In this document: piece after piece, positions 1 to 64,000 of the stretch
How positions within the stretch are numbered: the stretch's first letter is position 1
Layout of the letters: every line of letters starts with the position of its first letter
IMG/VR virus record: IMGVR_UViG_3300032218_003260
DNA length: 64,000 nucleotides
Source of the DNA: a virus
Lineage: Duplodnaviria; Caudoviricetes
Reading direction: 5' to 3' (one strand)
Program-made: the position numbers and the translations under genes
The notes under the pieces: generated by a model
Seen by the model: the letters and a program-made list of their open reading frames with translations, nothing else
Told to the model about the DNA's origin: nothing
The model's database searches: none

Positions 1-389
1 CGGTCGCAGCTTTCTTGCCACGAGCCGTGAGCAGGTGGATGCGCAAACCCGACAACTTCAGTAATTCCGGCGCAGATAATCGCCCGCGCACACTCGGCGC
101 AGGCGAACCACGGGCAGTACAGCGTCGCGTTACGGGTCGGCACACCCATCTTAGCCGCGCGATAAATAACATTACGCTCGGCGTGCTCAATGTACGAATA
201 CTTGAGCGGCCGCTGCAGTCGATCGACAGTTTTTACAACGTCGAGTGGCAAGCGGTTGGCTTCGACAACAATATCGCCACGCGGCGTGACAAGGACCGCG
301 CCGTTCTGCGTGTGAACGTCGTCCGACACGGTTGTCGCGACGTGACAGGCAATGCGCAAGTAAAACAGCGGATCCATGTGGTCGGGCAT
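1..389 (-). CDS. dCMP deaminase family (Zn-dependent cytidine/deoxycytidylate deaminase), truncated by the window edge
   Basis: Not in the ORF track. Manual translation from ATG 389 gives MPDHMDPLFYLRIAC...YIEHAERNVIY...LYCPWFACAECARAIICAGITEVV, containing the HAE and PCxxC-type Zn motifs. Confidence 0.85.
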   Translation of the reverse strand, partial: MPDHMDPLFYLRIACHVATTVSDDVHTQNGAVLVTPRGDIVVEANRLPLDVVKTVDRLQRPLKYSYIEHAERNVIYRAAKMGVPTRNATLYCPWFACAECARAIICAGITEVVGFAHPPAHGSWQESCD

Positions 390-660
390 AGCTGTAATAA
401 ACGCGGGTTGAATACTGGCAGCAGGACCGCTCGTGTCCCGCTTGTGCTCGTGTAACGTTGGGGCGAAGGAGGCGCTTGGAAACGTTTGAAACCCAGCAAC
501 CAGTATCCGGCACCACGGCTAACCAAGTGTGATGCAAACACCGGGAGGACGACCGGTGTTCTGCGGCGTCACGTCCGGGCTGGCGCAGAACGGACGGGAG
601 TGATCCGCTCGCAGCGCATTCCGGCCACCATGCCGCAACTCTCCCGCGTGTTCAACTCCG
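390..660 (-). ncRNA. candidate structured non-coding RNA or leader
   Basis: No credible ORF in about 270 nt. Several perfect 7-8 bp stems: 591-584/565-558, 560-553/544-537, 506-500/418-412, 649-643/407-401. Confidence 0.35.
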
Positions 661-1194
661 TGAATCCATGTTGTTTAATTTTCGTGCTTGCCGCTTATCG
701 ACGTCGGCCAGAATGCGCTGGATGTGCCGCGAGTCTTCAAAGCTATCTTGCAGATGATCTTCATAGAACACTTCAAGATACGCGGCTGCAACCTTGTCAT
801 CGAGCGATTTGAGCTGTTCAAGGCGCTTCGCGTAGTTTACGACGACTTGGCGTTCCAGCGTGTGCGCTTCGATTAAGATATCTTCGACGCGCGTGTACGT
901 AGCAAACGGGTGTCCGCCGGCGCAGGGCTGAACGAAGTCAAACCCGTACAGGCAGTCTAGAAACTGCTGCACGTGATTCAGTTCGCCCTTGGCCGCTTCC
1001 GTCAGAAACTCTTTGTATTCCTCGGCGTGCAAGCCAGTTACAGCGCTAGCGTGATACAGATAGAACTGCAGGTGCGTCCATTCGTTCTGCAGATCTTCGT
1101 TGATCAATGTCACGAATTCAGCCAGCGTGTATTTACCCGGTTCACCTTCGGGCCCGGGTTCGCCGCTGTGATTTGTTACTCCTTCGTCGGACAT
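652..1194 (-). CDS. ferritin-like / rubrerythrin-like di-iron protein
   Basis: Four-helix pattern with ExxH-type ligands (NEWTH...GELNH...E..VVVNY...DSFED). Confidence 0.7.
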   Translation of the reverse strand: MSDEGVTNHSGEPGPEGEPGKYTLAEFVTLINEDLQNEWTHLQFYLYHASAVTGLHAEEYKEFLTEAAKGELNHVQQFLDCLYGFDFVQPCAGGHPFATYTRVEDILIEAHTLERQVVVNYAKRLEQLKSLDDKVAAAYLEVFYEDHLQDSFEDSRHIQRILADVDKRQARKLNNMDSRS

Positions 1195-1718
1195 AGCAAC
1201 TGCTCCTTCAGGTAAGCCGCAAGGCGTTGGGCCTGCGGTGTTTCTTCACGAATGATCTGCTCGTAACAGACCGCGCCGTACTGCCGAAAGATCTGCACGT
1301 TATTGACGAACCAGCCCATATGGTAACCAGCCCGCATAAAGTTGACCAGATGATTTGTGGCCTCTTCGTCATACACGTAGTTCTGGCAGCCGAACTTATG
1401 CGCCCAGTATTCTTTGGGCTGGCAGTTAATATGTCCGTGTCCGCCCTGCCCCGGAAGCGCGGCACTAAAAATAATCGTCGGCGCCGTCTGCACTAACTTT
1501 TGCACAAACGCGTCGGCCAGTTCCGGGTTGATATGCTCGGCAACTTCAAGACACAAACAGATATCATAACCCCGACACATGTCGAACTGCGGGTCAAACA
1601 CACTGAACTTATCGTGCGGACAAGCCGGGTCTGGATCAATGCCGTCTACGATAAAGCCAGCGGCGCGGAGGGCGTCGACATAGATTCCGGGGCCACAGCC
1701 GACATCAAGAATTTTCAT
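1176..1718 (-). CDS. class I SAM-dependent methyltransferase
   Basis: ILDVGCGPG motif I; CLEVAEH; GQGGHGHINCQ. Confidence 0.85.
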   Translation of the reverse strand: MKILDVGCGPGIYVDALRAAGFIVDGIDPDPACPHDKFSVFDPQFDMCRGYDICLCLEVAEHINPELADAFVQKLVQTAPTIIFSAALPGQGGHGHINCQPKEYWAHKFGCQNYVYDEEATNHLVNFMRAGYHMGWFVNNVQIFRQYGAVCYEQIIREETPQAQRLAAYLKEQLLCPTKE

Positions 1719-2319
1719 TTACGTGCGTCTCCGCGAGCATGTGTAACCCGGCCAGATCAACGGGTGGCCGGATCACCTTGGACACCGGCACGTTCCAGCA
1801 GTCCCACTTGTACTTCCAGCCGTTGTGGCTCGTGGGGTCAACCTCGCCTTTGCGGCCGAACGTGGCGATATCGAAAAAAGCCTTTTTAGGCATGAATCCC
1901 AGCAACCACGCGCGCTCGCAGTCTTTGTGGATCCGCGCAAAACAATACCAGTCACAGAGCTGCCGGACATTCGCGTCGCAGACCGTGCAGTTGTAGAAGT
2001 CGCGCGGAACTTCGTCGTAGTTCTGCAGCTTGGTTTTGACGTCAATGCGCCCCAAGATCGCATCGCGCAGATCCCAGTGGTATATGTCGTCTCCAATCGA
2101 CCGATCCCACTGTTGCGCGTAGAAGTCATGCACAACTTCTTCACCCAAGAGCCCCGTAAACACGCCATAGCCAGCGCGAATCGAGTCGTTTAAATGCGCG
2201 CGGCCGTACTTTTTTAGCAACCGCGCTTCCATCTCGTCCACCCGCGCTAATGCCCGCGCTAGCTGCTCGGATGTAATAAACACTTCAATAACATGCTGCG
2301 TGAATACAGCAGAAGTCAT
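1705..2319 (-). CDS. hypothetical protein, possible PD-(D/E)XK nuclease fold
   Basis: GLLGEE...D...IDVKTK pattern. The ATG at 2319 has an RBS (GAAAGGA); the ORF track extends to 2376. Confidence 0.5.
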   Translation of the reverse strand: MTSAVFTQHVIEVFITSEQLARALARVDEMEARLLKKYGRAHLNDSIRAGYGVFTGLLGEEVVHDFYAQQWDRSIGDDIYHWDLRDAILGRIDVKTKLQNYDEVPRDFYNCTVCDANVRQLCDWYCFARIHKDCERAWLLGFMPKKAFFDIATFGRKGEVDPTSHNGWKYKWDCWNVPVSKVIRPPVDLAGLHMLAETHVNENS

Positions 2320-2380
2320 ACGCGTCCTTTCACTTCGGGGTGGGCGAAGTGTAGCGCGTATATTCACAGCGTGCAATACG

Positions 2381-3088
2381 TTACAGCTTTTTTAGAATCG
2401 CGCCGACGAGCGGATGACGCACGACGTCACTGTGGGCAAACTGCACAGTATCAATGCCCGAGATCCCTTTAAGCTTCGCCACGACTTCGTTCATGGGTGG
2501 CGGCGAAACGGGCAAGTCTGTCTGCTGCGGATCACCAGTGACGATGATTTTTGAGTTCTGCCCGAAGCGGGATAAAAATAACTTAAACTGCGTGTACGTA
2601 GCGTTCTGCGCCTCGTCGAACACGCAGATCGAATCATTGAACGTCCGGCCGCGTAGATAACATAACGGCGCCAGCACCACAGCCCGGTTCACAAACTCAC
2701 GTTTGGAGCCGAACTTACCCAGCAACGTGTCCATGGTGTCGTACAGCGGCTGCATGTACGGATTAACTTTTTCGCCAAATGAGCCCGGCAGATAGCCAAG
2801 TTTTTCACCGGCATCCACGATCGGCCGGGTGAGCACGATCGATTCGGCGCGCTTGGCCAGTATCTCGTTGATAGCAAAAGCCATCGCCAGAAACGTCTTG
2901 CCCGAGCCGGCGGAGCCGAGCAGGAACGTGATGTCGTTCTCGTTTAATGTTTTCCACGCGCGACGTTGGGTTTCCGTGCGCCATTCAATATCGCACGGCG
3001 TCAGTAAAGCTCTAGCTTTTTCTTGTTGATCATGGCGTTTCTTCTCTTTCTTCTCGGCGCGGCGGGTAGGCCGTGATTTGGGCGCCAT
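2381..3088 (-). CDS. phoH: PhoH family ATPase
   Basis: GSAGSGKT Walker A; LTRP; LGYLPGS; LRGRTF; DEAQN; GDPQQTD; DVVRHPLV. Confidence 0.95.
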   Translation of the reverse strand: MAPKSRPTRRAEKKEKKRHDQQEKARALLTPCDIEWRTETQRRAWKTLNENDITFLLGSAGSGKTFLAMAFAINEILAKRAESIVLTRPIVDAGEKLGYLPGSFGEKVNPYMQPLYDTMDTLLGKFGSKREFVNRAVVLAPLCYLRGRTFNDSICVFDEAQNATYTQFKLFLSRFGQNSKIIVTGDPQQTDLPVSPPPMNEVVAKLKGISGIDTVQFAHSDVVRHPLVGAILKKL

Positions 3089-3147
3089 AGAGTAGTGCCT
3101 TCCTTGGTGTAGTACGTGTGTGAGCGCGGCGTAAAGACTCCTTTACG

Positions 3148-5409
3148 TCACAGATCAGCAAGATCGCTTACACGACCAGACTGAAGCGGCTCAACGCCGC
3201 CGGCCGGAGCTTGGTTAGGCTGCGGTGATTGCGGACCGTAGTAGAACGGGTTTCGTACGTTAGGCACGTACGACCGAGCTGTTTGCGCTGCGTTTGTCAC
3301 GCCGCGGCGAACGTCATTGGCTGTATTTACAACAGTGTTACGAGCTGTACCGTAGGCTGTGCCGGCCGCATCGCCAATTGCAGATCCGGCGTCATGCACG
3401 CCTTGACCAATGGCGCGCGGTACGGCCATAGCTGCCTGTCCGGCCTGCTGTAAACCTGCGCCGACGCGGTTGGCCGTGTCCGAACCAAACTGCTGCGCAG
3501 AGCTAATATAAGGATCAACGGCAGGCGCAGTGGCACGATATGCGCCGTAAGTAGCTCCAGCCGCGATCGGCATAGCGACAGCCGTGCGCGCAGCGTTCAT
3601 AGCTGTGCTGCCCGGAACCTGTGTACCCGCCCAACGCGCTACGCTACCGGCGCCGCGGGCAACCTGACCAGCGCCGTACATGCCGGCACCAGTAGCCGCG
3701 CGAATACCGCCGCCGACTGCGTTACCTACGCCGCCGCGCATCATTTGTTGTGCGCCGCCGCTGGCCATTCGCGCGCCGCGGTTTACAGCCGCATTACCAA
3801 GCTCGCCAGCCGCGGCGCCGGTAGCCCGACTTACAGCGCGTGCGCCGCCAGCCACAGCACGACCACCGCCGCGGGCCATCGCGCCGAGACCTTTGGCGCC
3901 AGCGCCGATTAAACCACTCACGAGCCCAGCAGCTTCTTTTTCGCCGTGCGACTGCTGCGCGTTCGCTGCGTCTGTCGGTACGGGGTTGGGCGCCGAGCGT
4001 TGCTTGTCGTCAATAATCTTGTTACTGCCGCGCGCACTCGGCGTGCAGTTCATCTCAGTCTTGCCGCGGGCCGCACTAGAGCGCGCTTTTTTCTCTTTCT
4101 TGTCTTTCTTCTTGCTGCCGACCGGGCGGCACGAGTCGTTGCTGTAGGGCTTCTTACCCGGCACCGGCTCATAACCAGTCCAACACCGACCCGCTGCTTT
4201 ACCAAACTCCAGCGCCGAGCCTTGCTTCATACCGTTCGTGCTCGCGTTCTGCAGCTGCGGCATAAGCTGTTCAATGATATTTCTATTGTGGGTCAGAAAG
4301 TCATACATCTGCCGACCCTGTCCGCTGCTCATGTTGGGATCGCGCCCCATCAGCATCGTCGTGCCGAACTCCGGGCTCAACTGACTCAGCGCGTTGATCT
4401 GATCCATCGGGTTCCCGCCACCACCGCCAAGCATGCTGTACAACCCGTTGGCGCCCTGACCGACCATGCGCCGAGCACCGTCGCCGAACATACCGGCACC
4501 AGCGGCACCAAGACCAGCGGCGCCCAGACCCAGTGCGCCCATGCCGGCACCCAAACCCGTGTTCCCGCGGCCGCCCATAAACGCACCAGCCAGCGCCAGC
4601 GGAACACCAGCGCCGATCGCGTAGCGGGCTTCGATCGGCAGGCTGTTCCACATACCCGTCAGCCCGCCGTTGTTGGGATTCGCCTCAGCGTGCTGCGCCA
4701 TGGACATCTGCGTATTCATCTGCTGCGCATCGACGTTTTCAGACGTCGGTTCACTGCCGAGGCCCATGGCTTTTCCGGCATAGTGCATGCCGGCCGCGCC
4801 GGTCCCAGCGCCTACCGCTAGATTCAACGGATTGCGCGCGTTCGTCATGGCCGAAGAACCGCCGCCCATCCACTCAGGAAGATTCTTCGCCGCAGCCTGT
4901 GTCCGACCAACCGTCTGATCACCAAAACGCTGGCCGGCAGCGCGCGGATCTAAACCACGCACGCCTTGCACCATGTCGTCGGCTTTGTTAAGACCACGCC
5001 GCATGACATTCATCGTGCCGCGGCCAAGGCCGCCGACGGCATCGACCGCTTGGCCCGCCAGTCGGCCGGGTGTGCCGTGATACAAAGAAGCGGCCTGACC
5101 TTGCGCGGCACGGGCAGCAGCATCGAGACGGCTGGGTCCTGTCGGTTTCGCCGTAAGCGGCACTGCTTTGTAACGATCCTTGAGCGGAATGGTCAGCGGA
5201 TCAACAACGTTTTGTTGCATGCCGCGCTGATAGCCGCGCGTGGCGCTCGTGCCGCGATTGACGAGCTGTTTTCCGCCGCGCACCGCATCATCGGCAAGAC
5301 CTTTGACGGCTTTAGTGCCGGCGCCGATAATGCCGCTCAGTAATTTATCGCGCGCGCCGGCTTCTTTTTCAAGCGCAGCGATGTGTTGACCAAACTCATA
5401 TGCGTTCAT
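3148..5409 (-). CDS. Gly/Ala-rich modular protein, putative internal virion protein (YEFG/KxA family)
   Basis: 753 aa. Starts MNAYEFGQHIAALEKEAG; internal ALEFGKAAG, CWTGYEPVPGKKPYSNDSC and EKEAAGLVSG; Gly-rich hydrophobic segments. Confidence 0.6.
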   Translation of the reverse strand: MNAYEFGQHIAALEKEAGARDKLLSGIIGAGTKAVKGLADDAVRGGKQLVNRGTSATRGYQRGMQQNVVDPLTIPLKDRYKAVPLTAKPTGPSRLDAAARAAQGQAASLYHGTPGRLAGQAVDAVGGLGRGTMNVMRRGLNKADDMVQGVRGLDPRAAGQRFGDQTVGRTQAAAKNLPEWMGGGSSAMTNARNPLNLAVGAGTGAAGMHYAGKAMGLGSEPTSENVDAQQMNTQMSMAQHAEANPNNGGLTGMWNSLPIEARYAIGAGVPLALAGAFMGGRGNTGLGAGMGALGLGAAGLGAAGAGMFGDGARRMVGQGANGLYSMLGGGGGNPMDQINALSQLSPEFGTTMLMGRDPNMSSGQGRQMYDFLTHNRNIIEQLMPQLQNASTNGMKQGSALEFGKAAGRCWTGYEPVPGKKPYSNDSCRPVGSKKKDKKEKKARSSAARGKTEMNCTPSARGSNKIIDDKQRSAPNPVPTDAANAQQSHGEKEAAGLVSGLIGAGAKGLGAMARGGGRAVAGGARAVSRATGAAAGELGNAAVNRGARMASGGAQQMMRGGVGNAVGGGIRAATGAGMYGAGQVARGAGSVARWAGTQVPGSTAMNAARTAVAMPIAAGATYGAYRATAPAVDPYISSAQQFGSDTANRVGAGLQQAGQAAMAVPRAIGQGVHDAGSAIGDAAGTAYGTARNTVVNTANDVRRGVTNAAQTARSYVPNVRNPFYYGPQSPQPNQAPAGGVEPLQSGRVSDLADL

Positions 5410-5557
5410 GAGTGTTCTCTTCCTGTTTTGTTATCTGTGGCGGCTCTGGGTAATTACACCGGCCGCCTTCGCAACATGTTTCCAAAATAATGCGACAAAA
5501 TGGACACACCAGTTTGCCACGAATTTCAATTCCGGGGCTTTCGCATTGCGGGCACAT
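5396..5557 (-). CDS. small Cys-rich Zn-ribbon protein (53 aa)
   Basis: Not in the ORF track. MCPQCESPGIEIRGKLVCPFCRIILETCCEGGRC...; the ATG overlaps the upstream TAA (TAATG coupling). Confidence 0.7.
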   Translation of the reverse strand: MCPQCESPGIEIRGKLVCPFCRIILETCCEGGRCNYPEPPQITKQEENTHERI

Positions 5558-6189
5558 TACCACTCAAACTCCACCGGTTTGCGCGTCTTGTAGCTGAAGT
5601 CAACGTCGAGCGGCGACTGAAACCGCACACTAGGTAGAGGTAATTTAGGCGCTACCGCAGCTGTCCCGCCAAGTAAACCAGCAGCGGCAAGTGTCGGGAC
5701 GCCAAGTGGCGCGTCACCTACCGCGCGCACGCCCTTACCAACAGCCTGCAAGCCTTCGCCGGCTAAGTTCACTGCATGACCGGCGCCGCGCAAGCCCGAG
5801 CCGCCGAGTCGCATGCCGTGGCCAAGTACGCCGCGGATATCTCGGGTGGTTCGTGTGCTGCCGCTGCCAATATTGTTAATCATGCTCTTGCCGGTCGTCT
5901 GCATGCCGCGGCCCGTGCCTAACAGCAGTCCGCCAAGACCCGTTGAGTTGCCAAGGCTCGTACCGTCTTTTGGACTGAACGTGGGCCGGGCTTTTGTACC
6001 AATAATCTCGCCAGCGCCCTGTAAACCGCGGCCAAAACCTTTAACAATACTTTGCGAGCCGCGATTGATCGTCTGCGCGCCGCGGCCAATACCAGACGCC
6101 GCGTTAGCAAGCCGCGCGACAATCTTTTCAAACCCGGCGCCCTGTTTTTCTAGCTGGCCGACGTTGTATCCAAACTCATATGCGTTCAT
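5557..6189 (-). CDS. Gly-rich protein, YEFG/KxA family
   Basis: Starts MNAYEFGYNVGQLEKQGAG. Confidence 0.65.
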   Translation of the reverse strand: MNAYEFGYNVGQLEKQGAGFEKIVARLANAASGIGRGAQTINRGSQSIVKGFGRGLQGAGEIIGTKARPTFSPKDGTSLGNSTGLGGLLLGTGRGMQTTGKSMINNIGSGSTRTTRDIRGVLGHGMRLGGSGLRGAGHAVNLAGEGLQAVGKGVRAVGDAPLGVPTLAAAGLLGGTAAVAPKLPLPSVRFQSPLDVDFSYKTRKPVEFEW

Positions 6190-6207
6190 GTTTACTGCTC
6201 CTCGATA

Positions 6208-6894
6208 TTAAAAGCTGGCCAGCGGTGTGTTGGCCTGACCGCCACCATAGATGCCGGGACCGCTGGGCTGGAACTGTTGTGCCGGTTGTCCGCCGCCAAC
6301 GCCCATCATGCCTAAACCTGCACTCCCCACGGCGCCCGCAATCGGTAACGCCAACGGAGCCGTTTGCATCGGATTCTTAATGGCAGCGTTGTACATCTTG
6401 CCAACCCTGCCCGGATTTTGAATTGTCGGCAGCGCCTTCTGCAAGACACCGCTGGCAGCCCGATTCGCGCCACTGACAGCCGCCGTGCCCTTGGTTAGAA
6501 ATTGCTGCGAACCGCGAGTGAGCGCTTTGCCAGTATTCGTAAAGCCGGCGCGGGCGAGCTGTTTGCCGCCGCCAGCAATCGCGCGGCCAACGCCCTTGGC
6601 AGCAAAGCCCCAGCCGGGAATGAAGCTCAGCGCGCCGCTCAACCCAGACATACCAGCGTCCATAAATCGGCCGTTGTACAGGTGACGCGAGACGTCGTTA
6701 ATCGCTGTGGGCACGCCGGTAAACGGGTTCGAGTACAGCGCCGTGTCAGCAATCATGCCGCGCTGCGTTGGGTCGCCTAACGGGTTGATTTGACCCATTG
6801 CTGACCCTGTACCAAGTACTGCGTCACCAAGGGCGTTCTGCGCCCGCTTTTCTGTTGCCAGCCCGACACTGTAGCCAAATTCATATGGACGCAT
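6208..6894 (-). CDS. Gly-rich protein, YEFG/KxA family
   Basis: ATG 6894 gives MRPYEFGYSVGLATEKRAQ, matching the paralogous N-termini; the ORF track start (6951) is probably too long. Confidence 0.65.
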   Translation of the reverse strand: MRPYEFGYSVGLATEKRAQNALGDAVLGTGSAMGQINPLGDPTQRGMIADTALYSNPFTGVPTAINDVSRHLYNGRFMDAGMSGLSGALSFIPGWGFAAKGVGRAIAGGGKQLARAGFTNTGKALTRGSQQFLTKGTAAVSGANRAASGVLQKALPTIQNPGRVGKMYNAAIKNPMQTAPLALPIAGAVGSAGLGMMGVGGGQPAQQFQPSGPGIYGGGQANTPLASF

Positions 6895-6920
6895 AGATAA
6901 CTCCAGCGGCGAACAGCAAT

Positions 6921-7460
6921 TTATTGTTTTGGCGCGCATTCCCGACTGCACCGAAATACCAGCGAATAGCGTGTATCCGCAACTGGGAGTATTTCATGGT
7001 TCCAATTGTAGCGAATTTCGTCGCGCAGTTGTACAAGACTTCGCGGCGGCAGTTCCACGGAAAAAGCACGCTTCTGCAGTGTAAACACCATGGTGGCAGG
7101 CGTAAGTAAGCTTAATACCGTGATTACCGCACCGCCTTCCGGTAAATCCACATGCGGTTTGATCACCTGTTTTTTCAAATATTGATTCAGCGTAATGGAG
7201 TCCGGGCGCTGTTCTACAAGGTTCTGCGCCACAAGCCTGTCCAGCACAAACTGAAAATGTTCTGGAATCGTGTCCGACAAAATATCATTCGGATACGGAA
7301 CAGGCGAACCCCACCGCTGAATCACGTTTCGCGTACGGGCGTGCCGGCGGGTGTACCCAGTTGGAATGTTCGCTTCGATGTGCGCGAGCAATGTTTGTTC
7401 TTCAACGGGCGACAAAAACTTGTCAATAAGCGTGAGTGTGTAAACATCGGATGGGAGCAT
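6921..7460 (-). CDS. AlkB-like 2OG-Fe(II) dioxygenase
   Basis: TLNQY...PHVD (HxD)...H...RYSLVFR. Confidence 0.85.
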   Translation of the reverse strand: MLPSDVYTLTLIDKFLSPVEEQTLLAHIEANIPTGYTRRHARTRNVIQRWGSPVPYPNDILSDTIPEHFQFVLDRLVAQNLVEQRPDSITLNQYLKKQVIKPHVDLPEGGAVITVLSLLTPATMVFTLQKRAFSVELPPRSLVQLRDEIRYNWNHEILPVADTRYSLVFRCSRECAPKQ

Positions 7461-7475
7461 GACTGCAATCGCCGT

Positions 7476-7850
7476 TTATTGGTGTGGCGCGGTTGGGCAT
7501 CGACGCTGTGCACGCATTTCTCTGCGAAAAGCCGCCGCCATTTTGCGCACATTGCGGTTATAGCAATGATAGTTAAAAAAGTGCCCAAACATAAAGTGAC
7601 ACGGCGACTCACACAACGTCATAAGATTGCTTTCAGTCAATTCCAACTCCGGCGCAATGCTGACCGGAAAAATATGATGCACGGCAAGGTTTTTTGTCCG
7701 CCCGCACACTTCGCAGGCGGGATGTTTTTTTAAATGCTCGGCCCTGACTCTGCGCCACTCGCCTGCTCGCTGCCGCTGTTCAAGGATGTACCGAGGCCGC
7801 AACCAGAGCGGCAGCCAGCTGACGAAGTAGTCGCGCAAGTAAGTAAACAT
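7476..7850 (-). CDS. HNH endonuclease
   Basis: CEVC...VHHIFP...NLMTLCESPCHFMFGH. Confidence 0.8.
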   Translation of the reverse strand: MFTYLRDYFVSWLPLWLRPRYILEQRQRAGEWRRVRAEHLKKHPACEVCGRTKNLAVHHIFPVSIAPELELTESNLMTLCESPCHFMFGHFFNYHCYNRNVRKMAAAFRREMRAQRRCPTAPHQ

Positions 7851-7972
7851 GGTCGGACTTTCGTACTGCCGCGAGCATACGGCGGGTCATACGGGCAGTG
7901 TTTGCATTTTTTGCCGCAACAACTGCGCTGCGCCAGAAGAATTTCGCGAGATAGCGGCGGATACTTACTCAC
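7730..7972 (-). CDS. small Cys-rich protein (DUF5522-like CCGxxCxxCPY)
   Basis: LSREILLAQRSCCGKKCKHCPY; overlaps the HNH ORF, so its extent is uncertain. Confidence 0.45.
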   Translation of the reverse strand: MSKYPPLSREILLAQRSCCGKKCKHCPYDPPYARGSTKVRPCLLTCATTSSAGCRSGCGLGTSLNSGSEQASGAESGPSI

Positions 7973-8222
7973 ATTCGTTGTACTTCACAACCAGATACGT
8001 CCCGAGAAAAGCACCGAGCGCCAACGGGAATACATACAGCGGATTCTTAGAATACGAAAGCACGCCATACGCGCCCAAGCTATACAAAAAAGAACTTACC
8101 ACCGCGGCGTTAATTGGTTGGCGCTTGCCGACGCAAATTACATACATGGCATACAGAATATCAATGACTACGTACGTCACGAAGATCATGCCCGCCGTAG
8201 GCCAGTGAAAATCCTGCCACAT
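7965..8222 (-). CDS. small membrane protein
   Basis: ATG 8222 gives MWQDFHW...; about three hydrophobic segments. Confidence 0.6.
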   Translation of the reverse strand: MWQDFHWPTAGMIFVTYVVIDILYAMYVICVGKRQPINAAVVSSFLYSLGAYGVLSYSKNPLYVFPLALGAFLGTYLVVKYNECE

Positions 8223-8232
8223 AGTTGTTGCC

Positions 8233-8586
8233 TCACATGACAGTAGACGCGTGTGTGAACTTCTTCTCGTAGTGCGAATAGATCTCAGCAAACGCCACGC
8301 CCCACGCAGCGTCGTGGGCGAGCTTGTTAAACGCAGCGTCGTCCACCGCGGTATCCAGTCGGTGATTCCATGCCCGTGCGTGCGCCCACTCATGGATCAA
8401 AACGTCCATAGCGCGAGATTCATCCAGACTTTTGTCAATCTGAATGTGGAACTTCTTGCCCTGTTTCCAGCAGCGGCCCTCTAGTTTAGATAGCTTTACC
8501 CGCCGCGCACTGACGGGAAAAGCCGCGGGACACTCGTCTTTGAGCATCCGCAGGAGGGCTTGGTAATACTTAAAACGAGCCGCCAT
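8233..8586 (-). CDS. zincin-like metallopeptidase (HExxH)
   Basis: VLIHEWAHA plus a downstream H(DAAW); ATG 8586 has an AGGAGG RBS. Confidence 0.65.
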   Translation of the reverse strand: MAARFKYYQALLRMLKDECPAAFPVSARRVKLSKLEGRCWKQGKKFHIQIDKSLDESRAMDVLIHEWAHARAWNHRLDTAVDDAAFNKLAHDAAWGVAFAEIYSHYEKKFTHASTVM

Positions 8587-8637
8587 GCTCAGTCCTCCTG
8601 AAGGGCGTCCTTGCCGCAACAGGGTGATTATACTTGA

Positions 8638-9182
8638 GCTGGCGGAGTTTGGCGCCGCAGTTTATTTGCGACTCATAAAAAATCTGCAGCGTCGTCGGAA
8701 GTTTCAGAGATCGGGGCTTTCGCCCAAAGTTGTGATTTTTGGCGGGGCGGGCGGGCGGGCAGGAGCTGTAGGTCGGGCGGGAACTTGCGGTTTAGGCGGG
8801 AGAGGCGCAGCCGACATTCCAGCACGCCCTAAACCTCCGCGAGAAGCGCCCAATGAATTAAATCGTTGGGTTTGCGCTTGAGCTGCCGTCACCCCTGCCT
8901 GTTGCGATTGCGGAACCGGAACATTCTGGCCCGTAGGCGTCTGTACCCGAACACCATTTACATACTGCCCAGCCGGAAGATTCGCCTTTAAACGCGCATT
9001 CCGAATTCGGGCCTCAATTCCCTCTCGGTCTAACCCCTCGTCATCAATATTGGGGTAAGCATCGAGGGCTTGTTTTATTAACCGACCAAACTCAAATGGA
9101 TTCACGATAATTCCTATGTTATTTTAGTCCAAACATGTTCGTGGTTCTGCCGTATGTCTGTTGCGACGCTGGCGGAGTTTGG
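8638..9182. repeat. exact 15-bp intergenic direct repeat GCTGGCGGAGTTTGG at 8638-8652 and 9168-9182
   Basis: Both copies are intergenic, each is followed by TTTATT 8-9 nt later, and together they flank ORF 8704-9105. Confidence 0.7.
8704..9105 (-). CDS. Pro-rich protein, YEFG/KxA family
   Basis: Starts MNPFEFGRLIKQALD. Confidence 0.6.
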   Translation of the reverse strand: MNPFEFGRLIKQALDAYPNIDDEGLDREGIEARIRNARLKANLPAGQYVNGVRVQTPTGQNVPVPQSQQAGVTAAQAQTQRFNSLGASRGGLGRAGMSAAPLPPKPQVPARPTAPARPPAPPKITTLGESPDL

Positions 9183-9197
9183 TGGCAGCGATTTATT

Positions 9198-10757
9198 CTA
9201 GAAAAAATCCGCGGCATCGTCGGATGTTACAGACTTCTTCGGATACGGTGGCGCTGCAGAAACGGTTGGCGCGGCCGCAGATGGCGCAGGAACTGAAGTC
9301 GGGGCGGGTTGCGGCATTAATTTACCCTGCTGAAAAGTGCCGCTCATTGTTGTCGCGCCCGGATTTGCTGCGCGAAGCTGTTGCGCCTGTTGCGCCATAC
9401 CCTGCTGACGATTTGCCATTTCCTGCCCCTTGCCTTTACCAAACACACGCGAATAAGCCGCCGGATCAACAGCATTCTTCTGCAGCTGCGCTAGCACAGC
9501 TGCGGCGCTTTTTTTAACTTCTTCGTCGCCCGAGTCTTCCGACTTTTCTTCGGACTTTTCTTCTTTTTCGTCGCTTTCGGGCTTTTTCTTTTTCTTGCCG
9601 ATACTGGAGCCGATGTTACTACCCAGATGCGCACCGGCACCCAAACCAGCAGCGCCGCCCGCTAACAGGCCGATACCGGCTCCGGGGCCGCCACCCAGCG
9701 CACCACCAGCGAGCGCGCCCATGATCCCGCCACCAGCGCCACCAGCCAGCCCGCCGATGCCTCCGCCAGCCACGCCGCCCAGCGTAGAGAGCAGCGACGA
9801 TTGTTTTTGCGCGCCGTAACGCGGCACATCGGGCGTGCCGGTTAACACGCGCATCAGCGGCGCCGTCATCTGTTGAAACGGCGATAATCCGTCTCGATCA
9901 AGACCGCCCACAATTCGTTTGAGGAGAAGAGTTTTGTTTACAGGAGCCACGGGTTTTGCGGCCGGTGTTTTAAGCGATCGGTAGGCTTCGCTCGCGGCCA
10001 GCGCACCACCGGCGCCAGCAGTCCCGGCAACAGCCGGATAAAACACGTCATCACTGGCTAAAGTTTTTGTCGCCTTGCCCAGACCCTTTTGAAGGCTTTT
10101 CAGAATAGATGAGCCTGCGCCAGCTTCTTTATTTTCCCACGACGGCTTGCCAATAGCAGCGCTGGCGCCAGCATAGCCCAGTCCAGCGCCGCCTACAGCG
10201 CCTGTTGTACCGCCGCGCACAATCGCATTGCGCAGATACGCGTCAGAGTATGGCGAAAGCTGTCCCGGGCTACGAATCGGGACTTTCTTGCCGCCGCGTG
10301 ACATCGTCCGGCCGCCGCGCTGTACAAACCGCTTGAGTGCGTCGGCTAATTGCGCCGCGCTCGGACCAAAGAGTGTTTTGCCGATACGAGGACTTGCCGC
10401 TGCGAGTGCAAGAGCCCCCAGCGCTCCGCCTATGCCGCCGCCAATCATGCCGGCACCCGTGCCAGTGCCTTTGACAGCGCCGCGGCCCAGTCCTTCCATA
10501 CGGTGCCCAGATGGCGACGTAACCGCGCCCAGACCAGCACCGACACCGGCTGTGATCGGCAGCGTCACAAACGCCTGTTTGCCCATGGTCTTACCAACCT
10601 GCATACCAAATTGCTGGGGCGTCACGCTCATTCGATCACCTGTAGCTTGCATATGGTTTTGAATCTTGCGCGACGCCACATGCTGCATGATCTTTTCAAA
10701 CAGCTTGCGCCGCGACAGCGCTAACTCAGTTAGTTTATTTACTGGAATCGGCGGCAT
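9198..10757 (-). CDS. Gly-rich modular protein with glycine-zipper segments, KxA family
   Basis: 519 aa; PQQFG...GKQAF, NKEAG, QKQSS, VKKSAA, QKNAV; GxxxG repeats. Confidence 0.6.
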   Translation of the reverse strand: MPPIPVNKLTELALSRRKLFEKIMQHVASRKIQNHMQATGDRMSVTPQQFGMQVGKTMGKQAFVTLPITAGVGAGLGAVTSPSGHRMEGLGRGAVKGTGTGAGMIGGGIGGALGALALAAASPRIGKTLFGPSAAQLADALKRFVQRGGRTMSRGGKKVPIRSPGQLSPYSDAYLRNAIVRGGTTGAVGGAGLGYAGASAAIGKPSWENKEAGAGSSILKSLQKGLGKATKTLASDDVFYPAVAGTAGAGGALAASEAYRSLKTPAAKPVAPVNKTLLLKRIVGGLDRDGLSPFQQMTAPLMRVLTGTPDVPRYGAQKQSSLLSTLGGVAGGGIGGLAGGAGGGIMGALAGGALGGGPGAGIGLLAGGAAGLGAGAHLGSNIGSSIGKKKKKPESDEKEEKSEEKSEDSGDEEVKKSAAAVLAQLQKNAVDPAAYSRVFGKGKGQEMANRQQGMAQQAQQLRAANPGATTMSGTFQQGKLMPQPAPTSVPAPSAAAPTVSAAPPYPKKSVTSDDAADFF

Positions 10758-13290
10758 TTTCGTCGTCCAGAATGCTGGCGCTGGGTTGTGGCTTGGCGTC
10801 TGGATATTTTAACAGCCGGCGCTTCTTCTTTGAAAGCGGCTTATTGGGCGGTGTTAATTTGAGCGTTTGAAACACGGCGCTCGCTTTTTCCTGCACTTCT
10901 TTGTCTTCTGTTAATTCTCCGCGCCGCCGCTTGAGATACTTTTGTAACTCTTGCTCCTGATAGGCTTGAAGCATGGTTTTTACTTTGTCAGCCCGAGTGC
11001 GCGAGACTAGCTTTGCTGGGTCAATCGCCCAGTGCTGTAGCGCCCAGCCACGTCTTGGCGTGGGATTAGACATAAACGGGCCGCCATGTCTGGCTTTGAA
11101 GCTTGCCCAGCGCTTGATCTGTCGCGTGTCTTCGTCGGGAATGCGGCGGCCTGAGTTATAGTTCTGGTACCACTCCAGCCAGCCCTTGGGATCATGCTCT
11201 GTCACCCATTCTGGCTTCCATTCGCCCAAGCTAGCTAACCGCGGGCCTTCTTTCTCATAGAGCGATTTGTACACACCCATGCGATGTAACTGGCCCGGTG
11301 TAAAATCAGGTTGGAAATCAGGCAGCTCGGCGGCGGCTCGTTTCAAAAGCGCAGACACAACGCACGTCACCTGACCCGGTTCCGCTTCGGTGACGTGTTT
11401 GTGACAGGAAACCGGAAAAACATCCCCGCGTTGTGCCTGCGCTATTTTGTCTTGCACGTACTTCTGCATCGGCAATTCTTCCAGCGTCGTATGCTCGTAC
11501 GGGTTGCCTAACAGATCAAGTTGTTTGATGGCAGCACGCAGTTTGTAGATTGCCGCATTACCTGCAGGTTCACGTCCCGGTTTCCATTTGGGTTGGGTGC
11601 CAAATTTGTGCTTTTCAACTAAATCGTCGTCAGACCACGTCTTGCCTGTGTCGACGTGAAACCGGCCCATAAGTTTAGCCGTGTCTAAGTCTGGCGTAAC
11701 ATAACTGCCAGCGGCCAATGTTTGTAAATCAGCATTGGGCGAACCATGGTAGAACGTGCGTTGTTCCGCCACTTTCTGCTTGCGATATTTGTCGCCCTCG
11801 TCTTGCAAAATCTTGCGGAAGATCTCGTTGAGCTGTTCTTTCTCGGCCGTGAGGTGTTCAAGTACTTCGTCGCCAGTACGCTCGCGCTGATATCCCATGA
11901 GCTTGCCGATGATGCTCGGATCTTGGCTGGCGCTTAGATATCTTTGGACTTGAACGTTCTTGAGTTCTTCCGGTAAGTCTCTGTGCGAGTCAAAGCGCAG
12001 ACCACGACCGCGAGCTTGCTGGCTGCGCGACTCATGCCAGTGCGGGTCTAGAAGCTGGATGAGACTCGTACCCTTGGTGGACAAGCCTTCAGCGCCAGCC
12101 GGGCCGATGAGTAACGCCCGGAGCTTGCCGGTGTTGTATGCGTCCACGGCAGCTTGGCGCGCCTTTGTGCTAACGCCGCCGTGGAAAAACGCATGCGGGA
12201 TCTTGGCTTTCTCTAGGCCAGCAGCGTAGGGGGCCAAGCCAGAGTCAATAAAGTTGGAATAGATGATGGCTTTCTTGCGTTTGTCTTCGCCCAGCGTCTT
12301 TTGCAGGTTTTGAAACGCCGTCTGTAACTTTGCGCTCTGCTGAAACGCCTTGGCTGGATCTTTGTCAGCGCGAAAAGGCTGTGTACTGAGACTTACTTGA
12401 CGTAAACCAGTGAGGAAGCTGTTTAACTTCGCCAGCTCGTCTTTGGATAGCGGGAACTCTTGGTCCAACTTCCATAAGAACCCCGGCGGAATCTTCGTGC
12501 GAATAGCTTTTTGAATCTTGTCCTGCGCGGGAGACAGGGGCACACGCACGGTTTCTTCGTTAACATTCACGCCTTCAGGAGTCTTGCTCGGCTGGTAATC
12601 CACCTTGCCCTGTAGCAAGCTTCGCAATTCTTTCTCATTCTTCACCACGGGTTTCACACCGGGCTTCACGCCGCGCAGCCAGCCAAATAAGCCCGGTCGC
12701 ACAGTCTTATAGTCGATGTAGCGCTTCTCGAATTCCTCGGGCGTGATCGATTTGTTGTTCAGCATCGACAACAAGTTCGCCAAGTCCGTGGGCGAATTTG
12801 TGATCGGCGAGCCTGTGAGCAGCAGCAGGCGTTTGGCTTGAGCAGCAGCTTCCGCGGCGCCAGCAGAACTCGCGCTCCCCGGATTACGCAGCCTATGCGC
12901 CTCGTCCATGATGAGCGTTTTGGGCGGCGTTTGGAACTTCTTGCCCAAAGCTAATCCCGTGTAGCTCATGATCTCGGGGTTAGAATTCCGCGTGAACTTT
13001 TTGATCTCTTTATCGAAGTTACCGCGCAAGCTCGCCGGAACCACCACGCCATAGTCTTCGTTGTCTTGCTCTTTGGCCGCTTCAGCAGCAGCCAGAGACG
13101 AGAGTGATTTCCCGGAACCCAGCCCGTGATACACAAGCAGTCTGGGATCTGGGCCGGCAATACGGTCGGCAATCCGCTGCTGATGCTCTTGCAGCTGGAT
13201 TTCGGGAAGTAGTTCTGCGACTTTATGCCACAGGCCAGCCGGAAGCGCGGATGTCTTCGGCGCAATGTCGTCGTCGAGAATGCTGTTCAT
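10735..13290 (-). CDS. SNF2-like SF2 helicase fused to C-terminal ART-like and unknown domains
   Basis: YHGLGSGKS; IMDEAH; LTGSP; IIYSNF; GAEGLS; QARGRGLR; then FYHGS...YVTPDLDTA and a W-rich C-terminal domain. Confidence 0.85.
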   Translation of the reverse strand: MNSILDDDIAPKTSALPAGLWHKVAELLPEIQLQEHQQRIADRIAGPDPRLLVYHGLGSGKSLSSLAAAEAAKEQDNEDYGVVVPASLRGNFDKEIKKFTRNSNPEIMSYTGLALGKKFQTPPKTLIMDEAHRLRNPGSASSAGAAEAAAQAKRLLLLTGSPITNSPTDLANLLSMLNNKSITPEEFEKRYIDYKTVRPGLFGWLRGVKPGVKPVVKNEKELRSLLQGKVDYQPSKTPEGVNVNEETVRVPLSPAQDKIQKAIRTKIPPGFLWKLDQEFPLSKDELAKLNSFLTGLRQVSLSTQPFRADKDPAKAFQQSAKLQTAFQNLQKTLGEDKRKKAIIYSNFIDSGLAPYAAGLEKAKIPHAFFHGGVSTKARQAAVDAYNTGKLRALLIGPAGAEGLSTKGTSLIQLLDPHWHESRSQQARGRGLRFDSHRDLPEELKNVQVQRYLSASQDPSIIGKLMGYQRERTGDEVLEHLTAEKEQLNEIFRKILQDEGDKYRKQKVAEQRTFYHGSPNADLQTLAAGSYVTPDLDTAKLMGRFHVDTGKTWSDDDLVEKHKFGTQPKWKPGREPAGNAAIYKLRAAIKQLDLLGNPYEHTTLEELPMQKYVQDKIAQAQRGDVFPVSCHKHVTEAEPGQVTCVVSALLKRAAAELPDFQPDFTPGQLHRMGVYKSLYEKEGPRLASLGEWKPEWVTEHDPKGWLEWYQNYNSGRRIPDEDTRQIKRWASFKARHGGPFMSNPTPRRGWALQHWAIDPAKLVSRTRADKVKTMLQAYQEQELQKYLKRRRGELTEDKEVQEKASAVFQTLKLTPPNKPLSKKKRRLLKYPDAKPQPSASILDDENAADSSK

Positions 13291-13302
13291 GAACCACGTG
13301 AC

Positions 13303-14151
13303 CTATTTTGACTCATTTATATCTAAATGGGTCGCCGGCTCTGGACCCGTGGTAGCCTGCGCGGCAAGCGCTAGCTCGTGCTGCTTGATCTGCGATTCTA
13401 CCCAATCCCGGTACATACTCACACGGGTAAAAGCACTGTCGTCGCCATACGTGCCGTCCGGTTTACCGTCGTCGTGGGCCAGAAACGAATTAATTCCGGC
13501 TAATTCGTTGCCGATAAACATTCCGCCGCCAGAATCACCGGGGGCAATCATGAACTCTAGCGGAAACCGGCCGTCTTTGCGGGGGGCGCAGGCGACCACC
13601 GAGAGAAACGCCGCCGAAAGCTTATTCTGTCCGGCGCGGCGTTGGTTGTCTGATTTGGTGGCGCCCGTTGTAAAGTTTCCAGTTGAACCCCAGCCCGCGA
13701 TGGTGACAGCCTGCCCAAGTTCATCTGCTTTTGTGTACAGCGGCACGTAGAAGTTCAGCTTGAAATCATCGTCAACATAACAGAGCGCAATGTCGTGCAG
13801 GCCAACTTTGTTTTCGTTGTAGTCCTTGTGCTGCACCTTGTAGGCCACGTGGTGTTTCTTCTCGCCAACATAAATCACGTCGTCTTTGGAGCCGTTAATA
13901 ACATGCGCCGCGGTCAACGCCCAGTGCGGTCTAATAATGACCGCTGATGCCAGTTGTTCGTGGTTCTTTTCGCACTTCTTGCAGTCGACGTTATTGGTAA
14001 TTCGGACTACAAACGGAAATTGCTTGCCAAATTCGACGTACTTGTCGTCGGGAGTGCTGGGGTCGATCGTGCCGGCCATCGCGGCACGCGATACAGCCAA
14101 GAGAATAATCACGAATCGTAGTAGGCGGGCAAATAGTTCTTGCACGTTCAT
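13303..14151 (-). CDS. S1 (chymotrypsin-fold) serine protease with signal peptide
   Basis: LTAAH; HDIAL; GDSGGG; hydrophobic N-terminus. Confidence 0.9.
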   Translation of the reverse strand: MNVQELFARLLRFVIILLAVSRAAMAGTIDPSTPDDKYVEFGKQFPFVVRITNNVDCKKCEKNHEQLASAVIIRPHWALTAAHVINGSKDDVIYVGEKKHHVAYKVQHKDYNENKVGLHDIALCYVDDDFKLNFYVPLYTKADELGQAVTIAGWGSTGNFTTGATKSDNQRRAGQNKLSAAFLSVVACAPRKDGRFPLEFMIAPGDSGGGMFIGNELAGINSFLAHDDGKPDGTYGDDSAFTRVSMYRDWVESQIKQHELALAAQATTGPEPATHLDINESK

Positions 14152-14189
14152 GGCAAGCCCCCAGTCTTTGATATGTAAGTGTTGCTATC

Positions 14190-16205
14190 TCATGCTTGTG
14201 GTTGTTGAGGTTTCAAGAGTGTCATGGCCTTGGCAAACATGTGCGGATCGAGCTTGGGTTGCGGCGGAAGCTTGGGCGAGCGCAACAAGCCTTGACCTAA
14301 ACCAGTCAGGCCATAACCAGCAGCGCCCATCAGGCCCATGGCGCCAATCCCTGCGCCTACGCGGCCCCGGAAGCCTTTGGTGAGGTCTTTCAGCGCTTGG
14401 CCTTTGTGCGTGACTAACACAGGCTCGAAGATGTCGCTGAGCGCTACGCGATTGGGCAGCCACGCATTGGGATCGCCCTTGAACTTGCCGCCAACGAGAC
14501 GTTCATACAAGCTCGCCGGGCCGCCACCACAGTGCGTGCCGTAGCAATTGGTGCGGCCAAACATGCGGCGAAATGTATTTAATCCAGCAACTTCGCCCAC
14601 CGCTGTTTGACCAGCAGCAACACCAGCGTAGGGATCGACACCCATGCGCTTGGCGGCCTGTAAAAACTCTGCCTCGTTGTTAATCTTAGCGCGATACGGC
14701 TCTTTAACGCGCATCCATAACGTCGGCTTGTGCCCGATTGGCTCTTTTTTGCCGCGATAATACCCCCGCGGATTCTGACTCGAACCTTCAGTGACCGTGT
14801 GCTTGTAAACCGTGTCGGCGCCATGTGGCACTAATCTCTGCGGGCGCTCTTCCAGCTGGCGCTCAACAGTTTTGATCCAGCCGTCGTCATGTAACCCAGT
14901 GTTATCTCGAAAGCCGTCCAGCCAGTCACGCACAGCGTCGCGCGCACCGCCCAAGCCTTTTTGCCACCAGCCTTTGATTGCATCTTTGGGTAAGTCGGTG
15001 CCGTGCGCAGCGATGTAATCAGCCGGCGTGCGCCCAACATTCGTGGCGCTCATGCCGCCGTGTAACAAGCTGGGCACAAATGTCTCAAACTGCTTTGGTT
15101 TAAATAACTTTGATTTGGGCAGCGCTGCGGGATTACCACCGGCAGCTTCGAGAAGCGCTTCAACTGTGCGCTTCTGCGTCGTGGTTTGTGGGCCACGCGC
15201 TTCTATACTGCGTGCAAGATTATCCCAGCGCTCTGGCGCTGTACGCCGAAGATCTTGCGCAATCTGCTTGAACTTGGGATTCTTCGCGGCCATCTCGTCG
15301 AAGCGTTTGGCCAGTGCTTCTTGTCGGTCTGCGCTGCCTGTTAATTGTGTTAATTCACGATCAAAGTTCTGCGCTTTTGTATCTGGCCCGTCAAAGAAAC
15401 CGCCCTCAAACGTCGGTGACCATGTTGCACGCGTTTTGCCGCTGGGGCTAGTTTTTAATTCACCTGTCTGTGTCTTACCTGCATCTTCTGAGACACGAGC
15501 AAGAAAACGCTTGAAGCCTTTGACAGCTTTTGTTTTGGCGCCGACTGCTTTGTTTACTTCAGCGAGATCGGGCCGCGGGACTTTGGGCGGCGTGGCTGAT
15601 TTCCCGGCACTGACAGCCGCGTCATATGTATCCCATGCTTTCTGCCGTGCTTGAAGCTGCGCCAATTGTTTCGTCCGGCCACGCAGGCGTTCTTTTGCGT
15701 TACCGTAGGACTCCGTGCCCTGCATGTTCTCTTTGGCATCAGCAGCGACAGACTTACGCCACGCTTTTGGATCGCGCATCTGGGGTGAGTACAGCTCGCC
15801 GCGGTCGTTCATGAGGTACGGCAGTGGCGCGCCCAACTCACCCTTGGGTACGCCAGTCACGCTCCAGTGTGGGCGCACATATGGGCCGGCTACTTGGCCG
15901 TGTGCGCCCGGGCCGCCTGACGCAGCATGAGACCCGCGCACCAATGTGTTTGTGAATAAATCTCCGCCGCCTTGTAAGCCAGACAGGCCAAAGTCGCCCG
16001 GCTGAACTTCCTGCATGACCTTTTTAAGATCTACAAGGCCATTGGCGAGCGTAGCATCAGGAGCAGCTTCGAGAATCTTGCGGTACTGCGGGTACTCGCG
16101 AAAGATGTACTCCAACAGACTGACACCGGGCGGAAGAGCAGCGATACCGGCGCCAACTGGGCGGTAATCAAACGGCGCTTTTGACGAAGAATCTTGTACG
16201 GGCAT
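14190..16205 (-). CDS. hypothetical protein (671 aa) with C-terminal Gly-rich hydrophobic segment
   Basis: Long ORF in the putative virion-protein cluster; no confident family. Confidence 0.55.
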   Translation of the reverse strand: MPVQDSSSKAPFDYRPVGAGIAALPPGVSLLEYIFREYPQYRKILEAAPDATLANGLVDLKKVMQEVQPGDFGLSGLQGGGDLFTNTLVRGSHAASGGPGAHGQVAGPYVRPHWSVTGVPKGELGAPLPYLMNDRGELYSPQMRDPKAWRKSVAADAKENMQGTESYGNAKERLRGRTKQLAQLQARQKAWDTYDAAVSAGKSATPPKVPRPDLAEVNKAVGAKTKAVKGFKRFLARVSEDAGKTQTGELKTSPSGKTRATWSPTFEGGFFDGPDTKAQNFDRELTQLTGSADRQEALAKRFDEMAAKNPKFKQIAQDLRRTAPERWDNLARSIEARGPQTTTQKRTVEALLEAAGGNPAALPKSKLFKPKQFETFVPSLLHGGMSATNVGRTPADYIAAHGTDLPKDAIKGWWQKGLGGARDAVRDWLDGFRDNTGLHDDGWIKTVERQLEERPQRLVPHGADTVYKHTVTEGSSQNPRGYYRGKKEPIGHKPTLWMRVKEPYRAKINNEAEFLQAAKRMGVDPYAGVAAGQTAVGEVAGLNTFRRMFGRTNCYGTHCGGGPASLYERLVGGKFKGDPNAWLPNRVALSDIFEPVLVTHKGQALKDLTKGFRGRVGAGIGAMGLMGAAGYGLTGLGQGLLRSPKLPPQPKLDPHMFAKAMTLLKPQQPQA

Positions 16206-16327
16206 AGTGCGACCGTTGTTTTGCTAACAATATCTCGCCCATTCTACTGCGCTTTATTCTATTACAAAAGCTGGGTTGGACTGAAAATGAGTTACGGCGC
16301 TGTAAAAACAGTTACCAAAGCGCTGAT

Positions 16328-16385
16328 AGCTAAAAAAACGCTTGGCAGCCGGGAGTGGTTAGCTCCCGGACTGCGTCTGCGTTTT
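16328..16385 (-). terminator. intrinsic terminator, possibly bidirectional
   Basis: Long hairpin with core CCGGGAG/CTCCCGG, an A-tract on the left and a T-tract on the right. Confidence 0.7.
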
Positions 16386-16802
16386 TCAATTGACCGACTC
16401 CGCGATAGCCGCGTTGTAATCATAGCTGGTCATGTAACCACGGTTAATAACCACCGTTAATTGCGCAAAACAATTGTCGATTTCTTTGTTGCACGCGTCG
16501 ATTTCCGGCCATTTGGCGAGGGCTCGGATGAGGGCGTCGCGGGAATCTTGCTGTTGCCGAATCTTGGCATTGATTTCGGTCATCGCGGCTTCCCACGCAG
16601 CTTTGTCGACGTACTTGTGTTTGTTAAGCGCCGGCGACCACACGAACCGCTCACTCAACGGGGCGGTGATGTCCGTGGTGGTTTTCCTTGGCAGGAAGTG
16701 CCGACAGGCAATCCACAGCACTGTCATGACTACCATGCCAGCAATGAGCGACTGGCCCATCGCGTACATCAGCCCGGCAACAAACATCAGAATCGTATCC
16801 AT
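16386..16802 (-). CDS. hypothetical membrane protein in a self-contained cassette
   Basis: ATG 16802 gives MDTILMFV...; two N-terminal TM segments; has its own promoter and terminator. Confidence 0.65.
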   Translation of the reverse strand: MDTILMFVAGLMYAMGQSLIAGMVVMTVLWIACRHFLPRKTTTDITAPLSERFVWSPALNKHKYVDKAAWEAAMTEINAKIRQQQDSRDALIRALAKWPEIDACNKEIDNCFAQLTVVINRGYMTSYDYNAAIAESVN

Positions 16803-16880
16803 CGTGGTTTTCCCTTGTGGAAAGAATGCGGCTGGAGACACAACACGTGGCTTACCAGCAAAGAGCTAGGCTCCTCACTA

Positions 16881-16909
16881 GATATACCCGGTTTTGGCCG
16901 TTTATTTAG
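16881..16909 (-). promoter_or_regulatory. phage promoter motif CTAAAT-N17-YATAT, copy 1
   Basis: CTAAAT aaacggccaaaaccggg TATATC; one of six copies with identical 17-nt spacing. Confidence 0.75.
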
Positions 16910-16912
16910 CTA

Positions 16913-19900
16913 TCAGCGGTTAGCGGTATACGCGACGCCCGCACCACCCGCTGCAAGCCCGCCGACCCCGGCTGCGCCATAGCCCACGCGCTTAGCCATT
17001 GGGACCATGGGCGATGCCACGGTCATGCCGTAGCGAATCGCGGGGCCGTACACCATCTTGCTCAGCGTCGGATTCACGCCGGATTCCTGCGGCTTGTACA
17101 CCATGCTGTGATCGGCTGCGTTCATACCTTGTAGCCGCCGGGGCGATAACTGAAACTCAACAGGTGTGCCTTTGAGCGTCCCTTTGATGTTATGCCCATG
17201 ATAGCCGGGGCGCATTAACATCTTGGACCCAGTGATTTGCACACCAGCGTCTGTCAGTTGTTTTGTTAACGAATCAACAGCAGGTTGACCGTAGCCTTGG
17301 CTGGACGAAAGCCGAAAGCCAAGTAAGTCGTTGGTGACTTGATCTGTTCCGTGGCCTGCGATGCTTCCGGGTGTCTTCACGCGGCCGGCATATGTCTGGA
17401 AACCCTGCGGCTTGAACGACGACAAGAACTCGTTGCCAGCCTGCAGGGCTTGATTGCGCTCGGCGTGCAGGATGCCTTCGGGGACAGAATTACCCAGCGT
17501 CGTCATGGGCCCGCGGAACGACTGGCGCGCAGCTGTCATGCCTTTCGACAGCCCTTTGAAACCCAGCCTGCGTCCAAGCCCCATAGCGCCAGAAACTAAC
17601 CCAGCCGACTTTTCTTTCGCGTCGGGCCAGCCGGGTTTGAGCTGGTAGTCATACACAGGCTCGCCGGCCAACAGCTGCTGCTTGGCCAATGTGGGCACAG
17701 CGCCAGCGATCGAACCGTCTGGTTGGGGCTGTAACCGATAGCGTTCTTTCAGCCACTGTTTATGATATTCAGGCGTTTCTTTGGCCAGCCGATCAAACTG
17801 CTGCGTGGCGATAAACGTGTTGATATCATCCGGCGTCATCGTAATCGGGTGCAGCTTTTCGCGCTGTTTTTTCAGGGGCGTGATGCTGTAATGCACACCC
17901 TCTTGTAGCGGCGTTTTATTTTCGCGCTCTGCTAGGTGTTTGCGCAGCCGGTCAAGCACGGCCTGTTGTTTTTTTTTATTACCGGGTAACACAGCGCGGG
18001 CTTCACCAGTGCGGGCGTTGTTATATGCAATCCCGGGATGGTCTAACTCGTCCAAAATAGTATGCAAAGACTTGCGCAGGTTTACGCCTTGTACGTCGCC
18101 GTCAAAGCGATACACGCCGGCTTTTTTATCTGTCACTTGTCTGGCCGCGGCGTCAGCTTTAAACCCGCCCAGCGTCTTCTTGCCGTAGTGCGCGAGCATG
18201 GGCGCAGAAGACGCCAGCATGTATGTGGGCAGGCCAATAAACGCCGATCGGCCGCCCTTGAGCTTCATCTGGCGCATGAGCTTGGCGCCCCGACGAGACG
18301 CATCAAACTCAGACGCTAACATCGGCACTGCGCCGACTGTACCCGCAATCGCCGAGTTCCGAGAGTTAGTCTCGTTGTTTGAAAGCAGCGCGCCGGCCGT
18401 ACCTAATCCCAGCGCCGGCCGACCGATTTGATTACCGCGCATGAGCCATTTGCCGCCCATGTGGTGCCCGATCTCGTGCGCTAACACGCCGGGGTTACTC
18501 ATGCGCGGACTATGGCCAATCGTGGGTTTTGATATCCCCATACCCGGATTTGCCGGTGTATAAAACGCGGGGGTGTTGCGCACACTATCAGCCGCTGAAC
18601 GGCGCATTCTGTACTTGATGTTATTCATGAGATCGCCAAGCCAGTTGCCCGTTGTTTTAGGTGCTATCTTTGGGTCAATCTTGCTGGCAACGTTCAAACT
18701 ATCTGTCACATCTACGCCCTGCCCCTTTGCGTAGTCACTGAGTTGTTGCCACGCTTGCGATGTTTCAAGCGTCGGCACAGCGTTCATTTCTGGGCGCGCA
18801 ACACGGTTCATGTACGCAGTTAATGGCACGCCAATCGCAGCATTTGTCGCCGGCATGCCACCGAGGTACCAGCCCATCGAGTGCCCTAAACCGGGCTTAG
18901 CGGGTTCTTTTTTTTTTGCTTCGATTGCGCTTTTTTTACCAAAACGCGCAGCAAAATCTGCGGGCGATACCGGGCGAATCGAAGGCGGCGCGGCTGTTGT
19001 TGCTGGGGCGGCCGGCGGTGTGGCCGGCGCTGCAGTGGGCGATACAGGGCGCTGCATAACTGGCGAGGGAGCCGGACGAGCTGCCGGGGCTGGGCTTGGT
19101 CGCGGAACAGCAGTTGGAGCCGGCTGCGCAACTGGCGTGGGTCTAGCTTGCTGCGAAACAGGAGCGGGAACCGGACGCGCTGCCGGCCGAGGTGCTGACG
19201 TTACCGCTTGCCCCGCTCCGGTGGCGCGTTGCGTGTCTATTCGCTGGCGCATCAGCTGATAATTTTGCAATTTTTGCCATTCTGGTACGCCGTCGTTCAC
19301 GTTTACAACGTTTTTCATGTAACTACTGAGGTCGGCGCTCGTGGGCCGTGCAGGCATTTTGAACGGTGTGCGCGCAGCTGCCGCAATTGGTTTTTTCGCA
19401 ACTCCGCTGACCGCTTTACCAGCCATGCGACCAATCGAGCTGAGTAAACCGGCCATCTTCTCCCCGCCTACAGAATTGGCTGTCCCAAACGCGGCGTTCC
19501 CTGTGATATCACCCGTCGAAGACAACGCGCCGTATGAATTAATAGGATTGGCGTTGGGAGACGAACCGCCGCCAACAGGGGGTAGTTGGCCAGACGGAGC
19601 AGGCGAGCCCGTGTTTGCTGGCTGGGCGGCGGGAGCCTGTGGTTGGCCTTGTGGCGCCTGTGCCTGCATACCCATAGGGAGCGGCGTACCCATCGCCGGC
19701 ATGGCATATCGCTTAATTCCGGCGTTTGCAGGCATCCGGGCAGCCTCTCGGGCCTCCATTTCAGCCCTTTCATTCTCCATCGCCTGCATAATGGGCTGCG
19801 ACAAAACAGCAGAAAGCTTCGCCATTAACGTGTTTACACCATAATTTGGCTTTGTTTCCGAGTTACATCTTTCGCCCTTGGTTTTAACGACCTTGGGTGG

Positions 19901-20725
19901 ATTTTCGCCTGCAACTGTGGGCTTATCACTGGCCGGCTGCTCGATATAGACCTCTTTGGTGTCCGCTTTCTTGGATAATTTCCTGTAAATATCGAGGGCT
20001 ACAGAGTTTACAGCCGATTGTTTGTAAGTTGTCATGGGAGGTTTATTTGCAAAGGCTGCGTTAATGGGGGATTGGCTTGCGGTACCGGTGACATGGGGCA
20101 AAAACCCGACAACTCCACCAACACCAAGGTTCATGACACCGTTTGCGACTCCGATACCCTTCTCTAATGTCTCGGTAGGGAGTTCGCCATGTTGTTTTAC
20201 ATAGCGCTGCGTCTGATTCTGAAGCTGCTGGACGTCTTTATACGCTCTGGTGGCTTTATTGACGGTACTTTTATTGACGTTGGCGAAAGTCTTGGGGAGT
20301 TTTGAGTTTACAAGCTTATCGGAGAGTTCTAGTTGGCGCGCAGAGAGGACAGCAGCGTTGGGGAGGCGCTTGAGCAGTCTGTATGAGCGCATGGGGTTAA
20401 AAAACAGCACGCTTTCCCTTGCGGCATTCTGAAACAACTGCTGCAACATCGGCGAGCCAACACGTTTTGATAGCATTCCGGCAGCTGCAAGGCCGGCGGT
20501 TGTGCCCAGAGTGCTTAATCCAGCGGCAGCGGCAGTGTCTCGGGCTGCGGCACCGGGAGAAAAGTCGGCTTGCTTGGCCTCTGTGTCAGGTTCTTTGTCT
20601 TTTTTACTGTCAGACGCGTACATGGGGAGTTTCTTTTTGATCGGATACTCGTGCGCCCAGCGTTTGGCAAGCTCTGGATGCTCGGCCCACAGAAACCTAC
20701 GCTGCTTTTCTGACTTAAACGGCAT
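16913..20725 (-). CDS. 1270-aa multidomain polyprotein-like protein: Zn-peptidase, acylphosphatase-like and RelA/SpoT synthetase-like domains
   Basis: N-terminus MPFKSEKQRRFLWAEHP; LAHEIGH...EFDASRRG; GDVQGVNLR; GRVKTPGSI...DLLGFR...GYHGHN...EFQL...HSMVYK; KxA/KxS at the domain junctions. Confidence 0.75.
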   Translation of the reverse strand: MPFKSEKQRRFLWAEHPELAKRWAHEYPIKKKLPMYASDSKKDKEPDTEAKQADFSPGAAARDTAAAAGLSTLGTTAGLAAAGMLSKRVGSPMLQQLFQNAARESVLFFNPMRSYRLLKRLPNAAVLSARQLELSDKLVNSKLPKTFANVNKSTVNKATRAYKDVQQLQNQTQRYVKQHGELPTETLEKGIGVANGVMNLGVGGVVGFLPHVTGTASQSPINAAFANKPPMTTYKQSAVNSVALDIYRKLSKKADTKEVYIEQPASDKPTVAGENPPKVVKTKGERCNSETKPNYGVNTLMAKLSAVLSQPIMQAMENERAEMEAREAARMPANAGIKRYAMPAMGTPLPMGMQAQAPQGQPQAPAAQPANTGSPAPSGQLPPVGGGSSPNANPINSYGALSSTGDITGNAAFGTANSVGGEKMAGLLSSIGRMAGKAVSGVAKKPIAAAARTPFKMPARPTSADLSSYMKNVVNVNDGVPEWQKLQNYQLMRQRIDTQRATGAGQAVTSAPRPAARPVPAPVSQQARPTPVAQPAPTAVPRPSPAPAARPAPSPVMQRPVSPTAAPATPPAAPATTAAPPSIRPVSPADFAARFGKKSAIEAKKKEPAKPGLGHSMGWYLGGMPATNAAIGVPLTAYMNRVARPEMNAVPTLETSQAWQQLSDYAKGQGVDVTDSLNVASKIDPKIAPKTTGNWLGDLMNNIKYRMRRSAADSVRNTPAFYTPANPGMGISKPTIGHSPRMSNPGVLAHEIGHHMGGKWLMRGNQIGRPALGLGTAGALLSNNETNSRNSAIAGTVGAVPMLASEFDASRRGAKLMRQMKLKGGRSAFIGLPTYMLASSAPMLAHYGKKTLGGFKADAAARQVTDKKAGVYRFDGDVQGVNLRKSLHTILDELDHPGIAYNNARTGEARAVLPGNKKKQQAVLDRLRKHLAERENKTPLQEGVHYSITPLKKQREKLHPITMTPDDINTFIATQQFDRLAKETPEYHKQWLKERYRLQPQPDGSIAGAVPTLAKQQLLAGEPVYDYQLKPGWPDAKEKSAGLVSGAMGLGRRLGFKGLSKGMTAARQSFRGPMTTLGNSVPEGILHAERNQALQAGNEFLSSFKPQGFQTYAGRVKTPGSIAGHGTDQVTNDLLGFRLSSSQGYGQPAVDSLTKQLTDAGVQITGSKMLMRPGYHGHNIKGTLKGTPVEFQLSPRRLQGMNAADHSMVYKPQESGVNPTLSKMVYGPAIRYGMTVASPMVPMAKRVGYGAAGVGGLAAGGAGVAYTANR

Positions 20726-20942
20726 TGGCGTAGCTCGAAGGATAGTGAACTCAGCGGAAATCCCGGATAGTTGGAGTTCAAACTAGTCGGAAAAACCTAT
20801 AAGTTGGTCGGCGCGGCTGTTCCAAAGCTGAATACGCCCCCATTTTGGCATACAAGGGCTGAGAAGAAAAGGGCGAAGGCGCGTCTGATACACTAGAAGG
20901 TGGTTTTAAAAATGGACTTGGCGTTTCGACAAGGAGGCCGCC

Positions 20943-21272
20943 ATGAAAGCTCTACGGATTATGTTATTTAGCCTGCTGTGCGTGATCGCTATGGGGCAGG
21001 TTTGCGCTGATACAGTGTTAATGTTTTCCGCTGACTGGTGCAAATACTGCCAGATAGCCAAAAAAGACCTACTGGAAAATAAAGACGAGGTGGCAGAGTG
21101 GAATATCGCGGTGGTCGATACTGATGAGAGCCGAGAAATGGCGGAACAGTATGGCGTAAATAGCCTGCCGACGTTTATCTATCTAAACGACGCCGGGGAA
21201 GAACTAGCCCGGGTGGTTGGCTATAAGGGCTACCGCCAGTTAAAGCGCTGGGTGGAAAAGAATAAGCGCTGA
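20943..21272 (+). CDS. thioredoxin-family protein with signal peptide
   Basis: WCKYC; YGVNSLPTF; AGGAGG RBS. Confidence 0.9.
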   Translation: MKALRIMLFSLLCVIAMGQVCADTVLMFSADWCKYCQIAKKDLLENKDEVAEWNIAVVDTDESREMAEQYGVNSLPTFIYLNDAGEELARVVGYKGYRQLKRWVEKNKR

Positions 21273-21301
21273 TAGCTAAAGAAAAGACGCAGCTTTTCCT
21301 G

Positions 21302-21499
21302 TTATAGGGTCTTTACGGCGCTGAACTGTTTTATCATCTGCATCACATAACTGAGCAGCGCCGAGTTATCTCCCGGAAGCTCAGTTATGACGTGGTGCAT
21401 GATTCCGAGCACGAGTACAAGAGCCTGTCGGTCATGCTCTTTTGACGCGTGCTGTACCGCTTGAAACATCATGACTGTGATGATATCCGCAGGGGTCAT
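21302..21499 (-). CDS. hypothetical protein
   Basis: 65-aa ORF with an AAGGA RBS. Confidence 0.5.
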   Translation of the reverse strand: MTPADIITVMMFQAVQHASKEHDRQALVLVLGIMHHVITELPGDNSALLSYVMQMIKQFSAVKTL

Positions 21500-21514
21500 T
21501 AGGTTCCTTTAGTT

Positions 21515-21562
21515 AAAAAAAAGCGCATGCAGCCCCGGGGCTTGGGCGGCACCCGGGGCTGC
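21515..21562 (-). terminator. intrinsic terminator
   Basis: 11-bp stem GCAGCCCCGGG/CCCGGGGCTGC followed by a U-tract on the minus strand. Confidence 0.8.
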
Positions 21563-21604
21563 AATACGCTTCCGCGCAGCAATGGTTACATTACTGCGCA
21601 CACA

Positions 21605-22264
21605 TCAGGTCGTCGCCGTAGCGAGCGCCGTGGCGGTCTTCACCGCGCGGCGGCCTTTGGAGCCGTTCTTGATCGCCGTGGCGCGAGCCTTGGCGATCTC
21701 CTCCTTGTCCACACCCGCCGTGAAGAGGGTGTAGCAGGTCTCGGCGAGCACGCCGGCGGTGACCGCGCAGGTGAGCACGCTCACGAGCTTGGCCGTACCG
21801 ACCGTCGCGCCAGCAGCGACCGCGAGGCCGCCGATGGTGCTGCCGACCAGCACGCCGCCAGTGACAGCAACGCCGATGGCCGCGGCGCCGCACAGGATCT
21901 TGATGGCGACCGTGTTGAGCTTGATCCAGTCCACATTCTTCGTCGAGACGAGGTTGCGGACATAGGCCAGCGCCAACTTGGCGTCACCAACAGCGCGCTT
22001 CATCTGGGCGCCGATCCAGTTCAGGACGCCGGCGCACCACTCGTAGATCGTGGTGAACACCTTGCCCATGAACTCCCAGACCGCCCGCCCGACCGCCAGC
22101 AGCGAGTCGAGCAGGTTGTCGAGAGAGGAACCGAGACCCTTGCCGGCCGTCTCGCAGAAGCCCGGCTCGCGCCGCGGTGCTCGTGTGATCTTGCCAGTCT
22201 TGGACTTGGCCTTCACACCAGCGTGACCACCGACAGCGGGAGCAGCAGAAACTTGAACCGTCAT
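21605..22264 (-). CDS. hypothetical membrane protein
   Basis: 219 aa with hydrophobic Gly/Ala helices; strongly GC3-rich codons by eye; has its own promoter and terminator. Confidence 0.7.
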   Translation of the reverse strand: MTVQVSAAPAVGGHAGVKAKSKTGKITRAPRREPGFCETAGKGLGSSLDNLLDSLLAVGRAVWEFMGKVFTTIYEWCAGVLNWIGAQMKRAVGDAKLALAYVRNLVSTKNVDWIKLNTVAIKILCGAAAIGVAVTGGVLVGSTIGGLAVAAGATVGTAKLVSVLTCAVTAGVLAETCYTLFTAGVDKEEIAKARATAIKNGSKGRRAVKTATALATATT

Positions 22265-22361
22265 CGCAACCTCTTCTTTCTATAGAGAGGAGTCAAGCTA
22301 CGCCTAACCCGGGTAACATGCGGGGGTATCGACAACACGCCGATACCAGAGAGGGTCACTA

Positions 22362-22390
22362 GATATACCCGGTTTTTCGGGTTTATTTAG
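22362..22390 (-). promoter_or_regulatory. phage promoter motif, copy 2
   Basis: CTAAAT aaacccgaaaaaccggg TATATC. Confidence 0.75.
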
Positions 22391-22393
22391 TTA

Positions 22394-23536
22394 TCAACCA
22401 ATCGACCGGGTTTTGAGAACCAGCTTTTCCTGCGCGGGCCATAACAGCATTTGCTGCATGGTATCCGTGCTGGTGACATCCTTGAGCAGCTTGAGGGCTG
22501 CTGCGGGATTCGCCTGTAGAACCTCGGGAGCTGGCTTCTCTTCTTTGCACGCCCGAGATAGATCGTCATACCGCGTGTACGTATCCCACACCCAATCATC
22601 GCCGTTCTCGGGGTTGTGCTTTTGCAGCTCCCCGGTCACGTAATGATTGGTTTGCACAAGGCCGTGTTTCCTTGTGCGGATGTAGGTATGTTCCCCGGTA
22701 TGTGTTACGACCGCGTGTTCTTTATCTTTTGTACCGACCACGTGCGCGAAGAATGGCACCATGGTTTGCTGCGTACGGAGATGAAAAACAAGCTTCTCGT
22801 AACTTGGCATCTTGTCACAGACTGCTCGGACCCGATGTAAAGCAGGCCACGCTTGAAGCAGGTCTTTAACAGATGCCGCGGTGTTCGTCATGTAGGCAAA
22901 CATCGCACTTAACGACTCCCACCAGCCCGAATCTGTGTCGTCTTCGTCTTCTTCTTCGACGAGTGACTTCACAATCGGAGCTTGGTTGACCACCAGCCCC
23001 CACTGGTCTGACATCGCGCTGACGACGCCCACCATGCCCGCTACGCCTACTGACGTATAGCTTTTGCGGCCACGATGAAAGCGAATCAGCTTGGTGTGCT
23101 TCCCAGTGGAAGGAGGCGTCACCCAGTCCATGTTGCGCACAATGACTGGGCTGGAATTCACATCGAAGCTGGCCGAACTGCAGCCACAACCATACATCTC
23201 AGCGAGAGACGTAAAGTCGTAGATTAAGTTCCCCAGCAGAAGCTTGCCGACAGGAATCTCAGCGTGCTTCGCAATGCACCGGAGTTCCTGCGGATACTCA
23301 AGGTCTGTACCCGTGAGGATCCAGTTCCCGAGTTGTCCGCCGCCGCTTGTCACACTCTTTACGACGCTTTTCATGGTGTCAGAAAGGTGTGGCAAGATTT
23401 CCTCGTCGACATGGGTTTCCACGTCTTCAAGAATGGCCTGAATCGCGTCGCCGTTCTGACGCGCGAATCCGGCCCAGCGTTCGTCTGGCGGGGCATCCAG
23501 ATCGATGTCATGAAGCTTTCCGGTATACAGTTTCAT
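22394..23536 (-). CDS. Ntn-hydrolase, acid ceramidase/NAAA/C45-like
   Basis: IDLDAPPDERW; YGC-G-CSS (Cys nucleophile); RNMDW; QTNHY; start MKLYTGK at 23536. Confidence 0.8.
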   Translation of the reverse strand: MKLYTGKLHDIDLDAPPDERWAGFARQNGDAIQAILEDVETHVDEEILPHLSDTMKSVVKSVTSGGGQLGNWILTGTDLEYPQELRCIAKHAEIPVGKLLLGNLIYDFTSLAEMYGCGCSSASFDVNSSPVIVRNMDWVTPPSTGKHTKLIRFHRGRKSYTSVGVAGMVGVVSAMSDQWGLVVNQAPIVKSLVEEEDEDDTDSGWWESLSAMFAYMTNTAASVKDLLQAWPALHRVRAVCDKMPSYEKLVFHLRTQQTMVPFFAHVVGTKDKEHAVVTHTGEHTYIRTRKHGLVQTNHYVTGELQKHNPENGDDWVWDTYTRYDDLSRACKEEKPAPEVLQANPAAALKLLKDVTSTDTMQQMLLWPAQEKLVLKTRSIG

Positions 23537-23862
23537 GACGTTTTCCTTTCCAGCTTCTCGATCCGCTCGTGCAAGAGGTCGATCGCTTGCTGATGTGCGC
23601 GCGAATGCGCCCAAACGCGTTCACGCCCAGCGGCAAGATCGGTCACAGACTTGCGCAAATTGTCGAGCGCCGCGCTGTTCATCTTGTCGAGTTCCATGAG
23701 CTGGCCGATCATGTTCAGCACTCGGTTCTCGCGCCGCTCGATCTCAGACACGCGATCACGCAGCTCAATGAGACTGTGGATAGTCTTCATCAGGTGCGTG
23801 TGCGTTGCCACGTTGCCGCTCTCCAGCAGAGCAGCAATATCGGTTTCAAACAGCTGACTCAT
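23533..23862 (-). CDS. coiled-coil hypothetical protein
   Basis: Heptad pattern; ATGA overlap with the downstream gene. Confidence 0.65.
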   Translation of the reverse strand: MSQLFETDIAALLESGNVATHTHLMKTIHSLIELRDRVSEIERRENRVLNMIGQLMELDKMNSAALDNLRKSVTDLAAGRERVWAHSRAHQQAIDLLHERIEKLERKTS

Positions 23863-23935
23863 CGGTCATTCTCCTTAGCCGCGCAAAGCGGCAAAAAGAC
23901 ATAGAACACCCCGACACACTACCGGGGTACCAGTA

Positions 23936-23964
23936 AATATGACGCGAATTACGCGTTTATTTAG
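23936..23964 (-). promoter_or_regulatory. phage promoter motif, copy 3
   Basis: CTAAAT aaacgcgtaattcgcgt CATATT. Confidence 0.7.
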
Positions 23965-23980
23965 CCGACGTATTGATAGC

Positions 23981-24023
23981 TAAAAAAAGCGCCCGCAAGT
24001 GGAGGTCATACCTACGGGCGCTT
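23981..24023 (-). terminator. intrinsic terminator
   Basis: AAGCGCCCG/CGGGCGCTT stem plus U-tract. Confidence 0.8.
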
Positions 24024-24026
24024 TGC

Positions 24027-24251
24027 CTACTGGGCCGAGAGAGTTGTCCACTCGCCGTTGTAGGTCTGATCCAGCGGATTGATAATCCGTGGCTTGGCTG
24101 CGTGGGAGACAGGCTTAACCGCATGACTGGGCGCCTGTACGGGCGCCGTCATACGGTGCTGCATGTCACGCCACGCCGGTGACGGTTGGAACTTGTCAGA
24201 GATCCATCCGATCGCCGCCAGCCCGCCAAAGATCATGAGGGCCGTGGTCAT
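24027..24251 (-). CDS. small membrane protein
   Basis: 74 aa; N-terminal TM segment; GGAAGGA RBS. Confidence 0.65.
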   Translation of the reverse strand: MTTALMIFGGLAAIGWISDKFQPSPAWRDMQHRMTAPVQAPSHAVKPVSHAAKPRIINPLDQTYNGEWTTLSAQ

Positions 24252-24317
24252 GCTATTTCCTTCCTTTCAATCGTGACGGGTAAAGCGTAATTTTTGGCTT
24301 ACGCCTATTCGTCACTT

Positions 24318-24346
24318 AATATGACCGGAAATAGCAGCTTATTTAG
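24318..24346 (-). promoter_or_regulatory. phage promoter motif, copy 4
   Basis: CTAAAT aagctgctatttccggt CATATT. Confidence 0.7.
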
Positions 24347-24434
24347 CCCTGAGCCAGATCATGATATCTAAGCCCATGTCTTCGTATTCTTCGTCGTCGT
24401 CTGAGGTAAAGATATGAATAGCGTTGGTGCGCAT
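24339..24434 (-). CDS. 31-aa acidic peptide
   Basis: Not in the ORF track. GGAGG RBS; MRTNAIHIFTSDDDEEYEDMGLDIMIWLRAK; the stop lies inside the promoter motif. Confidence 0.55.
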   Translation of the reverse strand: MRTNAIHIFTSDDDEEYEDMGLDIMIWLRAK

Positions 24435-24532
24435 GTGTACCTCCAGACGACAGGACGTTAAAACGTGTCGCAATTATACGATTTTGATAACACGTCCCGA
24501 AACGTAAAGAAGTTTTGATATGTATTTCTTAC

Positions 24533-24633
24533 AGCTATTTTACGTAACATGTTGATATACAAAGACTTAGGGCAAGCGGGTTTTTCCTGCTTGGCGTAAG
24601 TCTGTGCGCGACAATATGTTACGTTAAATAGCT
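24533..24633. repeat. 101-bp imperfect palindrome containing two inverted 25-bp TAA-N4-YTG-N5-CAA-N4-TTA units with dif-like arms
   Basis: Units at 24545-24569 and 24597-24621. The arm TTACGTTAAAT (24619-24629) differs at one base from the E. coli XerD arm TTATGTTAAAT. Confidence 0.7.
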
Positions 24634-24673
24634 AAAAAAAAGCGCGGTCAGGGTCCGAAGACCACTGCCGCGC
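24634..24673 (-). terminator. intrinsic terminator
   Basis: GCGCGG/CCGCGC stem plus U8 on the minus strand. Confidence 0.7.
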
Positions 24674-24678
24674 AAGAT

Positions 24679-24909
24679 TCAGGTGACAGCCTCAAAGTCG
24701 GCGTCGATCACCGTGTAGCCGTCGAAGTCGTCGTTCAGGATCGCTGCTTCGGCCGGGATGCACTCGCAGACGCCCAGTTCAAGGCCGCAGTGCAGGCAGT
24801 GCTCGATGTCCGTGTCAGGCGGCGCAGTGGCCACAGCAAACACGAACAGCATGTCCCGGTAGTCGTCCACATTGACCTTCACCGCCGGGTTGTTGCGCAG
24901 ACCAGCCAT
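24679..24909 (-). CDS. small acidic protein with CxxC...CxC motif
   Basis: ATG 24909 with AAGGAGG RBS; HCLHCGLELGVCEC. Confidence 0.65.
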   Translation of the reverse strand: MAGLRNNPAVKVNVDDYRDMLFVFAVATAPPDTDIEHCLHCGLELGVCECIPAEAAILNDDFDGYTVIDADFEAVT

Positions 24910-25093
24910 AATCTCGTCCTCCTTGAAGAGAAATAAAACAACCGCCGTCTCGTGGCGGTACACGCTAATGGTCTCTCGCCATTAGACGGCCCCACCTATC
25001 ACCGGGCAGGGGTACGGCGAGGAAGTGCTATAGCTTCATGCGTAAGGCCAGTGCAATACACACTGCCGCGGCAAGAGATATAGGTCCTCAATA

Positions 25094-25122
25094 GATATGC
25101 CGTGTTTTTGGCAGATATTTAG
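25094..25122 (-). promoter_or_regulatory. phage promoter motif, copy 5
   Basis: CTAAAT atctgccaaaaacacgg CATATC. Confidence 0.7.
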
Positions 25123-25138
25123 CTAGGTTCTGATAGCT

Positions 25139-25177
25139 AAAAAAAAGCCGGCAGGGAAGCGCATCCCTACCGGCTTT
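25139..25177 (-). terminator. intrinsic terminator
   Basis: AAGCCGG..AGGGA/TCCCT..CCGGCTT stem plus U8. Confidence 0.8.
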
Positions 25178-25233
25178 GCGAAGTTAACGAGATCCGCGCT
25201 CGTGCCGAAGCGACCAATCGGTCGCCAAGAAAG

Positions 25234-25584
25234 CGTTAGCACAAGAAACGCTCGTGAGGACAGGTATCACTACCTACCTACGCCCTGCAGCCGTTTGTTA
25301 GGTCACGAACAGTCTCGCGTTGTACGGACGCAAAACTATGTTATTTAAAACTAGTCCGGCAGGTCTTTCACCTGCACCACCCGCTCCCCTAGCCATAATG
25401 TAGTGTAGTCGAGTGGAGTCACTTGGAATAGCCAACGAGGCCCGGGCGGGGCATGCCCGCTATTCCGCCATCTACCCTAACGGTTCCTGCAAAACATTTC
25501 ACGAAAGCTGCTCGCCCAGCCCTCTGCATGCACCTAGAGATAGGTTCATACACATGCTTCTCACGAGCGTTTCTTGTGCCAACG
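25234..25584 (-). ncRNA. candidate novel structured RNA of about 350 nt closed by a 25-bp stem
   Basis: Inverted repeat 25234-25258/25560-25584. Its single mismatch is a G-U pair on the minus strand. Many internal stems, no credible ORF, terminator downstream. Confidence 0.65.
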
Positions 25585-25608
25585 TATGGATTCTAGCGGC
25601 CGTGTTGG

Positions 25609-25896
25609 CTACGTCAACGTGTCAATGTAGTGCTGCGTCACGCACACATAACGCGTAACAATTTCTTCGGCCTCACTTCCGGCGCAGCGCTGGTCTAACT
25701 TTTGGACCAACGCACTCATTGCCTTGCGGATATTTAACAGCGCGCGGCGAAGTTGTTTCACTTCGATCTCCGCGTCTGTTTTATACCTCGTCCCGCTCTT
25801 CGTGTTCACCTGCGGTTTCAACGCTGTCTTCTCCTTGTGTACCACTTCCGTCCACCATTGGTTGTTCCAGTTCACTGCCGTCCTCGTCGCTGGCAT
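25609..25896 (-). CDS. hypothetical protein
   Basis: 95-aa ORF; overlaps the upstream ORF. Confidence 0.5.
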   Translation of the reverse strand: MPATRTAVNWNNQWWTEVVHKEKTALKPQVNTKSGTRYKTDAEIEVKQLRRALLNIRKAMSALVQKLDQRCAGSEAEEIVTRYVCVTQHYIDTLT

Positions 25897-26080
25897 CTTG
25901 ACTCACTACTATTAGTAGCGCTTCCTTGAGGGTGTCAATCAGGGTGTTTGCGCAACCATCCACGACTTTACGCAGATGCTCCATCTTGTCAATTGTGTTG
26001 CGCATTTCATCTCTGGTTTTTACCAACGTTTCGGCGAGCTTGAGCAACGCCTTCGCGCCGGCTAATGACAGATCTTCCAC
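25781..26080 (-). CDS. hypothetical coiled-coil protein with acidic tail
   Basis: AGGAG RBS, GTG start. Confidence 0.55.
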   Translation of the reverse strand: MEDLSLAGAKALLKLAETLVKTRDEMRNTIDKMEHLRKVVDGCANTLIDTLKEALLIVVSQDASDEDGSELEQPMVDGSGTQGEDSVETAGEHEERDEV

Positions 26081-26091
26081 GCGGTTCTCCT

Positions 26092-26376
26092 TTATCGAAG
26101 GTCGTCGAACGATTCTTTCAAGCCCACTGCCCGGTCTGCCAAATACCGGGCAACAAGATCCATCACCTGAATGATGCCTTGGTTTTCATGTACTCGCCGG
26201 GCTTCCGTAGGCGAGTAGGCGCCAAAGCATGTGACTTTCAGCTCCATCGGCGAACCAGCGTCAGTCACATCGATCGACTCGATGTGGCCCATCTGGTCAC
26301 CAATCATGCCGTCTTCCAACGCGTGATCACAGGCATCACGCAACGCCTGCACGAACCAGCGGCAGTTCTGATTCAT
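26092..26376 (-). CDS. hypothetical protein
   Basis: ATGA-coupled to the upstream gene. Confidence 0.6.
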   Translation of the reverse strand: MNQNCRWFVQALRDACDHALEDGMIGDQMGHIESIDVTDAGSPMELKVTCFGAYSPTEARRVHENQGIIQVMDLVARYLADRAVGLKESFDDLR

Positions 26377-26654
26377 GACGCCACCTTCTCAGCGGGCTTG
26401 ACGCTGTCCGCCAGCTGGTCGCGCAGCTGGCCCTCAGCCTCGGCCCACTTGTCGAGGATGAGATTGGCGAGCGGGCTGTTGACCTTCAGCAAGAACTCCT
26501 CGATTTCCGGCAACATGCCGGCAAGAGCGAGCAAACGGGGCTCACACTCGCAGTTGTTGCCGACCTCCAGCACACAGTGCCCGACCTCGTCAAACACCCC
26601 GCCGCGGGTGATTCCCGCGCACGAACCAATGCGCCGCAACGTCGTGAAATACAT
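26373..26654 (-). CDS. hypothetical protein
   Basis: AAGGAG RBS. Confidence 0.6.
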   Translation of the reverse strand: MYFTTLRRIGSCAGITRGGVFDEVGHCVLEVGNNCECEPRLLALAGMLPEIEEFLLKVNSPLANLILDKWAEAEGQLRDQLADSVKPAEKVAS

Positions 26655-26678
26655 GTAAAACTCCTTTGAGGGTGAAAG

Positions 26679-27320
26679 TTAAACCAAAATAGGACCAATC
26701 GCCTTTTGAACATGCTCCGGCAAGACACAAAACTTCAGGCGGCTAATTGCCTTGTAGTCGTAGTTCTTGTCTTTAGTGTCGGAATAGTTCAGCAACCACA
26801 AAAACGGGGCCTCGACCCAGCTCTGCAGAATATGGCCTGTCTTTCTCAATTTTTTCAGGTGAGTAAACAAGCCTTCCCGCCCGTCGAAATGCCCAGCCCA
26901 GACGCCGGGCGCCACATAACCGCCTGACGATCGAATCTCGTACGGAGCCGCACGCGACGCCGGCATCCAGTTGTAGTACACCTGCGTCATATTCACATGT
27001 TTGCGATCGTAAGATTCGGACGTAAGCAGCACCCCGTCTGAATGCCACCAGATTTCGTAAACATCTTTTTTGTCGCCGTGAGTTTCGTGGTACACCTTCT
27101 CAAACCGGCGGCGCTCAACAACGTCGGCGAATTCATCGTAATGTATGCTGAAGTGCGTATCGTCGAGCACACTGAATACGTCCGCTTTTTGCTGTTGAAC
27201 ATCCTGCAACAGCATCATGCCCAGCGCAACTGATTGCGGGCCTACGCCGAGCTTTTTTTCAGCCTCAGCGAGCGAATCCCGTTTCAGCAGCGCCAATGCG
27301 TGTTCTTCCAGCGCGTTCAT
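26679..27320 (-). CDS. hypothetical protein
   Basis: ATG 27320 with AGGAG RBS. Confidence 0.65.
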   Translation of the reverse strand: MNALEEHALALLKRDSLAEAEKKLGVGPQSVALGMMLLQDVQQQKADVFSVLDDTHFSIHYDEFADVVERRRFEKVYHETHGDKKDVYEIWWHSDGVLLTSESYDRKHVNMTQVYYNWMPASRAAPYEIRSSGGYVAPGVWAGHFDGREGLFTHLKKLRKTGHILQSWVEAPFLWLLNYSDTKDKNYDYKAISRLKFCVLPEHVQKAIGPILV

Positions 27321-27337
27321 AAGTTCTCCTCTTTGAG

Positions 27338-27952
27338 TTAATCCCACAGGGCTTGGTAGTACTTACCGAACAGAGTCGTTCCACGGCGGATACGCTCCTC
27401 GTGTGCTTTCAATCCATCGAAATCGCACTTCACCCGCTTCATGTGCTCGGTGATGTTATCTACATCCGCCAACTCGTCCCGACCCTGCCAGAACTGATCG
27501 TCATGATCCGGGTCGTTCAACTGCTCGAACGCCCAGATCATCTCACCTATGATCCACTCCCAACGCTTTTCATGGTTCTGGTCAGGGGCGCTGCAATTCT
27601 TCTCTTCTTCAGTCAGCGCCGGCGCAGCGCTTGACCGAAGCTCTTCCGGTACATCCTCGTCATCAGTAAAGGGATACCCGTGCTGGGTCGCCTTTAGCTG
27701 CTTGAGCAAGGGAAGGATGATCGGCGCCAAGGTGCTATCGACGCTCCACGTGTCGTAGTAGTGCAGCTTGACGACAACCTTCTGCTTGCGGAACCGACCG
27801 TGAAACCACTCGCAGAACTCGCCAAACCGCGTGTTGTTTAACCACTCGCCGATCTTGTAGCAGCGGTCTTCAGAGACGCCAACCCACTGCAACAGGTCAG
27901 CAATCTGATACGGCCCCCACCACTTGGGAGACTTACCGATGTAAACCTTCAT
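27338..27952 (-). CDS. conserved-looking phage hypothetical protein
   Basis: MKVYIGK...DTWSVDSTLAPIILPLLKQLK...W..II..MIWAF...LFGKYYQALWD. Confidence 0.7.
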   Translation of the reverse strand: MKVYIGKSPKWWGPYQIADLLQWVGVSEDRCYKIGEWLNNTRFGEFCEWFHGRFRKQKVVVKLHYYDTWSVDSTLAPIILPLLKQLKATQHGYPFTDDEDVPEELRSSAAPALTEEEKNCSAPDQNHEKRWEWIIGEMIWAFEQLNDPDHDDQFWQGRDELADVDNITEHMKRVKCDFDGLKAHEERIRRGTTLFGKYYQALWD

Positions 27953-27962
27953 AGCGTCCTTT

Positions 27963-28253
27963 CTAATCGTTAAACCTTTGCCACTGATGCTGGCAATTCG
28001 GGCATTCCCAATACGACACGCCGTCGTAGTGCTTGGGGTGGCTGATCGGTAGCTGGACGCCGATCAGCCGGCTGAACTTGTAAGGCGGCGAATAGCACTG
28101 CGCGATGTATTCACGCAGGTCTTCGTCGCTCTTGTCTTTGCACCAGTCCTGCCCGCGCAAGACCGTAAAGATATCTCCTGCACACCAATCAGCCTCACAC
28201 TCCGGGCAATGCCCAAAGTGATCAAGCGTGGCTGTTTTTTCATTCAGCAACAT
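27963..28253 (-). CDS. Zn-ribbon hypothetical protein
   Basis: CPEC and CPNC pairs. Confidence 0.65.
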   Translation of the reverse strand: MLLNEKTATLDHFGHCPECEADWCAGDIFTVLRGQDWCKDKSDEDLREYIAQCYSPPYKFSRLIGVQLPISHPKHYDGVSYWECPNCQHQWQRFND

Positions 28254-28485
28254 TGGTCAACTCCTGTGGCTTACAGACGACAAATTTATCAACGCTGGGC
28301 AGAATGTTTAACGTTCGACCGTTGTCCCACTTAACGCCGATTTGGTGCCATTCTGCTGGACCGTCCAGCGAGAGATACACAATTGTCCCTTTTAATCCTG
28401 CGGGCATGCCCTCTTCAACCGGAATTGTTTTTGAGTCCGGGTTTGTCATGGGGGCCAGCAATTTGATGCGATCGCCGATTTTCAA
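28240..28485 (-). CDS. DUF4314-like small beta-barrel protein
   Basis: GDRIKL...G..GTI...QIGVKWDNGRTLNILP..DKF. Confidence 0.65.
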   Translation of the reverse strand: MKIGDRIKLLAPMTNPDSKTIPVEEGMPAGLKGTIVYLSLDGPAEWHQIGVKWDNGRTLNILPSVDKFVVCKPQELTNVAE

Positions 28486-28499
28486 CAGATGTGCCTTTC

Positions 28500-28780
28500 A
28501 AAAAAAAAGAAAAACCGGGCGGGTCGATTTACGCCCCCAACCCTATAACCCAAGACGAGCTGCAGCTCTTCTTGGAACCCCTCCACGTCGGCAGCACGCC
28601 ACGAGATTCCCGCAGCGGTATCCGATGGTAAGGAGTACCCGGTTAGACAACGGTGCGCTCAGGTATGCTAGCTGGCGCTGGATATAGGACTTTGGGCTCG
28701 GGCATACCAATCCACCCTAGTTTCCCGGGACCTGCAATCGGCTGTTACCGACGCAGCATTATCCCTTCATCCCCGTTGTT
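28500..28780 (-). ncRNA. candidate structured RNA of about 260 nt immediately downstream of the tmRNA
   Basis: No ORF. Stems GGTATGC/GCATACC, CCAAGA..GAGC/GCTC..TCTTGG, CTGC..TCGG/CCGA..GCAG, GGTA.TCC/GGA.TACC; ends in a long U-tract. Confidence 0.5.
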
Positions 28781-28782
28781 TA

Positions 28783-29126
28783 TGGAGGCGGCGGGAATCG
28801 AACCCGCGTCCAGAGATAGCTCCAGAAAGAACGTCTACGTGTGTAGGCAGTTGTTGTTTACACTCCTGCCAAAGTTAGCCGATTATCGGCGTCAGGTGGG
28901 CTACCACCATCTTGCCCTTTCTTGCTGGGCCAGATCAGCCGATTATCGGCGTCAACCTGATTGGGCAATAAGGCTCAGGTCGCCTCACCCGCTGGCCTAA
29001 AACTAGGCAGCGAGGGCCGGTGCAAAAGCGCCAGCTAGAAACGTAATCGGCTTTTAACGTGGCCAACCGATCAACCACGACACGCAGTCCTAACCTTCCT
29101 TATCCTGTCGATACCAGTACGCCCCC
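28783..29126 (-). ncRNA. ssrA: tmRNA (one-piece, 344 nt)
   Basis: 5' GGGGGCGUACUGGUAUCGAC. 3' T-arm GCGGGUUCGAUUCCCGC plus CGCCUCCA, giving a G3-U acceptor pair. Tag ORF 29032-29003 encodes GAFAPALAA*. Confidence 0.95.
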
Positions 29127-29131
29127 GGTTT

Positions 29132-29317
29132 TTACGAAGTTATTACCGCAGGAAGCGGCGTTATTTCGTAAGCGCGGCCATAGTAGTAACCGTGCCAGAA
29201 GTCATCAAAATGCTCGTCAGCAATTGCCGCTTCCGCCATGGTCGCGGCCTGCTCGGCGTTCATTTTCAGCACGCGACAATTGTTACCGAGCGTTTCAGCG
29301 TATTCTACAACAGTCAT
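29132..29317 (-). CDS. hypothetical protein (61 aa)
   Basis: GAGGA RBS, ATG 29317. Confidence 0.5.
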   Translation of the reverse strand: MTVVEYAETLGNNCRVLKMNAEQAATMAEAAIADEHFDDFWHGYYYGRAYEITPLPAVITS

Positions 29318-29377
29318 GATGTCCTCATAAAAGAAATAAAACAGTCGATACCAGTGCGGACCTAATTTTGAATTGAA

Positions 29378-29783
29378 TGGCTGGTTGAGAAGGCAACCAT
29401 TTACCCAAGCCCAACACCTAGCGAATGCGTTGGCACCATCGCGAAAGTCTCGACTCAGGGATGTGGTGCTAACGGGCATACTGGGTTTGCGGGGCTTGCA
29501 CGGTAACGAGTGATGTTACCCAAATAAGTGCTTACCTAGCCGCATAACAGTATTGCTACTACCCTCCCACAACATTAAGGAGCATAACTTCCCCCCGCAT
29601 TTCGCAGCGCTGTACACACGCTGCCGAGACAATAACCCGGGCGGGAGTCGAACCCGCAAGCCTTTCGGCACTGGAACCTAAATCCAGCGCGTCTGCCAGT
29701 TCCGCCACCGAGTTGAAAGATGTGGCTGGTTGATAGGGCAACCATTTAACCAAGCCCAACACCTAGCGAATGCGTTGGCACCA
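29378..29783. repeat. 61-bp near-identical direct repeat at 29378-29438 and 29723-29783
   Basis: TGGCTGGTTGA..GGCAACCATTTA.CCAAGCCCAACACCTAGCGAATGCGTTGGCACCA; differences fall mainly in a hairpin loop. Confidence 0.85.
29633..29714 (-). tRNA. tRNA-Leu(UAG)
   Basis: Cloverleaf with long variable arm; anticodon arm CTGGA-TTTAGGT-TCCAG; no encoded CCA. Confidence 0.92.
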
Positions 29784-29796
29784 CAATTTGTTTGTA

Positions 29797-29973
29797 CTAG
29801 ACGAGCTGCGGCCGAAGCTGTTTTTCAACTTCGGCTCTCAGATTTTCGACTGCCTCCAGACACTTCTGGCGGTTCTCGGGAGTTACGCTCTCGGCGTCCG
29901 CGATCGCTCGACGCGTCCAAGTCGTGCAATCTAAAATCGCCAACACTTGCGCCGGCGTCAAATGAAAAACCAT
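29797..29973 (-). CDS. hypothetical protein (58 aa)
   Basis: Not in the ORF track. AAAGGA RBS; MVFHLTPAQVLAILDC... Confidence 0.55.
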   Translation of the reverse strand: MVFHLTPAQVLAILDCTTWTRRAIADAESVTPENRQKCLEAVENLRAEVEKQLRPQLV

Positions 29974-29996
29974 TTGGTTCCTTTCTGTTAAAAAAG

Positions 29997-30233
29997 CTAT
30001 GACCCCATGAGCGTTGCGACTTGATCCAGCGTCGCGTTCTTCAAATCAAACGGCGCAGACCAATTGCCGGCGATTTCGATCGGCGTTTCGCTCTTGAGGA
30101 TAATGACGCGCACGAAATCATCCCGGCCATGACAATCGGACAACGCCGTCTTTGCAGCGTCCATGTCGTCGCTCTCGACGATAGCGACGCCAAAACCGGC
30201 ATTGCCCGGAACAAAACCCAACGCTGCAATCAT
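29997..30233 (-). CDS. hypothetical protein
   Basis: AAGGAGG RBS. Confidence 0.6.
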   Translation of the reverse strand: MIAALGFVPGNAGFGVAIVESDDMDAAKTALSDCHGRDDFVRVIILKSETPIEIAGNWSAPFDLKNATLDQVATLMGS

Positions 30234-30273
30234 GTTTTCCTCCTTCGCGTGGTGTTAAAAACAATCGCACCAT

Positions 30274-30346
30274 TGACCCCACGGGGATTCGAACCCCGGT
30301 AAACGGAACGAAAATCCGTTGTCCTAGGCCACTAGACGATGGGGCC
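30274..30346 (-). tRNA. tRNA-Glu(UUC)
   Basis: Cloverleaf; ACGGA-TTTTCGT-TCCGT. Confidence 0.92.
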
Positions 30347-30355
30347 AGTGTCGTC

Positions 30356-30541
30356 TCAGTCTACCTTTTCGACGTTTAACGCGATAAGAAAACCGCACAT
30401 TTGCGCGAACGTGATCAGCTGCTTCTCTTTGAGTTTGAAGAAATCTGCAAAGTGAGCAAACAGATCGCAGGGCGACAAGTCTGTGGGGTTCTGCGTTTCG
30501 CGCAACTTAGATATCAATTCGGCTGCTCGTTCCAGTGTCAT
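30356..30541 (-). CDS. hypothetical protein (61 aa)
   Basis: AAGGAG RBS, ATG 30541. Confidence 0.55.
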   Translation of the reverse strand: MTLERAAELISKLRETQNPTDLSPCDLFAHFADFFKLKEKQLITFAQMCGFLIALNVEKVD

Positions 30542-30577
30542 CTCGCTGCTCCTTCGTGTAAAGATAACAAAACCCAA

Positions 30578-30648
30578 TGGGCCGCCAAGGAATCGAACCT
30601 TGCATCGCGAGTTAATAAGACTCGCTTGCCTACCAGTTTCCGCGGCCC
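30578..30648 (-). tRNA. atypical tRNA-Ile(UAU), possibly a pseudo-tRNA
   Basis: Perfect acceptor stem GGGCCGC/GCGGCCC and T-arm; anticodon loop CUUAUUA; short non-pairing D-arm; U at position 37. Confidence 0.6.
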
Positions 30649-30711
30649 GCGTGGGTGGGGCGCCAGAGGCTTGGGCTACCTCCAGCGCCCCACCGTCAGC
30701 GAGTCTACGCT

Positions 30712-31074
30712 TCAGCGGTAGCGTTTGCACGCATACCACCGGCCATCCCTGCCACGCGCGACCCCTTGGTCTACGACCGCTCTGCCGCTGTTGCTGTAGC
30801 AGCAGTTGCCCAGCGCCTGTTCAGGCGTCGAGCCCGTGCCGACGCCTTCGTAGCCTGAGTTCCCGCCGTGATGTCCCATGCGGCCATTGCTGGCCTGAAG
30901 CTCGGCTACGCCCTGCGCCGAACCGGTGTGCCCGGCATAAGACGTAGCGTACGAGTAGGACTTGACGGGAGCCGGAACCTGAGACGGCGTGTAGTGGCGC
31001 CTATGTCGCGGGGCAGCATGCGCAACGCTGACCATCGAAAGAACGACTGCTACACACATGAGAAAACGAAACAT
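30712..31074 (-). CDS. small secreted protein, CAP-like (GHHGG...EGVG...CC)
   Basis: Signal peptide from ATG 31074; MGHHGGNSGYEGVGTGSTPEQALGNCC...WYACKRY. Confidence 0.65.
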   Translation of the reverse strand: MFRFLMCVAVVLSMVSVAHAAPRHRRHYTPSQVPAPVKSYSYATSYAGHTGSAQGVAELQASNGRMGHHGGNSGYEGVGTGSTPEQALGNCCYSNSGRAVVDQGVARGRDGRWYACKRYR

Positions 31075-31162
31075 AACGATCCTCCGTGATCCTGTCGCGG
31101 GTGTGCGCGACGTCAAAAAAAGAACCCCACACCGGGTTACACAAACAGACGGTTTCCCGTCT

Positions 31163-31537
31163 TTACGCGGCAGCGAGCTTACGGCGTTTGGCCGCAGCGC
31201 GGCGCAGCTTGACCTCCGGCAAACCCCGCGGACGGCACAATGCGTACTGTACCGCGGCAGCCAGCAGCGCGTTCGAGTTTCGCTGAGAGAACACGTATCC
31301 ACCGTTCTTGTCGTTTGCCAGAAACGGATTACCCTTCCACTTATCAGGGCTCTTGGGATACTTCTTGACACGCTCGTCGAGCCACACTTCGGCCGCATGC
31401 TGGCGAACTTTGTAGAACGTGTTCATCGCCATGGCCCGCAGACCGAGCGTGCGACGATACACATTAACCTGCTCAAAAATCTCCCGCATGAACGACCGAC
31501 AACCGCAGCCCTTGGGGGCAACAAACTGGATCTTCAT
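31163..31537 (-). CDS. hypothetical protein
   Basis: AAGGAG RBS; 124 aa. Confidence 0.6.
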   Translation of the reverse strand: MKIQFVAPKGCGCRSFMREIFEQVNVYRRTLGLRAMAMNTFYKVRQHAAEVWLDERVKKYPKSPDKWKGNPFLANDKNGGYVFSQRNSNALLAAAVQYALCRPRGLPEVKLRRAAAKRRKLAAA

Positions 31538-31663
31538 CAGAATCTCCTTCTATCATCCCTGAACTTACAGCTGTTACGCGCAGCTGTTTCCCATAGAAAT
31601 CATCGCCGCGTAAAGACGATGATTGTTTTGATATCAACGGGATTGAAGAGTAACCCGGATAAA

Positions 31664-31737
31664 TAGGCGCAAAGGGACTCGAACCCCTAACCCCCTGCAT
31701 GTAAAGCAGGTGCTCTGACCAATTGAGCTATGCGCCT
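31664..31737 (-). tRNA. tRNA-Val(UAC)
   Basis: Cloverleaf; CCTGC-TTTACAT-GCAGG. Confidence 0.93.
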
Positions 31738-31743
31738 GCGAGA

Positions 31744-32100
31744 CTACGCCTCGCGCTCTCGCTCGCGGCGTTGACGCCGACGAGCCCACGGAGACCGGTT
31801 CCAGTACCAGCCCCGCCAGCGATTGCAATACGCACGCCAGCGCCGACGCAACTTGTGATACCACTTGTTGCGGCCGATACCGGTGAGGTACTGCTGCGTC
31901 CAGAATTCCATCGACTCGTCTGACGTACCATCCACGTAGCTTTCGCCGCAGTCGAAGCATCGGTTCGCCGGCACACGATACATAGGAACTTTGTGCATTG
32001 TTCCATCAATGCGCATCGTCACGATGTCGTTGAACTCGACCGCTTCGATGCGACCACCGCAGTGAATGCACTTCAACGACTTGTAAACCGGATTACCCAT
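31744..32100 (-). CDS. YgiT/MqsA-type zinc-finger protein
   Basis: CIHCGG...VPANRCFDCGESY; GGAGG RBS at ATG 32100. Confidence 0.7.
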   Translation of the reverse strand: MGNPVYKSLKCIHCGGRIEAVEFNDIVTMRIDGTMHKVPMYRVPANRCFDCGESYVDGTSDESMEFWTQQYLTGIGRNKWYHKLRRRWRAYCNRWRGWYWNRSPWARRRQRREREREA

Positions 32101-32112
32101 ACAGCCCTCCAA

Positions 32113-32198
32113 TGGCCAAGGCGGGACTCGAACCCGCACGGGAAATTACTCCCAGCGGATTTTAAGTCCGCTGCGTCTGCCGATTTCGCCACTTAGCC
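32113..32198 (-). tRNA. tRNA-Leu(UAA)
   Basis: Cloverleaf with long variable arm; GCGGA-CTTAAAA-TCCGC. Confidence 0.94.
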
Positions 32199-32207
32199 AG
32201 CCGCCCG

Positions 32208-32504
32208 CTAGACCAGCGCAGGCTCTTGCGGAGCCGGATACTGCTCGGGATGTGCGATGTGCCGAAATCTATCTTTACCAGTACGGCTGTGCGTGCCGAA
32301 CTTGTCTCGGCTGTGCATCGCATCGCGAACGTATTCAAACGCATGTTCCAGAGTCAGAAACTGCCCGTACGTCATCGACTGCCCGGCGCCGATTTTGCCG
32401 GCGAGATCCTGCGTTATCGCAAGCATCTTTTCCAACTCGATACCGATACGCTCGTTGTAGTAATCGGCCGTAGCTTCGTTGTCATCTCGTTCTTGTGTCA
32501 CCAT
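32208..32504 (-). CDS. hypothetical protein
   Basis: About 98 aa; start uncertain (32504 or 32528). Confidence 0.5.
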   Translation of the reverse strand: MVTQERDDNEATADYYNERIGIELEKMLAITQDLAGKIGAGQSMTYGQFLTLEHAFEYVRDAMHSRDKFGTHSRTGKDRFRHIAHPEQYPAPQEPALV

Positions 32505-32715
32505 TCCAGACGTACCTCTTGTCGCCAATCTGGCACCACCACCGCTGCCCGTCGTTCCAGTAGACGGGAGTCACAGACGGAGATGGCGGTTGCAGCGTTG
32601 TCGGCGCTGGGTGCGCCTTCTGATACTCTTCATAGCTCTGCCACGCGATTCCCGCAAGCATCAGCAACGCCGTCACCAAACCAATCAGATTTCCCTTGAT
32701 TTCGATACCACTCAT
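32482..32715 (-). CDS. small membrane protein
   Basis: AAGGAGG RBS; single TM segment. Confidence 0.6.
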   Translation of the reverse strand: MSGIEIKGNLIGLVTALLMLAGIAWQSYEEYQKAHPAPTTLQPPSPSVTPVYWNDGQRWWCQIGDKRYVWNGDTRTR

Positions 32716-32764
32716 TTCAAAACCTCCTTGTTTGGAAATGACCTTTGAACAACCAATCGAACAA

Positions 32765-32837
32765 TGGGCCCTGTGGGATTCGAACCCACGACCAAAGGAT
32801 TAAAAGTCCCTTGCTCTACCAACTGAGCTAAAGGCCC
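32765..32837 (-). tRNA. tRNA-Lys(UUU)
   Basis: Cloverleaf; AGGGA-CTTTTAA-TCCTT. Confidence 0.95.
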
Positions 32838-32843
32838 ACGCGC

Positions 32844-33404
32844 TTAACGGGCGCGAACGTTCGTGAGGCGGCACGAGCCGTCCTTGCACGCCGCGGTTTC
32901 ATTCCGGGCTTGCAATTCTTCACGCTCTACTTCCTGCGGCATGCTGCCCATTTCGTGGATCAGCCATTTGCCACGAACTTTGTGCATGATCAGCCTGAAC
33001 TCGCAAAGTTCCCACGGCGGCAGCATGGCGCTGCGTTCGCGAAACTCGGAGTAGGGCAGATCTTCACCGTCTTTGCCGGCAAACGTTTCTTGCACGACAT
33101 TGACCACAGCCATTTGCCCGCGAGCGTCCGCCTCGACAAAGTCGACACGGACAACACGCATATAGCAGTCGACCTCATCAAAGAACTGCTTCAGCTCATC
33201 GGTGAACTGTTCCTGATTAGGAAAATTCGGCGTCATCGTGCCAATCACGCCTTCAACACTTTTCATGTTGCTCGCGTGAAAGTTTTCTTGCACAACGGCC
33301 TCGATGGCCTGCATCTCTTTACGACCGCGGGCGTTCATCTCGCCGCCAAAAGAAACGGTCGACAACAACACCAGAATCACAGGGGTCATGAACTTAATCA
33401 TCAT
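32844..33404 (-). CDS. secreted SnoaL/NTF2-like protein
   Basis: Signal peptide; helix-helix-beta-meander pattern ending KVRGKWLIHE. Confidence 0.6.
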   Translation of the reverse strand: MMIKFMTPVILVLLSTVSFGGEMNARGRKEMQAIEAVVQENFHASNMKSVEGVIGTMTPNFPNQEQFTDELKQFFDEVDCYMRVVRVDFVEADARGQMAVVNVVQETFAGKDGEDLPYSEFRERSAMLPPWELCEFRLIMHKVRGKWLIHEMGSMPQEVEREELQARNETAACKDGSCRLTNVRAR

Positions 33405-33585
33405 CTCGCTGACTCCTTGTTAAGCACATGTGCGCAAAGCCGCCAAAAAGCGACCAGCCCACAAATGCACCCGTTACCGCCACTGCTTCCCCCATCTGGA
33501 GAGACTGCGCGGCCATTAGCCCAATCGCCGCGCCAGTCACAGTGCAGATAACAATCAAGATCTCACGCATAATCGGGTATGGCAT
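33394..33585 (-). CDS. small two-TM membrane protein
   Basis: AAGGAGG RBS at ATG 33585. Confidence 0.6.
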   Translation of the reverse strand: MPYPIMREILIVICTVTGAAIGLMAAQSLQMGEAVAVTGAFVGWSLFGGFAHMCLTRSQRDDD

Positions 33586-33685
33586 GGCATCCTCCTTGCT
33601 TAGCCCGAATGAGTGCCAAAATCCGCAGACACGTATCTGCGGGGGCACAAGGAATATGCCCGAATATTGCCAAAAATTTAGGCAA

Positions 33686-34828
33686 TTAGGCCGGGGCGCA
33701 AACAAGCCCATCACATCGTTTATGCTCGACCCAATCGGGCGGCAAAGTGTACCAGCCTTTGTCGTACAGCTGATAGATTTTTTGAAAAGCTTCGTCGTAC
33801 ATGGCGCCACATGCTTCGAGGCTGTATGTGCGCCGGGCGGCCTGCGCAATAGCTACACGATCAAGGTCGTGGACTTTGCTGAGCGCTTGCATCCAGTCAG
33901 CCAGCGTTTTACAGCGAAACCCGTTAACGCCTTGCTGTACGGTTTCTGTGAACGCGCCGTAGTCTGTGGCAATCAGCGGCGTACCACATAGCAGCCCTTC
34001 TACACCAGAACCGCCAAACGGTTCGATAAAGTTCGTGGGCATGAGCGAGCAGATAGCGTTGCGCATAAACTCGCTGCGCTCACGCCCGGCGATAGGCCCG
34101 CGGTAAATAATGTTTGGGTGCGCCCAGCGTGTGTGATCGCCCTGCCCGCACAACACGATTTTGGCGCCTTTGTTGATATTGGGTAGATACTTGGCAATCT
34201 CATATAACGTGTCGAGACCCTTGCACGCGTCAATGCGCCCAAGAAAAGCGTAGTACGAACCGGGCTTAAAGCTCGGCTGCCAGTCATCTATATCAAAATA
34301 GTTCGGGATTACGAACTCGTAATGCGCGCCCTGTCGGCCGTCTTTGCCGGCGTGGTAGTGCCGCCACGCATAGCTTTCAAATATCTTAATCGTGCCGTCT
34401 ACAAGCGTCGGATACCCAATGCCTGTTTCGACATGCGTGTTGTTGGGAAAATCGCGGAGCAACCGAGAATGTGCGTGGCCGAACGGATGGCAGATAATAT
34501 CCCGCGGTTTGACCCTTTGTTGCATCGCGGCAATCAGCCGTTGTTCAAATAATCCGTGATGTGGCGTGCCAACTGCGGCGTCATCTCCGTGAAACGATTT
34601 TTTGTCGCGGTTGCCCAACATGTTGTCAAACTCGTCATGTGTGAGCATTTCGACTTTTTCATCAGCCAGACTTTCACTACCGGCGTTGGCGTACTCAATC
34701 ACGCGATAGCCATACATGCGCATCATTTTAGAAAAGCGCAGTGCTTTGCCGGTGAACGCACAGTGCGAATACGCCGCTGTGTGCTTTGTGTGAAAAATAC
34801 CAACGAGATGCAATGTCGGCCGTGACAT
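33686..34828 (-). CDS. GT-B (family 4-like) glycosyltransferase
   Basis: FLGRIDACKG; EPFGGSGVEGLLCGTPLIATDYGAFTE. Confidence 0.9.
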   Translation of the reverse strand: MSRPTLHLVGIFHTKHTAAYSHCAFTGKALRFSKMMRMYGYRVIEYANAGSESLADEKVEMLTHDEFDNMLGNRDKKSFHGDDAAVGTPHHGLFEQRLIAAMQQRVKPRDIICHPFGHAHSRLLRDFPNNTHVETGIGYPTLVDGTIKIFESYAWRHYHAGKDGRQGAHYEFVIPNYFDIDDWQPSFKPGSYYAFLGRIDACKGLDTLYEIAKYLPNINKGAKIVLCGQGDHTRWAHPNIIYRGPIAGRERSEFMRNAICSLMPTNFIEPFGGSGVEGLLCGTPLIATDYGAFTETVQQGVNGFRCKTLADWMQALSKVHDLDRVAIAQAARRTYSLEACGAMYDEAFQKIYQLYDKGWYTLPPDWVEHKRCDGLVCAPA

Positions 34829-34836
34829 AGTGAGTC

Positions 34837-35277
34837 CTAGCGATCAAACGGTAAAAATTGCTGCCGAGGATTTGGTGCAGTTGTTTTGTTCAGCTGCAAT
34901 TCTTTACCTGCGGCGATAAGACTGACGGCAAGCTTGTTACGGGATTCTTGCGTTGGGGTTGCAATAAACAGACTGTACTCTCCGCGCGGACCAAAGAACA
35001 CTGTCGCGCCGGCGTTATCTGTTTTCAGCGTACTGGGCGCGTTAATACCCAGTAGGCTTTTTAGATAGTTATTCTCCGCCACAATCGCTGAAATCGCAGC
35101 AGCCAGTTCGCTGATTTTTTCGTTTTTGAAACCGACAAAGCGAACGCCGCTTTTTGCAATTTCCAGCAGCTTTGTGACCACCCATGAGCTGTCGTCGAGT
35201 AATGCGATCAGCGTTTCCGCACTCATCATTTCTTCTCTCGGCCGATCGCACTTTTTGTTGTTGGCGCAGCAACCCAT
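34837..35277 (-). CDS. hypothetical protein
   Basis: AAAGGA RBS at ATG 35277. Confidence 0.55.
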   Translation of the reverse strand: MGCCANNKKCDRPREEMMSAETLIALLDDSSWVVTKLLEIAKSGVRFVGFKNEKISELAAAISAIVAENNYLKSLLGINAPSTLKTDNAGATVFFGPRGEYSLFIATPTQESRNKLAVSLIAAGKELQLNKTTAPNPRQQFLPFDR

Positions 35278-35380
35278 GGCGTTTCCTTTGATAGTAATAG
35301 GTGTCACGATATGCGACATACAAAATCAGGCCGGCCCAGACGATCATCGCGCCGATAAAAATAACCCATTTAGCGAGCAT
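35069..35380 (-). CDS. possible small membrane protein
   Basis: N-terminal TM segment; the 3' part overlaps the next gene. Confidence 0.35.
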   Translation of the reverse strand: MLAKWVIFIGAMIVWAGLILYVAYRDTYYYQRKRHGLLRQQQKVRSAERRNDECGNADRITRRQLMGGHKAAGNCKKRRSLCRFQKRKNQRTGCCDFSDCGGE

Positions 35381-35381
35381 G

Positions 35382-35591
35382 TCAATTCAACCGCATAATT
35401 CGGCGTGACGGGCGAAACTCAGCGCTACACGGACAACGGTCAGTAAACACGTCTTCGGAAACCGGCACGTATATGACTTTTGTCTTGTACCCGCAACGTC
35501 GTTCGGTTTCACGCGGCGACCACCCGCGGCGTATCTCAAGAGCACGTAAAGCAATTTCTTCTTCTGTCGGCGGCGGCACGCGGGCGGCCAT
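35382..35591 (-). CDS. hypothetical protein
   Basis: AAGGAG RBS. Confidence 0.55.
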   Translation of the reverse strand: MAARVPPPTEEEIALRALEIRRGWSPRETERRCGYKTKVIYVPVSEDVFTDRCPCSAEFRPSRRIMRLN

Positions 35592-35600
35592 GGTGTCTCC

Positions 35601-35954
35601 TTAACCGTAAAGTTTGAAAATCTTGCGCTGCTTTGGTGTCGCTTCAACCGGTGTTTTGATAGGCGCCGTTGCGGGCGGAATGACGCGCGTCACATGGGCC
35701 GCGAGGCGTTCACGAAACTGAAGATTTACAAGCTCGTCATGACGCCGCCGAGCCTCAATGCGAAAATGCTCCATTCGATTCTTTCGTTCCGCCATCCACT
35801 GTCGCTCGCGCATGAAGTCAAAGCGGAGCCACAGCAAAAATAAACTAGCGATTACAACCGCGCCAATCAGCCCGGCAGGGTCAGGTTTTCTTGTCGGTGC
35901 GGGTGCTGGTTGCTCAACGCGCTCGACCGTTATTGAGTCCGTGTTTAGTTGCAT
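35601..35954 (-). CDS. single-TM hypothetical protein
   Basis: 117 aa. Confidence 0.55.
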   Translation of the reverse strand: MQLNTDSITVERVEQPAPAPTRKPDPAGLIGAVVIASLFLLWLRFDFMRERQWMAERKNRMEHFRIEARRRHDELVNLQFRERLAAHVTRVIPPATAPIKTPVEATPKQRKIFKLYG

Positions 35955-36522
35955 AACACGCGGCGCAGACTGGCAGATACTTTTCTTCGCAGCCTAGTTC
36001 TACAGATGGGCCGTCGAGGGTTGGTCGGCCGTCGCACAGCTTAAGGTTGAACACAGCTTTTCGCAAGCAGAATGTACAGATTGTTTTGATTTCTTCAATA
36101 GCATCGGCTAGCGCCAAAAGACGCCGTGAAGCTGGGAAGAGTTGGCGACGAAAATCAGTGCGCAGCCCGTAGCAGATAACCGGGATGCCGTCACGGTTAT
36201 AAGGCGGATACGTGCACGCATGCGCAACGTTATGTAGTTGGTCTACGGCCTCAACCGATAAAAACTGGGCTTCGTCGACCAGCAGGCACACTACGTCATT
36301 AAGATCTGGTAGCTGACACTTGCCAGTTGCCGGCATAAGAACGTCTGCTGGAGATTCTAAACCGGCGCGTGTCTTAATGATATCTTTGCCAAACCGGGTA
36401 TCCATCTCGGGTTTGAGCAGCAAGACTTTTTTACCTTGCTGTCGGTAGTTGTGCGCCACAGCAAGAAGATTGAGTGTCTTGGCGCTACCGACGGTGCCGT
36501 AACGAAAGTAGAGTTTAGGCAT
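35914..36522 (-). CDS. tdk: thymidine kinase
   Basis: YGTVGSAKT; VDEAQF; YGLRTDF; two CxxC motifs. Confidence 0.95.
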   Translation of the reverse strand: MPKLYFRYGTVGSAKTLNLLAVAHNYRQQGKKVLLLKPEMDTRFGKDIIKTRAGLESPADVLMPATGKCQLPDLNDVVCLLVDEAQFLSVEAVDQLHNVAHACTYPPYNRDGIPVICYGLRTDFRRQLFPASRRLLALADAIEEIKTICTFCLRKAVFNLKLCDGRPTLDGPSVELGCEEKYLPVCAACYATKHGLNNGRAR

Positions 36523-36534
36523 ATTTGAATATTT

Positions 36535-37044
36535 TTACTCGCCCGTATAAGTTTTATCACTGCCCGGAAGCGTTGTTGTTGGTTCGCACAATTTCATCTG
36601 ACTCGGAATGGTTTTGGCGCCAATTGGCATAAAACAAATCAAATAGGTGATTCCGGTACAAGCGCCGTACGTGTCAAGGGCCTCCACTGTAAATGTTCGA
36701 TTTGTTTGTACCCACTCGTAACTAAAATTGTGGGCTCCTGTACCGCTTAGAGCGGGATTTTGCCCAAAAACGCTGCCGTCGCCGTCTAACATAAATACGT
36801 CGTCAACACCGCCGTCGGCTACAACTTTTACCGGCAGTTTAAACCGCGCCGGTACGGTTATTGTTTTTTGATATTTTTTATTGCCAAGCGTCGTGTCTCG
36901 ACAACCGTCGTACGCTGAAAAATAAAAACAAATTTTGCAGTCTTCACAGCAACACGGTTCTGCTGTGCTTTTTGAAATTACAAGTGCGCTGTTGTTGCTT
37001 ATGCGCAAACGTCCGTTTACCAGTGTAAGTATTACGTCAGACAT
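36535..37044 (-). CDS. hypothetical protein, possibly structural
   Basis: 169 aa, directly downstream of the LamG gene. Confidence 0.55.
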   Translation of the reverse strand: MSDVILTLVNGRLRISNNSALVISKSTAEPCCCEDCKICFYFSAYDGCRDTTLGNKKYQKTITVPARFKLPVKVVADGGVDDVFMLDGDGSVFGQNPALSGTGAHNFSYEWVQTNRTFTVEALDTYGACTGITYLICFMPIGAKTIPSQMKLCEPTTTLPGSDKTYTGE

Positions 37045-37058
37045 ATTATTTACTCACA

Positions 37059-40000
37059 TTACGTACCTGCGACAAGGAATGGTCCGGTGGGTACGTCAAT
37101 CGTCTCGCCCGAATACCGCGAAACGCCCTTTGTGATACGCAATTCATCAAGATACCCCAAAAACGGCTCGCCAAAACCGCTGTGCGCACCCACGCCGATT
37201 GTGACAAACGTGCCGCTAGGATTCAAATTAGCTGCGTTATTCCATGTGAGCACGCGCGTACCGTTTGTGTATACCGCCACAACGCCGGCTTCGCGCACAA
37301 GCGCCACGTGCGTCCACATATTAAGCGGCATGTTTGTTTGCGAGTTCCAGTTTGCGTAGCTGCCGTTTAAATACAATCCGTCAACGTTGTTTCGCTGTCG
37401 AAACAGAATACCGTTGTAGTAATAGCCGACGTTTAGTATTGCGCCGGCCCATGTGTCGGCGGTAGGATACGCCCAGAATTCAATTGTGAAATCGCCGGTG
37501 CCGAAGCTGAAATCTGTATCTGAAGGCGTTGTCAAAGAACCGCCTTGAAAAAACGCGCTACCGTCACCCCATTTTGACAGCGAGTTAAACGTTGCGCCGC
37601 CATTATTCGCCGTAATTGTTTTTGGTCGCGGGCTCGTGTCAATAAACGTGCCGGTGGTTTCATTAAAGCGCAACAGCAGACTTACAGAGTTAAAGAACGG
37701 GTCGCCATTTGTTGGCGCTACGGGTGTCGCGGTGGTGGCATACGGGCCTGTGCCGTCGTCATTTATAGCCGCAACACGAAACAAATAGTTTGTGTTATTT
37801 ACTAGCCCGGTCACTGTTGTTGTGGTCGCCGTAGATACGCTGTCTGCCGCCGTATTCCACGTCGCGCCGGCATCTTCTGAGTACTGCACGCTGTAATCGA
37901 CGATCGTCGAAAACCCGCGTGATTTCGGCGCCTGCCACGACAAAGTAACGCGCTTATTTTCTGATTCCGCAAGAAGATTTGTCGGCGCACTCAGCGGGCC
38001 GTCATCAGCATACGGAAACGCCGGGACACCAAACGCTGACTGGGTATAACGCGCAACACCCTTTGTAATGCGCACGTCGTCTATGTAACCGTTGAACACG
38101 CCTTGAAATGAGTCGTAGCCAATATTGAGCGTGGCTGTATTGCCGTAATCGCTGTTGTCTTGTGCAGAGCCAACCTTATTTCCGTTCACATAGACGGCAA
38201 GCATACCGCTACTGCGCGTCACGGCTATATGCGTCCACTCTTGAACTGGTATTGTCGTTTGTGTGTTTATGATGATTGAATACAGTGAGTGCCATTGAAG
38301 ATTGTTGTTGCCCTGATAAAAAGTCACAACCCACGAATTCTGGCCGTTTATTCTGCTACTAACAAGCCCGACAGTATCCTGTAGCGCATCTGGATGCGCC
38401 CAAAACTCAACGGTAAAATCTCCAGTGCCAAAAGCACTAGCGGTTTTCGGGTCGGCGCAAGACAGATAGCTGCCGCTGCTGCCGTCAAAATAACCACTGG
38501 CGCCACCAAATTTGCTTTGCGCTGAGCTGACTTGCGCGTTGCCGTTGGCCGTCATTATCAGCTGACTAATCGACGAATCCGATAATGTTCCGTCCATGTG
38601 CAGCAACAGCGCGACATTTGAAAAGTACGAATCGCCGCCAACTACGATCGGCTCAGAGGCGATTGAAAACGGACTAACATCGTCTTCTGTCACGGCTTTT
38701 ACACGAAATTTATAGTTATCGCCGTTTGTTAAATTAGATATGGTTGTCGTGGTTACCGGCGAAACGCCATCATTAACAATTTCCCACGTTGCGCCGTCAT
38801 CGGTAGAAGACTCGACAATGTAATCGATAAGCAGCGAGTTGGCTGTTGCGTTAGGCGGCGACCACGAAACGAATAGTTGCTTATATCCAGATTCGGTGGT
38901 GAGCGCGGTGGGGGCACTAAGCGCACTGTAATTTAAAAACGGCGCTGTAGGTACCGTAAACGTGGCGCCGGAGTATTGCGCGATATCTTTTGTTATACGA
39001 AATTCGCCAATGTAACCGTCAAGGCCGTAATAGCCCGTGTCACAAAACCGGCTAATAAGTGCGCCGCCGGTTGCCGCTGTATCATTAAACGTGGTGTTCG
39101 TATCGCCCTTGAACTGTCCGTCAACGTACATTGCAGTTCTGTTATTTTTGCGCACTAGCGCGACGTGAACCCACGTTTGCAGCGGGACAATATTTGTATC
39201 TGTTACTAATATTTCAGCGCCGCTTCTATTCAGCTGTAACCGGCCTTCGTTAGATAAGTACCACAAAAAACCATTTGGTCGATATCCCGACGTATTTATA
39301 GGGTTTGACTCCCATAACGCCCCACCAACGTTATAAGAATTAATCCAGATCCACGCCTCAATTGTAAAATCGCCTGTGCCCATGGCGATGTCTGGATGGC
39401 CCGCAACAGACAAATATGTGGCTGAGTTTGGACTCGAAAACGGCGCACTGTATTTTTCTGGCCATTTTGATTGTTCGTCTGAAAAAACAACGTTTGTTGC
39501 CGTAACTGTTTTTGGGATGCGACTAGCGTCAACAAATGCGGAGCTACCAATTTCGCCAGCCATTTGCAGCAGCAGCACTACAGAATTATCTGGTTGCAGC
39601 ACTGTCGACGCGCTACTGACCGTGCTGCGTAGTTTTTGAGTGCCGGTTAATTTAACACTCCACGTTGGCAACAACGCAGACGTGTCGAGCGTCATAATAA
39701 TCGGCGCAGCAGAAGCACCAACTGGCGCGCCGCACGCTACAAATTTACTGCCGTCGTATATTACGCTGCGCCAATTGGTCGCCGGATTGTTTAGTCCGTC
39801 TAATCCGATGTTGCTCGTATCTTCCGCTAAAATTTCGTATGTATTTTCTTGCAGAAGAAACGACATTGACGCATTTTGATCGACAAATGTGCTCGTCAAT
39901 TGTGTCCACGTTGCCGCAGAAGTTGTTGTTATAAGCGTGCGAACAGTTGTGAGATTGTTCAACAGAATAATTGTGTGTGCCGGCGAAGACGCAATGAGCG

Positions 40001-40823
40001 GTTCTTGCGGCGTGCCAGACACACCCAGATCAATTCTTAGCCGCTGCGTCCACGTAACACCGTCAGGCGACGTCAAAACGTAACGAAAGCGTGCAACATC
40101 ATTACGCTTAGCCAGCATAAAAAACACATTTGAAGTACCGTCTGCGCCATACGTTAACGCTAATACGCGATCTAATGCTTTTGCCGTTGGACTAGCGCTA
40201 AACTCATTGATAAAAATATTTGACGCAACTTGTGCCCACGTCGACCCGTTATCGAGTGACCGGTAAATTACTTTTGCATTATCGGCCGCTGCGAGCAATT
40301 TACCACCGCCATAAACAATACCGTTTTGCTGAAAACTATTCACAGCAAATACGTTCTGCAACAACGTCCAACTGTTGTTGTTGTCTGAAATAACGATGTC
40401 GGGATAATGACCGTGTGAAACAATAAACCGGCCGTCGCAACCAAACACCTCAGCCCACGCGTGCTTTACCGCGTCTGTCGTGTCTCGCGTCGGTAATGTG
40501 CGTTTCCGCCATTTTTTCGCGTCGGGAGATACGAATATCTGCGACGTAGTCGGCGTGTAGCCCGGCGCGTCAGGGCTGTAAGACAACAGCGCAAACTTGT
40601 TACCGTCAGCGGCAAGCCGCACTACCGGTAGGTCTGCTCCGGTTGGATTCTGCGGCAATAAGATGTTTTGAAAGCCAGAAAAAATTGTTGCTGGATTGGT
40701 GCCGTTTAAACCTGCAGGCGTGGCGGTGTTGACGAGCACATTTAATGTGTCCGCATCAATACCCGCGACGACCACACGCAAATCAGTATTGCGTGTTTGC
40801 CTGAAGCCTTGTTTTCCGCGCAT
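37059..40823 (-). CDS. receptor-binding/fibre protein with BNR-type propeller, 3 LamG and 2 FN3 domains
   Basis: SxDxGxTW repeats; three GTGDFTxExW...W.HVA..R...GYxDExRITK units; two FN3 units (W..P...DY.V.YS.D.G.TW...L.N...Y.FRV.A). Confidence 0.85.
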   Translation of the reverse strand: MRGKQGFRQTRNTDLRVVVAGIDADTLNVLVNTATPAGLNGTNPATIFSGFQNILLPQNPTGADLPVVRLAADGNKFALLSYSPDAPGYTPTTSQIFVSPDAKKWRKRTLPTRDTTDAVKHAWAEVFGCDGRFIVSHGHYPDIVISDNNNSWTLLQNVFAVNSFQQNGIVYGGGKLLAAADNAKVIYRSLDNGSTWAQVASNIFINEFSASPTAKALDRVLALTYGADGTSNVFFMLAKRNDVARFRYVLTSPDGVTWTQRLRIDLGVSGTPQEPLIASSPAHTIILLNNLTTVRTLITTTSAATWTQLTSTFVDQNASMSFLLQENTYEILAEDTSNIGLDGLNNPATNWRSVIYDGSKFVACGAPVGASAAPIIMTLDTSALLPTWSVKLTGTQKLRSTVSSASTVLQPDNSVVLLLQMAGEIGSSAFVDASRIPKTVTATNVVFSDEQSKWPEKYSAPFSSPNSATYLSVAGHPDIAMGTGDFTIEAWIWINSYNVGGALWESNPINTSGYRPNGFLWYLSNEGRLQLNRSGAEILVTDTNIVPLQTWVHVALVRKNNRTAMYVDGQFKGDTNTTFNDTAATGGALISRFCDTGYYGLDGYIGEFRITKDIAQYSGATFTVPTAPFLNYSALSAPTALTTESGYKQLFVSWSPPNATANSLLIDYIVESSTDDGATWEIVNDGVSPVTTTTISNLTNGDNYKFRVKAVTEDDVSPFSIASEPIVVGGDSYFSNVALLLHMDGTLSDSSISQLIMTANGNAQVSSAQSKFGGASGYFDGSSGSYLSCADPKTASAFGTGDFTVEFWAHPDALQDTVGLVSSRINGQNSWVVTFYQGNNNLQWHSLYSIIINTQTTIPVQEWTHIAVTRSSGMLAVYVNGNKVGSAQDNSDYGNTATLNIGYDSFQGVFNGYIDDVRITKGVARYTQSAFGVPAFPYADDGPLSAPTNLLAESENKRVTLSWQAPKSRGFSTIVDYSVQYSEDAGATWNTAADSVSTATTTTVTGLVNNTNYLFRVAAINDDGTGPYATTATPVAPTNGDPFFNSVSLLLRFNETTGTFIDTSPRPKTITANNGGATFNSLSKWGDGSAFFQGGSLTTPSDTDFSFGTGDFTIEFWAYPTADTWAGAILNVGYYYNGILFRQRNNVDGLYLNGSYANWNSQTNMPLNMWTHVALVREAGVVAVYTNGTRVLTWNNAANLNPSGTFVTIGVGAHSGFGEPFLGYLDELRITKGVSRYSGETIDVPTGPFLVAGT

Positions 40824-40826
40824 AAA

Positions 40827-41840
40827 TCACTCTGCAAGGTCGCCGGCTAGGATCCACTGGTTTGTGGCATACTGCAAAAGACTTGCAACGCTGTAGCGAG
40901 CACGTGACCTGAAGCCGGGTGTTGCATTTAGTGTGACGCCGGCGGCAGCATTAAACGAAAGTTGACCGCCGCCTAGTTGCACAATATCGATGTATGCGCC
41001 GACGCTTAAAACATTGAGCGGTATTGTGATTGTTATTGGTGCGTTGGCAGTACAAATTAAAGCAACACCCGCGTCGGCGGCTATTAATGTATATGACGTA
41101 CCAATTGTTTTAACAGTTTGTGCGATAGCAAACGTGCCCGTAGGCCCAGATGGTCCTGTGGGGCCGGTAATACCTGTCGGCCCAGTTGGTCCAGTGACTC
41201 CGGTTGGGCCTGTAACACCAGTTGGACCCGTTTGCCCGCGCGCAGCTCTTATAGTTACTCCGCCGATAATCACGCTATCGTCTGTCGGACCGGCCGCAAC
41301 AGCCGGTGCTGGTCCAGACGGCCCTGTTGGCCCCATAACCCCCGTGGGGCCGTTGACGCCTGTTGGGCCAGTTACGCCCGTAGCGCCAGTTGGGCCTATG
41401 GGCCCCGTCGGGCCGGACGGGCCTGTGGCAGCAACCGGACCTGTAACGCCAGTTGCACCCATGGCGCCCATTAGCCCCGTCGGACCTTGTATCACCGCCA
41501 CGGGACCGATGTTTTCCCATGCGACGCCCGTCCAGATTACGGCATCGGCCGGTTGACTACCCGCAGGCGAACCAGTTGGTACGGGATCGGCGAGAATATA
41601 AACGTCGCCAACCGCGGGAGTCGCGGATGGCGGCCAAATGCTCGTCACGCCCTGAATGTTGCTGCCGGTGCTGTTGTTTATTCCAACCGCGTACGGCAGA
41701 TCGTTCCACGCAGTTGTACCGTCGCCAAACTTGAATTTGCGTGTGTCTACTTCAACGCCCATCTCGCCGTCGCTGAGCGTTGGGTTTGCGGCCGTCCAGT
41801 CAACGGCGGCACCACGACGAAGTAAAATGCGTGTAATCAT
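40827..41840 (-). CDS. collagen-like fibre protein with Mtd/hyaluronidase-type N-terminal domain
   Basis: [37 protein letters not shown]; G-X-T repeats. Confidence 0.85.
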
Positions 41841-44219
<2,379 letters not shown>

Positions 44220-44244
44220 CTATAAAATAGCATATTTTGGCTGA

Positions 44245-44514
44245 TCAATCGTTGTCTTGCTGGTCGAGTTTTTTAAACAGCTTACTGAGCCTGTAATCGC
44301 TGTGACGGCCGGTGTAAGTCCGCGGGCGCGCCAAAAAATGATATCGATGCCGTAACGTCAAACCGAGACGACGGCGATAGCGCAGCGTTGAAAAATGCCG
44401 CCGAACAAGCCGGGGCGTTTTCACATGCCAGTAAATTTTATGCCCGACCCAGTAACCGACGACACCAGTGACCAACCCCGCCACAAAGCACGCAATCAAC
44501 AGCATTGTATTCAC
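44245..44514 (-). CDS. small membrane protein with basic tail
   Basis: 89 aa, N-terminal TM segment. Confidence 0.45.
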   Translation of the reverse strand: MNTMLLIACFVAGLVTGVVGYWVGHKIYWHVKTPRLVRRHFSTLRYRRRLGLTLRHRYHFLARPRTYTGRHSDYRLSKLFKKLDQQDND

Positions 44515-44522
44515 CAGTACAA

Positions 44523-44669
44523 TTATTTTGACGAGAGTTGATACATGGCAACGTTACTGATGGCGTAGCAAAAGAAAGCTAATCCAAGCCACGGATTATT
44601 TTTCCAGCATTGTTCAACAGCAGCATACGCATAAATAGCAGACACAACAAGAATCAACCAGCCGCTCAT
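44523..44669 (-). CDS. small two-TM protein
   Basis: MSGWLILVVSAIYAY...WLGLAFFCYAISN. Confidence 0.55.
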   Translation of the reverse strand: MSGWLILVVSAIYAYAAVEQCWKNNPWLGLAFFCYAISNVAMYQLSSK

Positions 44670-44798
44670 GTCACAACCTAAAAAAGACCCGCCGAGTGAG
44701 CATCGTCGAGAGGCCCGGCGGGTGTGCTTCGCAGTGTTTACCATTACGACGGCTGAACGTCGCTGTCAGGAGCGCAGTCTTACGCAGTTCCGATTTGT

Positions 44799-45113
44799 CT
44801 ACGCACGCGCCCTAACTGTCGGCGGCACAAACAAATTCTCCAGCCCGGCCTTCACGTCGCTGCCTAGCAACTCCAACACGCGGGTTTCGACCTGCGCCTG
44901 CGTGTAATCACCGGCTGCGTCGTAGGTTTCTTTTTCCCACAGGACAAGCGGAACCGGACATGGATGAACTCGCGCAATACACGACTTGTGCTTGGCATTA
45001 TCAATGACCGTGATGTCCAGTTCAGTGAGCGTGATAGGCTTCTGGACGCGAACCTCACCCGTGCTGCGGGTGATTGTGGGCGGCTGAATAGTGACGGGAT
45101 TTGAAAGAATCAT
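44799..45113 (-). CDS. small fibre-associated protein, paralog A
   Basis: PVTIQPP...LW...YDAAGDYTQAQ.E.R.LELLG shared with 48751-49101; AGGAG RBS. Confidence 0.7.
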   Translation of the reverse strand: MILSNPVTIQPPTITRSTGEVRVQKPITLTELDITVIDNAKHKSCIARVHPCPVPLVLWEKETYDAAGDYTQAQVETRVLELLGSDVKAGLENLFVPPTVRARA

Positions 45114-45170
45114 CGTTAAATTACTCCTGTTAAAACAACCGGGACAAAACAAAAAGCATCAATATAGCGG

Positions 45171-45527
45171 TTAAACAGCGGCAAACCAAGTGCGAGCAGT
45201 TTCGTCCCAATGATAGTATGCGCCATCGTCAGGTTTTGGCGTTGGGGCTCGCCACTGGCATTGCTCGTCCAGCGACCATGACGGATAAGGCTGCGGAGCG
45301 ATAAACGCATCACGCTCGCTGTCGTAAACGAAACCGACACCGGCGTAGTTGTATCGTTTGTTAGCGTTGTAACTTGTCTGCACCCAACGTCGGTGACCAA
45401 AAAGCGATTCTAAAAAGTCAACTCCTTTGCTCTCAGTCTCCACGTCATCAACAAGCAGTTCGTTGTCATGCACAACAACTACCTGCGTGACTATGTTTGA
45501 CTCATCTAGTTCAGCAAAGTGCGCCAT
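45171..45527 (-). CDS. phage tail-fibre-associated small protein
   Basis: MAHFAELD..N.V..V.VV...W.QTSYN...R..YAG.G..YD...DAFIAPQPYPSW. Confidence 0.7.
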   Translation of the reverse strand: MAHFAELDESNIVTQVVVVHDNELLVDDVETESKGVDFLESLFGHRRWVQTSYNANKRYNYAGVGFVYDSERDAFIAPQPYPSWSLDEQCQWRAPTPKPDDGAYYHWDETARTWFAAV

Positions 45528-45538
45528 ATCTTTCCTTT

Positions 45539-48500
45539 CTAGAATCTGATGCTGCCGCTGCCGGTGAATTTGTAAACCGTTTGGCCGCCAACTGTAGTTA
45601 CTGTTGGCGAGCCAGTGGTCAATACTGCCGGCACCGGAGAACGAATAATCACGACGCCCGAGCCGCCCGCTGCCGGGGACGCCTGCCGCGATCCCCCGCC
45701 ACCGCCGCCACCAGTGTTAGCGGTTCCGGCAGTCCCGCCCGCGGGGCAATAATCGGATGAACATTGACCGCCGGCTCCGCCGCCGCCAAGACCACCGGCG
45801 CCGGGAATTCGCACATTGCCTATACCCACCCATGAATCGCGTTGGGCGCCACCGCCACCGCCGCCCGCATAATATGTTGAGACGCCGGTAATTGACGACT
45901 GTAGCCCAACACCACCTGCCCCACCAACTGTAGGACTATTACTAGTTGGCGCTACGCCATCACCGCCCGCCGCACCGGCTCCGCCACCGCCGCCGCCGGC
46001 GGTGATGGCGTCACAAGTCCCGCCAGAGTGGCCTATAGCAGCACGCCCGCCGTTGTTTCCTTGGCCTGCGGTGCCTAAACCATTTTCTCGATTACTGCCG
46101 CAGTAGGGCCAACTCCCGCCACCGCCGCTGCCGCCATTTGCACCCGGTAATGCTACGGTGCCAGCCCGCCCGCCGCCGATAGACGTAATAGCATCAAAAA
46201 CAGAATTGCTTCCGTTATTACCCACCGCGCCGCCCGCTCCAACAGTTACAGTGAGTGCGCTGCCCTGCTCAATTGAGTAATTAATGGCCGCGCGTAATCC
46301 GCCGGCACCGCCACCACCATTGTATTTACCGCCGCCGCCGCCAGCTACAACGAGGTATTGCACAGAGACGCCGGTGCATACGGCCGGGGAGCCGATGATA
46401 GCGCCGCTGACCGTACCGCTGTTACAGGCGGCGTTGTTAAATGTTCCCGAACCGGTAACTGAACCGCGGTTAGCAGAGTTGTTGTTAAACGTCGCGTTGC
46501 CGCTAACGGTGCCGAAATTGCACGTGCTAGTATTGAATACTGACCCAGTTCCGATAGTGCCGGTATTAATAGCACCATCGTTGAACGTACCTGCAACGGA
46601 AACAACACCAGAATTATTTGCGATGTTGTTAAATATGAGTGCGGGCCCGGATGTAATGGTTGCAGCGTTTATGGCAGAGTTATTAAAAGTTTTCAGTCCG
46701 GTAATTGTGCCGCTGGTAAATTGCGCTGTATCATTAAATGTTGCCGTGCCAGTGACAGTGCCGCTGTTGGAAGAAGCGCTACTGAACGTTGCGTTGCCGG
46801 TGACGGTGCCGGTGTTGGAGGAAGTACCGGAGAACGCCGCAGCGCCCTTGACGGTGCCAGTGTTGGAAGAAGTGCCGGCAAACGTCCAATTCTGTCCCGC
46901 TGTAGTGAAAACCCAATTGCTTGCGTTAGCAGACCAAGTGAGATTAGTTAGCAAGAATCCTACAGGGGTTGCTGAGTTGAACGTCACCGTTCCGTTGATA
47001 GTGCCGCCTACTGGATTGCTCGTATACGATGCCGCCGTAAACGTCGCGTTGCCGGTGACGGTGCCGATGTTGGCCGTAGAGTTGTTAAACGTTGCGTTGC
47101 CCTTGACGGTGCCGGCGTTGCCGCCCGTGCCGGAGAACGTCCAATTCTGTCCCGCTGTAGTGAAAACCCAATTGCTTGCGTTAGCAGACCAAGCAAGATT
47201 GGTTAGCGAGAATCCTACGGGGGTTGCTGAGTTGAACGTCACCGTTCCGTTGATAGTGCCACCTACTGGATTGCCCGTATACGATGCCGCCGTAAACGTT
47301 GCGTTGCCGGTGACGGTGCCGCCGTGCATGTGCGCGTTGCCGGTAAAAGTTGCGTTTCCAGTTATCTGGCCGCCGGCCATGGAATTGCCGTTAAACGTTA
47401 CATTGCCGTTTATCGTCGCGCCGGTGACGACGGTGCTTGAGCCGTTAAGCGTAAGATTGCCCGTGACAGGGCCGTTAACACTGCCGCTAGTCAGTACCCA
47501 AACCGTAATTACGTTGTTGTCAGCGCCACGAGTAACACCGCCAACGTTTCCATTTAATCCAGTAGACGTGTACGTTGTTGTTACAACACCGTCGACAGCC
47601 GTGAACCGCGGGAACGTCGCGTCGCCATCAACGCGGCCGGAGTTTCTAGCGTTATTGTTAAACGTCGCGTTGCCGCTGACTACGCTGTTCGCGTCGTTTA
47701 CGGAGTTATTGTTAAACGTTGCGTTGCCGTTGACTCTGGTTCCGTTGCCACTATTTAGCGCGTTAATGTTAAATGTTGCATTGCCGTTGATAATGCCGCC
47801 GTTTTCATTCCTTGAGTCGCCGTTAAATGTCGCGTTGCCGTTGACGGTGCCGATGGAGTAGTTGCTCGCACTATCGTTGAACGTCGGATTGCCGGTGATA
47901 AGGCCATAGTTACGTGAAGTAGCCAAAAATAATGGGTCGCCCGTGATGGTGGCTTGATTAACGGCGAACGTGAATGTTGGATTGCCGTTGATTACGCCAG
48001 CACCGCTATTTTGTGAAAGGGGACCGACAAACGTCGGATTCCCGTTGATTGTGCCGTTATTGTACGCGTTGCCTGTAAATGACGGATTGCCGGTGATAAT
48101 GCCGCCCGGTCTATTGCCGGAGGCAGCGTTAAATATTGGATTCCCGATGATTGTGCCGTGATTTTGCGTGTAGCCTGTAAACGTTGGATTTCCGGTAAGC
48201 GAACCATAGTTGCATGCGAGCCATAAAAATGCGCCGCCTGCGCCAACAGTTCCGTTGTTGCGACAGTTTTCTGTGCCGTGAAAACTTGCTGTGCCAGTTA
48301 CAACGCCCGTAGCGCCGTTTACGGCATCCTGTTCAAACTCCGCGTCACCAGTGACAGTGCCGTTATTCGCAGCAGTGTCGCCGAAACGGGCTGGGCCGGT
48401 AACGGTACTGTTGTTGCTCGCGGTGCCGCCAAACCGAGCGAACCGCGTTACCTGCACGGGCACGCTGAGTACGCTAGCGCCGTATAAAGACAACGAGGCA

Positions 48501-48721
48501 ACCCGCGCTGGCGCGCCGCTATTTGTTGTAATACTGACAGACGAAACTACGCGATCTACAAAAACAGGTAGTCGCGTGGCTGGTCGCGTGTTGCTTGCGT
48601 TTTCAGACCAATTTGCCAGATTCGCCCAGTCGTTATCTGCGGCGCCAGTGAAAAAAAGGCGGCGAGGTACGGGCACATCTGAGCGCGCTGAAGCACGAAA
48701 ATTACGTGAACTTATTGTCAT
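45539..48721 (-). CDS. beta-solenoid repeat fibre/spike protein with C-terminal Gly-rich domain
   Basis: About 16-aa GTVxGNATFNxxSxN repeats followed by a GGGGGAGG domain; start 48721 or 48754. Confidence 0.75.
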   Translation of the reverse strand: MTISSRNFRASARSDVPVPRRLFFTGAADNDWANLANWSENASNTRPATRLPVFVDRVVSSVSITTNSGAPARVASLSLYGASVLSVPVQVTRFARFGGTASNNSTVTGPARFGDTAANNGTVTGDAEFEQDAVNGATGVVTGTASFHGTENCRNNGTVGAGGAFLWLACNYGSLTGNPTFTGYTQNHGTIIGNPIFNAASGNRPGGIITGNPSFTGNAYNNGTINGNPTFVGPLSQNSGAGVINGNPTFTFAVNQATITGDPLFLATSRNYGLITGNPTFNDSASNYSIGTVNGNATFNGDSRNENGGIINGNATFNINALNSGNGTRVNGNATFNNNSVNDANSVVSGNATFNNNARNSGRVDGDATFPRFTAVDGVVTTTYTSTGLNGNVGGVTRGADNNVITVWVLTSGSVNGPVTGNLTLNGSSTVVTGATINGNVTFNGNSMAGGQITGNATFTGNAHMHGGTVTGNATFTAASYTGNPVGGTINGTVTFNSATPVGFSLTNLAWSANASNWVFTTAGQNWTFSGTGGNAGTVKGNATFNNSTANIGTVTGNATFTAASYTSNPVGGTINGTVTFNSATPVGFLLTNLTWSANASNWVFTTAGQNWTFAGTSSNTGTVKGAAAFSGTSSNTGTVTGNATFSSASSNSGTVTGTATFNDTAQFTSGTITGLKTFNNSAINAATITSGPALIFNNIANNSGVVSVAGTFNDGAINTGTIGTGSVFNTSTCNFGTVSGNATFNNNSANRGSVTGSGTFNNAACNSGTVSGAIIGSPAVCTGVSVQYLVVAGGGGGKYNGGGGAGGLRAAINYSIEQGSALTVTVGAGGAVGNNGSNSVFDAITSIGGGRAGTVALPGANGGSGGGGSWPYCGSNRENGLGTAGQGNNGGRAAIGHSGGTCDAITAGGGGGGAGAAGGDGVAPTSNSPTVGGAGGVGLQSSITGVSTYYAGGGGGGAQRDSWVGIGNVRIPGAGGLGGGGAGGQCSSDYCPAGGTAGTANTGGGGGGGSRQASPAAGGSGVVIIRSPVPAVLTTGSPTVTTVGGQTVYKFTGSGSIRF
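46881..47321. repeat. in-frame internal duplication (about 186 bp near-identical, 255-bp period)
   Basis: Copies begin at 46881 and 47136; the differences are mostly synonymous. Confidence 0.85.
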
Positions 48722-48750
48722 GTTAAACCGCTTTATGCAGTTATTTAATG

Positions 48751-49101
48751 TCAAGCATCGCCAGCCGGCGCAGTAGCCGGGGCTACCGGTTCTTGTGGTT
48801 TAGGCGGCCCTGAGAAAAACAAGCGCTCTAAACCCGTTTTAAGATCGGCACCAAGCAATTCAAGAATGCGGGCTTCGGCCTGCGCTTGCGTGTAGTCGCC
48901 GGCAGCGTCGTAGGCATCGCCGAGCCAAAGAACTATAAACTGCGGGAACCGATCAATCTGCGCCATCGTTGACCGCGCGGTGGCGTTGTCGTGAAGCGTG
49001 ACATTGAGTTTGTCTACCGTAAACGGCGGAAACTCTCGCGTTGTGCCATCTAAAAATTTGACGCTTGGGGGTTGAATCGTAACTGGTTGCGGTAAATTCA
49101 T
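48751..49101 (-). CDS. small fibre-associated protein, paralog B
   Basis: Shares YDAAGDYTQAQ with 44799-45113. Confidence 0.7.
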   Translation of the reverse strand: MNLPQPVTIQPPSVKFLDGTTREFPPFTVDKLNVTLHDNATARSTMAQIDRFPQFIVLWLGDAYDAAGDYTQAQAEARILELLGADLKTGLERLFFSGPPKPQEPVAPATAPAGDA

Positions 49102-49102
49102 G

Positions 49103-52100
49103 TCAGATGATCCCTAAAATTGAGGTGCCGTTGATGCCTTTGTCGTACGACAAAATAACGTTTCCATTAATGGCGCCTGCTTTTACGTAAGCGTGTTTTC
49201 GCAGCGTGCAACTACCGCCAATATTAGCCAAATAATACCACGGACAGTTCCCCGGGCCGCCCGCCCAGCTTGGCGAATCAATATAGGAGTTGTCGTTTAA
49301 TTGGCAATTGCCGCCTATCACTGCGCCATAAACGTACGCGTTGTTGTTTAACGTTACACTGCCCCCGACCGCTGTTTGCACCACATCATACTGCGGTTCC
49401 CACCAGTTCCCGCTCGGCGGGCGCCGGCTGTAGTTTATACGGCTATTGTGGTTTGCTGTAACGTCACCTGAAATTGTTCCGCGGTCAGGCGTTTGATGTG
49501 AATTGTCATTAAACACAGCGGAGCCGCTAATGCCCCACGATTGAGACATGTATAAACCATCAGAAAGATTCTGCGAAGAATTATTAAACGTGCAATTTCC
49601 CACGTGGTAGCCGTAAGCGTCAATTGCTGCGCTATCGTAAAAGACGCTGGTGCCGCTGACAGTGGCGATTAGTCTTGAACTGCCGCGGAACGTGCAATTG
49701 CCGGTAATAAAAGCGCCAGTAGAGATTCCGGGATACCCATAATCATAATTTGTGCCCGTGCTGCTAACGTCATAAAACGTGCAATCTCCCGTGATGTAGT
49801 TTCTGTTGTACGAAGAGTCGTGGAAAACGCAGATTCCGACGATGGTGCCGTAGTTGTACGAAGAGTTGTAAAACGTGCAGGCTCCGTAGATGGTGTTGTA
49901 GTTGTACGAAGAGTTGTAAAACGTGCAGGCTCCGTAGATGGTGTTGTAGTTGTACGAACTGTAGCCGTTGAACGTGCAGTCTCCGTAGATGGTGCCGGAG
50001 TTGTACGAACTGTAACCGTTGAACGTGCAGTCTCCGTAGATGGTGCCGTAGTTGACGTAGTAGTAATAAAACGTCCAATTCTGTCCCGCTGTGGTGAAGA
50101 CCCAACCGCTTGTGTTAAGCGACCAATCACTATACATAAAAAACGAAACCGGGCTAGATGAATTGAAAGTAATGGTGCCGAAAATACTACCACCACCATA
50201 CGATGAAGTGCCAACTGGATCATCATAGTAGAAACTGTTTGTGAACGTCGCGTTGCCACTGACGACGCCGGCCAAAGTAACGTTATAGTAGCCCCAACCA
50301 GAATTGGTTGAATAGTCGTTGAACGTCGCGTTGCCGTAGACGCCGCCGGGGCCGGTCGAGCCGGGGCCATTTATGGAAGCGTTCCTGTAGTTTCGCGAAG
50401 ACCCGCCGAACGTTGCATCGCCGTTGACGGTGCCGCAATTAAACGAATCACTATTACCGCTAAAAAAAGCATTTCCATTGACGGTGCCAATGTTGGACGC
50501 CGGGCCGTTGAACGTAGTGGTTCCGTTAACGACGCCGTAGTTGTACGAAGCGCCGTTGAACGTCGCGTCGCCTTTGAGTGTACCGCTGTTTCCCAATGTG
50601 TAGCCGTAGCTGTAGTAATTGCTGCTTTCGTTAAACGTCCAGCTCTGTCCGGCTGTGGTGAAAACCCAATAGGTTGTGTCGGCCGTCCAATTATCATAGG
50701 TTATCGTGAATGCTACAGGGCTTGCTGAGTTGAACGTGACTGTTCCGCGTGGCCAGACGGCGCCAACTGGATTTTTGTCGTAGGCGCTGGCTGTGAACGT
50801 CGCGTCGCCAATGACGGTGCCGCCGTTGTACGAACTGTCGTTGAATGTGGCATTGCCGGTGACGGTGCTGATGCTGCTGGTATACGAACCGTTGTTAAAT
50901 GTAGCATCCCCGCTGACGTCGCCGTTATTTTGCGAACTGTCGTTGAACGTGCAGTTGCCGGTGATGGATCCGTTGCTGTACGAATTGCCGCTAAACGTGC
51001 AGTCTCCGGTGATGGTGCCGCCGTTGTACGAACTGTCGCTAAACGTGCAGTCTCCGGTAATGGTGCCGCCGTTGTTGTACGAACTGTCGTTGAAAGTCGC
51101 GTTGCCAGTGACGGTGCCGCCGCTGTTGGACGAACTGTCGTTAAACGTCGCGTCTCCGGTAACGCCGCCAGCGTAATTGTTGTTCGAACTGTCGTTGAAC
51201 GTCGCATCGCCGTTTACGATGCCGAAGTCGTTGTACGAACTGGCGTTGAACGTGGCGTTGCCACTGACGGTGCCGGTGTTGTACGAACCGTCATTGAACG
51301 TCGCGTCTCCGCTGACGGTGCCGCCGCTGTTGGATGAACTGTCGTTGAACGTGGCGTTGCCACTGACGGTGCCGGTGTTGTACGAACTGTTGTTGAACGT
51401 GCAATTGTCGGTGATGGTGCCGCTGTTGTACGAACTGGCGTTGAACGTGGCGTTGCCACTGACGGTGCCGGTGTTGTACGAAATGTCGTTGAACGTGCAA
51501 TTGTCGGTGATGGCGCCGCTGTTGTACGAACTGTCGTAAAAACTCCAGAACGGCACACAGTTCGGGAACACCCAGTTCGTGGTGTCGTAAGTCCAAGAGT
51601 CCTCGCCCGCCAACCGGAACGACACGTTGTTGCCGGTGAACGTGCGGACGCCGGACACGGTGCCGAGCATCCCGTAGGAATACTCGCCGTCCATAGCGAA
51701 CGTCGCATCGCCTGTCACGATGCCTTGGGTGTTAATATTTAAAGAATTTGTTGACCCTTCATCAAACGTGGCGTTGCCATTCACGGTTCCGTAGTTGTAT
51801 GCCTGATTAATGAAATTACAGTCGCCGTTGACAACCCCACCAAAAATGGTGCAGGTGTCAAGCGTGCAGTCGCCGTTGACCGTGCCGTTCACGTTTACGC
51901 CATACAACGTACCTTCGTTGAGAATGTTGAGAACGCCTTCTGCTCCAATAGAAAAATACGTCGCATATCCGGTCGTGATGGCGATGGAAAGCGTAAAGAC
52001 ACTACCGCCATAAACCGCATTCACAGTCGGTTCGTTGCCGCCGTTGCTGTCTACGTTTGCATACAAATACACATCATCCGCACTCGTCGGCAGAGCGTCG

Positions 52101-52186
52101 GCCGGAACCGTGAACTGGTCGTCCTGCCACCAGTTGCCCAGTGTGTTCCAATCGGTATCGACGGCGGCGTTGTAGTAGAGATTCAT
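49103..52186 (-). CDS. beta-solenoid repeat fibre/spike protein
   Basis: 1027 aa; 16-17-aa TF(N/Y)DSSYNxGTIxGDC repeats, including near-exact 48-bp DNA tandem repeats near 49830-50060. Confidence 0.8.
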   Translation of the reverse strand: MNLYYNAAVDTDWNTLGNWWQDDQFTVPADALPTSADDVYLYANVDSNGGNEPTVNAVYGGSVFTLSIAITTGYATYFSIGAEGVLNILNEGTLYGVNVNGTVNGDCTLDTCTIFGGVVNGDCNFINQAYNYGTVNGNATFDEGSTNSLNINTQGIVTGDATFAMDGEYSYGMLGTVSGVRTFTGNNVSFRLAGEDSWTYDTTNWVFPNCVPFWSFYDSSYNSGAITDNCTFNDISYNTGTVSGNATFNASSYNSGTITDNCTFNNSSYNTGTVSGNATFNDSSSNSGGTVSGDATFNDGSYNTGTVSGNATFNASSYNDFGIVNGDATFNDSSNNNYAGGVTGDATFNDSSSNSGGTVTGNATFNDSSYNNGGTITGDCTFSDSSYNGGTITGDCTFSGNSYSNGSITGNCTFNDSSQNNGDVSGDATFNNGSYTSSISTVTGNATFNDSSYNGGTVIGDATFTASAYDKNPVGAVWPRGTVTFNSASPVAFTITYDNWTADTTYWVFTTAGQSWTFNESSNYYSYGYTLGNSGTLKGDATFNGASYNYGVVNGTTTFNGPASNIGTVNGNAFFSGNSDSFNCGTVNGDATFGGSSRNYRNASINGPGSTGPGGVYGNATFNDYSTNSGWGYYNVTLAGVVSGNATFTNSFYYDDPVGTSSYGGGSIFGTITFNSSSPVSFFMYSDWSLNTSGWVFTTAGQNWTFYYYYVNYGTIYGDCTFNGYSSYNSGTIYGDCTFNGYSSYNYNTIYGACTFYNSSYNYNTIYGACTFYNSSYNYGTIVGICVFHDSSYNRNYITGDCTFYDVSSTGTNYDYGYPGISTGAFITGNCTFRGSSRLIATVSGTSVFYDSAAIDAYGYHVGNCTFNNSSQNLSDGLYMSQSWGISGSAVFNDNSHQTPDRGTISGDVTANHNSRINYSRRPPSGNWWEPQYDVVQTAVGGSVTLNNNAYVYGAVIGGNCQLNDNSYIDSPSWAGGPGNCPWYYLANIGGSCTLRKHAYVKAGAINGNVILSYDKGINGTSILGII

Positions 52187-52189
52187 GCG

Positions 52190-53539
<1,350 letters not shown>

Positions 53540-53565
<26 letters not shown>

Positions 53566-53812
53566 TTACAGGTGTTAAATTACCGGCGCGCAAGGCTACA
53601 AATTTTCCGGCGTAATATTCGTCGGCATCGTCTTGGGAAAATCCGTCGCGCAAAAGCTTGGCATAAATTTTTGCGCGGCTATAAACGGCCACCGGCGCCT
53701 CGTTGGCAATGTACCCGAGCCCGATAAGCGCCGAATCCATGTTGTCAAACAACACGGCTTCAGGATTTAAATCGGATAGTTCGGCGAGGGTGCGTTGCGA
53801 TTGTGCTGTCAT
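53540..53812 (-). CDS. conserved-looking phage hypothetical protein
   Basis: D.ALIG.......AVYS..KI...L..DG....DA.EY...G..TPVIV. Confidence 0.65.
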
Positions 53813-54306
53813 TTTCTTACTCCAATGTGGAGATCTTCTAGAAATAAGATAGCAATATCGCTAGCGCGGCGATAGCCTTCGCGCACGCCCTTTTGATATT
53901 CGGGGTGCCCGGGGGGTGTATTTTTCTCCGGCATATCGGCAATAGTTGCGAGAACCGCCACAAATCTATTCTGTAACCTCCGATACTCTGGCGAATTTAA
54001 AACCACAGATGCCTCGACAGCGGCTGCTGGGGCAGCTATCTCTGCGGATACCGCTGGTTTAAGCCCCATCTTTTGCATAGCCCGCGTAGAGCGGGTAAGT
54101 GCGTCAAAGTCGCGAAATGTCTGCGCTGACCGCGGCACATACTTTTGCGCAAGTTGATGCAACGTTAAGCACAGGTGCGCTAACTCTTCGCCCGCCGTTT
54201 TTTGCTGCCGTTTAATTTCACGCTGCGTCGCTGTCTCCAGCGTTATACGAACAAACTTTTCGCGATCGGCTTTTTTCTGCGCAACTTCCGGCGACAAAAC
54301 TAGCAT
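53809..54306 (-). CDS. hypothetical protein
   Basis: ATG 54306 with AAAGGA RBS. Confidence 0.55.
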   Translation of the reverse strand: MLVLSPEVAQKKADREKFVRITLETATQREIKRQQKTAGEELAHLCLTLHQLAQKYVPRSAQTFRDFDALTRSTRAMQKMGLKPAVSAEIAAPAAAVEASVVLNSPEYRRLQNRFVAVLATIADMPEKNTPPGHPEYQKGVREGYRRASDIAILFLEDLHIGVRK

Positions 54307-54316
54307 ATGAATCCTT

Positions 54317-54946
54317 TCATGTATGCGGGGCAGTCTTACGCGAAACAACAGAAAATAACCGATAAATCTCGTCGTGCGTCGAGTCGGCCGGCGAGTCAGC
54401 ATTGATGTGATGCACAATGCTGGCGTGGGGGCGGTGCGCCGCGTGTGTCTTGTACGCCGCCCGCATTCTGTGCTGGTCCTCGACGCACCGCCGTTCGTAC
54501 CGGTCGGGGCGCGTGTGACCAACGGGGCGGCGCTTCCTGACATTCTCTGGCGCTATGTCCATGAGAAACAGAATGTCAGGGCAGATGTATGACGTCTCGC
54601 GAAAAATGTTGACGATCAGGTCCGTTGATATGTTATTTATTTCGCCCTGATAGACGAGCGTAGACAACAGCCACCGATCGCATATCACAACCTGCCCCTG
54701 CGCCAACAGTTCGTTGATGTGAGCCGATAACTCTGCCCGGGCGGCCGAGAACAACAGCATTTGTGCGGCGGGTGTGATCGGCGCGTCGTTGTGCAGAAGG
54801 ATCTGCCGTATAGCCGTACCAATGCTCGTTGTTCCCGGATCGGCTACCTGTGTCGCGGCTACGCCTTCTTTATGCAACCGCTGCAACAACATGCGCGCCT
54901 GCGTCGTCTTGCCGGCGCCGTCGATTCCTTCGAAGCAAACGAACAC
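54317..54946 (-). CDS. tmk: thymidylate (dTMP) kinase
   Basis: FEGIDGAGKTTQ; DPG; LLFSAAR; CDRWLLSTLVYQG; PD. Confidence 0.95.
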   Translation of the reverse strand: MFVCFEGIDGAGKTTQARMLLQRLHKEGVAATQVADPGTTSIGTAIRQILLHNDAPITPAAQMLLFSAARAELSAHINELLAQGQVVICDRWLLSTLVYQGEINNISTDLIVNIFRETSYICPDILFLMDIAPENVRKRRPVGHTRPDRYERRCVEDQHRMRAAYKTHAAHRPHASIVHHINADSPADSTHDEIYRLFSVVSRKTAPHT

Positions 54947-54960
54947 TGGGTTCCTTTCGT

Positions 54961-55275
54961 TTAGCGACCGGTAATTTGAAAGCTAGGGGTGTCGCCGGCA
55001 ACGGGTTTTGTTATTTTGCTCTGTGTGCCGGTGATACCAATATCGTCGGGCACAGGGATAACAAGTTCGGCCAGCGGCTCAAAGAGCAACAGTTCGCGAC
55101 CGTCGGCAAATCGAAGCGCCAGCCCGTTCGGCGTATGCCCGACCCCGACAACGCTATTTGTGGCCAACCACGTGGCGGCGTATTCGCAAAAAGCTTTTAG
55201 CTGGTCGCTGACGAGTTCTGGCTTATTTGCCGTAAAATCAGCGAGGATATTATTCAACACTTCGCTTGCGGGCAT
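54961..55275 (-). CDS. hypothetical protein
   Basis: GGAGG RBS. Confidence 0.55.
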   Translation of the reverse strand: MPASEVLNNILADFTANKPELVSDQLKAFCEYAATWLATNSVVGVGHTPNGLALRFADGRELLLFEPLAELVIPVPDDIGITGTQSKITKPVAGDTPSFQITGR

Positions 55276-56011
55276 ATCGAACCTCCCTTTTCTTTTTAAC
55301 AGCCGCTGGTTTTGCTATTTCTGCTTCGGCTGCCTTGGCGCGTATCCCGGTTGTAGATTGTGCTACGAGTTTGTCAAGTTTGGCTTTTTGCCGACACTCT
55401 TTAATCGCGCGGCTTACGTCGCTCAGAAGATTGCGCGCGGCGTGTGAAAACAGCCGTAGCATGTAGAACCGCTCAGCTGCGCGCAACGCCAGTAAGTCGC
55501 CGTCAAGTTGGGTAAGAATCTTTTTTGCTTTTGGTACAGCCGCTGTTCCATTTTCAGTGACCAGCACCAGCAAATCTTTAGCGGTACAGATGATGTCGGA
55601 AAGCACGATGATCTGCGCGCCGACCGGACTACCGCTGACGCGACCCCGAAACTCCATATCGCGTTTTGTCTCGACCATGCGAAAATCGCGGCTAATGTCT
55701 GCAACCATCGCAGCCACTTGTACGGTCGAAATCTCGGCAATGTTTTCAAATGCGCACGCGCTCACATTAAGAACGTCGTGCAAAAGAGCGCCCTGAATAA
55801 TTGACGAAATGCTGTCTTTCGTGTCGTCGGGTAAGTAGTCAGCGCGGACATCTTGATACAGTTTGTGAGCAATTGTCTCGGCTTGCCGCGCTACCTGTTT
55901 GCTGTGCTCTATAAGACTGATTCCGGCGTTGGTGCGTAGATCTCGGTAGTGCTGCTCGGCGAAAGCCAGTATTTGCCGTAATGGCACTACTGGGTTGTCA
56001 GATTTTTTCAT
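55250..56011 (-). CDS. HD-domain protein resembling the SpoT/Mesh1 hydrolase fold, degenerate
   Basis: AFAEQHY...R..AG....EH...VA...ALLHDVLN (lacks the canonical HDxxED); GGAG RBS at 56011. Confidence 0.6.
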   Translation of the reverse strand: MKKSDNPVVPLRQILAFAEQHYRDLRTNAGISLIEHSKQVARQAETIAHKLYQDVRADYLPDDTKDSISSIIQGALLHDVLNVSACAFENIAEISTVQVAAMVADISRDFRMVETKRDMEFRGRVSGSPVGAQIIVLSDIICTAKDLLVLVTENGTAAVPKAKKILTQLDGDLLALRAAERFYMLRLFSHAARNLLSDVSRAIKECRQKAKLDKLVAQSTTGIRAKAAEAEIAKPAAVKKKREVRYARKRSVE

Positions 56012-56028
56012 GGCATCTCCATATGCCG

Positions 56029-57072
56029 TCACACAAGTTTGAGTAGCGTTTGCCAGCCTAGCTCAAACGATTTGCGGCGCGTTGATAAGTTGTAGTTCAC
56101 CCGGCGGTTGAGGTTGTCGATATGCACGGGCTCTGCAATAAATGTCTGCAGGACAGTGATCAGATGTTCATAATCTGGCGCTGCGTGAGGAACGCCATTT
56201 TCGTCGTAGTCTACTCGCGTTTTTACAAGCACGCCATTCGCATCTTGATACACGAAGTCAATCTGCGGAGACAGGGCAAATGAAAGTACTGGTGTCCCGC
56301 AATTGATAGACGTCAGACTACAAAACCCGTAGTTGTCGCACTCAGCGGGCAGTATCGTCAAATCGTGCGCCGTGTACATAGCCGGGCGTTTGGCGAGCGG
56401 CGTGTTGCGCACCAGTTTTACGCGCCCGTTTGTTTTGCGACCGAGCGTTTGAAAAAACTTGGCCACAGACGGGGCAAACCGGCAAGACGTAATCGCTACC
56501 GTGAGCTGCGCGTCTGGCATACGTTCAAGCAGGTAGCCGAGCAGGCCGAGAAACTGGCTGTTCGCGCAGCGAGCGTTCCGGTCAAACCACGGTAAAAATA
56601 TCTTTACCTGCCGACTGTTCACCGGCTTAGTTTTTTTTGTGGTTGGCAAACCGACGTCAAATGGAATGTACGTGACGTTCTTTAATTTATAGACTTTGGC
56701 AAAAAGCTCGCGCGCTTCTGAGTTCATAGCAATTACGTGGTCAACGCGCTGCATGGCTTTACGAAACGGCCGCATAAGCTCTTGCCACATCGGAACGATA
56801 ATTGTGCGTATTCCAAAACGCCGAATAAAATTCAACGTGTCAAGCCGCGGCGGTTGGGTGTAAATAATTGTGTGGCACGTTTTTGCCCAGTGAGTAAACG
56901 GGCATTTCTTTTTATGAATGACAATGCGGTCGTGGTGCGTGCAAAGCTTCGCCGGCGATGCGTCAGAGTAAATGGTGTACTCGACGCCTTGTGTACGTAA
57001 AAAATCAGCCAGCCGCACAGCAAAGTACGCTTCGTCACAGTGAGCGTAGTGTGTATAGATACCAATGCGCAT
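56029..57072 (-). CDS. GT-B glycosyltransferase (divergent family 4-like)
   Basis: HDLTILPAECDNYGFCSLTSINCGTPVLSF...NGVLV. Confidence 0.7.
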   Translation of the reverse strand: MRIGIYTHYAHCDEAYFAVRLADFLRTQGVEYTIYSDASPAKLCTHHDRIVIHKKKCPFTHWAKTCHTIIYTQPPRLDTLNFIRRFGIRTIIVPMWQELMRPFRKAMQRVDHVIAMNSEARELFAKVYKLKNVTYIPFDVGLPTTKKTKPVNSRQVKIFLPWFDRNARCANSQFLGLLGYLLERMPDAQLTVAITSCRFAPSVAKFFQTLGRKTNGRVKLVRNTPLAKRPAMYTAHDLTILPAECDNYGFCSLTSINCGTPVLSFALSPQIDFVYQDANGVLVKTRVDYDENGVPHAAPDYEHLITVLQTFIAEPVHIDNLNRRVNYNLSTRRKSFELGWQTLLKLV

Positions 57073-57075
57073 GTG

Positions 57076-58998
57076 TTATTGAGCAGGAGCGCCTTGGCCA
57101 AACTGTTGCGCCATCACCATTGCGCCGCCCTGAGAACGCGCCTGTTGCCGGATGTCGTCAATGATGCTGGTCACAAGCGCGTGCATCGTTGAATCCGCCC
57201 GTTTCAATTTAATCAACTCGCCGTCTTTTGTAGACTCAGGCATAGACAGTAGCTGATTGGCAATAAGCTGTGCTTGTTGCTGCAGCTCTTCTGGTGTTCT
57301 TGGTACGTTTGGCGAATTCTGCCGTTGAGACAGGAACTGATCGACCGGGCTTGGCATCTGACCCGGCATACCACCCGCGGGGGCTTGAGCCGGCGGGCCG
57401 CCTCCTTGCGGCATACCCGTAGCGCCGGCACCGGTGTTGCCGACACCTGACATCATGTCGGGCGCCTGACTCATGTCTTTCATCTGCTGCGCCTGCTGCA
57501 TCTCTGCCTGCATGTGCTCCTGCTCTTCCGCGTAGATCTTTTCTTCTTCGAGCATCTGTTTGATCTCGTCGCGGTAATCCAGACCAACGCTCGACAGGCC
57601 GGTGCTCTTACTGATCTGCTGCCCCTGCATGAGCTGCAGCTTGGCCATCTGGCGATTGAGGTCGTCGGCGTGCGTGACGCGCATAAGCTTGACGCTCACC
57701 GGCTCCCAAGACATGACGCGCGAAATAGCCGACACCAGTTCGTTAAGGAACAGGTTCATGTTGTGCGGTAGGTGGCTCCAGTTCGCCTCAAACAGCCGTA
57801 GAGCCGCCGGGGCGGCTTGGAGAGTTAACGTGCCGTTAAACAGCTCGACCGGCATACCGATGCACTTCAGTAACGTCTCTAAGCCCTGATCGAGCAAGTC
57901 TCGTGGCGCAAGTTGAGACGCGTCGCCGCCGAGCGCTTGATACTGCACCGGAAACGGAAGAATGTTCCAGCGCGCAGGGTCGGTGCGGCGCGCACGAATC
58001 ATCGAATTTACACGCGCCGTAAAGCTTGACAGGTTAATCGTGTGAACAGGGTCGGACGACTGCGCGTCGCCACCGCGCGGCATCGGCGTGATCACGCGGA
58101 ACGGGATAACATAATCGAGCGCCACGGCTTCGTTGTAGCGCTTGAGGATCTGGTAGTACCACGCTTCTCGAAAGTTGGAAAGCACGCGCGAGATGCCCCA
58201 CCCGCGGTTTCGCATGCCGGCGAGTGGATCTTCTTTCAAGTGAAAAATAACGCCCTTGTCGAACATCAAGTTCTGGCCGTTCTTGATCGCCTGAATGACT
58301 TCCCAACTCGCGCGCTCAAGATGATGCAGATGCCCTTGCTTGATCAGCGTGCGATAGTCTTCGGGAATCTTCCACACGTACGAGCATTCGCCGGTGTACG
58401 GGTCCCACAAGATATCAATTTCGTGCGGGCTCCAGCGCTTGACTGTGATGTGGCCTGTGTCGCCGCTGCGCCGGTCAACGTGTTTCCAAGGTCCGACGTA
58501 TTTGCATTTCGGACAGCTCGCGTGAAACTGGAAGTTCTGCCACGAAAACGCGCACTGGTCTGAGTTCATTACCCGATCTAGCGGCATCTCTAGCCCGCAC
58601 TTAGGGCAGAACAAGTATCGGCGAAACGGCACGAGCAAACTGGTAAAAGAATTTCCGTAGGTCATGTAATCCATGCCTACAGCGTGCAGCACGTTTTTAA
58701 TGCTCAGCGTGTCAGCTAAAAACGTTTCGTATTTTTCTTTTTCTTCGCGCCCTGTTTTGTTTTCGCCAACGTCCCGAATTTCAACGTCAGTAATAAAGTA
58801 TGACACGACGCGATCAATGGCCTGCCTATACGGGCCATTCGCGTTCATGATGTATTCCGTCCAGCGCAGTGCCGTCTGGATGCTCTCTGGCATCGACAAA
58901 CTGGCTACGTCACAGAACGGATCGGGAAACCGCTCGTCGGCCTGTACGCCGCGGCCGAGCGAGTTGTACCCCATAGAAGCAGATGGTTGGAGCGACAC
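57076..58998 (-). CDS. probable portal protein
   Basis: 640 aa with alternating helix/beta sections and a low-complexity M/Q/G C-terminus, as in large-phage portals; no diagnostic motif. Confidence 0.5.
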   Translation of the reverse strand: MSLQPSASMGYNSLGRGVQADERFPDPFCDVASLSMPESIQTALRWTEYIMNANGPYRQAIDRVVSYFITDVEIRDVGENKTGREEKEKYETFLADTLSIKNVLHAVGMDYMTYGNSFTSLLVPFRRYLFCPKCGLEMPLDRVMNSDQCAFSWQNFQFHASCPKCKYVGPWKHVDRRSGDTGHITVKRWSPHEIDILWDPYTGECSYVWKIPEDYRTLIKQGHLHHLERASWEVIQAIKNGQNLMFDKGVIFHLKEDPLAGMRNRGWGISRVLSNFREAWYYQILKRYNEAVALDYVIPFRVITPMPRGGDAQSSDPVHTINLSSFTARVNSMIRARRTDPARWNILPFPVQYQALGGDASQLAPRDLLDQGLETLLKCIGMPVELFNGTLTLQAAPAALRLFEANWSHLPHNMNLFLNELVSAISRVMSWEPVSVKLMRVTHADDLNRQMAKLQLMQGQQISKSTGLSSVGLDYRDEIKQMLEEEKIYAEEQEHMQAEMQQAQQMKDMSQAPDMMSGVGNTGAGATGMPQGGGPPAQAPAGGMPGQMPSPVDQFLSQRQNSPNVPRTPEELQQQAQLIANQLLSMPESTKDGELIKLKRADSTMHALVTSIIDDIRQQARSQGGAMVMAQQFGQGAPAQ

Positions 58999-59010
58999 GG
59001 GCGCCTCGTG

Positions 59011-59160
59011 CTATTTGGCCGTTGTTTGCACAGTGTCCGCGGCTCGTTTGCGGAAATCACTATCAAGCGCTTGAACCTGCGCTTTCTTTTCTGCTGGTTG
59101 TACGGCGTCTTCGTGCTCAGGGGGTGTGACGCCGGCTTTTATAACTCCACATTTTTCCAC
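59011..59160 (-). CDS. 49-aa peptide with KxA motifs
   Basis: Not in the ORF track. GTG start; MEKCGVIKAG...EKKAQ...KRAADTVQTTAK. Confidence 0.5.
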   Translation of the reverse strand: MEKCGVIKAGVTPPEHEDAVQPAEKKAQVQALDSDFRKRAADTVQTTAK

Positions 59161-59163
59161 GGT

Positions 59164-60078
59164 TTAAACCTCGTCGTAATTTGCCCGCACGGCGCGCTCA
59201 ACGAGTAAAACACAGTACTCGCGGTTATCATAAACATACTGAAATCCCGTCGTATGGACAAGGTATAACCGCCGATCGTCGTTAATTTGCACAGCCCACG
59301 GCCGCTGATATGGATCATTTGACGGCGGAAACCATCGAGCCGCGTTTTGCTCAAAACGCAGATCGTAAATTAATACGATGAAACCGTTCTCCTCGATGCT
59401 GTCGGGAGAGACCTGCGCAACAGACACAATTACGTCGTGAAAAAACGCCGGAACTGTGCCGATGCCCTCTTTTTCAAAATACAGCAATTTCTGCGGCGGG
59501 CCTGCTTTGTGCGCTGTAGCTGTTGCCGTCGGGACGGGATTGTTTGATTGTTTCTTCAAACCAAACGCGGCCATTGGACTGTAGTTTCGATCAATTTTTT
59601 CAAGCGGCGGCATAGCCGGCGGTGGGTCTAGTTCCGCTACCAAATTTGCCGCCAGCTCTTCTTCTGTTTCTTCCGGTTGTGGCGCCGGTTGCACAACTTG
59701 TTTCTTTGCGCGGGTAACGGGCACGCGCTGTACGCCGGCTTTTTCCATTTTTGATAACTCTTCAAACACCATAGCAGCTCGCTCCCTAATAGCATTGATA
59801 TCATTACCGGAAATGGCTGCCTGCGCGGTAGCCAAAGCTTGTTCAACAGCTGGGGCAGTCATCTGGTCGAGTGTTAAACCGCCGACGTTTGTGCCGTTTG
59901 GATCGACAACATTGATTTTAATTTTTGACCGGTCGTGCGGATTAAAATTAATCGGGATACCGCCGGGGGTAGCCGGCGCCACGATTACCCCCTTGAGGCC
60001 CTTGCTGCCACGCATAACGTCAAGCATGGTGCGGCCGTTTTCCATCCGCTCACTTGCTGGGTCTCGGTAGTCGGGCAT
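59164..60078 (-). CDS. hypothetical protein
   Basis: GGAG RBS at ATG 60078; 304 aa. Confidence 0.6.
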   Translation of the reverse strand: MPDYRDPASERMENGRTMLDVMRGSKGLKGVIVAPATPGGIPINFNPHDRSKIKINVVDPNGTNVGGLTLDQMTAPAVEQALATAQAAISGNDINAIRERAAMVFEELSKMEKAGVQRVPVTRAKKQVVQPAPQPEETEEELAANLVAELDPPPAMPPLEKIDRNYSPMAAFGLKKQSNNPVPTATATAHKAGPPQKLLYFEKEGIGTVPAFFHDVIVSVAQVSPDSIEENGFIVLIYDLRFEQNAARWFPPSNDPYQRPWAVQINDDRRLYLVHTTGFQYVYDNREYCVLLVERAVRANYDEV

Positions 60079-60094
60079 AAAAGCTCCAATAGCT

Positions 60095-60137
60095 AAAAAA
60101 GGGGGCAACGAATGGCCGAAGCCTAGACGTTGCCCCC
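60095..60137 (-). terminator. intrinsic terminator
   Basis: 10-bp stem GGGGGCAACG/CGTTGCCCCC plus U6. Confidence 0.8.
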
Positions 60138-60410
60138 GAAAGATTCTGAACTTAACTCGGGGCACACTGAATACAGCCGTGTTTTCGGGACATGAAAATA
60201 CAGCCGACCCAGAGGAACCCCGCCACCGCAAACCAACCGAACGTGCTCTTCCGTCGGTAAGACCTCGGCGAGGACTTTACCGGAGATGAGCTGCGCTACT
60301 ACCAAACCTATTCCGCTATCGTCCGGGAAGAACGGTAACGTACTCGGCGCAGCGTCGATGTTTAACAACCACGCTAGCGCCGGATCTTCAGGTTTGATGA
60401 AGTAACGCAT
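60123..60410 (-). CDS. hypothetical protein
   Basis: ATG 60410; 95 aa. Confidence 0.55.
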   Translation of the reverse strand: MRYFIKPEDPALAWLLNIDAAPSTLPFFPDDSGIGLVVAQLISGKVLAEVLPTEEHVRLVCGGGVPLGRLYFHVPKTRLYSVCPELSSESFGGNV

Positions 60411-60418
60411 GTTAGTAA

Positions 60419-61705
60419 TTACACACCAGCAATGCGCATACGGACACTCTCTGCGCATTCAACTGATGCTACGGGACCAACGTTTTCCGAAGGGTGATAA
60501 CTCGACCGCTTCGGAACAAACTCGACGGGCGCTAACAACTCACCGCGATACGGGAACGGCGTGTTCTGCCATTCCTCGGCCCGGTTAACCTGAATAGCGC
60601 TGAGGCGACTCAACACTAAAGGTGTAGCCGGATTTAGCGCGGCTGTAAATAGCTCCTCATCGAGCGCTTCCCGCTGCGCCCTCTTTGGCGCGTGAAACCG
60701 CAAATAAGTTGCGGCTGCAGACGGCATCTTTTCAATAGCCGTCTTGATATCAATCGTTACTTCCAGCGGCTGGTCTGGCGATAATAACGCATCGCACATC
60801 TCGTCTTCGGCCGGCTGGATATCGCCCAGCTCGGCGTACATGCCATGCAAAATATCATCGACAATCCACGCCGGCATCCCCTCCGCCGTCTCCAGCCCAT
60901 GCCGAGCCAGAATCTTGCCGGCAGGATTCGGCAGCGACACGGTCATGTCGCTAACCGAACCAAAGGGATTTCGATCCATATCGCCCAACACAGGCGAGAA
61001 GTCTTCAATCGCAGCGTCGTGCTTGATAGCCTTGGTGACATCCTTAGCCGACTCTTCGGTGAGCGCAGCAACGTTGATGTAGGTCTTGTTGCCAAACTCC
61101 CGAAGCATGCTGTCGCGCAGCTTGCGCCGGTAAGTTTCTACCAACTCAGACGGAGCATTCTGGATAGCCAATGCGGTCAACTTATCCTCGTCAATCCGCA
61201 TATGGTCACGAACCGGAATGTACACCGTCGGCCAACGACAGGGTTCGAAGGTTACCTTCTCGCCCCGCTTATCGGCATATCCGTAGTTGCAGATGTTATG
61301 AAGCATGTCACAGCCACGCTTCGCGTTTAGCCTGTGCTTTTGCTTGTTCATATTCAACTGCGAACCGAAACCCTTGGCAGAGATTGGGGCCCGAAAGTCC
61401 CATTTGCCGAGCGTTTCCAGATATACGTTGCCGGACCGATCTGCCAGCGCCATTGCCGGAGACAGAATTAGGCCAGCATGCCTCGTTACTTCAAGCACTA
61501 ACGCTGACGGGCGAACGTTATCGCCGAAACGCCTAAGAGGCGAGTCGAACTTTTTGCCTTCGCCGGCTAGCCAACTTACCGCCACGAATTCTTCGCAGCG
61601 AGCCGCTACCCGATCGAACGCCGCGATTATCGTTGCCTGTGTTTTCGCGATATCCACTACTAACTCCTTTTTGCAAATGCCCATCCTTGACGAATTGGGA
61701 TTCAA
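60419..61705 (-). CDS. hypothetical protein (about 428 aa)
   Basis: Long ORF; no recognisable motif. Confidence 0.65.
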   Translation of the reverse strand: MNPNSSRMGICKKELVVDIAKTQATIIAAFDRVAARCEEFVAVSWLAGEGKKFDSPLRRFGDNVRPSALVLEVTRHAGLILSPAMALADRSGNVYLETLGKWDFRAPISAKGFGSQLNMNKQKHRLNAKRGCDMLHNICNYGYADKRGEKVTFEPCRWPTVYIPVRDHMRIDEDKLTALAIQNAPSELVETYRRKLRDSMLREFGNKTYINVAALTEESAKDVTKAIKHDAAIEDFSPVLGDMDRNPFGSVSDMTVSLPNPAGKILARHGLETAEGMPAWIVDDILHGMYAELGDIQPAEDEMCDALLSPDQPLEVTIDIKTAIEKMPSAAATYLRFHAPKRAQREALDEELFTAALNPATPLVLSRLSAIQVNRAEEWQNTPFPYRGELLAPVEFVPKRSSYHPSENVGPVASVECAESVRMRIAGV

Positions 61706-61865
61706 AGTGTTTCGACGAATATAAGGACCACTCTTTCGGCGTTACGACAATTTCTTCATAGTCTTCACTTGAAGTCTTGTCGTAAAACTGAACGAGAATC
61801 CGAGTTACATCGAGAACTTCCTGTCTACGAACAGGCCGTCCTTTGAATCGCACTACATTACGCAC
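61533..61865 (-). CDS. possible hypothetical protein
   Basis: GTG 61865 just after promoter copy 6; overlaps the next ORF. Confidence 0.35.
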   Translation of the reverse strand: MRNVVRFKGRPVRRQEVLDVTRILVQFYDKTSSEDYEEIVVTPKEWSLYSSKHFESQFVKDGHLQKGVSSGYRENTGNDNRGVRSGSGSLRRIRGGKLASRRRQKVRLAS

Positions 61866-61942
61866 GCATGAGATCCCCCTTGCAGCGATATAGCTGCGGT
61901 TATTAATGCTGCCCGCGCTCAACAATAAAGCGCAGTACAACA

Positions 61943-61971
61943 AATATGCCCGGTTATGCTGAAAAATTTAG
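61943..61971 (-). promoter_or_regulatory. phage promoter motif, copy 6
   Basis: CTAAAT ttttcagcataaccggg CATATT. Confidence 0.7.
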
Positions 61972-61972
61972 T

Positions 61973-62407
61973 TCAGCTGTCGGGGTCCGGCAGCACGCCA
62001 TTGAAGACGTTTAAAGAGCCGTCGTCTTCATCAGAAAAGAAGTCGCCCGAGTTTACGGACGATTTGGGCGCGCTCGGTGTTTTTATTTCCGGCGGCGCTT
62101 CGAGATGCACCGGGTCGACGCCGAGATAACCCGTCTCGTCTGGTTCAAGGCTGTCTGCCGAAATATCAAACAGCGGCAGGTTGCCCCACGGCGTAAGCAG
62201 ATGCCGGAACGGCGGTTTAGATATGTTTAACCGGACGCCGGCAAAGCTGAACACGCTGACGTCTCGGTTCACTAGTTCTTTGAGCCGCGCAGTCAGTTTA
62301 TCCAGCGCGTCAAATTCCTCAACCTTAAAGTCACCTTCAGGTGTGAGGATAACCGCGTAATAGTGCTCTGGCTTAGCGTCGGTTTCCGGTGTGGGCGCGT
62401 CGTCCAT
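61973..62407 (-). CDS. acidic hypothetical protein
   Basis: 144 aa; GGGAG RBS. Confidence 0.6.
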   Translation of the reverse strand: MDDAPTPETDAKPEHYYAVILTPEGDFKVEEFDALDKLTARLKELVNRDVSVFSFAGVRLNISKPPFRHLLTPWGNLPLFDISADSLEPDETGYLGVDPVHLEAPPEIKTPSAPKSSVNSGDFFSDEDDGSLNVFNGVLPDPDS

Positions 62408-62408
62408 G

Positions 62409-63050
62409 TTACTCCCTTATATCTAGCGGGTCTTTGCCGTTGAAACCGCTCATTATGCCGGCCTGATAAATACTGTGCGGAATCAAGTGCGGCTGGGCGG
62501 TGCTGACCTGTCGCGCAATCGCTGGCGCGTTTATTTGCGGCTCAGCATACAACACAAACTTGTTGGTCATAACGCCGGCAACGTGTATTTCTAAAAACTG
62601 CCCGGTACGCGACGTCGGATCGGGTACCATCACCGGCTGCAAAAACGAATTGGCAAATAACTGCGCCGCTGGGTTGGAATACGCAATACCACCTAGAAAC
62701 TCAAAGCACTCGTCTTTGCGCCGCTGGTCAATGCAGTACAGCCGTTTATCCCAGTTGACTGGCTTTTGCCTGCCGGGCGCCGGAATGACGCCGAACCCAG
62801 AAAAGAAGCGCTGGTGCTCCCGGGCAAGATCGACAAAGAATGGCCGCAGGTCATCGGAGTCGGCTGGAAAGCGTGCGTCAAATTCGACAACCGGGTCGCG
62901 GTCAAAGCCGCCGCGCGTAAACAGTAACGCGGCAGTGAACAACACAAGCGGATTGTCGCGCTGACTCAGGGCGTCCGCGCACGAAAGCGGCGCAATAGAA
63001 TCGGCGCCGGTGATTTCGTCAATTTGTACAAAGGTGTTCGGCCGGTTCAT
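62409..63050 (-). CDS. hypothetical protein
   Basis: 213 aa. Confidence 0.6.
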   Translation of the reverse strand: MNRPNTFVQIDEITGADSIAPLSCADALSQRDNPLVLFTAALLFTRGGFDRDPVVEFDARFPADSDDLRPFFVDLAREHQRFFSGFGVIPAPGRQKPVNWDKRLYCIDQRRKDECFEFLGGIAYSNPAAQLFANSFLQPVMVPDPTSRTGQFLEIHVAGVMTNKFVLYAEPQINAPAIARQVSTAQPHLIPHSIYQAGIMSGFNGKDPLDIRE

Positions 63051-63056
63051 GCCGCA

Positions 63057-63770
63057 TCACTGTTTTTTTGCGTTTGTCAGCCCGGCGTTTGTTGTCTGTA
63101 TCAGCAGCAGTAACACAAACGCAGCGTCTACAACGTTATCAATGCCAGTCGATTTGTACTTTGCTGAGTCAAACGCTGCGCCCAGAGACTTGTTAGCGGC
63201 GGCGATCATGTCTTCTTTACTCGATTTGCCGTTACCGGTCGCGAATTTCTTGATCGTACTGATAGCAAAACCAGTAGATATTAAATCGGCCTCTTCGGCC
63301 CACGTGGCAACTGTGACCTTCATACCACCCAGAACCTCCGAGGCGGTAGCCACGCGAGACAGCACCGCGGGAATGCCGAACTTTTTGTTTACAAAGAATT
63401 CGCGCGGTGGGGTGTATTTGACGTCTTCATAGCCAACGACGTCAGGCGCTACGGTATTGAGAAACGCGCGCAGCCGCACAAAACGCGACGCTCCTGATTC
63501 GAGACCCTGTACCGACAGATCCCACTGAAACAGCTGCAGCTTTTCCTGCAGCATTTTTTTGCCGGGGATAAAGTCGTAAACCGCGACGCCGCAGTTACTA
63601 CCTAAATCAAGCCCAAGGAACCGAATTGCGTCTGCCGGCTTTTTATCCAGCTTCGCCCCAAACTGTTTGGGGTCTTTGTACATTCTGTACTTGGGCACGC
63701 AACGCTCCTGACTTAATTCGTAAACGCCGGCAAGATATCTAAACACCAAGCAACGCATCGCCGCCACCAC
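63057..63770 (-). CDS. ruvC: RuvC-like Holliday junction resolvase
   Basis: LGLDLG; GYED; IKKFATGNGKSSKEDM; DNVVDA; start uncertain. Confidence 0.8.
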   Translation of the reverse strand: MVAAMRCLVFRYLAGVYELSQERCVPKYRMYKDPKQFGAKLDKKPADAIRFLGLDLGSNCGVAVYDFIPGKKMLQEKLQLFQWDLSVQGLESGASRFVRLRAFLNTVAPDVVGYEDVKYTPPREFFVNKKFGIPAVLSRVATASEVLGGMKVTVATWAEEADLISTGFAISTIKKFATGNGKSSKEDMIAAANKSLGAAFDSAKYKSTGIDNVVDAAFVLLLLIQTTNAGLTNAKKQ

Positions 63771-63979
63771 GACGGCTTAGGTTGTTTCGCTTCAGCAAGC
63801 GCCGCGGCGGTCTCACTGAGTTTTGCTTGTGTATCTTGCAACTCCTTATACACCACGTTGAGCCGAGTCTGCAATACGTCGTTCACCATTTTCAAATGCT
63901 CGGCCATAAAGTTGGCGTTGTACGTCGGTGTACCATTGCGCGCTGCGAACTCAACAACCGTCGCGGCAAAACGCGCCAT
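63713..63979 (-). CDS. coiled-coil hypothetical protein, possibly extending beyond the window
   Basis: Ends KPSWWRRCVAW. Confidence 0.5.
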   Translation of the reverse strand: MARFAATVVEFAARNGTPTYNANFMAEHLKMVNDVLQTRLNVVYKELQDTQAKLSETAAALAEAKQPKPSWWRRCVAWCLDILPAFTN

Positions 63980-64000
63980 GCCGACAGCGGCAGGAGATTC

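Follow-up and report, generated by a model that had tools for sequence, protein, structure and literature searches.

A YEFG leader and recurrent K-x-A elements in a gene cluster of an uncultured phage clade: a candidate head-targeting and cleavage signal

Four minus-strand genes in the DNA analyzed here (the window, 64,000 nucleotides) begin with M-x-[AP]-[YF]-E-F-G followed by K-x-A or K-x-G (starts at 5409, 6189, 6894 and 9105), and K-x-A recurs inside their larger neighbors and in head proteins of the same phage clade. The leader and K-x-A most likely form a signal for head targeting and cleavage, comparable to that of phage T4, because K-x-A marks module boundaries and is located in the capsid and scaffold-like proteins. 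We give even chances to the more defined proposal of a propeptide resembling the T4 capsid-targeting sequence (CTS), combined with a processing site for packaged proteins. The window comes from a clade of contractile-tailed phages of ~200 kb that is abundant and uncultured. Its features are listed in Table 1.

Table 1. Genes and sequence elements of the cluster (window coordinates)
Feature	Position	Strand	Description	Basis
p753	3148..5409	-	Gly/Ala-rich, N-terminal leader	ORF and translation
p753 leader, residues 1-17	5359..5409	-	MNAYEFG...LEKEA	
p753 internal leader-like copy	4189..4215	-	ALEFGKAAG, directly before the CW-x-GYEPVPG module	
p753 junction element, residue 490	3883..3942	-	EKEA, then AGLVSGLIGAG	
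p210	5557..6189	-	Leader, helical Gly-rich body, hydrophobic segment, invariant C-terminus ending VEFEW	
p210 leader	6139..6189	-	MNAYEFG...LEKQG	
p228	6208..6894	-	Leader-bearing paralogue	
p228 leader	6841..6894	-	MRPYEFG...ATEKRA	
SprT-like	8233..8619	-	Small zinc peptidase candidate (HEWAH)	Pfam SprT-like, E 3e-4, below curated cut-off
p133	8704..9105	-	Accessory leader-bearing protein; GTG start, MNPFEFGRLIKQA	
p519	9198..10757	-	Gly-zipper-rich protein	
p851	10735..13290	-	SNF2-type helicase, residues 28-499	Pfam SNF2/Helicase_C
p282	13303..14151	-	Trypsin-fold serine protease, signal-peptide-like N-terminus	Pfam Trypsin, E 3e-20
p671	14190..16205	-	No known family; C-terminal Gly-rich hydrophobic segment	
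p1270	16913..20725	-	Modular giant protein	

The leader comprises ~17 residues with the consensus M-x-[AP]-[YF]-E-F-G-x(3-7)-[E]-K-x-A and is carried by 3-5 adjacent genes per genome. All four N-termini noted in a sequence-only reading of the window are present on the minus strand, and a GGAG/AGGA-type ribosome-binding site 6-9 nt upstream of each start indicates that they are real N-termini. The true start of p228 is the ATG at 6894, internal to the ORF listed to 6951, with GGAG 8 nt upstream. When all six frames of the window were scanned, [YFW][EQD]FG was matched six times. Four matches are residues 4-7 of the leader genes; the other two fall in a 13-codon frame and in a plus-strand frame of 113 codons (30512) whose coding status is doubtful. 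The leader core is in no further ORF of at least 60 codons. G002, a relative scanned over its full 205 kb genome (~87% nucleotide identity), has the N-terminal motif on the three adjacent orthologous genes alone, p133 being absent from this genome. Searching IMG/VR with a degenerate DNA pattern of the leader gave 25 stretches, 24 from this phage clade (many ~200 kb contigs among its members) and one random-looking. The leader is thus confined to these genes. For K-x-A alone, the G002 proteome shows no enrichment (299 observed vs 317 shuffled). Enrichment of N-terminal EK.[AS] is marginal (9 vs 4.9 expected, P=0.06).

Conservation of the leader was followed in 15 p210 relatives, with identity down to 44%. 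F6, G7, E14 and K15 are invariant in an alignment of 10 of these relatives, and mean column identity in p210 falls from 0.79 (residues 1-17) to 0.62 (residues 18-150) and rises to 0.83 over the C-terminal 60. The third codon positions of the leader vary synonymously among orthologues, so selection on it acts at the protein level. Glu precedes Lys in the leaders of p753, p210 and p228, with I-K in p133 and G-K in the corresponding motif of p519. Among p753 orthologues the leader is kept in L004 and varies in L003 (MNNAHQFG...MEKD), and a leaderless p753-like protein in G004 starts with MTEKEA. The p133 counterpart in L033 starts MTMNAFQFG...IKQA, and p228 has orthologues in L001, L003, L004, L017, L030 and G004.

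The leader-bearing proteins had been taken as otherwise unrelated. Judging from their sequences, p753, p210 and p228 are paralogues: p210 is homologous to p753 over ~60 residues (E 9e-7), and p228 has a displaced segment in common with p753, with weak significance (E 0.4). A broad family of unrelated cargo is thus not what we find, the leader being confined to 3-5 paralogous proteins per genome. The ESM Atlas model of p210 is helical and hairpin-like, with no named family. p851, p671 and p1270 have no N-terminal leader; p671, which is present only in closer relatives, has no junction motif either.

Copies of the motif also lie within the proteins. The internal copies reported previously are confirmed in p753 (ALEFGKAAG), p519 (TPQQFG...GKQAF) and p1270 (ADFAARFGKKSA, 18926-18961), and K-x-A/S does coincide with module changes in the 753-, 519-, 851- and 1270-aa proteins, where relatives swap, delete or split modules. 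The form that recurs at the boundaries of interchangeable modules in these four proteins is [E/Q/N/K]-K-x-[A/S]. At least three modules appear to be fused in p753, whose relatives stop, or break up into separate genes, where it has its internal motifs. For the L004 orthologue, divergence sets in exactly at the EKEA junction (the alignment stops at residue 494), and in L040 the CW-x-GYEPVPG module is a separate 278-aa gene with MNPYEFG...EKTA-RCW five residues into the listed ORF. In p851, the helicase is joined to extra modules via QKVA (residues 505-508, window 11767-11778); relatives lack the module past residue 505-512, have another in its place or have it permuted. p519 has two junction elements, starting at 10133 and 9809, and relatives are without the module between NKEA and QKQS. 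In p1270 the junction elements are EKMA (from 19462) and EKSA (from 17614). Nine relatives (714-1339 aa) have modules swapped at these sites, with four different continuations after GGEK[MLV]A; in one of them, P0286, EKMA runs straight into the residues found after KKSA in the window protein. Overall, a motif is no more than 8 residues away for 7 of 32 alignment break points, vs 2.1 expected (P=0.003).

The K-x-A at junctions is often followed by an amphipathic G-L-L-S-G-I-G segment. This element, G-L-[LV]-S-G-[IL]-G, reaches 10-15 residues past K-x-A, has six copies in the window and none elsewhere, and is under protein-level selection. Its conservation directly after K-x-A suggests that the K-x-A element is more than a bare protease site; a conserved helix in this position is unusual for a simple cleavage site and counts against the head-cleavage reading. 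It is possible, though rather unlikely, that there is no proteolysis and that the leader with its K-x-A/amphipathic helix is a reusable structural or docking module, for example binding a common partner or a membrane. The module would then stand at each domain start because the domains descend from separate leader-bearing genes. Consistent with this, the paralogy of p753, p210 and p228 means that their shared N-termini could be inherited, and in p210 conservation is even higher at the C-terminus than in the leader. Likewise, the leader-like motif of p519 (residues 44-62, window 10572-10628) is preceded by a conserved 43-residue extension, so the motif is not always N-terminal. A docking module, however, does not account for K-x-A being invariant in the capsid and conserved in a scaffold-like protein, nor for the start of the leaderless variant just before EKEA. 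Furthermore, the precise excision of a module between two K-x-A sites suggests a boundary function.

The head proteins of the clade favor the head-targeting and cleavage reading. The major capsid protein has K-x-A ~30 residues from its start: in 42 distinct capsid N-termini, [EQ...]-K-x-A-[IVL]-DAVNDF is kept, with K and A invariant. The N-terminal 28 residues are themselves fairly conserved, so the capsid K-x-A could be structural. Three diverged genomes share A-[AS]-E-K-x-A at positions 27-32 of the scaffold-like protein and F-E-K-S-A at positions 16-20 of a 242-aa protein; K-x-A-like sites are also found in other head-module proteins.

A prohead protease had been expected elsewhere in the genome, and a candidate is present in the clade's head module. 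Its gene lies outside the window, and the fold comparison was made on the protein of close relatives. The AF2 model of this 485-aa protein (pLDDT 86.6) gave T4 gp21 (5JBL) as top Foldseek match (prob 0.99); VIA aligned it to 5JBL with Z 12.6 and rmsd 3.1 over 151/164 residues, and herpes proteases rank next. On the strength of this model, the clade encodes a prohead protease of the T4 gp21/herpes assemblin fold, which Pfam Peptidase_S77 fails to detect. The family is large, with 2597 representative clusters at 50% identity and >1000 clusters at 90% identity.

Other candidate peptidases are encoded within the cluster. It is quite unlikely, in our estimation, that the sites are cut by a zinc metallopeptidase, either the HExxH module of p1270 or the SprT-like protein, rather than by the head protease, before packaging or after injection. 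The architecture of p851 (SNF2 helicase with add-ons) and p1270 (an invariant HEIGHH, with HExxH invariant in the alignment of relatives, among variable modules) fits that of phage polyvalent proteins, whose units the MPTase domain is proposed to release (PMC5512222). In addition, the internal leader-like motif of p1270 precedes its HExxH module, and the SprT-like gene is kept inside the cluster in all relatives examined (orthologues in L003, L004, L033, L035 and L040). Fold searches with the HExxH module (AF2 pLDDT 65) nevertheless gave only low-scoring matches: the best Foldseek metallopeptidase rows (MATCAP) reached a prob of only 0.23-0.30, and a wide VIA search returned generic helical matches with Z below 8. 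The module was not found in G004 or G005, which both have leaders, the SprT-like match is below the curated Pfam cut-off, and the occurrence of the motif in capsid and scaffold-like proteins favors the head protease. The trypsin-fold p282 is probably not the processing enzyme; its S1 position 189, aligned to kallikrein-7, is Met.

Salmonella phage Arash (OQ632216) is the nearest cultured relative, although a distant one. Its head-module order matches that of the clade (RNAP beta', helicase, gp218 and further structural proteins, gp222, gp223, gp226), where gp222 is protease-like, gp223 scaffold-like and gp226 the capsid protein; identity to the clade is 27% for the capsid, 35% for the protease and 34% for the helicase. 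The Arash head proteins have [LM]-x-K-x-A at positions matching those of the clade. Residues 28-499 of p851 align with the orthologous Arash gp217 (34% identity, E 1e-76), for which 1148 spectra were reported in purified particles; the RNA polymerase subunits gave 3516 and 1210 (PMC10585845). By analogy with these particles, the p851 helicase and the RNA polymerase may be in the virion. BLAST of p753, p210, p671 and p1270 found no homologues in a phage collection including Arash, and the YEFG leader was not seen in the Arash genes inspected.

These comparisons bear on whether the leader proteins are virion cargo at all. We consider it very unlikely that they are instead membrane-associated proteins made during infection, with the leader serving targeting or regulation in the cell. 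p210, p228, p671 and p1270 do have Gly-rich hydrophobic segments near their C-termini, and the leader genes are located ~30 kb from the head module among non-structural genes (methyltransferase, ferritin-like, HNH, 2OG oxygenase), next to PhoH. A search for homology to known virion proteins found none. Conversely, the leader is hydrophilic and does not resemble a signal peptide, Arash gp221 and gp224, Gly-zipper proteins with EKSA-GL motifs, were detected in purified particles, and the motif is common to the capsid and scaffold-like proteins.

We propose that the leader acts like the T4 CTS (MKTYQEFIAE) and would recruit the Gly-rich proteins to the prohead as it assembles. Cleavage of the K-x-A element by the head protease would then take off the leader and part the fused modules from one another. 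In mature form, the Gly-zipper/amphipathic proteins, the helicase with its add-on domains and the HExxH module would remain inside the head and be delivered to the host along with the DNA. The scissile bond would follow Glu, Lys or Ala. It could be E|K, as in the T4 and phiKZ enzymes, but the fit to their Glu-P1 specificity is poor because the Glu is not invariant, being replaced by Q, N, K, I or V at several junctions and in the capsid protein. Herpes assemblins cut maturation sites after Ala, and K-x-A| would be comparable. The assemblin has the same fold as gp21 and the clade protease, and its small P1 residue would match a cut after K-x-A; this is an analogy of specificity only, the substrates having no sequence relationship.

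The T4 system is among the closest known parallels. Its CTS, carried by IPI-III and Alt and removed by gp21, is likewise a short N-terminal leader on a few adjacent, otherwise divergent genes; an aromatic-acidic-aromatic core is found in both (YQEF in T4; YEF here, and QEFIA in the relative L040), and the clade, like T4, encodes a gp21-fold protease. T4 internal proteins undergo a single cut next to the ~10-aa CTS (PMC8442874). In contrast, the leader here has ~17 residues instead of 10 and ends in E-K-x-A with an invariant Lys rather than in I-A-E, further copies of the motif lie at module junctions inside the proteins, and the proteins are large and Gly-rich instead of small and basic. The suggested T4-like system with a Lys-containing motif is partly supported: the conserved leader, the boundary sites, the head-protein K-x-A, the gp21-fold protease and the Arash virion detections speak for it, but p851, p671 and p1270 carry no leader and K-x-A is not enriched genome-wide.

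Near-identical N-termini carrying the cleavage motif are found on paralogous head proteins of SPN3US, phiKZ and 201phi2-1, whose propeptides are cut by the gp245/gp175 protease at A/S/G-x-E. The SPN3US paralogues gp53 and gp54 have identical 15-residue N-termini containing the cleavage motif, and phages of this type package ejection proteins and a virion RNA polymerase (PMC5694885). Unlike these phages, the clade belongs to another lineage, has a Lys-containing motif, a small 308-aa capsid protein and a separate scaffold-like protein, and its cargo has no sequence homology to theirs. The polyvalent proteins of phages and conjugative elements, according to Iyer et al. (2017), are large packaged proteins that combine an SNF2 ATPase, an HExxH peptidase and effectors in shuffled order. 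This variable multidomain architecture is present in p851 and p1270, whereas the recurrent [E/Q]-K-x-A linker that marks boundaries and is shared with head proteins sets our proteins apart; term searches of that article returned no linker consensus.

A more far-reaching proposal, which we put forward tentatively as possible but less than probable, is that the assemblin-fold head protease of a very large, mostly uncultured phage group recognizes a Lys-containing [hydrophobic]-x-K-x-A instead of the Glu sites of T4 and phiKZ. The site would double as a universal linker, with effector modules spliced in at any K-x-A and released inside the head, and with the YEFG leader as a portable tag for targeting to the head.

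The head-targeting and cleavage reading is testable now, since Arash shares the K-x-A placement in head proteins and has virion LC-MS data. If confirmed, it would define the targeting tag and the grammar of processing in a jumbo-phage clade that is widespread and uncultured, explain the evolution of the cargo locus through module swapping, and provide a rule for predicting which proteins the clade's phages inject. Like the T4 CTS, a portable tag could also serve to carry foreign proteins into capsids.

Four proteins of the window (p753, p210, p228 and p133, named by their length in amino acids) begin as the sequence-only reading had described. They share a leader of about 17 residues, M-x-[AP]-[YF]-E-F-G-x(3-7)-[E]-K-x-A. 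A six-frame scan of the window for [YFW][EQD]FG gives 6 matches, 4 of them at residues 4-7 of these proteins. The other two lie in a 13-codon frame and in a 113-codon plus-strand frame that shows no evidence of coding. Each leader gene has a ribosome-binding site 6-9 nt before its start, which confirms all four starts; the ATG at 6894, internal to the listed ORF, and the GTG at 9105 are among them.

Table. Genes of the proteins named by length in the window
Protein	Coordinates	Strand
p753	3148-5409	minus
p210	5557-6189	minus
p228	6208-6894	minus
p133	8704-9105	minus
p519	9198-10757	minus
p851	10735-13290	minus
p282	13303-14151	minus
p671	14190-16205	minus
p1270	16913-20725	minus

The window comes from an uncultured jumbo phage. 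It aligns with 31.4-97.1 kb of the complete relative G002 at about 87% nucleotide identity, and p671 matches two contigs in IMG/VR (199.8 and 205.0 kb), one of which is G002, with 91-96% identity. Genome-wide counts were made on G002; G004 and G005 were the more distant genomes compared. Among 50,697 phage records, no match was found for the whole region by megablast or for p671, p210, p1270 and p753 by tblastn. Pfam, PHROGs and NCBIfam gave no match to p753, p210, p228, p133 or p671 and a single weak one to p519, a tape-measure PHROG. p1270 has a weak Acylphosphatase Pfam match and a match to a PHROG of unknown function. PDB sequence searches with p1270, p671 and the protease discussed below returned nothing meaningful, and in the ESM Atlas p210 finds only generic helical look-alikes, all scoring <0.8. 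The remainder of the window encodes collagen-like tail fibres and baseplate-type proteins; baseplate- and tail-like genes are also present in G002, judged from its unannotated ORF list. A 406-aa protein adjoining the cargo cluster (22394-23614) matches the AAT / NAAA-beta Ntn-hydrolase families (E 1e-7), an uncommon enzyme in phages that is kept in the related locus L004.

The leader is specific to this gene neighborhood. Across the whole of G002, only the three orthologous neighbor genes carry the motif at the N-terminus; p133 has no counterpart there. A scan of IMG/VR with the back-translated pattern gave 25 stretches, of which 24 come from the clade and encode p210-like or p753-like proteins, showing the leader to be spread clade-wide; one looks random. 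There are fifteen relatives of p210, with identity down to 44%, and an alignment of ten shows F6, G7, E14 and K15 to be invariant. Mean column identity is 0.79 in the leader, 0.62 in residues 18-150 and 0.83 in the C-terminal 60 residues. Since leader codons vary synonymously, the constraint acts on the peptide, and conservation at the RNA level is ruled out. More distant members carry variants (MNELHAFG...LEKEA, MNNAHQFG...MEKD and MTPQEFIAV...SEKTAG), the last of which resembles the T4 sequence MKTYQEFIAE. A leader-like KYVEFGKQF follows a signal-like segment in p282 and is kept in relatives; its likeness to the leader may be coincidence.

The leader proteins had been considered otherwise unrelated, but p210 can be aligned with p753 over some 60 residues (E 9e-7), and residues 24-70 of p753 have a weakly significant match (E 0.4) in a displaced segment of p228. 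The three proteins are paralogues. The motif need not be terminal, since p519 has a 43-residue extension before it that is kept in distant relatives. The last ~55 residues of p210 (5557-5730) are better conserved than the leader; they contain the hydrophobic segment GVPTLAAAGLLGG and close with an invariant tail whose last residues are PVEFEW. One alternative is that the leader proteins are membrane proteins outside the virion. Acidic-plus-hydrophobic C-terminal tails are also seen in p519 (...DDAADFF), p753 (...SDLADL) and p133 (...ESPDL); they recall partner-binding C-terminal tails.

The proposal that K-x-A marks module boundaries in p753, p519, p851 and p1270 was borne out, as relatives diverge, swap or omit modules there. 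When each of the four was compared with its relatives, 7/32 alignment break points fell <=8 residues from [ENQK]-K-x-[AS] (2.1 expected, P=0.003). The individual cases are more telling than this statistic. In the L004 orthologue of p753, divergence starts directly after EKEA (residue 494), and G004 has a p753-like protein without leader that begins MTEKEA. The internal ALEFGKAAG-RCW of p753 corresponds to a separate gene in the related locus L040, whose product has MNPYEFG...EKTA-RCW five residues into the listed ORF. The Cys-containing module after this internal copy, CW-x-GYEPVPG-x-K-x-Y-x(3)-SCRP (4120-4190, residues ~408-430), is that separate gene in L040 (4265-5101). Locus L003 lacks the p519 segment between NKEA and QKQS. 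In p851 the helicase ends at about residue 499, and relatives lack the add-on modules after QKVA, have different ones or carry them permuted. The 958-aa p851 homologue in G004 (around 11252) has a permuted domain order: the C-terminal module of p851 (residues 659-787) stands N-terminal of the helicase there.

Nine p1270 relatives (714-1339 aa) share GGEK[MLV]A followed by four different continuations; in one related protein, P0286, it is fused directly to the sequence found after KKSA in the window p1270. An internal leader-like AMEFGA...K-L-A precedes the HExxH module in 6/9 of them and AMQFG in a seventh; at this place the window protein has ADFAARFGKKSA. This module bears on a second alternative, in which HExxH or SprT-like peptidases would carry out the processing, as proposed for polyvalent proteins (PMC5512222), whose architecture p851 and p1270 fit. 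In fold searches with the HExxH module, the best metallopeptidase matches in Foldseek (MATCAP) reach prob 0.23-0.30. A further element, [E/N/Q]-K-x-[A/S] directly followed by G-L-[LV]-S-G-[IL]-G, has six copies in the window, two each in p753, p519 and p1270 and none elsewhere, and these differ in synonymous codons.

The head module of G002 is located at the contig ends, in the order capsid protein, small proteins, acidic 445-aa scaffold-like protein, 485-aa protein, more proteins, 806-aa protein and RNA polymerase genes. A capsid protein search finds Salmonella phage Arash (OQ632216; 27.5% identity), the nearest cultured relative, and three Vibrio phages. Arash has the same gene order: RNAP beta', helicase gp217, gp218 and further structural proteins, gp222, gp223 and capsid gp226. 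The 806-aa protein is taken to be the portal because its place corresponds to that of gp218, annotated merely as 'structural protein'.

The 485-aa protein of the head module in G002 is a prohead protease by its predicted fold, that of T4 gp21. The AF2 model has a pLDDT of 86.6. Foldseek ranks T4 gp21 (5JBL) first (prob 0.99), and VIA comparison with 5JBL gives Z 12.6 and rmsd 3.1 over 151/164 residues, with herpes proteases next. Pfam Peptidase_S77 has no match in G001 or G002. The clade protease shares 35% identity with Arash gp222 (E 1e-32). The N-terminal 270 residues of the 485-aa protein belong to a very large family, with 1186 clusters at 90% identity and, at 50%, 2597 representatives. 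Many homologues (P0136, P0141, P0144, P0199, P0285 and others) have 830-1297 aa and match in 2-3 separated stretches, suggesting large insertions, possibly inteins. The protease gene of a 120 kb relative (G007:C1:74639-76096) has one in-frame TAG; sequencing error, pseudogene and recoding are possible reasons.

The head proteins also carry the element. In G002, G004 and G005, residues 27-32 of the scaffold-like protein read A-[AS]-E-K-x-A, and F-E-K-S-A is kept at 16-20 of a 242-aa protein rich in Pro and Ala. Among 42 distinct capsid N-termini drawn from 80 loci, [E/Q, rarely I/V/A/T]-K-x-A stands just before [IVL]-DAVNDF, with K and A invariant. Junctions, leaders and head proteins therefore share one consensus. 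Arash head proteins have [LM]-x-K-x-A at matching positions, and its gp221 has EKSA-GL followed by a Gly-zipper.

Enrichment of K-x-A over background was not found in the G002 proteome (299 observed vs 317 after shuffling, z = -1.1). About twofold enrichment is seen there for EK.A (z = 4.4), which may come from helix composition, and at N-termini EK.[AS] is marginally enriched (P=0.06). A complex prediction pairing the protease domain with residues 1-45 of p210 scored 0.00 and counts neither for nor against. In a third alternative, the element would be a docking or amphipathic module that stays uncleaved.

Of the packaging and cleavage proposal, the motif and its boundary position are shown, along with its conservation, its occurrence in head proteins and the fold of the protease; the unrelatedness of the proteins and the K-x-A enrichment are not upheld. 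In the best-supported model, we infer that the leader would act as a CTS-like tag drawing the Gly-rich paralogues into the prohead, and so into the virion. The gp21-fold protease would then cleave at the K-x-A element, which would take off the leaders and split fused modules apart, and the products would leave with the DNA on ejection. Three scissile bonds are possible. A cut at E|K would fit the T4 and phiKZ enzymes (PMC5694885), but Glu is not invariant. A cut at K| would require a Lys-specific enzyme. Trypsin-like p282 was rejected for this role: its S1 residue 189 is Met and its N-terminus resembles a signal peptide. By analogy, the cut may instead be K-x-A|; assemblin-type cleavage likewise occurs after Ala.

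The cargo may include transcription machinery. G002 (L005, 10484-17747) encodes a multisubunit RNA polymerase made up of a 1467-aa beta/beta' fusion and a 626-aa beta' C-terminal part; these genes adjoin the putative portal gene. Residues 28-499 of p851 share 34% identity with Arash gp217 (E 1e-76). Arash virion LC-MS gave 3516 spectra for RNAP beta, 1210 for RNAP beta' and 1148 for helicase gp217, and also lists gp220-226, although its authors caution that particles may be contaminated by abundant infection proteins (PMC10585845). By analogy with these preparations, in which RNAP subunits had the highest counts, a virion RNAP is suggested in the clade. The system would work like T4 CTS/gp21 and giant-phage propeptides, differing in lineage, in its YEFG core and Lys-containing consensus, and in that this consensus doubles as leader end and inter-module linker.

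Follow-up and report, generated by a model that had tools for sequence, protein, structure and literature searches.

A single gene in the 64,000-nucleotide stretch of viral DNA analysed here (the window) encodes an 851-residue protein in which a SNF2 motor, a small domain shaped like an ADP-ribosyltransferase (ART) and a domain without a known fold are joined in one chain and bounded by the tripeptide K-x-[AS]. The kind of protein is already known, namely the polyvalent multi-enzyme proteins packed in phage heads, and this architecture is a variant not described before. Our preferred reading, to which we assign a probability of about 0.55, is that it is a polyvalent head-cargo polyprotein of an uncultured phage of ~200 kb, cut at K-x-[AS] into separate enzymes that are injected.

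Domain anatomy of the 851-residue protein

The initial annotation had placed the open reading frame exactly, and all the motifs it quoted lie at or near the positions it gave for them (Table 1). The SNF2 helicase it proposed is confirmed by several libraries. SNF2-rel_dom (42.6 bits, cut-off 24.9) and Helicase_C (44.3 bits, cut-off 23.5) are both above the Pfam gathering scores, phrog_62 is matched in PHROGs with an E-value of 6e-44, and a PDB search with the core returns Rad26, SsoRad54 and RAD54. The helicase motifs are intact: Walker A (GSGKS, residues 58-62), DExH (DEAH, 129-132) and the arginines of motif VI (QARGRGLR, 425-432). Among cultured phages, the homologue nearest to the ATPase is Gp217 of Salmonella phage Arash (OQ632216.1; PMC10585845), with about 33-34% identity over residues 28-499. 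Only these residues align, and they do so with the entire Arash protein. At 472 aa, Gp217 consists of just the helicase module and lacks the leader, K-x-A, A1, A2, B and C.

The leader carries a SILDD motif (13270-13284) as well as the conserved tripeptide K-T-S (residues 12-14), and a second SILDD motif forms the end of module C (10762-10776). A 27/31-nt repeat is present at both ends of the reading frame. We ruled out a DNA element, since the codons vary synonymously in relatives whereas the peptide SIL[DG] is retained.

Table 1. Features of the 851-residue protein and its neighbour, with positions in the window
Feature	Residues	Position	Strand	Basis or remark
ORF P0001, 851 aa	1-851	10735..13290	(-)	stop codon included
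N-terminal leader (MNSILDDD...PKTSALPAGLWH)	1-22	13225..13290	(-)	
Junction K23-V-A25	23-25	13216..13224	(-)	helicase-module homology starts exactly here in 127/127 distinct contexts
SNF2/SWI2 ATPase core	26-505	11776..13215	(-)	Pfam, PHROGs, PDB sequence profiles
Junction K506-V-A508	506-508	11767..11775	(-)	KVAE, residues 506-509 (11764-11775)
Module A1, minimal ART-fold domain	509-614	11449..11766	(-)	predicted structure, fold searches, conservation; QRTFYHGS 510-517, YVTPDLDTA 530-538
Putative triad H515, Y530, E599	515, 530, 599	11746-11748, 11701-11703, 11494-11496	(-)	
Junction K615-I-A617	615-617	11440..11448	(-)	KIAQ, residues 615-618
Module A2, short unit (QAQRGDVFPVSC...)	618-649	11344..11439	(-)	independent movement in relatives
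Junction K650-R-A652	650-652	11335..11343	(-)	KRAAA, residues 650-654
Module B, Trp/Arg-rich helical domain	653-801	10888..11334	(-)	ELPDFQPDFTP 655-665, GWLEWY 703-708, QIKRW 724-728
Junction K802-A-S804	802-804	10879..10887	(-)	EK-[AST]-[SG] in relatives; EKASA, residues 801-805
Module C, basic tail (KKKRRLLKYP)	805-851	10738..10878	(-)	
Trypsin-fold serine protease, 282 aa		13303..14151	(-)	hydrophobic N-terminus

A minimal ART-fold module

An ART fold had been proposed from FYHG(S/T) followed by a Y-x-T strand, with structure prediction as the check, and the confident model of A1 (FYHGS...YVT...NPYEH; pLDDT 94.9) does adopt it. In a fold search against 48,161 chains, ADP-ribosyltransferases make up nearly all of the best 50, with Z from 7.1 to 3.6 (none reaches Z 8) and matches spanning model residues 1-107. 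The best match is the NAD lobe of Tpt1/KptA (Z 7.1, rmsd 2.6 over 74 residues), and others include the anti-CRISPR entry 6kyf (6.4), TreX (6.4), diphtheria toxin (6.3) and Arr (6.1). Foldseek likewise ranks ARTs at the top of the PDB, but with E-values of 0.65 or worse, none of which is significant. Tpt1/KptA, Arr, 6kyf, PARP and diphtheria toxin share the fold with A1 (Z 6-7 over 69-81 aligned residues), but A1 is smaller and has no sequence similarity to them (PDB and Pfam HMM searches were empty).

Sequence libraries do not recognize the module. The isolated modules retrieve nothing from Pfam (E up to 10), PHROGs, NCBIfam or PDB sequence profiles, and A1 together with nine family members has no Pfam match, even at E up to 10. 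In particular, the PF18760 (ART-PolyVal) HMM is unmatched by A1, as are Alt and VIP2 in Pfam and PHROGs. Among the Atlas clusters that neighbour A1 (by language model), there are some that carry ART-PolyVal PF18760 (19% of members), which is the only link to that family, and PARP (16%). A pattern search of IMG/VR found no relative of A1, nor did a search of 50,697 GenBank phages with the limit relaxed to E 1. Within the window, A1 and B each occur once.

Across 19 sequences, H515 and E599 never vary, and Y530 is near-invariant (one Trp). These residues (H10, E94 and Y25 in model numbering) lie in or beside predicted strand 1, strand 2 and a late strand (model residues 5-12, 25-27 and 95-97). 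Strand 1 is Y-H-G-S, without Arg, and the conserved acidic residue is the invariant Glu within N-P-Y-E-H. PARP and diphtheria-toxin-type enzymes share the HG[ST] motif of strand 1, and an aromatic-Glu motif in a late strand occurs in them as well. From the model and these columns, A1 appears to be an ADP-ribosyltransferase-fold domain of the H-Y-E type with putative catalysis.

A somewhat unlikely alternative is that A1 has the ART fold without being a protein ADP-ribosyltransferase. It could act on nucleic-acid ends/bases in the manner of Tpt1/KptA or DarT, be an NADase, or bind NAD/ADP-ribose without catalysis. The best structural matches, which are the NAD-binding lobes of Tpt1/KptA (Z 7.0-7.1), are consistent with this reading, as is the very small size of A1 (~105 residues). 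So are its partners: the domains found beside A1 in other proteins (NUDIX, 2H-SAK phosphoesterase, InPase, P-loop kinase, HD and SNF2) form a nucleotide and RNA-end-processing set. However, Tpt1/KptA has two lobes and the match is limited to chain residues 91-180, whereas A1 has only 106 residues, with other modules on either side, and the N-terminal, RNA-binding lobe is absent. The catalytic set of Tpt1, Arg/His/Arg/Arg, has no counterpart in the invariant columns of A1. HGS...Y-x-T...Y-E is typical of PARP and diphtheria-toxin-type transferases, and the invariant H, Y and E would point to catalysis.

Modules A2 and B and their shuffling in relatives

Module B has the conserved pattern FxPDYTP...GWLEWY...GRR...QIKRW...NPTPRR. 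A wide PDB search gave no convincing fold (best Z 4.8, to the C-terminal domain of mimivirus R596), and there was no convincing match in BFVD and no usable one in the Atlas. Module B is also present among the nucleotide-metabolism (non-structural) genes of Vibrio phage pVa-21. Module A2, a unit of ~35 residues, sits between B and the helicase in relatives.

The tail has 591 matches, in which the order of the modules varies widely and modules also form proteins by themselves; A1 and B are each found singly as well as within proteins that reach roughly 1,700-2,200 aa. Relatives add NUDIX, kinases, InPase, 2H-SAK, ligase, PAP2 and HD, together with a weak Zn-peptidase match. The question of whether homologous helicases bear other tails, raised in the initial annotation, can thus be answered: both tails and module orders differ.

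A tripeptide at module boundaries

The initial annotation had described K-x-A junctions. Their placement at module boundaries is non-random, but the raw count in the 851-residue protein is at chance (5 observed vs 7.1 expected from composition) and EKASA is not K-x-A. Since EKASA reads K-A-S, we state the motif as K-x-[AS]. Boundaries were set independently, as the points where homology starts/stops in ~260 shuffled relatives. At internal module starts, K-x-[AS] is present in 116/116 cases for the helicase, 13/15 for A2, 116/159 for B and 13/23 for A1. For the modules other than the helicase this corresponds to 57-87%, with a background of 7-11%. When B is the N-terminal module, the motif is at background (9/67).

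Within modules, K-x-[AS] ranks among the rarest 0.6% of comparable patterns for the helicase, the rarest 7.9% for B and the rarest 12.3% for A1, a depletion that is clear in the helicase only and weak in the other two. K-x-A alone lies at about the 10th percentile inside folds when compared with all gapped dipeptides, with wide scatter from relatedness. By this calibration, a depletion figure of 0.20 relative to simple control tripeptides was overstated and was discarded. Counting the motif ORF by ORF over the window gave numbers too low to interpret.

At the helicase start, K-x-[AGS] is kept behind leaders of only 6-7 residues (9/11), and the motif could therefore belong to the helicase module. 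Four neighbouring proteins have in common a leader M-x-x-[YF]-E-F-G that ends in E-K-x-[AG]. Taken from where the motif is placed and where it is avoided, cleavage may occur at K-x-[AS].

One candidate processing enzyme is the trypsin-fold neighbour, whose gene immediately precedes that of the helicase, on its upstream side, in most related loci. Its N-terminus is signal- or anchor-like, and the position that corresponds to trypsin Asp189 (counted, unaligned, as six residues before the GDSGG serine) is not an Asp. The helicase gene is itself part of a conserved block that holds leader-bearing and polyvalent-type proteins.

Proposed processing of the chain

In the polyprotein reading that we prefer, the units run in the order leader, SNF2 translocase, ART-fold A1 of the putative H-Y-E type, A2, helical B and basic tail C, each preceded by K-x-[AS]. 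The polyprotein would be synthesized late, packed into the capsid and cut by a phage protease recognising K-x-[AS]. The products would be a Gp217-equivalent helicase, a free ART of ~12 kDa and a free B domain of ~18 kDa, and the freed modules would enter the host together with the DNA. There, the ATPase probably acts on the DNA as it arrives or in concert with the RNA polymerase of the phage itself. The likely role of the ART is to modify, using NAD+, either a nucleic-acid end or a protein of the host.

It is unlikely, in our estimate, that the chain is instead an unprocessed multi-domain enzyme, in which K-x-[AS]-[EDA]-L is a conserved linker/recombination joint and the ART and B work in cis on the translocase, for example by modifying DNA or RNA polymerase as the translocase advances. 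Swapping at the junctions is obvious, and a shared short sequence could aid in-frame recombination. The motif at the helicase start stays even with almost nothing before it, and its depletion within B and A1 is weak. On the other hand, the Arash helicase is a free-standing virion protein that starts just past the motif position, and the same motif closes short leaders in proteins with one module and in unrelated neighbours, which have no domains to join. A linker role also leaves the avoidance inside the helicase unexplained.

Virion evidence from a cultured relative

In Arash, the gene of Gp217 ('DNA helicase') adjoins the RNAP beta' gene, and the protein is abundant in purified virions, with 100% coverage, 38 unique peptides and 1148 spectra by mass spectrometry (PMC10585845). 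For the earlier proposal of a packaged helicase, this means that the orthologous helicase is a virion protein; presence in the virion of the 851-residue protein or its modules is predicted by homology only. No tblastn homologue of the Arash neighbours Gp207-Gp226, capsid protein included, is found in the window. That the protein is not cargo but an intracellular transcription/replication accessory ATPase, with the Arash signal as carry-over of an abundant late protein, is quite improbable: the authors raise carry-over themselves for a preparation in which 116 proteins were detected, and B lies among nucleotide-metabolism genes in pVa-21, but Gp217 has as many spectra as RNAP beta' (1210) and nearly as many as the major capsid protein (1333; PMC10585845), and the gene sits inside the conserved block of leader-bearing, polyvalent-type proteins.

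Comparison with known systems

Precedents for polyvalent proteins and head-packaged ARTs are given in passages of PMC5512222 and in PMC9503650. For the polyvalent proteins, Iyer, Burroughs, Anand, de Souza and Aravind predicted head packaging and possible proteolytic release in 2017 (PMC5512222). As described in passages of that paper, they are similar to the present protein in combining unrelated enzymes (SWI2/SNF2 ATPase, ART) in one phage polypeptide of variable architecture, and their partners InPase, NUDIX, kinases and peptidases are present in its relatives. They differ in that their ART is H-Y-D, with the Asp in strand 5 (Tox-ART-HYD2 clade), whereas A1 is putatively H-Y-E; moreover, SNF2 here has no methylase partner and the 851-residue chain contains no peptidase. 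A keyword look-up in PMC5512222 did not return a recurrent K-x-[AS] junction tag. Polyvalent proteins are recognized by at least two unrelated enzymatic domains and variable architectures, and SNF2, the ART fold and B provide these here.

The T4 protease motif and leader differ from K-x-[AS] and from the leader of the 851-residue protein. T4 Alt, with which the ART had been compared, resembles it in the proposed logic of a head-packed ART that is trimmed by a maturation protease and injected with the DNA. Yet Alt is a separate protein with neither a sequence nor a clade relation to A1, its active site being R-S-E (Alt/VIP2 clade) in PMC5512222 vs a putative H-Y-E in A1, and the comparison holds for functional logic only.

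Processing of the SPN3US/phiKZ type is similar in that many head and ejection proteins are trimmed according to a three-residue motif, which is where gp245 of SPN3US cuts them; uncleaved head proteins often lack the motif, and the phage packages its own RNA polymerase (PMC10052503). However, the SPN3US motif is A-x-E, cut after Glu and mostly removing N-terminal propeptides (PMC10052503), whereas the candidate K-x-[AS] here lies between enzymatic modules.

Implications

Phage-injected multi-enzyme proteins were predicted in 2017. The present family supplies a concrete, easily mutated candidate cut site by which one chain could be converted into several enzymes. It also offers natural experiments, as the same modules occur fused, re-ordered or alone. 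For the motor module, virions of a cultured relative demonstrably contain it. The family further contributes a compact ART-fold domain family and the widespread helical domain B, both missed by current domain libraries and both plausible early-infection effectors or counter-defence enzymes.

More tentatively, K-x-[AS] could be the capsid maturation protease site of a large group of lake phages (~200 kb), with the modules as interchangeable cargo cassettes that recombine at cleavage sites and A1 as a new family of active NAD+-dependent transferases delivered in this way. If this is true, every phage would inject its own mix of free enzymes (SNF2 motor, H-Y-E mini-ART, B, NUDIX, kinases and others).

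A proposed polyprotein with a modular tail

The best-supported reading of P0001, an 851-residue protein made up of a SNF2 helicase module (HEL) and the successive tail units A1, A2, B and C, is that of a polyvalent head-cargo polyprotein whose units would be separated at candidate K-x-[AS] sites (Lys-x-Ala/Ser). It is encoded by a phage: nearly every gene of the window lies on one strand, five tRNAs are present, and tail-fibre and baseplate genes are found at 37-44 kb. No DNA-level relative of the window exists among 50,697 GenBank phages; its relatives are uncultured viral contigs of ~200 kb. The motifs on which the initial annotation had based a helicase fused to an ART-like domain were all located in P0001, at or near the positions assigned to them.

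With residues 505-851 as the query, 254 proteins were matched in a search covering lengths of 468-1490 aa, and an exhaustive HMMER search with the tail returned 591 matches, from ~110-aa single-module proteins to 2184-aa chains. Mapping each tail piece onto the matched proteins delimited the units (see the table). The possibility that homologous helicases carry different tails had been raised in the initial annotation, and they do: the fusion is not invariant, and the many unit orders include HEL-B-C, HEL-A2-B-C, B-A2-HEL, B-A1-HEL and A1-B-HEL. A1-B is present as well in proteins where BLASTP detects no helicase module; its partners there are DUF6321 and a weakly matched Zn-peptidase. Because the closest relatives, whose helicase is 96% identical, read HEL-B-C, A1 and A2 are an insertion in the window phage. 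A2 is flanked by K-x-A at both ends and moves independently between proteins.

Features of P0001, its gene neighbourhood and a phage locus with a B homologue (window coordinates unless an accession is given)
Feature	P0001 residues	Nucleotides	Strand	Remarks
P0001 ORF		10735..13290	minus
SILDD-type tag, N-terminal copy	3-7	13270-13284	minus	x-S-I-L-[DG]-[DE]
SILDD-type tag, near-C-terminal copy	839-843	10762-10776	minus	x-S-I-L-[DG]-[DE]
Unit A1	509-614
Unit A2	618-649	11344-11439	minus	only ~32-35 residues, QAQRGDVFPVSCHKH...
Unit B	653-801
Unit C	805-851
Trypsin-fold serine protease		13303-14151	minus	Pfam Trypsin 2.9e-20; hydrophobic, signal-like N-terminus
519-aa Gly/Ala-rich protein		9198-10757	minus	directly downstream of P0001
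Four proteins with YEFG-type leaders		starts 9105, 6894, 6189, 5409	minus
Five-tRNA cluster		29633-32838	minus	Leu-TAG, Glu, Val, Leu-TAA, Lys
B homologue, Vibrio jumbo phage pVa-21		KY499642.1 46886-47359		between pVa21_055 and pVa21_056

The helicase unit and a virion protein

Matches to SNF2-rel_dom and Helicase_C over residues ~24-505 exceed the Pfam cut-offs, the core matches phrog_62 at 6e-44, and Walker A, DEAH and motif VI are all intact. Among solved structures, Rad26/CSB-type proteins and SsoRad54 are closest, and vaccinia NPH-I is matched weakly. NPH-I is an ATPase that is itself packaged into the virion and serves an RNA polymerase packaged there too. The nearest cultured homologue, Gp217 of Salmonella phage Arash (472 residues, 34% identity), aligns to residues 28-499 of P0001 and to no other part. 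In purified Arash virions Gp217 was detected at 100% coverage from 38 unique peptides, and its 1148 spectra are comparable with the 1210 of the RNAP beta' protein Gp216 and the 1333 of the major capsid protein; the Arash authors caution that carry-over of abundant enzymes might occur (PMC10585845).

Junctions at K-x-[AS]

The proposed K-x-A junctions stood up in part: their placement at unit boundaries is striking, but a naive count shows no enrichment. Helicase-module homology starts exactly at K-x-[A/S/G] in 127/127 distinct contexts, irrespective of the upstream sequence. Within -9..+2 of internal module starts, K-x-[AS] is found for the helicase in 116/116 cases, A2 in 13/15, B in 116/159 and A1 in 13/23, against a background of 7-11% at random positions in the same proteins; where B forms the protein N-terminus, the figure (9/67) equals background. 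The junction consensus is about E-K-Q-[AS]-[AED]-L. In P0001 itself, six of the seven sites coincide with unit boundaries or belong to the leader, and only K339 falls within a fold. The first residue of Gp217 falls just past the motif position, which places the motif outside the helicase fold.

The main rival explanation is that K-x-[AS] is simply a linker or recombination joint and that the chain acts whole. Retention of the motif even behind very short leaders favours such a joint; its occurrence in the leaders of single-module proteins and its avoidance within the helicase argue against one. Inside folds K-x-[AS] is under-represented: when every comparable gapped pattern from the same sequences serves as calibration, it ranks in the lowest 0.6% inside the helicase, 7.9% inside B and 12.3% inside A1. 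An uncalibrated depletion figure was dropped, as it overstated the effect relative to these values.

Unit A1: a predicted ART fold

The suggestion of an ART-like domain was borne out by structure prediction. The AlphaFold2 model of A1 (pLDDT 94.9, pTM 0.83) was compared, by an aligner working without Foldseek, with 48,161 PDB representatives, and the top 50 matches are almost exclusively ART-fold proteins. KptA/Tpt1 is best (Z 7.1, rmsd 2.6 A, 74 residues), followed by the anti-CRISPR entry 6kyf (ADP-ribosylating AcrIF11; 6.4), the Rhs toxin TreX (6.4), diphtheria toxin (6.3) and Arr (6.1), and further by PARPs, pertussis-like toxins, Scabin, TccC3, ParT and RES toxins. Foldseek's best ranks were PARP16, Arr and KptA, none significant (best E 0.65), and a re-check of its own candidates agreed. 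Since no single Z reaches 8, what supports the predicted ART fold is how uniform the list is, that the matches span the whole model, and which residues are conserved. Across 19 family members Y-H-G-S-P, G-S, W-x-D-x-D and the E-H of N-P-Y-E-H are invariant, and the Tyr of S-Y-V-T nearly so. In the model, H515 lies in strand 1, Y530 in strand 2 and E599 just before a late strand, a putative H-Y-E arrangement.

A1 was not detected with Pfam, even at E 10, nor with NCBIfam, PHROGs or PDB sequence profiles, and no GenBank phage carries a relative. A1 is not Alt-like, because Alt is R-S-E. Nor is A1 the polyvalent-protein ART described in PMC5512222, an H-Y-D enzyme whose HMM gave no match. Language-model neighbours, clusters with PF18760 in 19% or PARP in 16% of members, are a lead only. 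The fusion partners of A1 in other proteins (NUDIX, InPase, 2H-SAK phosphoesterase, P-loop kinases, HD, acylphosphatase and SNF2 domains) fit NAD/ADP-ribose or nucleic-acid-end chemistry. A solved ejection protein (PDB 9k3a chain B, residues 1418-1602; cyanophage A4 pre-ejectosome) is also among the ART-fold matches, at Z 4.8.

Unit B

B is the commonest tail unit. Some of its Trp, Arg and Asp positions are invariant, and its model is helical and confident (pLDDT 91.5). Family searches gave no match, and the fold search none that convinces (best Z 4.8, under the noise level quoted for helical models). A stand-alone homologue (33% identity) is an unannotated ORF of pVa-21, in mostly unannotated surroundings with genes of nucleotide metabolism (thymidylate synthase and GTP pyrophosphokinase) nearby. 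Our guess, from the conserved basic residues, is that B may bind nucleotides or nucleic acids.

Neighbouring genes, leaders and tags

Gene order is kept in 31 syntenic IMG/VR loci: polyprotein, 671-aa protein, trypsin-fold protease, helicase protein and Gly-rich protein. The protease, directly upstream of the helicase gene in most of them, is a possible processing enzyme, ejected effector or periplasmic enzyme. The 519-aa Gly/Ala-rich protein, conserved in synteny and very variable in sequence, contains glycine-zipper-like stretches as well as a segment that is acidic and rich in Lys, and it weakly matches the tape-measure family phrog_167 (1e-3); it may be a membrane-active ejection protein.

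Independently, four otherwise unrelated neighbouring proteins open with M-[NR]-[AP]-[YF]-E-F-G and, within 10-16 residues, arrive at E-K-x-[AG]; this may be a shared leader for capsid targeting that carries the same candidate cut site. It recalls the leaders of T4 internal proteins, which are short, target the capsid and are cleaved. Both SILDD-type tags of P0001 sit within a 27/31-nt direct DNA repeat, the 3' copy of which overlaps the next gene's start codon (10757). Relatives retain both copies with synonymous codon changes, so the signal lies at the peptide level, and it may serve in docking or targeting.

Precedents and significance

The polyvalent-protein concept, established by Iyer et al. 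2017 (PMC5512222), was extended to NAD/ADP-ribose systems in 2022 (PMC9503650). An experimentally mapped precedent for candidate K-x-[AS] cutting is phage SPN3US, which also packages its own RNA polymerase: a motif of three residues directs its prohead protease in trimming head and ejection proteins (PMC10052503). New here are a family of putative H-Y-E mini-ARTs, domain B, the junction motif with its statistics and, as judged by alignment, the equivalence of one motif-delimited unit, the helicase, to a virion-detected protein. If the K-x-A junctions are cleaved, A2 would be freed as a small peptide. The match to the cyanophage A4 protein, in turn, hints that ART-like domains may be commoner in ejected phage proteins than annotated.

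Follow-up and report, generated by a model that had tools for sequence, protein, structure and literature searches.

Putative terminator/promoter modules bound small accessory genes, and may assist their shuffling, in a clade of uncultured ~200-kb lake phages

The locus and its phage

The window, by which is meant the whole 64,000-nucleotide stretch of DNA that was analysed, is part of an uncultured freshwater (lake) phage of ~200 kb. Close cultured relatives were not found among deposited phages: in megablast/tblastn comparison with 50,697 of them the region, a 1027-aa protein and a 428-aa protein were all without match, and the nearest cultured match, a helicase at 33% identity, is in the orphan phage Arash. 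The relatives compared below are six from IMG/VR together with contigs of other samples.

Flanked by conserved genes is a hyperplastic stretch of about 8-11 kb in which two kinds of signal, described in the next section, are concentrated; in four genomes of 194-205 kb both are confined to a single segment of about 8-10 kb, apart from a few distal copies. The cargo is mostly ORFans with neither Pfam family nor relatives, plus a thioredoxin and a hydrolase, and known RNA families between 15 and 32 kb of the window are tmRNA and tRNAs, with nothing else. The genes are, in window coordinates:

16389..16802, minus: cassette gene, 138-aa membrane-like ORFan
16913..20725, minus: 1270-aa gene, length variable among relatives (about 350-800 aa)
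20943..21272, plus: thioredoxin gene, the sole opposite-strand gene
21302..21499, minus: 65-aa cassette gene, whose presence or absence is delimited exactly by two motif copies
21605..22264, minus: 219-aa ORFan cassette gene, flanked by P(b) and T21522
22394..23862, minus: 109-aa and 406-aa genes, the latter encoding a protein with AAT/NAAA-type hydrolase domains
24027..24251, minus: 74-aa cassette gene
24679..24963, minus: cassette gene of about 78-94 aa with a long leader ahead

The 138-aa gene is window-specific, with no relatives in IMG/VR. Two groupings recur: block A comprises the 109-aa and 406-aa genes, P(c), P(b), the 219-aa gene and T21522, and block B the 1270-aa gene, the thioredoxin gene and the 65-aa gene.

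One word in two classes of signal

A preliminary description had listed occurrences of the word TAGCTAAA, and an exact-copy scan of the window finds it at every one of them: 16327, 21273, 23977, 24629, 25134 and 60090 on the plus strand, and 16905 and 25118 on the minus strand. These 8 copies per 64 kb compare with 1.26 +/- 1.13 expected from dinucleotide shuffles, and 0 of 100 shuffles reach 8. Six are in predicted minus-strand terminators and two in promoter-like elements. A restriction-type or endonuclease target was dropped as an explanation, as TAGCTA shows neither excess nor avoidance outside the elements (O/E 1.3, both for the window and for a 204-kb relative). A distant relative (L001) has 6 copies of TAGCTAAA as against 0.15 expected, and the word is absent from more distant relatives with 34-49% GC. 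Both signals are shared by one clade of ~200-kb uncultured phages only. Scanning IMG/VR for the composite pattern gave 85 stretches, the majority being chance matches in AT-rich coding DNA, and hairpin and promoter occur together only on contigs of about 52-59% GC.

The predicted terminators outside composites are as follows (dG in kcal/mol):

16326..16381, minus: T16338, hairpin 16339-16381, T7 16332-16338, AGCTAT 16326-16331, then CAGCGC; dG -25.1
21272..21298, minus: weak copy, GAAAAG/CTTTTC stem + TTTAGCTAT + CAGCGC
21509..21569, minus: T21522, strong hairpin + T8 + AACTAA (variant word); dG -39.4
24628..24673, minus: T24641, hairpin 24642-24673, T8, AGCTAT; dG -24.5
60089..60137, minus: T60100, distal, hairpin + T6 + AGCTAT; dG -25.6

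Read on the minus (gene) strand, the form in the window is a GC hairpin, T6-8 and AGCTAT. As expected of intrinsic terminators, a GC-rich hairpin directly precedes the U-tract at a gene 3' end, with dG of -24 to -39 kcal/mol and every one behind an ORF end; at T21522 and T60100 the ribosome site of the next gene directly adjoins. Among the six minus-strand T-runs having a hairpin of dG <= -24 kcal/mol, AGCTAT directly follows five and AACTAA the sixth (21522). That terminators end in U-tract-AGCTAT had been proposed earlier, and this stands for five strong hairpins; at the 21273 copy, where a strong hairpin had rightly been denied, the stem is only GAAAAG/CTTTTC and the T-run is interrupted. 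Relatives have strong hairpins at the equivalent site.

Across the clade the class is any GC-rich hairpin, T7-9 and AGCTAT, often then CAGCGC: 47 distinct sites with 30 unrelated hairpin classes, the word being present after all. A canonical intrinsic terminator does not require AGCTAT after its U-tract. Its recurrence behind 30 unrelated hairpins means that ordinary promoter and terminator constraints, which the preliminary description had allowed might suffice, do not fully explain the motif; by this comparison AGCTAT directly after the U-tract is under selection.

The second class has promoter-like character. Copies outside composites are:

16881..16918, minus: P(a), CGCTGA-TAGCTAAATA-N17-ATATC; weight matrix 55.1 bits
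22362..22396, minus: P(b), TGATA-ACTAAATA-N17-ATATC; 48.4 bits
24318..24348, minus: P(d); 44.9 bits
33645..33683, minus: distal variant, CCTAAATTTTT...GGGCATATT; 25.7 bits
61935..61975, minus: distal variant upstream of the 428-aa gene; 23.8 bits

Five copies in the region have the fixed geometry RGCTAAATA-N17-ATAT(C/T), i.e., a sigma70-type arrangement with other hexamers: CTAAAT, 17 bp and CATATC, followed by TA(G/T)TGAG. A sigma70 promoter scan reported none of these sites, the hexamers missing the sigma70 early consensus. The 55 distinct copies collected are all spaced 8+17+5, and with a weight matrix 7 are recovered from the window, 9 from a complete 204.6-kb relative, on the gene strand only, and 0 from shuffles. 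The conserved word is (A/G)GCTAAATA. The earlier claim that the terminator word recurs in promoters in the opposite orientation is right for the exact 8-mer in two copies, but the others have variants (AACTAAATA at 22392, GGCTAAATA at 23966 and 24348, AACTAAATT at 61973). Stem covariation seen by eye in the promoter spacer suggested a mini-hairpin; but hybrid spacers, with 5' and 3' halves taken from different sites, gave equally stable structures (mean -1.89 vs -1.83 kcal/mol; 804 of 2000 permutations as low) and so it was abandoned. The 428-aa gene behind the distal copy drew neither a PDB sequence match nor a useful hit in the Atlas.

What would read such promoters? Relatives encode an RNA polymerase beta-like ORF (PF00562, E about 1e-52) and a weak sigma70_r4-like ORF of 277-293 aa. 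No Sigma70_r2 was found in them, and a search for T7-type RNA polymerase gave no match in relatives and none in the control either. Probably the phage's own multisubunit RNA polymerase reads them, perhaps with a divergent sigma-like factor as partner.

Stop codons had been noticed within the element at 16913, 21270, 22394, 24339 and 61973, and each is indeed an ORF end. The TGA of the 1270-aa gene is inside P(a), that of the thioredoxin gene inside the terminator word (GCGCTGA-TAGCTAAA), that of the 406-aa gene inside P(b), the TAA of a 44-aa ORF (24339-24473) inside the GCTAAATAA box of P(d), and the TGA of ORF 61973-62407 inside the distal variant 61935..61975.

Composite modules

In two places a predicted terminator is followed, after a short spacer, by a promoter-like element:

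23936..24021, minus: T23988 (hairpin 23989-24021, T7, AGCTAT; dG -26.7), 9-10-bp spacer, P(c) 23936-23966
25094..25177, minus: T25146 (hairpin + T8 + AGCTAT; dG -29.5), 8-bp spacer, P(e) 25094-25124

The second contains the TTTAGCTA-N8-TAGCTAAA junction, exact at 25118-25141 as had been described. At 23960-23984 the 9-bp spacer is also as described (TTTAGCCG-9 bp-TAGCTAAA) but the left arm is imperfect. The 14-bp terminal inverted repeat CGCTGATAGCTAAA is exact at 16321-16334 and 16905-16918. Every relative likewise has composites of putative terminator, 8-10 bp and putative promoter. In one alignment of orthologous modules (A1) the hairpin is retained with one compensatory pair, and T-run+AGCTAT and AGCTAAATA are invariant while the intervening 7-8 nt are scrambled, which argues for selection on the words and not recent copying.

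Spacers between inverted words are 8, 9, 10 or 20 bp, their sequence differs among sites within one genome and among orthologous sites, and at most terminator copies the second inverted arm is missing. A dimeric activator on TTTAGCTA-N8-TAGCTAAA (centre near -42.5) was considered and is unlikely, with half-sites 14-16 bp apart, spacings of 8, 9, 10 and 20 bp and words that are mostly lone.

Rearrangements among relatives

The preliminary description had noted that its proposal would suffer if related genomes had no breakpoints at the element; that objection falls because breakpoints are found there. Relatives show cassette loss, replacement and transposition of two blocks. Block order is A-B in the window and L084, and B-A in L081, L082, L083, L085 and L086. 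Unit 16321-16918 is absent from relatives or filled with other genes, as for a moron: L084 and an independent wetland contig (run X4) have other sequence in place of the cassette body 16389..16802, the joint in X4 running from 16387 to 16829 with 648 other letters. In X4 the 65-aa cassette is missing exactly between two motif copies (joint 21281 to 21521). Junctions are at the T-run/AGCTAT word or the edge of the promoter box. A given hairpin is found with as many as three different downstream flanks, and a given flank with as many as four hairpins, though some of the ‘different’ flanks are distinguished only by a roughly 50-nt indel (two versions upstream of a 671-aa gene). In a comparison set of seven fairly close genomes and fragments, with few independent recombination events, 8 of 39 alignment-break clusters are within 20 nt of an element, although elements occupy just 5.4% of the region, for which a permutation test gives p of about 0.0008; the other 31, many inside fast-evolving genes, are away from elements. 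Indels, replacements and shuffling between close relatives, then, map to motifs concentrated in a hyperplastic stretch beside ORFans. The earlier proposal of transcription cassettes appears sound on this comparison: the putative units are self-contained, and it is at their boundaries that relatives differ.

Interpretation

With a probability of roughly 0.6, the system is akin to the PeSLs (promoter-early stem-loops) of T4-type phages: portable terminator/promoter modules would insulate small accessory genes and provide short homologies for their shuffling. TAGCTAAA would be the core common to two transcription signals peculiar to the clade that, singly or as terminator-8-10 bp-promoter composites, bound small self-expressing genes. 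At each boundary there is either a common run of 13-19 nt (T-run + AGCTAT + CAGCGC) or a common promoter box, and these repeats would be short homologies at which general recombination/repair machinery of the phage joins otherwise unrelated DNA. Cassettes would be lost, replaced or moved as whole expression units, PeSL-fashion, with no dedicated site-specific recombinase. As to that machinery, relatives encode an SbcC-like ATPase, the strand exchange candidate is a borderline RecA-fold match only (27 bits, ~500-aa ORF), and RecT was not found in them.

Is homology needed at all? The words may be conserved as transcription signals, with random illegitimate recombination and survival only of products having promoter, gene and terminator whole. 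This is in line with the long-standing explanation for mosaic joints at phage gene boundaries, reportedly that of Juhala and Hendrix in 2000; illegitimate recombination with selection for intact cassettes likewise puts junctions at gene boundaries, the cargo is dispensable ORFans, and most alignment-break clusters (31/39) are not at elements. However, junctions fall inside shared 9-19 nt, between hairpin and flank, in many combinations, and one cassette has been lost exactly between two direct copies with a single copy remaining. Such precision is what homology-guided exchange predicts, and it counts against selection as the sole filter, which we consider unlikely.

Somewhat less probable still is that (TGA)TAGCTAAA is a boundary element bound in either orientation by a phage or host protein, for instance a sigma-like factor for which it is the -35 box at promoters, the inverted copy serving as a stoperator-like roadblock, termination enhancer or insulator. 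The invariance of AGCTAT and AGCTAAATA about a scrambled spacer would suit this, as would the hexamer after 30 unrelated hairpins, the resemblance of the terminator word's reverse complement, GATAGCTAAAAAAA, to the promoter box TAGCTAAATA, and the phage's own RNA polymerase with a possible sigma-like protein. On the other side, the binding protein is putative, half-sites 14-16 bp apart with spacers of 8, 9, 10 or 20 bp are ill-suited to a rigid dimer, terminator copies are mostly lone half-sites, and TAGCTA elsewhere in the genome is neither enriched nor avoided (O/E 1.3). Such a role could coexist with one in shuffling.

The selected AGCTAT hexamer is not explained by the PeSL-like model. A speculative and rather doubtful suggestion is that the phage's minimal multisubunit RNA polymerase, or a sigma-like factor, recognises the AGCTA word both where a transcription unit starts and where it stops: at the start the word would be a -35 box and at the stop, inverted and directly behind the U-tract, a sequence-specific component of the signal for termination or for termination and reinitiation. 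If so, a non-canonical multisubunit polymerase would have a sequence-dependent intrinsic terminator, and the same word would provide portable boundaries for gene exchange.

Site-specific gene capture, in which inverted words are core sites from which a tyrosine, integron-like or other dedicated recombinase excises and inserts cassettes, is already largely refuted and very improbable. Its attractions were the 8-bp arms and 8-bp spacer at 25118-25141, the perfect 14-bp inverted repeats flanking a 598-bp unit, the palindromic TAGCTA core and the inverted copies bounding cassettes. However, the search for a tyrosine recombinase that the preliminary description had advised found no PF00589 gene in four relatives that are 95-100% complete, nor in a fifth, a 55%-complete contig, control genomes all being positive; PF00239 (serine recombinase) was likewise not found in the four. 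The reading of the junctions as recombinase cores fails since the spacer varies in sequence and in length (8, 9, 10 or 20 bp), within a genome and between orthologues, by which strand exchange would be blocked; arms are mostly single and just 8 bp. Only remotely possible is an N4-style hairpin promoter formed by hairpin and T-run, with its start at AGCTAT, for three genes begin 10-17 nt past the word but the remaining copies have no gene nearby.

Significance

Were the preferred, PeSL-like reading right, modular shuffling of that type would extend beyond T4-like phages to unrelated uncultured ~200-kb lake phages with their own RNA polymerase, and the case would be strengthened for mosaicism in phages arising generally by way of portable terminator/promoter modules. 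A putative promoter, with 55 copies, and a putative terminator, with 47 copies and 30 hairpins, are now well defined for a phage polymerase, and with them comes the specific puzzle of a selected hexamer immediately 3' of the U-tract. The boundary signals could become portable expression parts for this phage group.

Comparison with known systems

With tyrosine-recombinase cores and integron attC sites the elements share inverted arms, a spacer of about 8 bp and inverted repeats bounding cassettes, but here no recombinase gene was found in four near-complete relatives, arms are 8 bp, the spacer is variable and a promoter is present in each cassette. In T4 middle promoters a MotA box takes the place of the -35; the combination of a -10-like element with a phage-specific box at the -35 position is similar, whereas the box sequences are unrelated. 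The stoperators of cluster A mycobacteriophages, reportedly treated with L5 gp71 by Brown and colleagues in 1997, are also short asymmetric intergenic words with orientation fixed relative to transcription, but they are repressor sites across a whole temperate-phage genome, while in the present phage the word is joined to predicted intrinsic terminators and limited to one region. The morons of lambdoid phages, said to have been described by Juhala et al. and by Hendrix et al. in 2000, are likewise lone accessory genes that sit between conserved ones and bring along a promoter and a factor-independent terminator. They lack a boundary word in common, whereas all units here share signals and the signals coincide with junctions.

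PeSLs are composite terminator/promoter motifs in hyperplastic regions of T4-type phages, upstream of ORFans; their AT-rich or -35 portion contains the stop codon of the upstream gene, close relatives differ at these motifs by indels, replacements and moves, and homologous exchange within the conserved AT-rich part has been proposed as the mechanism (Arbiol et al. 2010, PMC2839356; Comeau et al. 2014, PMC4122927). Differences are that the phage here is not T4-like, that the hexamers CTAAAT/CATATC depart from the sigma70 consensus, their probable reader being a multisubunit polymerase of the phage itself, that a strong hairpin is upstream of the promoter, that a palindromic TAGCTA core is common to terminator and promoter in inverted orientation, that AGCTAT is conserved directly after the U-tract, and that a genome has about 9 promoters and about 6-10 terminators versus about 50 PeSLs. 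Composites, a hyperplastic region, ORFans, embedded stop codons, changes at the motifs and a proposed homologous exchange are nevertheless in common, and what is described belongs to a type of gene shuffling already familiar from phages, here on unusual signals.

The phage and its relatives

The genes of the window are of phage type and include those for collagen-like tail fibres, baseplate-type proteins, an SNF2-type helicase, PhoH and thymidine kinase. No close relatives were found among 50,697 deposited phages, the nearest cultured match being Salmonella phage Arash, with 33% identity in the helicase. Relatives were instead drawn from IMG/VR with a conserved 204-aa protein (27338-27952, minus strand) as query; its amino acid identity is 90-93% in L081-L085, 73% in L086 and about 52% in L001, and the same source also yields remoter relatives with a GC content of 34-49%. 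As several of the relatives are contigs of 194-205 kb with completeness of 95-100%, one of which has terminal repeats, and as none of the deposited phages is close, the window is, on this comparison, assigned to an uncultured clade of phages of about 200 kb. The labels of public runs with related DNA are mostly freshwater, lake or wetland.

Just upstream of the hyperplastic region, the variable stretch where small accessory cassettes lie between conserved genes, there is a tmRNA gene (28780-29126, minus strand; Rfam RF00023, full length, 121.8 bits) adjoined by five tRNA genes (29633-32838, minus strand) for Leu-TAG, Glu, Val, Leu-TAA and Lys. Four 6-bp palindromes, AGGCCT, ATGCAT, CTCGAG and GAGCTC, have no copies in the complete 204.6-kb relative, where 16-43 are expected, and are missing from the window also, as is TCCGGA. 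The pattern resembles strong avoidance of restriction sites and may hint at the restriction-modification systems of the host.

A word shared by putative terminators and promoters

The preliminary description had seen transcription cassettes bounded by an inverted element, and its coordinates, the 14-bp inverted repeat, the junctions with 8-bp and 9-bp geometries and the five embedded stop codons were all verified. The word TAGCTAAA is over-represented in the window (8 copies, 1.26 expected). Nearly all genes are on the minus strand, and when the six plus-strand copies are read in that direction each is a hairpin, a T-run and AGCTAT. A scan of the window for T-runs preceded by a stable hairpin (dG <= -24 kcal/mol) gave six minus-strand sites, with AGCTAT directly following in five and AACTAA in one. 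The two minus-strand copies sit within an extended element, RGCTAAATA-N17-ATAT(C/T), which in most cases continues with TA(G/T)TGAG. This element is present five times in the region, and at 33683 and 61973 there are weaker variants of it. Reverse-complemented, the terminator word (GATAGCTAAAAAAA) resembles the promoter box (TAGCTAAATA), and the extended word GCTGATAGCTAAA is found in both orientations, hence the inverted repeats noted at the outset. As read from the sequence, TGATAGCTAAATAA shuts all three reading frames, so any gene that becomes joined in front of a promoter standing by itself gets a stop.

Three nearby features merit mention in their own right. Behind the promoter-like copy P(e), the gene is preceded by a leader about 180 nt long (24912-25093, minus strand) in which a terminator-like hairpin, 24941-24959 plus TGTTTTATTT, is just before the ribosome site; the leader may be an attenuator or otherwise regulatory. 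Directly adjoining the terminator T25146, 25234-25584 has no ORF and lies between the arms of a 25-bp inverted repeat, evident from a contig piece that folds back on 25234-25258. Behind the terminator T24641, an AT-rich intergenic stretch (24474-24628, minus strand), kept behind four different hairpins in relatives, has a TATAAT-type -10 and four ACGTAA/TTACGT words and could be a promoter of the host type together with its operator sites.

Conservation across the clade

Downstream of the anchor gene, L081-L086 have 4-8 copies of the word, and in the distant relative L001 it is as enriched as in the window (6 copies, 0.15 expected). It is absent from the low-GC relatives. Two of these, L088 (about 12936) and L095 (about 18914), which lack TAGCTAAA, have sigma70-type composites with TTGACA, hairpin plus T-run, and TATACT, an ordinary PeSL-like architecture (PeSL being the promoter-early stem-loop of T4-type phages) in the corresponding genome region.

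Over all fetched clade DNA there are 47 distinct terminator sites with 30 unrelated hairpin classes, and all 30 classes continue with T4-9 and A(G/A)CTA(T/A), followed in 13 by CAGCGC. The promoter, CTAAAT, 17 bp, CATATC, has sigma70-family geometry with foreign hexamers; its 55 distinct copies in the clade have a spacing of 8+17+5 in every case, and none of these sites was picked up by a sigma70 consensus scan. In four near-complete relatives both signals lie on the same strand as the genes and, a few distal copies aside, within a single stretch of about 8-10 kb. Scanned for terminators, the complete 204.6-kb genome gave 17 candidates, among the most canonical of which are four with AGCTAT, and there is one more strong site with T7-GCTATC; the phage would thus have few strong intrinsic terminators, the majority with the word.

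An orthologous composite module, i.e., terminator, short spacer and promoter, was aligned from seven genomes. Its hairpin is kept through one compensatory GC/AU pair and several G-U changes, both the T-run plus AGCTAT and AGCTAAATA are invariant, and the 7-8 nt between the two words differ in nearly every genome. Since copying or gene conversion, if recent, homogenises the spacer too, this pattern indicates purifying selection on both words, and by such comparison AGCTAT directly after the U-tract is judged to be under selection.

Cassette exchange between relatives

Do genes come and go precisely at the elements, as a gene-capture or shuffling system would have it? In related phages, breakpoints do fall there. 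The anchor genes are collinear, and the differences, of three kinds, fall between them. The first kind concerns the order of two groups of genes.

Block A: promoter, 109-aa gene, 406-aa hydrolase-like gene, promoter, gene of about 220 aa, terminator
Block B: 65-aa gene, convergent thioredoxin gene, long 1270-aa-type gene

The order is A then B in the window and L084, and B then A in L081, L082, L083, L085 and L086; the alternative order is also on a contig that comes from a different sample within the source study (joint 21521->24008). Block A homology begins at the first base of GCTAAATA and stops within the T-run of the block A terminator. Second, in the window, L081 and L083 the 65-aa cassette is flanked by direct copies of the word, one on each side; it is missing from L082 and L086, where a single copy remains, and has a different cassette in its place in L085; an independent wetland contig also lacks it (joint 21281->21521, one letter between). 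Third, the promoter (95.6% identical) and terminator of the unit 16321-16918 are retained in L084 and the wetland contig with the body replaced, and other relatives have different genes or nothing there.

When hairpin class is tabulated against downstream-flank class, one hairpin is found with up to 3 flanks and one flank with up to 4 hairpins, the switch point being between the hairpin and the sequence beyond AGCTAT(CAGCGC); two 'flanks' upstream of the 671-aa gene differ by an indel of about 50 nt only, so the combinations do not all stand for separate exchanges. In agreement with this table, a cruder test shows that 8 of 39 alignment-end clusters are within 20 nt of an element, as compared to 5.4% of the region (p ~0.0008).

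The 1270-aa protein of the window (16913-20725, minus strand) measures only some 350-800 aa in the relatives, where internal segments have come or gone, and its first 27 or so residues (MPFKSEKQ...) have matches in at least 490 viral stretches whose contexts are otherwise unrelated. One cassette cargo, L085:13106-13504 (plus strand), matches PADLOC Unk_01 ('unknown small protein, sometimes fused to CARF'; E 3e-23) and may be a counter-defence gene carried by the cassette system.

What reads the signals, and what exchanges them?

A beta-like RNA polymerase ORF of 1468-1473 aa is in all four relatives (PF00562, E ~1e-52), and a conserved ORF of 277-293 aa has a sigma70_r4-like match that is weak (15-18 bits) and under the cut-off. 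In Arash, a distant cultured analogue, the proteins of the virion include the helicase, a sigma factor and the RNA polymerase subunits (PMC10585845). From these, together with the non-sigma70 hexamers, we infer that this promoter class would be read by the phage's own enzyme. We think it improbable that the word itself is what the phage transcription machinery recognises, in initiation as well as in termination.

Paired words have spacers of 8, 9, 10 and 20 bp and most sites are single-armed, which makes a rigid dimeric regulator improbable. TAGCTA is neither avoided nor enriched elsewhere, and so gives no indication of a restriction-like target. The proposal of a tyrosine-recombinase core site, made from the 8-bp junction, falls because none of four near-complete relatives has a tyrosine or serine recombinase gene, spacer length varies, one spacer bears no sequence relation to another either in the same genome or at orthologous sites, and most sites have one arm. 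General capacity for recombination and repair is plausible, as an SbcC-like ATPase and a borderline RecA-fold protein are encoded in relatives; a definite strand-exchange protein was not found in them.

Comparison with known systems

In T4-type phages, PeSLs are composite terminator/promoter modules that lie in hyperplastic regions and insulate ORFans; as the sole sequence common to neighbouring cassettes, they serve as sites of homologous exchange (PMC2839356, PMC4122927). The modules here would act likewise, both insulating ORFans and providing for homologous exchange, and to judge from the genomes compared the cassette system is PeSL-like in function. Each unit also qualifies as a moron in the lambdoid sense. 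Two PeSL features are not shared, as the promoter does not follow the sigma70 consensus and the phage is not of T4 type; the system of this clade adds two of its own: a palindromic core common to terminator and promoter, and a conserved hexamer after the U-tract.

Follow-up and report, generated by a model that had tools for sequence, protein, structure and literature searches.

A divergent RelA/SpoT-like domain as the C-terminal module of a large modular phage protein

In P0001, a protein of 1270 amino acids encoded on the minus strand of the 64,000-nucleotide stretch of phage DNA analysed here (the window), the C-terminal ~200 residues apparently constitute an intact and very divergent RelA/SpoT-type (RSH) pyrophosphokinase. 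The fold of residues 1082-1244 is RelA/SpoT-like, as profile, structure and language-model searches agree. This domain, an acylphosphatase-like domain and a conserved domain termed X form a swappable C-terminal cassette; what it is attached to is a conserved phage protein whose other parts are a constant head and a HExxH region. The best overall explanation, held with moderate confidence, is that a competent divergent RSH pyrophosphokinase is the last module of the cassette and serves as a host-directed effector. Bacteria employ RelA/SpoT-fold enzymes as weapons (toxSAS, CapRel, Tas1), as do temperate phages (Apk2); the authors of the Apk2 work regard it as an open question whether phages inject such enzymes (PMC10083569). 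RelA/SpoT domains in phage polyvalent ('Swiss-army-knife') proteins are already known from the 2017 description by Iyer, Burroughs, Anand, de Souza and Aravind (PMC5512222). Large freshwater phages are now seen to hold a RelA/SpoT branch invisible to standard annotation, which takes the form of a swappable cassette with an acylphosphatase-like partner not discussed before in this context. With about 200 residues, the domain is a compact object for the study of (p)ppApp, (p)ppGpp or tRNA chemistry, and sister phages form a natural pair with and without the cassette.

Homology, fold and active site of the C-terminal domain

A toxSAS-like synthetase domain had been proposed in an earlier note at positions 17090-17400, which correspond to P0001 residues about 1109-1212. 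The motifs quoted there (GRVKTPGSI, DLLGFR, GYHGHN, EFQL and HxxxYK) are real, all of them lying within residues 1115-1211 on the minus strand. The check suggested at the same time, a search with the Pfam RelA_SpoT model (PF04607), gave no match to P0001 or to its C-terminal 271 amino acids even at E values up to 10; homology shows only with a family profile or a structure model. Likewise, the PHROG scan of P0001 and its last 271 residues yielded no RelA_SpoT match, a six-frame RelA_SpoT search of three related phage genomes found nothing at E values up to 1, and phmmer with the single domain against PDB returned noise only (sortase, E about 1). The family comprises 34 representative clusters among 1.8 billion proteins, and the Pfam model was matched individually and weakly by 5 of 32 relatives (best 2.2e-5). 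When the profile of the 32 relatives was run against PDB, the top 11 matches were all RSH synthetases, led by FaRel2 (E 5.8e-5) and RelQ (1.7e-4) and also including RelP, SAS1 and Rel. The same RSH matches were returned by a sub-profile of the stand-alone forms, and a word-indexed search with profile A1 retrieved family members only.

The AlphaFold model of the domain has a pLDDT of 87.2, exceeding 90 over most of the core, and a pTM of 0.79. Its closest structures are SAS2 (Z 11.1 over 155 residues, rmsd 3.6), RelP (Z 10.9) and SAS1 (Z 10.4), with alignments spanning 153-155 residues. The top 10 matches, which descend through SaEAS, Rel and CapRel (Z 8.3) to Tas1 (Z 8.1), are all RSH proteins and are separated by a clear gap from non-RSH nucleotidyltransferases, at Z 6.9 or less; FaRel2 itself scores Z 5.3. 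RelA/SpoT proteins are also the top Foldseek matches in PDB, BFVD and ESM-Atlas, the neighbours in the latter two being viral RelA/SpoT and polyvalent proteins.

The catalytic residues of Syn1 to Syn5 (Table 1) are all present and near-invariant, with two exceptions. The usual His of Syn3 is Asn in P0001, as had been noticed earlier, and this Asn is near-invariant family-wide together with the G, Y and G of the consensus G-Y-[HK]-G-x-N. In Syn2, the Asp is invariant in 32 sequences and the last Arg is variable (R, Q or K). Syn4 continues with S-P-R-R in place of the usual I-R-T, and the spacing from E to H to YK, 16 and 20 residues, is kept throughout the family. The roles of the corresponding residues R64, K66, S70, D90 and Y128 have been described for FaRel2 (PMC11782079). 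The basic helix that follows Syn1, in which K74 and R77 of FaRel2 hold the donor beta and gamma phosphates, is reduced to about 6 residues (90-95 of the model) with no conserved Lys or Arg, and only 11-12 residues separate Syn1 from Syn2. The dN/dS of the core against the P0002 gene is 0.024 at dS 0.34, the lowest in the gene. Judging from the conserved active site and the purifying selection, the domain is apparently catalytically competent. It is very improbable that the motifs represent a chance likeness or a dead domain retained as structure: the failure of the Pfam model and the shortened helix would suit such a reading, but the profile, structure and language-model searches all point to RelA/SpoT, all catalytic residues are conserved among sequences otherwise 25-80% identical, and the low dN/dS also speaks against it.

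Table 1. Features of the P0001 gene and protein (positions in the window)
Feature	Residues	Position	Strand	Remarks
Whole gene P0001		16913..20725	-	Modular polyvalent-type phage protein; ORF and translation
Conserved N-terminal head (M-P-F-K-S-E-K-Q-R-R-F-L-W-A...)	~30 residues	20636..20725	-	Constant head of the protein family
HExxH (zincin-like) region	about 600-865	18131..18928	-	HEIGH at 18464-18478
Acylphosphatase-like domain and conserved ~110-residue X domain	866-1045	17591..18130	-	First half of the cassette
E-K-S-A junction	1038-1041	17603..17614	-	Candidate processing site; precedes the RelA/SpoT-like domain
RelA/SpoT-synthetase-fold core	1082-1244	16994..17482	-	AF2, structural matches, Foldseek, dN/dS
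Syn1 R-V-K-T-P-G-S	R1115, K1117, S1121	17363..17383	-	Putative donor ATP phosphate binding; near-invariant; aligns with FaRel2 R64, K66, S70
Syn2 D-L-L-G-F-R	D1133	17312..17329	-	Putative Mg-binding Asp; aligns with FaRel2 catalytic D90
Syn3/G-loop G-Y-H-G-H-N	Y1175, N1179	17189..17206	-	Y1175 predicted to stack on acceptor base; N1179 for usual His; aligns with FaRel2 G-Y128-R-G-I-H
Syn4 E-F-Q	E1190, Q1192	17150..17158	-	E1190 putative catalytic Glu; near-invariant; aligns with FaRel2 E-I-Q
Syn5 H-S-M-V-Y-K	H1206, Y1210, K1211	17093..17110	-	Near-invariant; aligns with FaRel2 H-x-x-x-Y-K
Gly/Ala-rich hydrophobic C-terminal tail	1245-1270	16916..16993	-	Kept in the long sub-family

Modular architecture and the C-terminal cassette

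The phage that encodes P0001 is an uncultured lake phage of ~200 kb. Positional orthologues of P0001, P0049 and P0002, occur in syntenic phage contigs, where the gene order is NTN-hydrolase-like gene, thioredoxin, the P0001 gene, a small variable gene, a 670-amino-acid gene, a trypsin-like gene and an SNF2 helicase. Searches with blastn and tblastn against 50,697 phage records gave zero matches, and a scan for promoters and terminators around the gene was uninformative. The N-terminal head is found in P0001-P0003 and P0043-P0049 irrespective of their C-terminal cargo, and its sole database match is a weak one to phrog_1375 (function unknown). In the HExxH region, the H, E and H do not vary among 11 sequences; the AF2 model of this region is poor (pLDDT 53), and its best structural matches, ImmA/IrrE-type and other HExxH peptidases, reach only Z 4-5.4. 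The C-terminal tail is predicted by AF2 as a helix of low confidence and shows the weakest constraint in the gene (dN/dS 0.21).

The cassette is considered swappable because it occurs in some positional orthologues and is missing from others: close ones in sister phages, which are 82-93% identical to P0001 in the HExxH region, end exactly where it starts. Its first domain matches Pfam Acylphosphatase weakly in P0001 (E 0.0072) and more strongly in relatives (1.6e-7), and the profile of this region retrieves acylphosphatase-like chains and the HypF N-domain from PDB. The phosphate loop V-Q-G-V-x-L-R-K and the Asn at the catalytic position are invariant. A K-x-A/S motif occurs at the boundary before the RSH domain in most long and stand-alone relatives; the latter possess a short N-terminal leader ending in E-K-x-A, and the cassette stays together in both gene orders. 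Within P0001, K-x-[AS]-[AG] is not significantly enriched (6 occurrences vs 3.9 ± 1.9 expected, with 366 of 2000 shuffles reaching 6). When the acylphosphatase-X module and the RSH domain were modelled as a complex, the score was 0.00 ('no answer'), which is evidence neither way. Relatives fuse the RSH domain to 2H-SAK, KTSC, MazG, P-loop kinases (AAA_18/33), GNAT or DUF6321.

P0001 thus combines HExxH, acylphosphatase-like and RSH modules, and its domain set is shuffled among relatives, as in polyvalent proteins. The layout of a cassette on a constant head is the architecture of phage polyvalent proteins and resembles that of polymorphic toxins. With the proteins of Iyer et al., P0001 shares the nature of a multi-enzyme phage protein with a candidate HExxH peptidase-like module and an RSH domain. 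Its clade differs from that set in escaping detection by Pfam, in its origin from freshwater phages of ~200 kb and in its link with an acylphosphatase-like module, which has 0 mentions in their paper (PMC5512222).

Predicted reaction and acceptor

The RSH domain, residues about 1082-1244, would move the beta-gamma pyrophosphate of ATP to the 3'-OH of an acceptor ribose. The acceptor may most likely be an adenine nucleotide, giving (p)ppApp as the product, a tentative assignment that falls just short of an even chance. It is suggested because the Syn3 of the family, G-Y-H-G-x-N, matches the Y-K-G-V-N of Apk2, a proven (p)ppApp-only synthetase; the Syn3 common to both can be written Y-[KH]-G-[VI]-N. 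The Syn3 of S. pneumoniae Apk2 (Apk2snu), decoded from published mutagenesis primers, reads P-Y-K-G-V-N, and G-x-N at this place separates the (p)ppApp-only Apk2 from the S-x-H guanosine enzymes (PMC10083569, PMC12226406). The other Apk2 signatures, R-Y-T in Syn2 and Y-H in Syn4, are missing in P0001, which has G-F-R and L-S. The call is weak because Syn2 and Syn4 lack these signatures, and swapping the two motifs left the specificity of Apk2 unchanged (PMC10083569, PMC12226406). The match to Tas1 (Z 8.1), weaker than those to the (p)ppGpp-making SAS enzymes (Z 10-11), also counts against an adenine acceptor.

These same SAS enzymes bear on a second reading, according to which the domain is a (p)ppGpp-making or promiscuous alarmone synthetase that shuts down RNA polymerase and ribosome synthesis in the host, the phage relying on a transcription machinery of its own. 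The closest structures are the (p)ppGpp-making SAS1, SAS2 and RelP and the promiscuous exported SaEAS (Z 9.8-11.1), the Syn2 D-L-L-G-F-R is nearer the SAS type than the Apk2 type, and an alarmone-like shut-off of the host was proposed for such domains by Iyer et al. (PMC5512222). We consider this reading unlikely nonetheless, the Syn3 S-x-H described as guanosine-recognising being G-x-N family-wide. Pyrophosphorylation of the tRNA 3'-CCA end, as by FaRel2, PhRel2 and CapRel, would instead block translation, and is given a similarly low probability. FaRel2 is the best sequence-profile match, a Gly stands two residues past the acceptor Tyr as in FaRel2, and CapRel is matched in structure at Z 8.3; however, FaRel2 retains the His where the P0001 family has Asn, and the SAS enzymes at Z 10-11 lie above both CapRel and FaRel2 (5.3). 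Moreover, the phage needs translation, and it carries tRNA genes of its own, which would be struck too.

Relation to known toxins, delivery and effect on the host

A cognate antitoxin (Tis1-like, pZFD or SAH), adjacent or fused to P0001, was not found. The gene downstream differs between two RSH-bearing phages, and the 151-amino-acid gene that follows P0001 resembles neither of the genes found there in the contigs L009 and L010. The downstream slot was rejected as the place of a cognate immunity gene, since the genes of L010 (RSH-bearing) and of its RSH-less sister phage L009, compared by eye, resemble each other and share a motif. A nested antisense immunity gene was also discarded, the antisense ORFs being Arg/Cys-rich and implausible. 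The alarmone hydrolase HD_4 was not found in the related phage genomes (two 94-100% complete, one 76%). With no antitoxin or immunity gene found, P0001 is therefore not a toxSAS toxin-antitoxin module. Of the earlier proposal, one part holds: a RelA/SpoT-synthetase fold that keeps its catalytic residues and belongs to a large phage protein of modular build. The strict toxSAS sense, with a linked antitoxin or immunity gene, is not supported.

Several known systems may be compared with P0001. The toxSAS toxins (FaRel, FaRel2, PhRel2, CapRel; PMC11782079) share its donor-site and catalytic residues, FaRel2 being the best profile match; unlike them, P0001 is neither small nor free-standing and has no antitoxin next to it or fused to it, lacks a pseudo-zinc-finger domain, and shows the truncated basic helix after Syn1 and the Asn for His in Syn3. 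Apk2 proteins are MuF-fused (p)ppApp synthetase toxins of temperate phages (PMC10083569, PMC12226406). Like P0001, they are encoded by phages and combine a conserved N-terminal phage domain with an RSH toxin cassette at the C-terminus. P0001 differs from them in its Syn2 and Syn4, in possessing no MuF domain and in being followed by no IapK/Tis1-like or Aph1 immunity gene; it is encoded by what resembles a large phage of lytic type and not a prophage. Tas1/Apk1, a T6SS (p)ppApp synthetase effector (PDB 6OX6), likewise carries a C-terminal toxin domain of RSH fold, but is delivered via PAAR/T6SS and has a cognate immunity protein, Tis1. Neither the family nor the sub-family profile gave a sequence-level match to Tas1 in PDB, and Pfam identified neither a MuF nor a PAAR domain in P0001.

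P0001 is probably an effector directed at the host, of a sort that has been reported from phages before; in the early phase of infection it would disturb the nucleotide pools, the transcription or the translation of the host. Its activity, acceptor, processing, packaging and host effect are inferred here, and the fold, the conserved active site, the purifying selection, the cassette nature and the polyvalent-type fusions are shown. The idea of a host effector fits the literature on phage polyvalent proteins, for which a role in host manipulation at or soon after entry has been proposed (PMC5512222), and MuF-Apk2 toxins (PMC10083569, PMC12226406). Against it, massive depletion of ATP would harm the phage too. 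Location in the virion, suggested in the earlier note together with delivery at injection, is plausible. The odds are about even that P0001 is packaged in precursor form, cleaved at its K-x-A junctions and transferred to the host along with the DNA. Phage T4 Alt, an ADP-ribosyltransferase that is packaged, clipped by the head protease and injected, whereupon it modifies the host (PMC5512222), offers a conceptual model only; the two enzymes are unrelated. A further elaboration, which we regard as speculative and rather improbable, makes the cassette a self-contained two-enzyme weapon that is loaded into the capsid, freed by the head protease at E-K-x-A and injected. Its acylphosphatase-like partner would either serve as a fused 'immunity' that restrains the synthetase in cis, or have the synthetase product or an acyl-phosphate as its substrate; if true, this would be new chemistry for phage host take-over.

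The protein may alternatively be made and act in the infected cell, for example on host-defence nucleotide signals, alongside the other nucleotide-handling domains of its relatives. This we hold to be a real possibility, though the less probable one. Pfam and PHROG scans of P0001 found no homology to known virion, structural or ejection proteins, its neighbours are enzymes (SNF2 helicase, trypsin-like protease, thioredoxin, NTN hydrolase), and its relatives carry 2H phosphoesterase, MazG and kinase domains, all of which would suit a protein that is not packaged. On the other side, circumstantially, the polyvalent layout, the K-x-A junctions and the swappable cassette behind a constant head are consistent with a packaged and processed cargo, and in the contig L006 the block that contains the stand-alone form has a giant RNA-polymerase-like gene on one side and the terminase on the other.

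Homology and catalytic residues of the C-terminal domain

The protein P0001 terminates in a domain homologous to RelA/SpoT synthetases (RSH domain). The homology is real but beyond Pfam's reach, because searches with a family profile, with a structure model and of ESM-Atlas agree while Pfam fails. The Pfam RelA_SpoT check proposed in the earlier note was negative: with E values up to 10 allowed, neither P0001 nor its C-terminal 271 residues matched, and three related phage genomes translated in six frames gave no match either. For P0001, neither PHROGs nor the INPHARED phages yielded a RelA/SpoT match, nor did the PDB when searched with the single sequence. When 1.84 billion representative proteins were searched exhaustively with phmmer, the domain was found in only 34 clusters, and 32 of these were taken into an alignment (A1), five members of which match Pfam RelA_SpoT individually. 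The top eleven PDB matches of the A1 profile are RelA/SpoT synthetases (FaRel2 at E 5.8e-5, then RelQ, SAS1, Rel and RelP), and such synthetases are again at the top for a separate profile from the stand-alone sub-family. A confident AlphaFold2 model built with A1 (pLDDT 87.2, pTM 0.79) has exclusively RSH synthetases as its best PDB matches by Foldseek. Structural alignment independent of Foldseek gave SAS2 (Z 11.1; 155 residues, rmsd 3.6), RelP (10.9), SAS1 (10.4), exported SaEAS (9.8), Rel (9.7), CapRel (8.3) and Tas1 (8.1), with generic nucleotidyltransferases at Z 6.9 or less. Structure searches of BFVD and ESM-Atlas and a feature search of ESM-Atlas returned viral RelA/SpoT proteins, including other long 'polyvalent' phage proteins. 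The synthetase fold suggested in the earlier note is thus borne out by the A1 profile and the structure matches of the model, and every motif string it listed for window 17090-17400 (P0001 residues about 1109-1212) is present in the translation, within residues 1115-1211.

Features of the P0001 gene, its surroundings and the stand-alone homologues
Feature	Position	Strand	Remark
P0001 ORF, 1270 residues	16913-20725	-	single ORF holding the whole RSH finding
R-V-K-T-P-G-S	P0001 residues 1115-1121
D-L-L-G-F-R	P0001 residues 1133-1138
G-Y-H-G-H-N	P0001 residues 1174-1179
E-F-Q	P0001 residues 1190-1192
H-S-M-V-Y-K	P0001 residues 1206-1211
Acylphosphatase-like and X domains	17591-18130	-	Pfam and PDB profile matches for the acylphosphatase-like part
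151-aa gene just downstream of P0001	16386-16841	-	N-terminal transmembrane-like segment
Trypsin-like serine protease gene	13303-14151	-	flanks block; kept in syntenic sister contigs
NTN-hydrolase-like gene (AAT / NAAA-beta)	22394-23614	-	flanks block; kept in syntenic sister contigs
Five clustered tRNA genes: Leu-TAG, Glu-TTC, Val-TAC, Leu-TAA, Lys-TTT	29633-32838	-
Stand-alone RSH forms, ~220 aa	L005:9932-10615, L006:9965-10660, L007:2388-3047		smaller phage contigs

In the HMM alignment, R1115, K1117 and S1121 correspond to FaRel2 R64, K66 and S70, D1133 to D90, Y1175 to Y128, and E1190 and Q1192 to the FaRel2 E-x-Q, residues that bind donor ATP, Mg ion and acceptor base in FaRel2 structures (PMC11782079). 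Across A1, whose sequences are otherwise only 25-80% identical, conservation is complete or at least 90% at these seven positions and likewise at H1206, Y1210 and K1211. Against the 96%-identical gene of the related contig L010, the RSH core has a dN/dS of 0.024 at dS 0.34, the lowest in the P0001 gene. Three departures were found: the basic helix after Syn1 (FaRel2 K74, R77) is cut to a six-residue stub, the Syn2 Arg is variable across the family, and S/T-P-R-R follows Syn4, where I-R-T is usual.

The Syn3 asparagine and the acceptor

The replacement of the usual Syn3 His by Asn, also noted earlier, is confirmed, G-Y-H-G-x-N being the family consensus in A1. Judged from the sequences, this Asn is not a lesion. 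According to Paulet et al. (PMC12226406), the (p)ppApp-only synthetase Apk2 carries G-x-N in place of the S-x-H of guanosine enzymes; the wild-type Apk2 motif, translated from the published mutagenesis primers, is P-Y-K-G-V-N (PMC12226406), and two members of the P0001 family have G-Y-K-G-I-N. The FaRel2 motif is G-x-H, and the target of this enzyme is the terminal adenosine of tRNA. An adenine nucleotide is therefore favoured as the putative acceptor on account of the Syn3 likeness to Apk2. Confidence is modest, since Syn2 and Syn4 of P0001 are not Apk-like, motif swaps failed to convert Apk2 (PMC12226406), and the closest structures are (p)ppGpp-making SAS enzymes.

An accessory cassette and its partner modules

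The orthologues of contig L009 and of seven further close relatives (82-93% identity in the HExxH region) stop a few residues after that region, whereas P0001 and its relative P0002 go on at the same point with acylphosphatase-like, X and RSH modules. The junction is at about 18120-18140 (-) in the window and was compared with L009:8001-10397; the related proteins P0043-P0049 end in A-R-Q-x-x-A-G-K-P-G-R and a stop, while P0001 and P0002 continue with K-K-A-G into the cassette. Because the orthologues end exactly where these two carry on, the RSH domain belongs to an accessory cassette at the C-terminus of a constant scaffold, an arrangement shared with polymorphic toxins. Some positional orthologues among P0043-P0049 bear DUF6321 in place of this cassette.

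The acylphosphatase-like module retains its phosphate loop and Asn. Domain X, about 110 residues long, has the invariant pattern R-Y-x-L ... G ... G ... A..Q-L ... P-x-Y..Q. At least 12 representatives have this pair together with the RSH domain, in either order; the RSH domain leads in P0010 and P0024. Other relatives join the RSH domain to 2H-SAK, KTSC, MazG, P-loop kinases, GNAT or DUF6321, the same domain vocabulary as that of Aravind's polyvalent proteins, a class already described as including RelA/SpoT domains (PMC5512222). Among the known RSH effector domains of phage polyvalent/polymorphic proteins, the P0001 domain represents a new branch that has diverged strongly and is set apart by its distinctive partner module and trimmed donor site.

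The toxSAS-like character proposed in the earlier note holds for fold and catalytic residues. No antitoxin or immunity partner for P0001 emerged from the downstream gene, the antisense strand or related genomes; the domain is for this reason not a toxSAS toxin-antitoxin module, though it may act like toxSAS enzymatically. The 151-aa downstream gene shows no relationship to the genes that sister phages have in this position (Cys-rich, 177/204 aa); the slot is therefore variable, and it does not co-vary with the cassette. A nested antisense immunity gene was rejected, no credible candidate being found in the P0001 gene, and no HD_4 alarmone hydrolase was found in related phage genomes.

Possible virion delivery and genomic context

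We infer that P0001 may be delivered with the virion. Its polyvalent architecture, its invariant HExxH motif and the K-x-A/S motifs exactly at domain junctions (E-K-S-A right before the RSH domain) argue for this, as do the short leader directly before the fold in stand-alone homologues and the position of the L006 form between a 2018-aa RNA-polymerase-like gene and terminase. Against it, the junction motif is without statistical enrichment and could be merely part of the first helix, and P0001 has no homology to structural proteins. The leader shared by the stand-alone forms (L005, L006, L007, P0026, P0031 and P0033), 20-30 residues with A-F-x-D-E-L-x-K-I-A ... E-L-E-K-x-A, looks like a candidate targeting or cleavage propeptide.

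The window is phage DNA: besides the tRNA genes it has genes for an SNF2 helicase, a trypsin-like protease and tail fibres of collagen-like and lectin type, and no attached host genome was found. Relatives lie on viral contigs of 150-203 kb; one such contig has terminal repeats and is complete. The P0001 gene heads a leftward block followed by the small variable gene, a 671-aa gene, the trypsin-like gene and the SNF2 helicase, and L009 and L010 are syntenic with it. Several phage PHROGs annotated 'RNA polymerase beta subunit' are matched by the 2018-aa ORF of L006 (L006:23-6079), which lies upstream of the stand-alone RSH-like gene by three genes and also precedes the large terminase. The N-terminal 30 residues of P0001 (20636-20725, -) are the most constant stretch of the protein family (M-P-F-K-S-E-K-Q-R-R-F-L-W-A-x-H-P-x-L-A-K-R-W-A-H-E-Y-P), with phrog_1375 as their sole database match. 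P0002 (1096 aa), otherwise 96% identical to P0001, lacks about 170 residues of Pro/Ala-rich low-complexity sequence that P0001 has at residues about 430-600 (window about 18930-19440, -).
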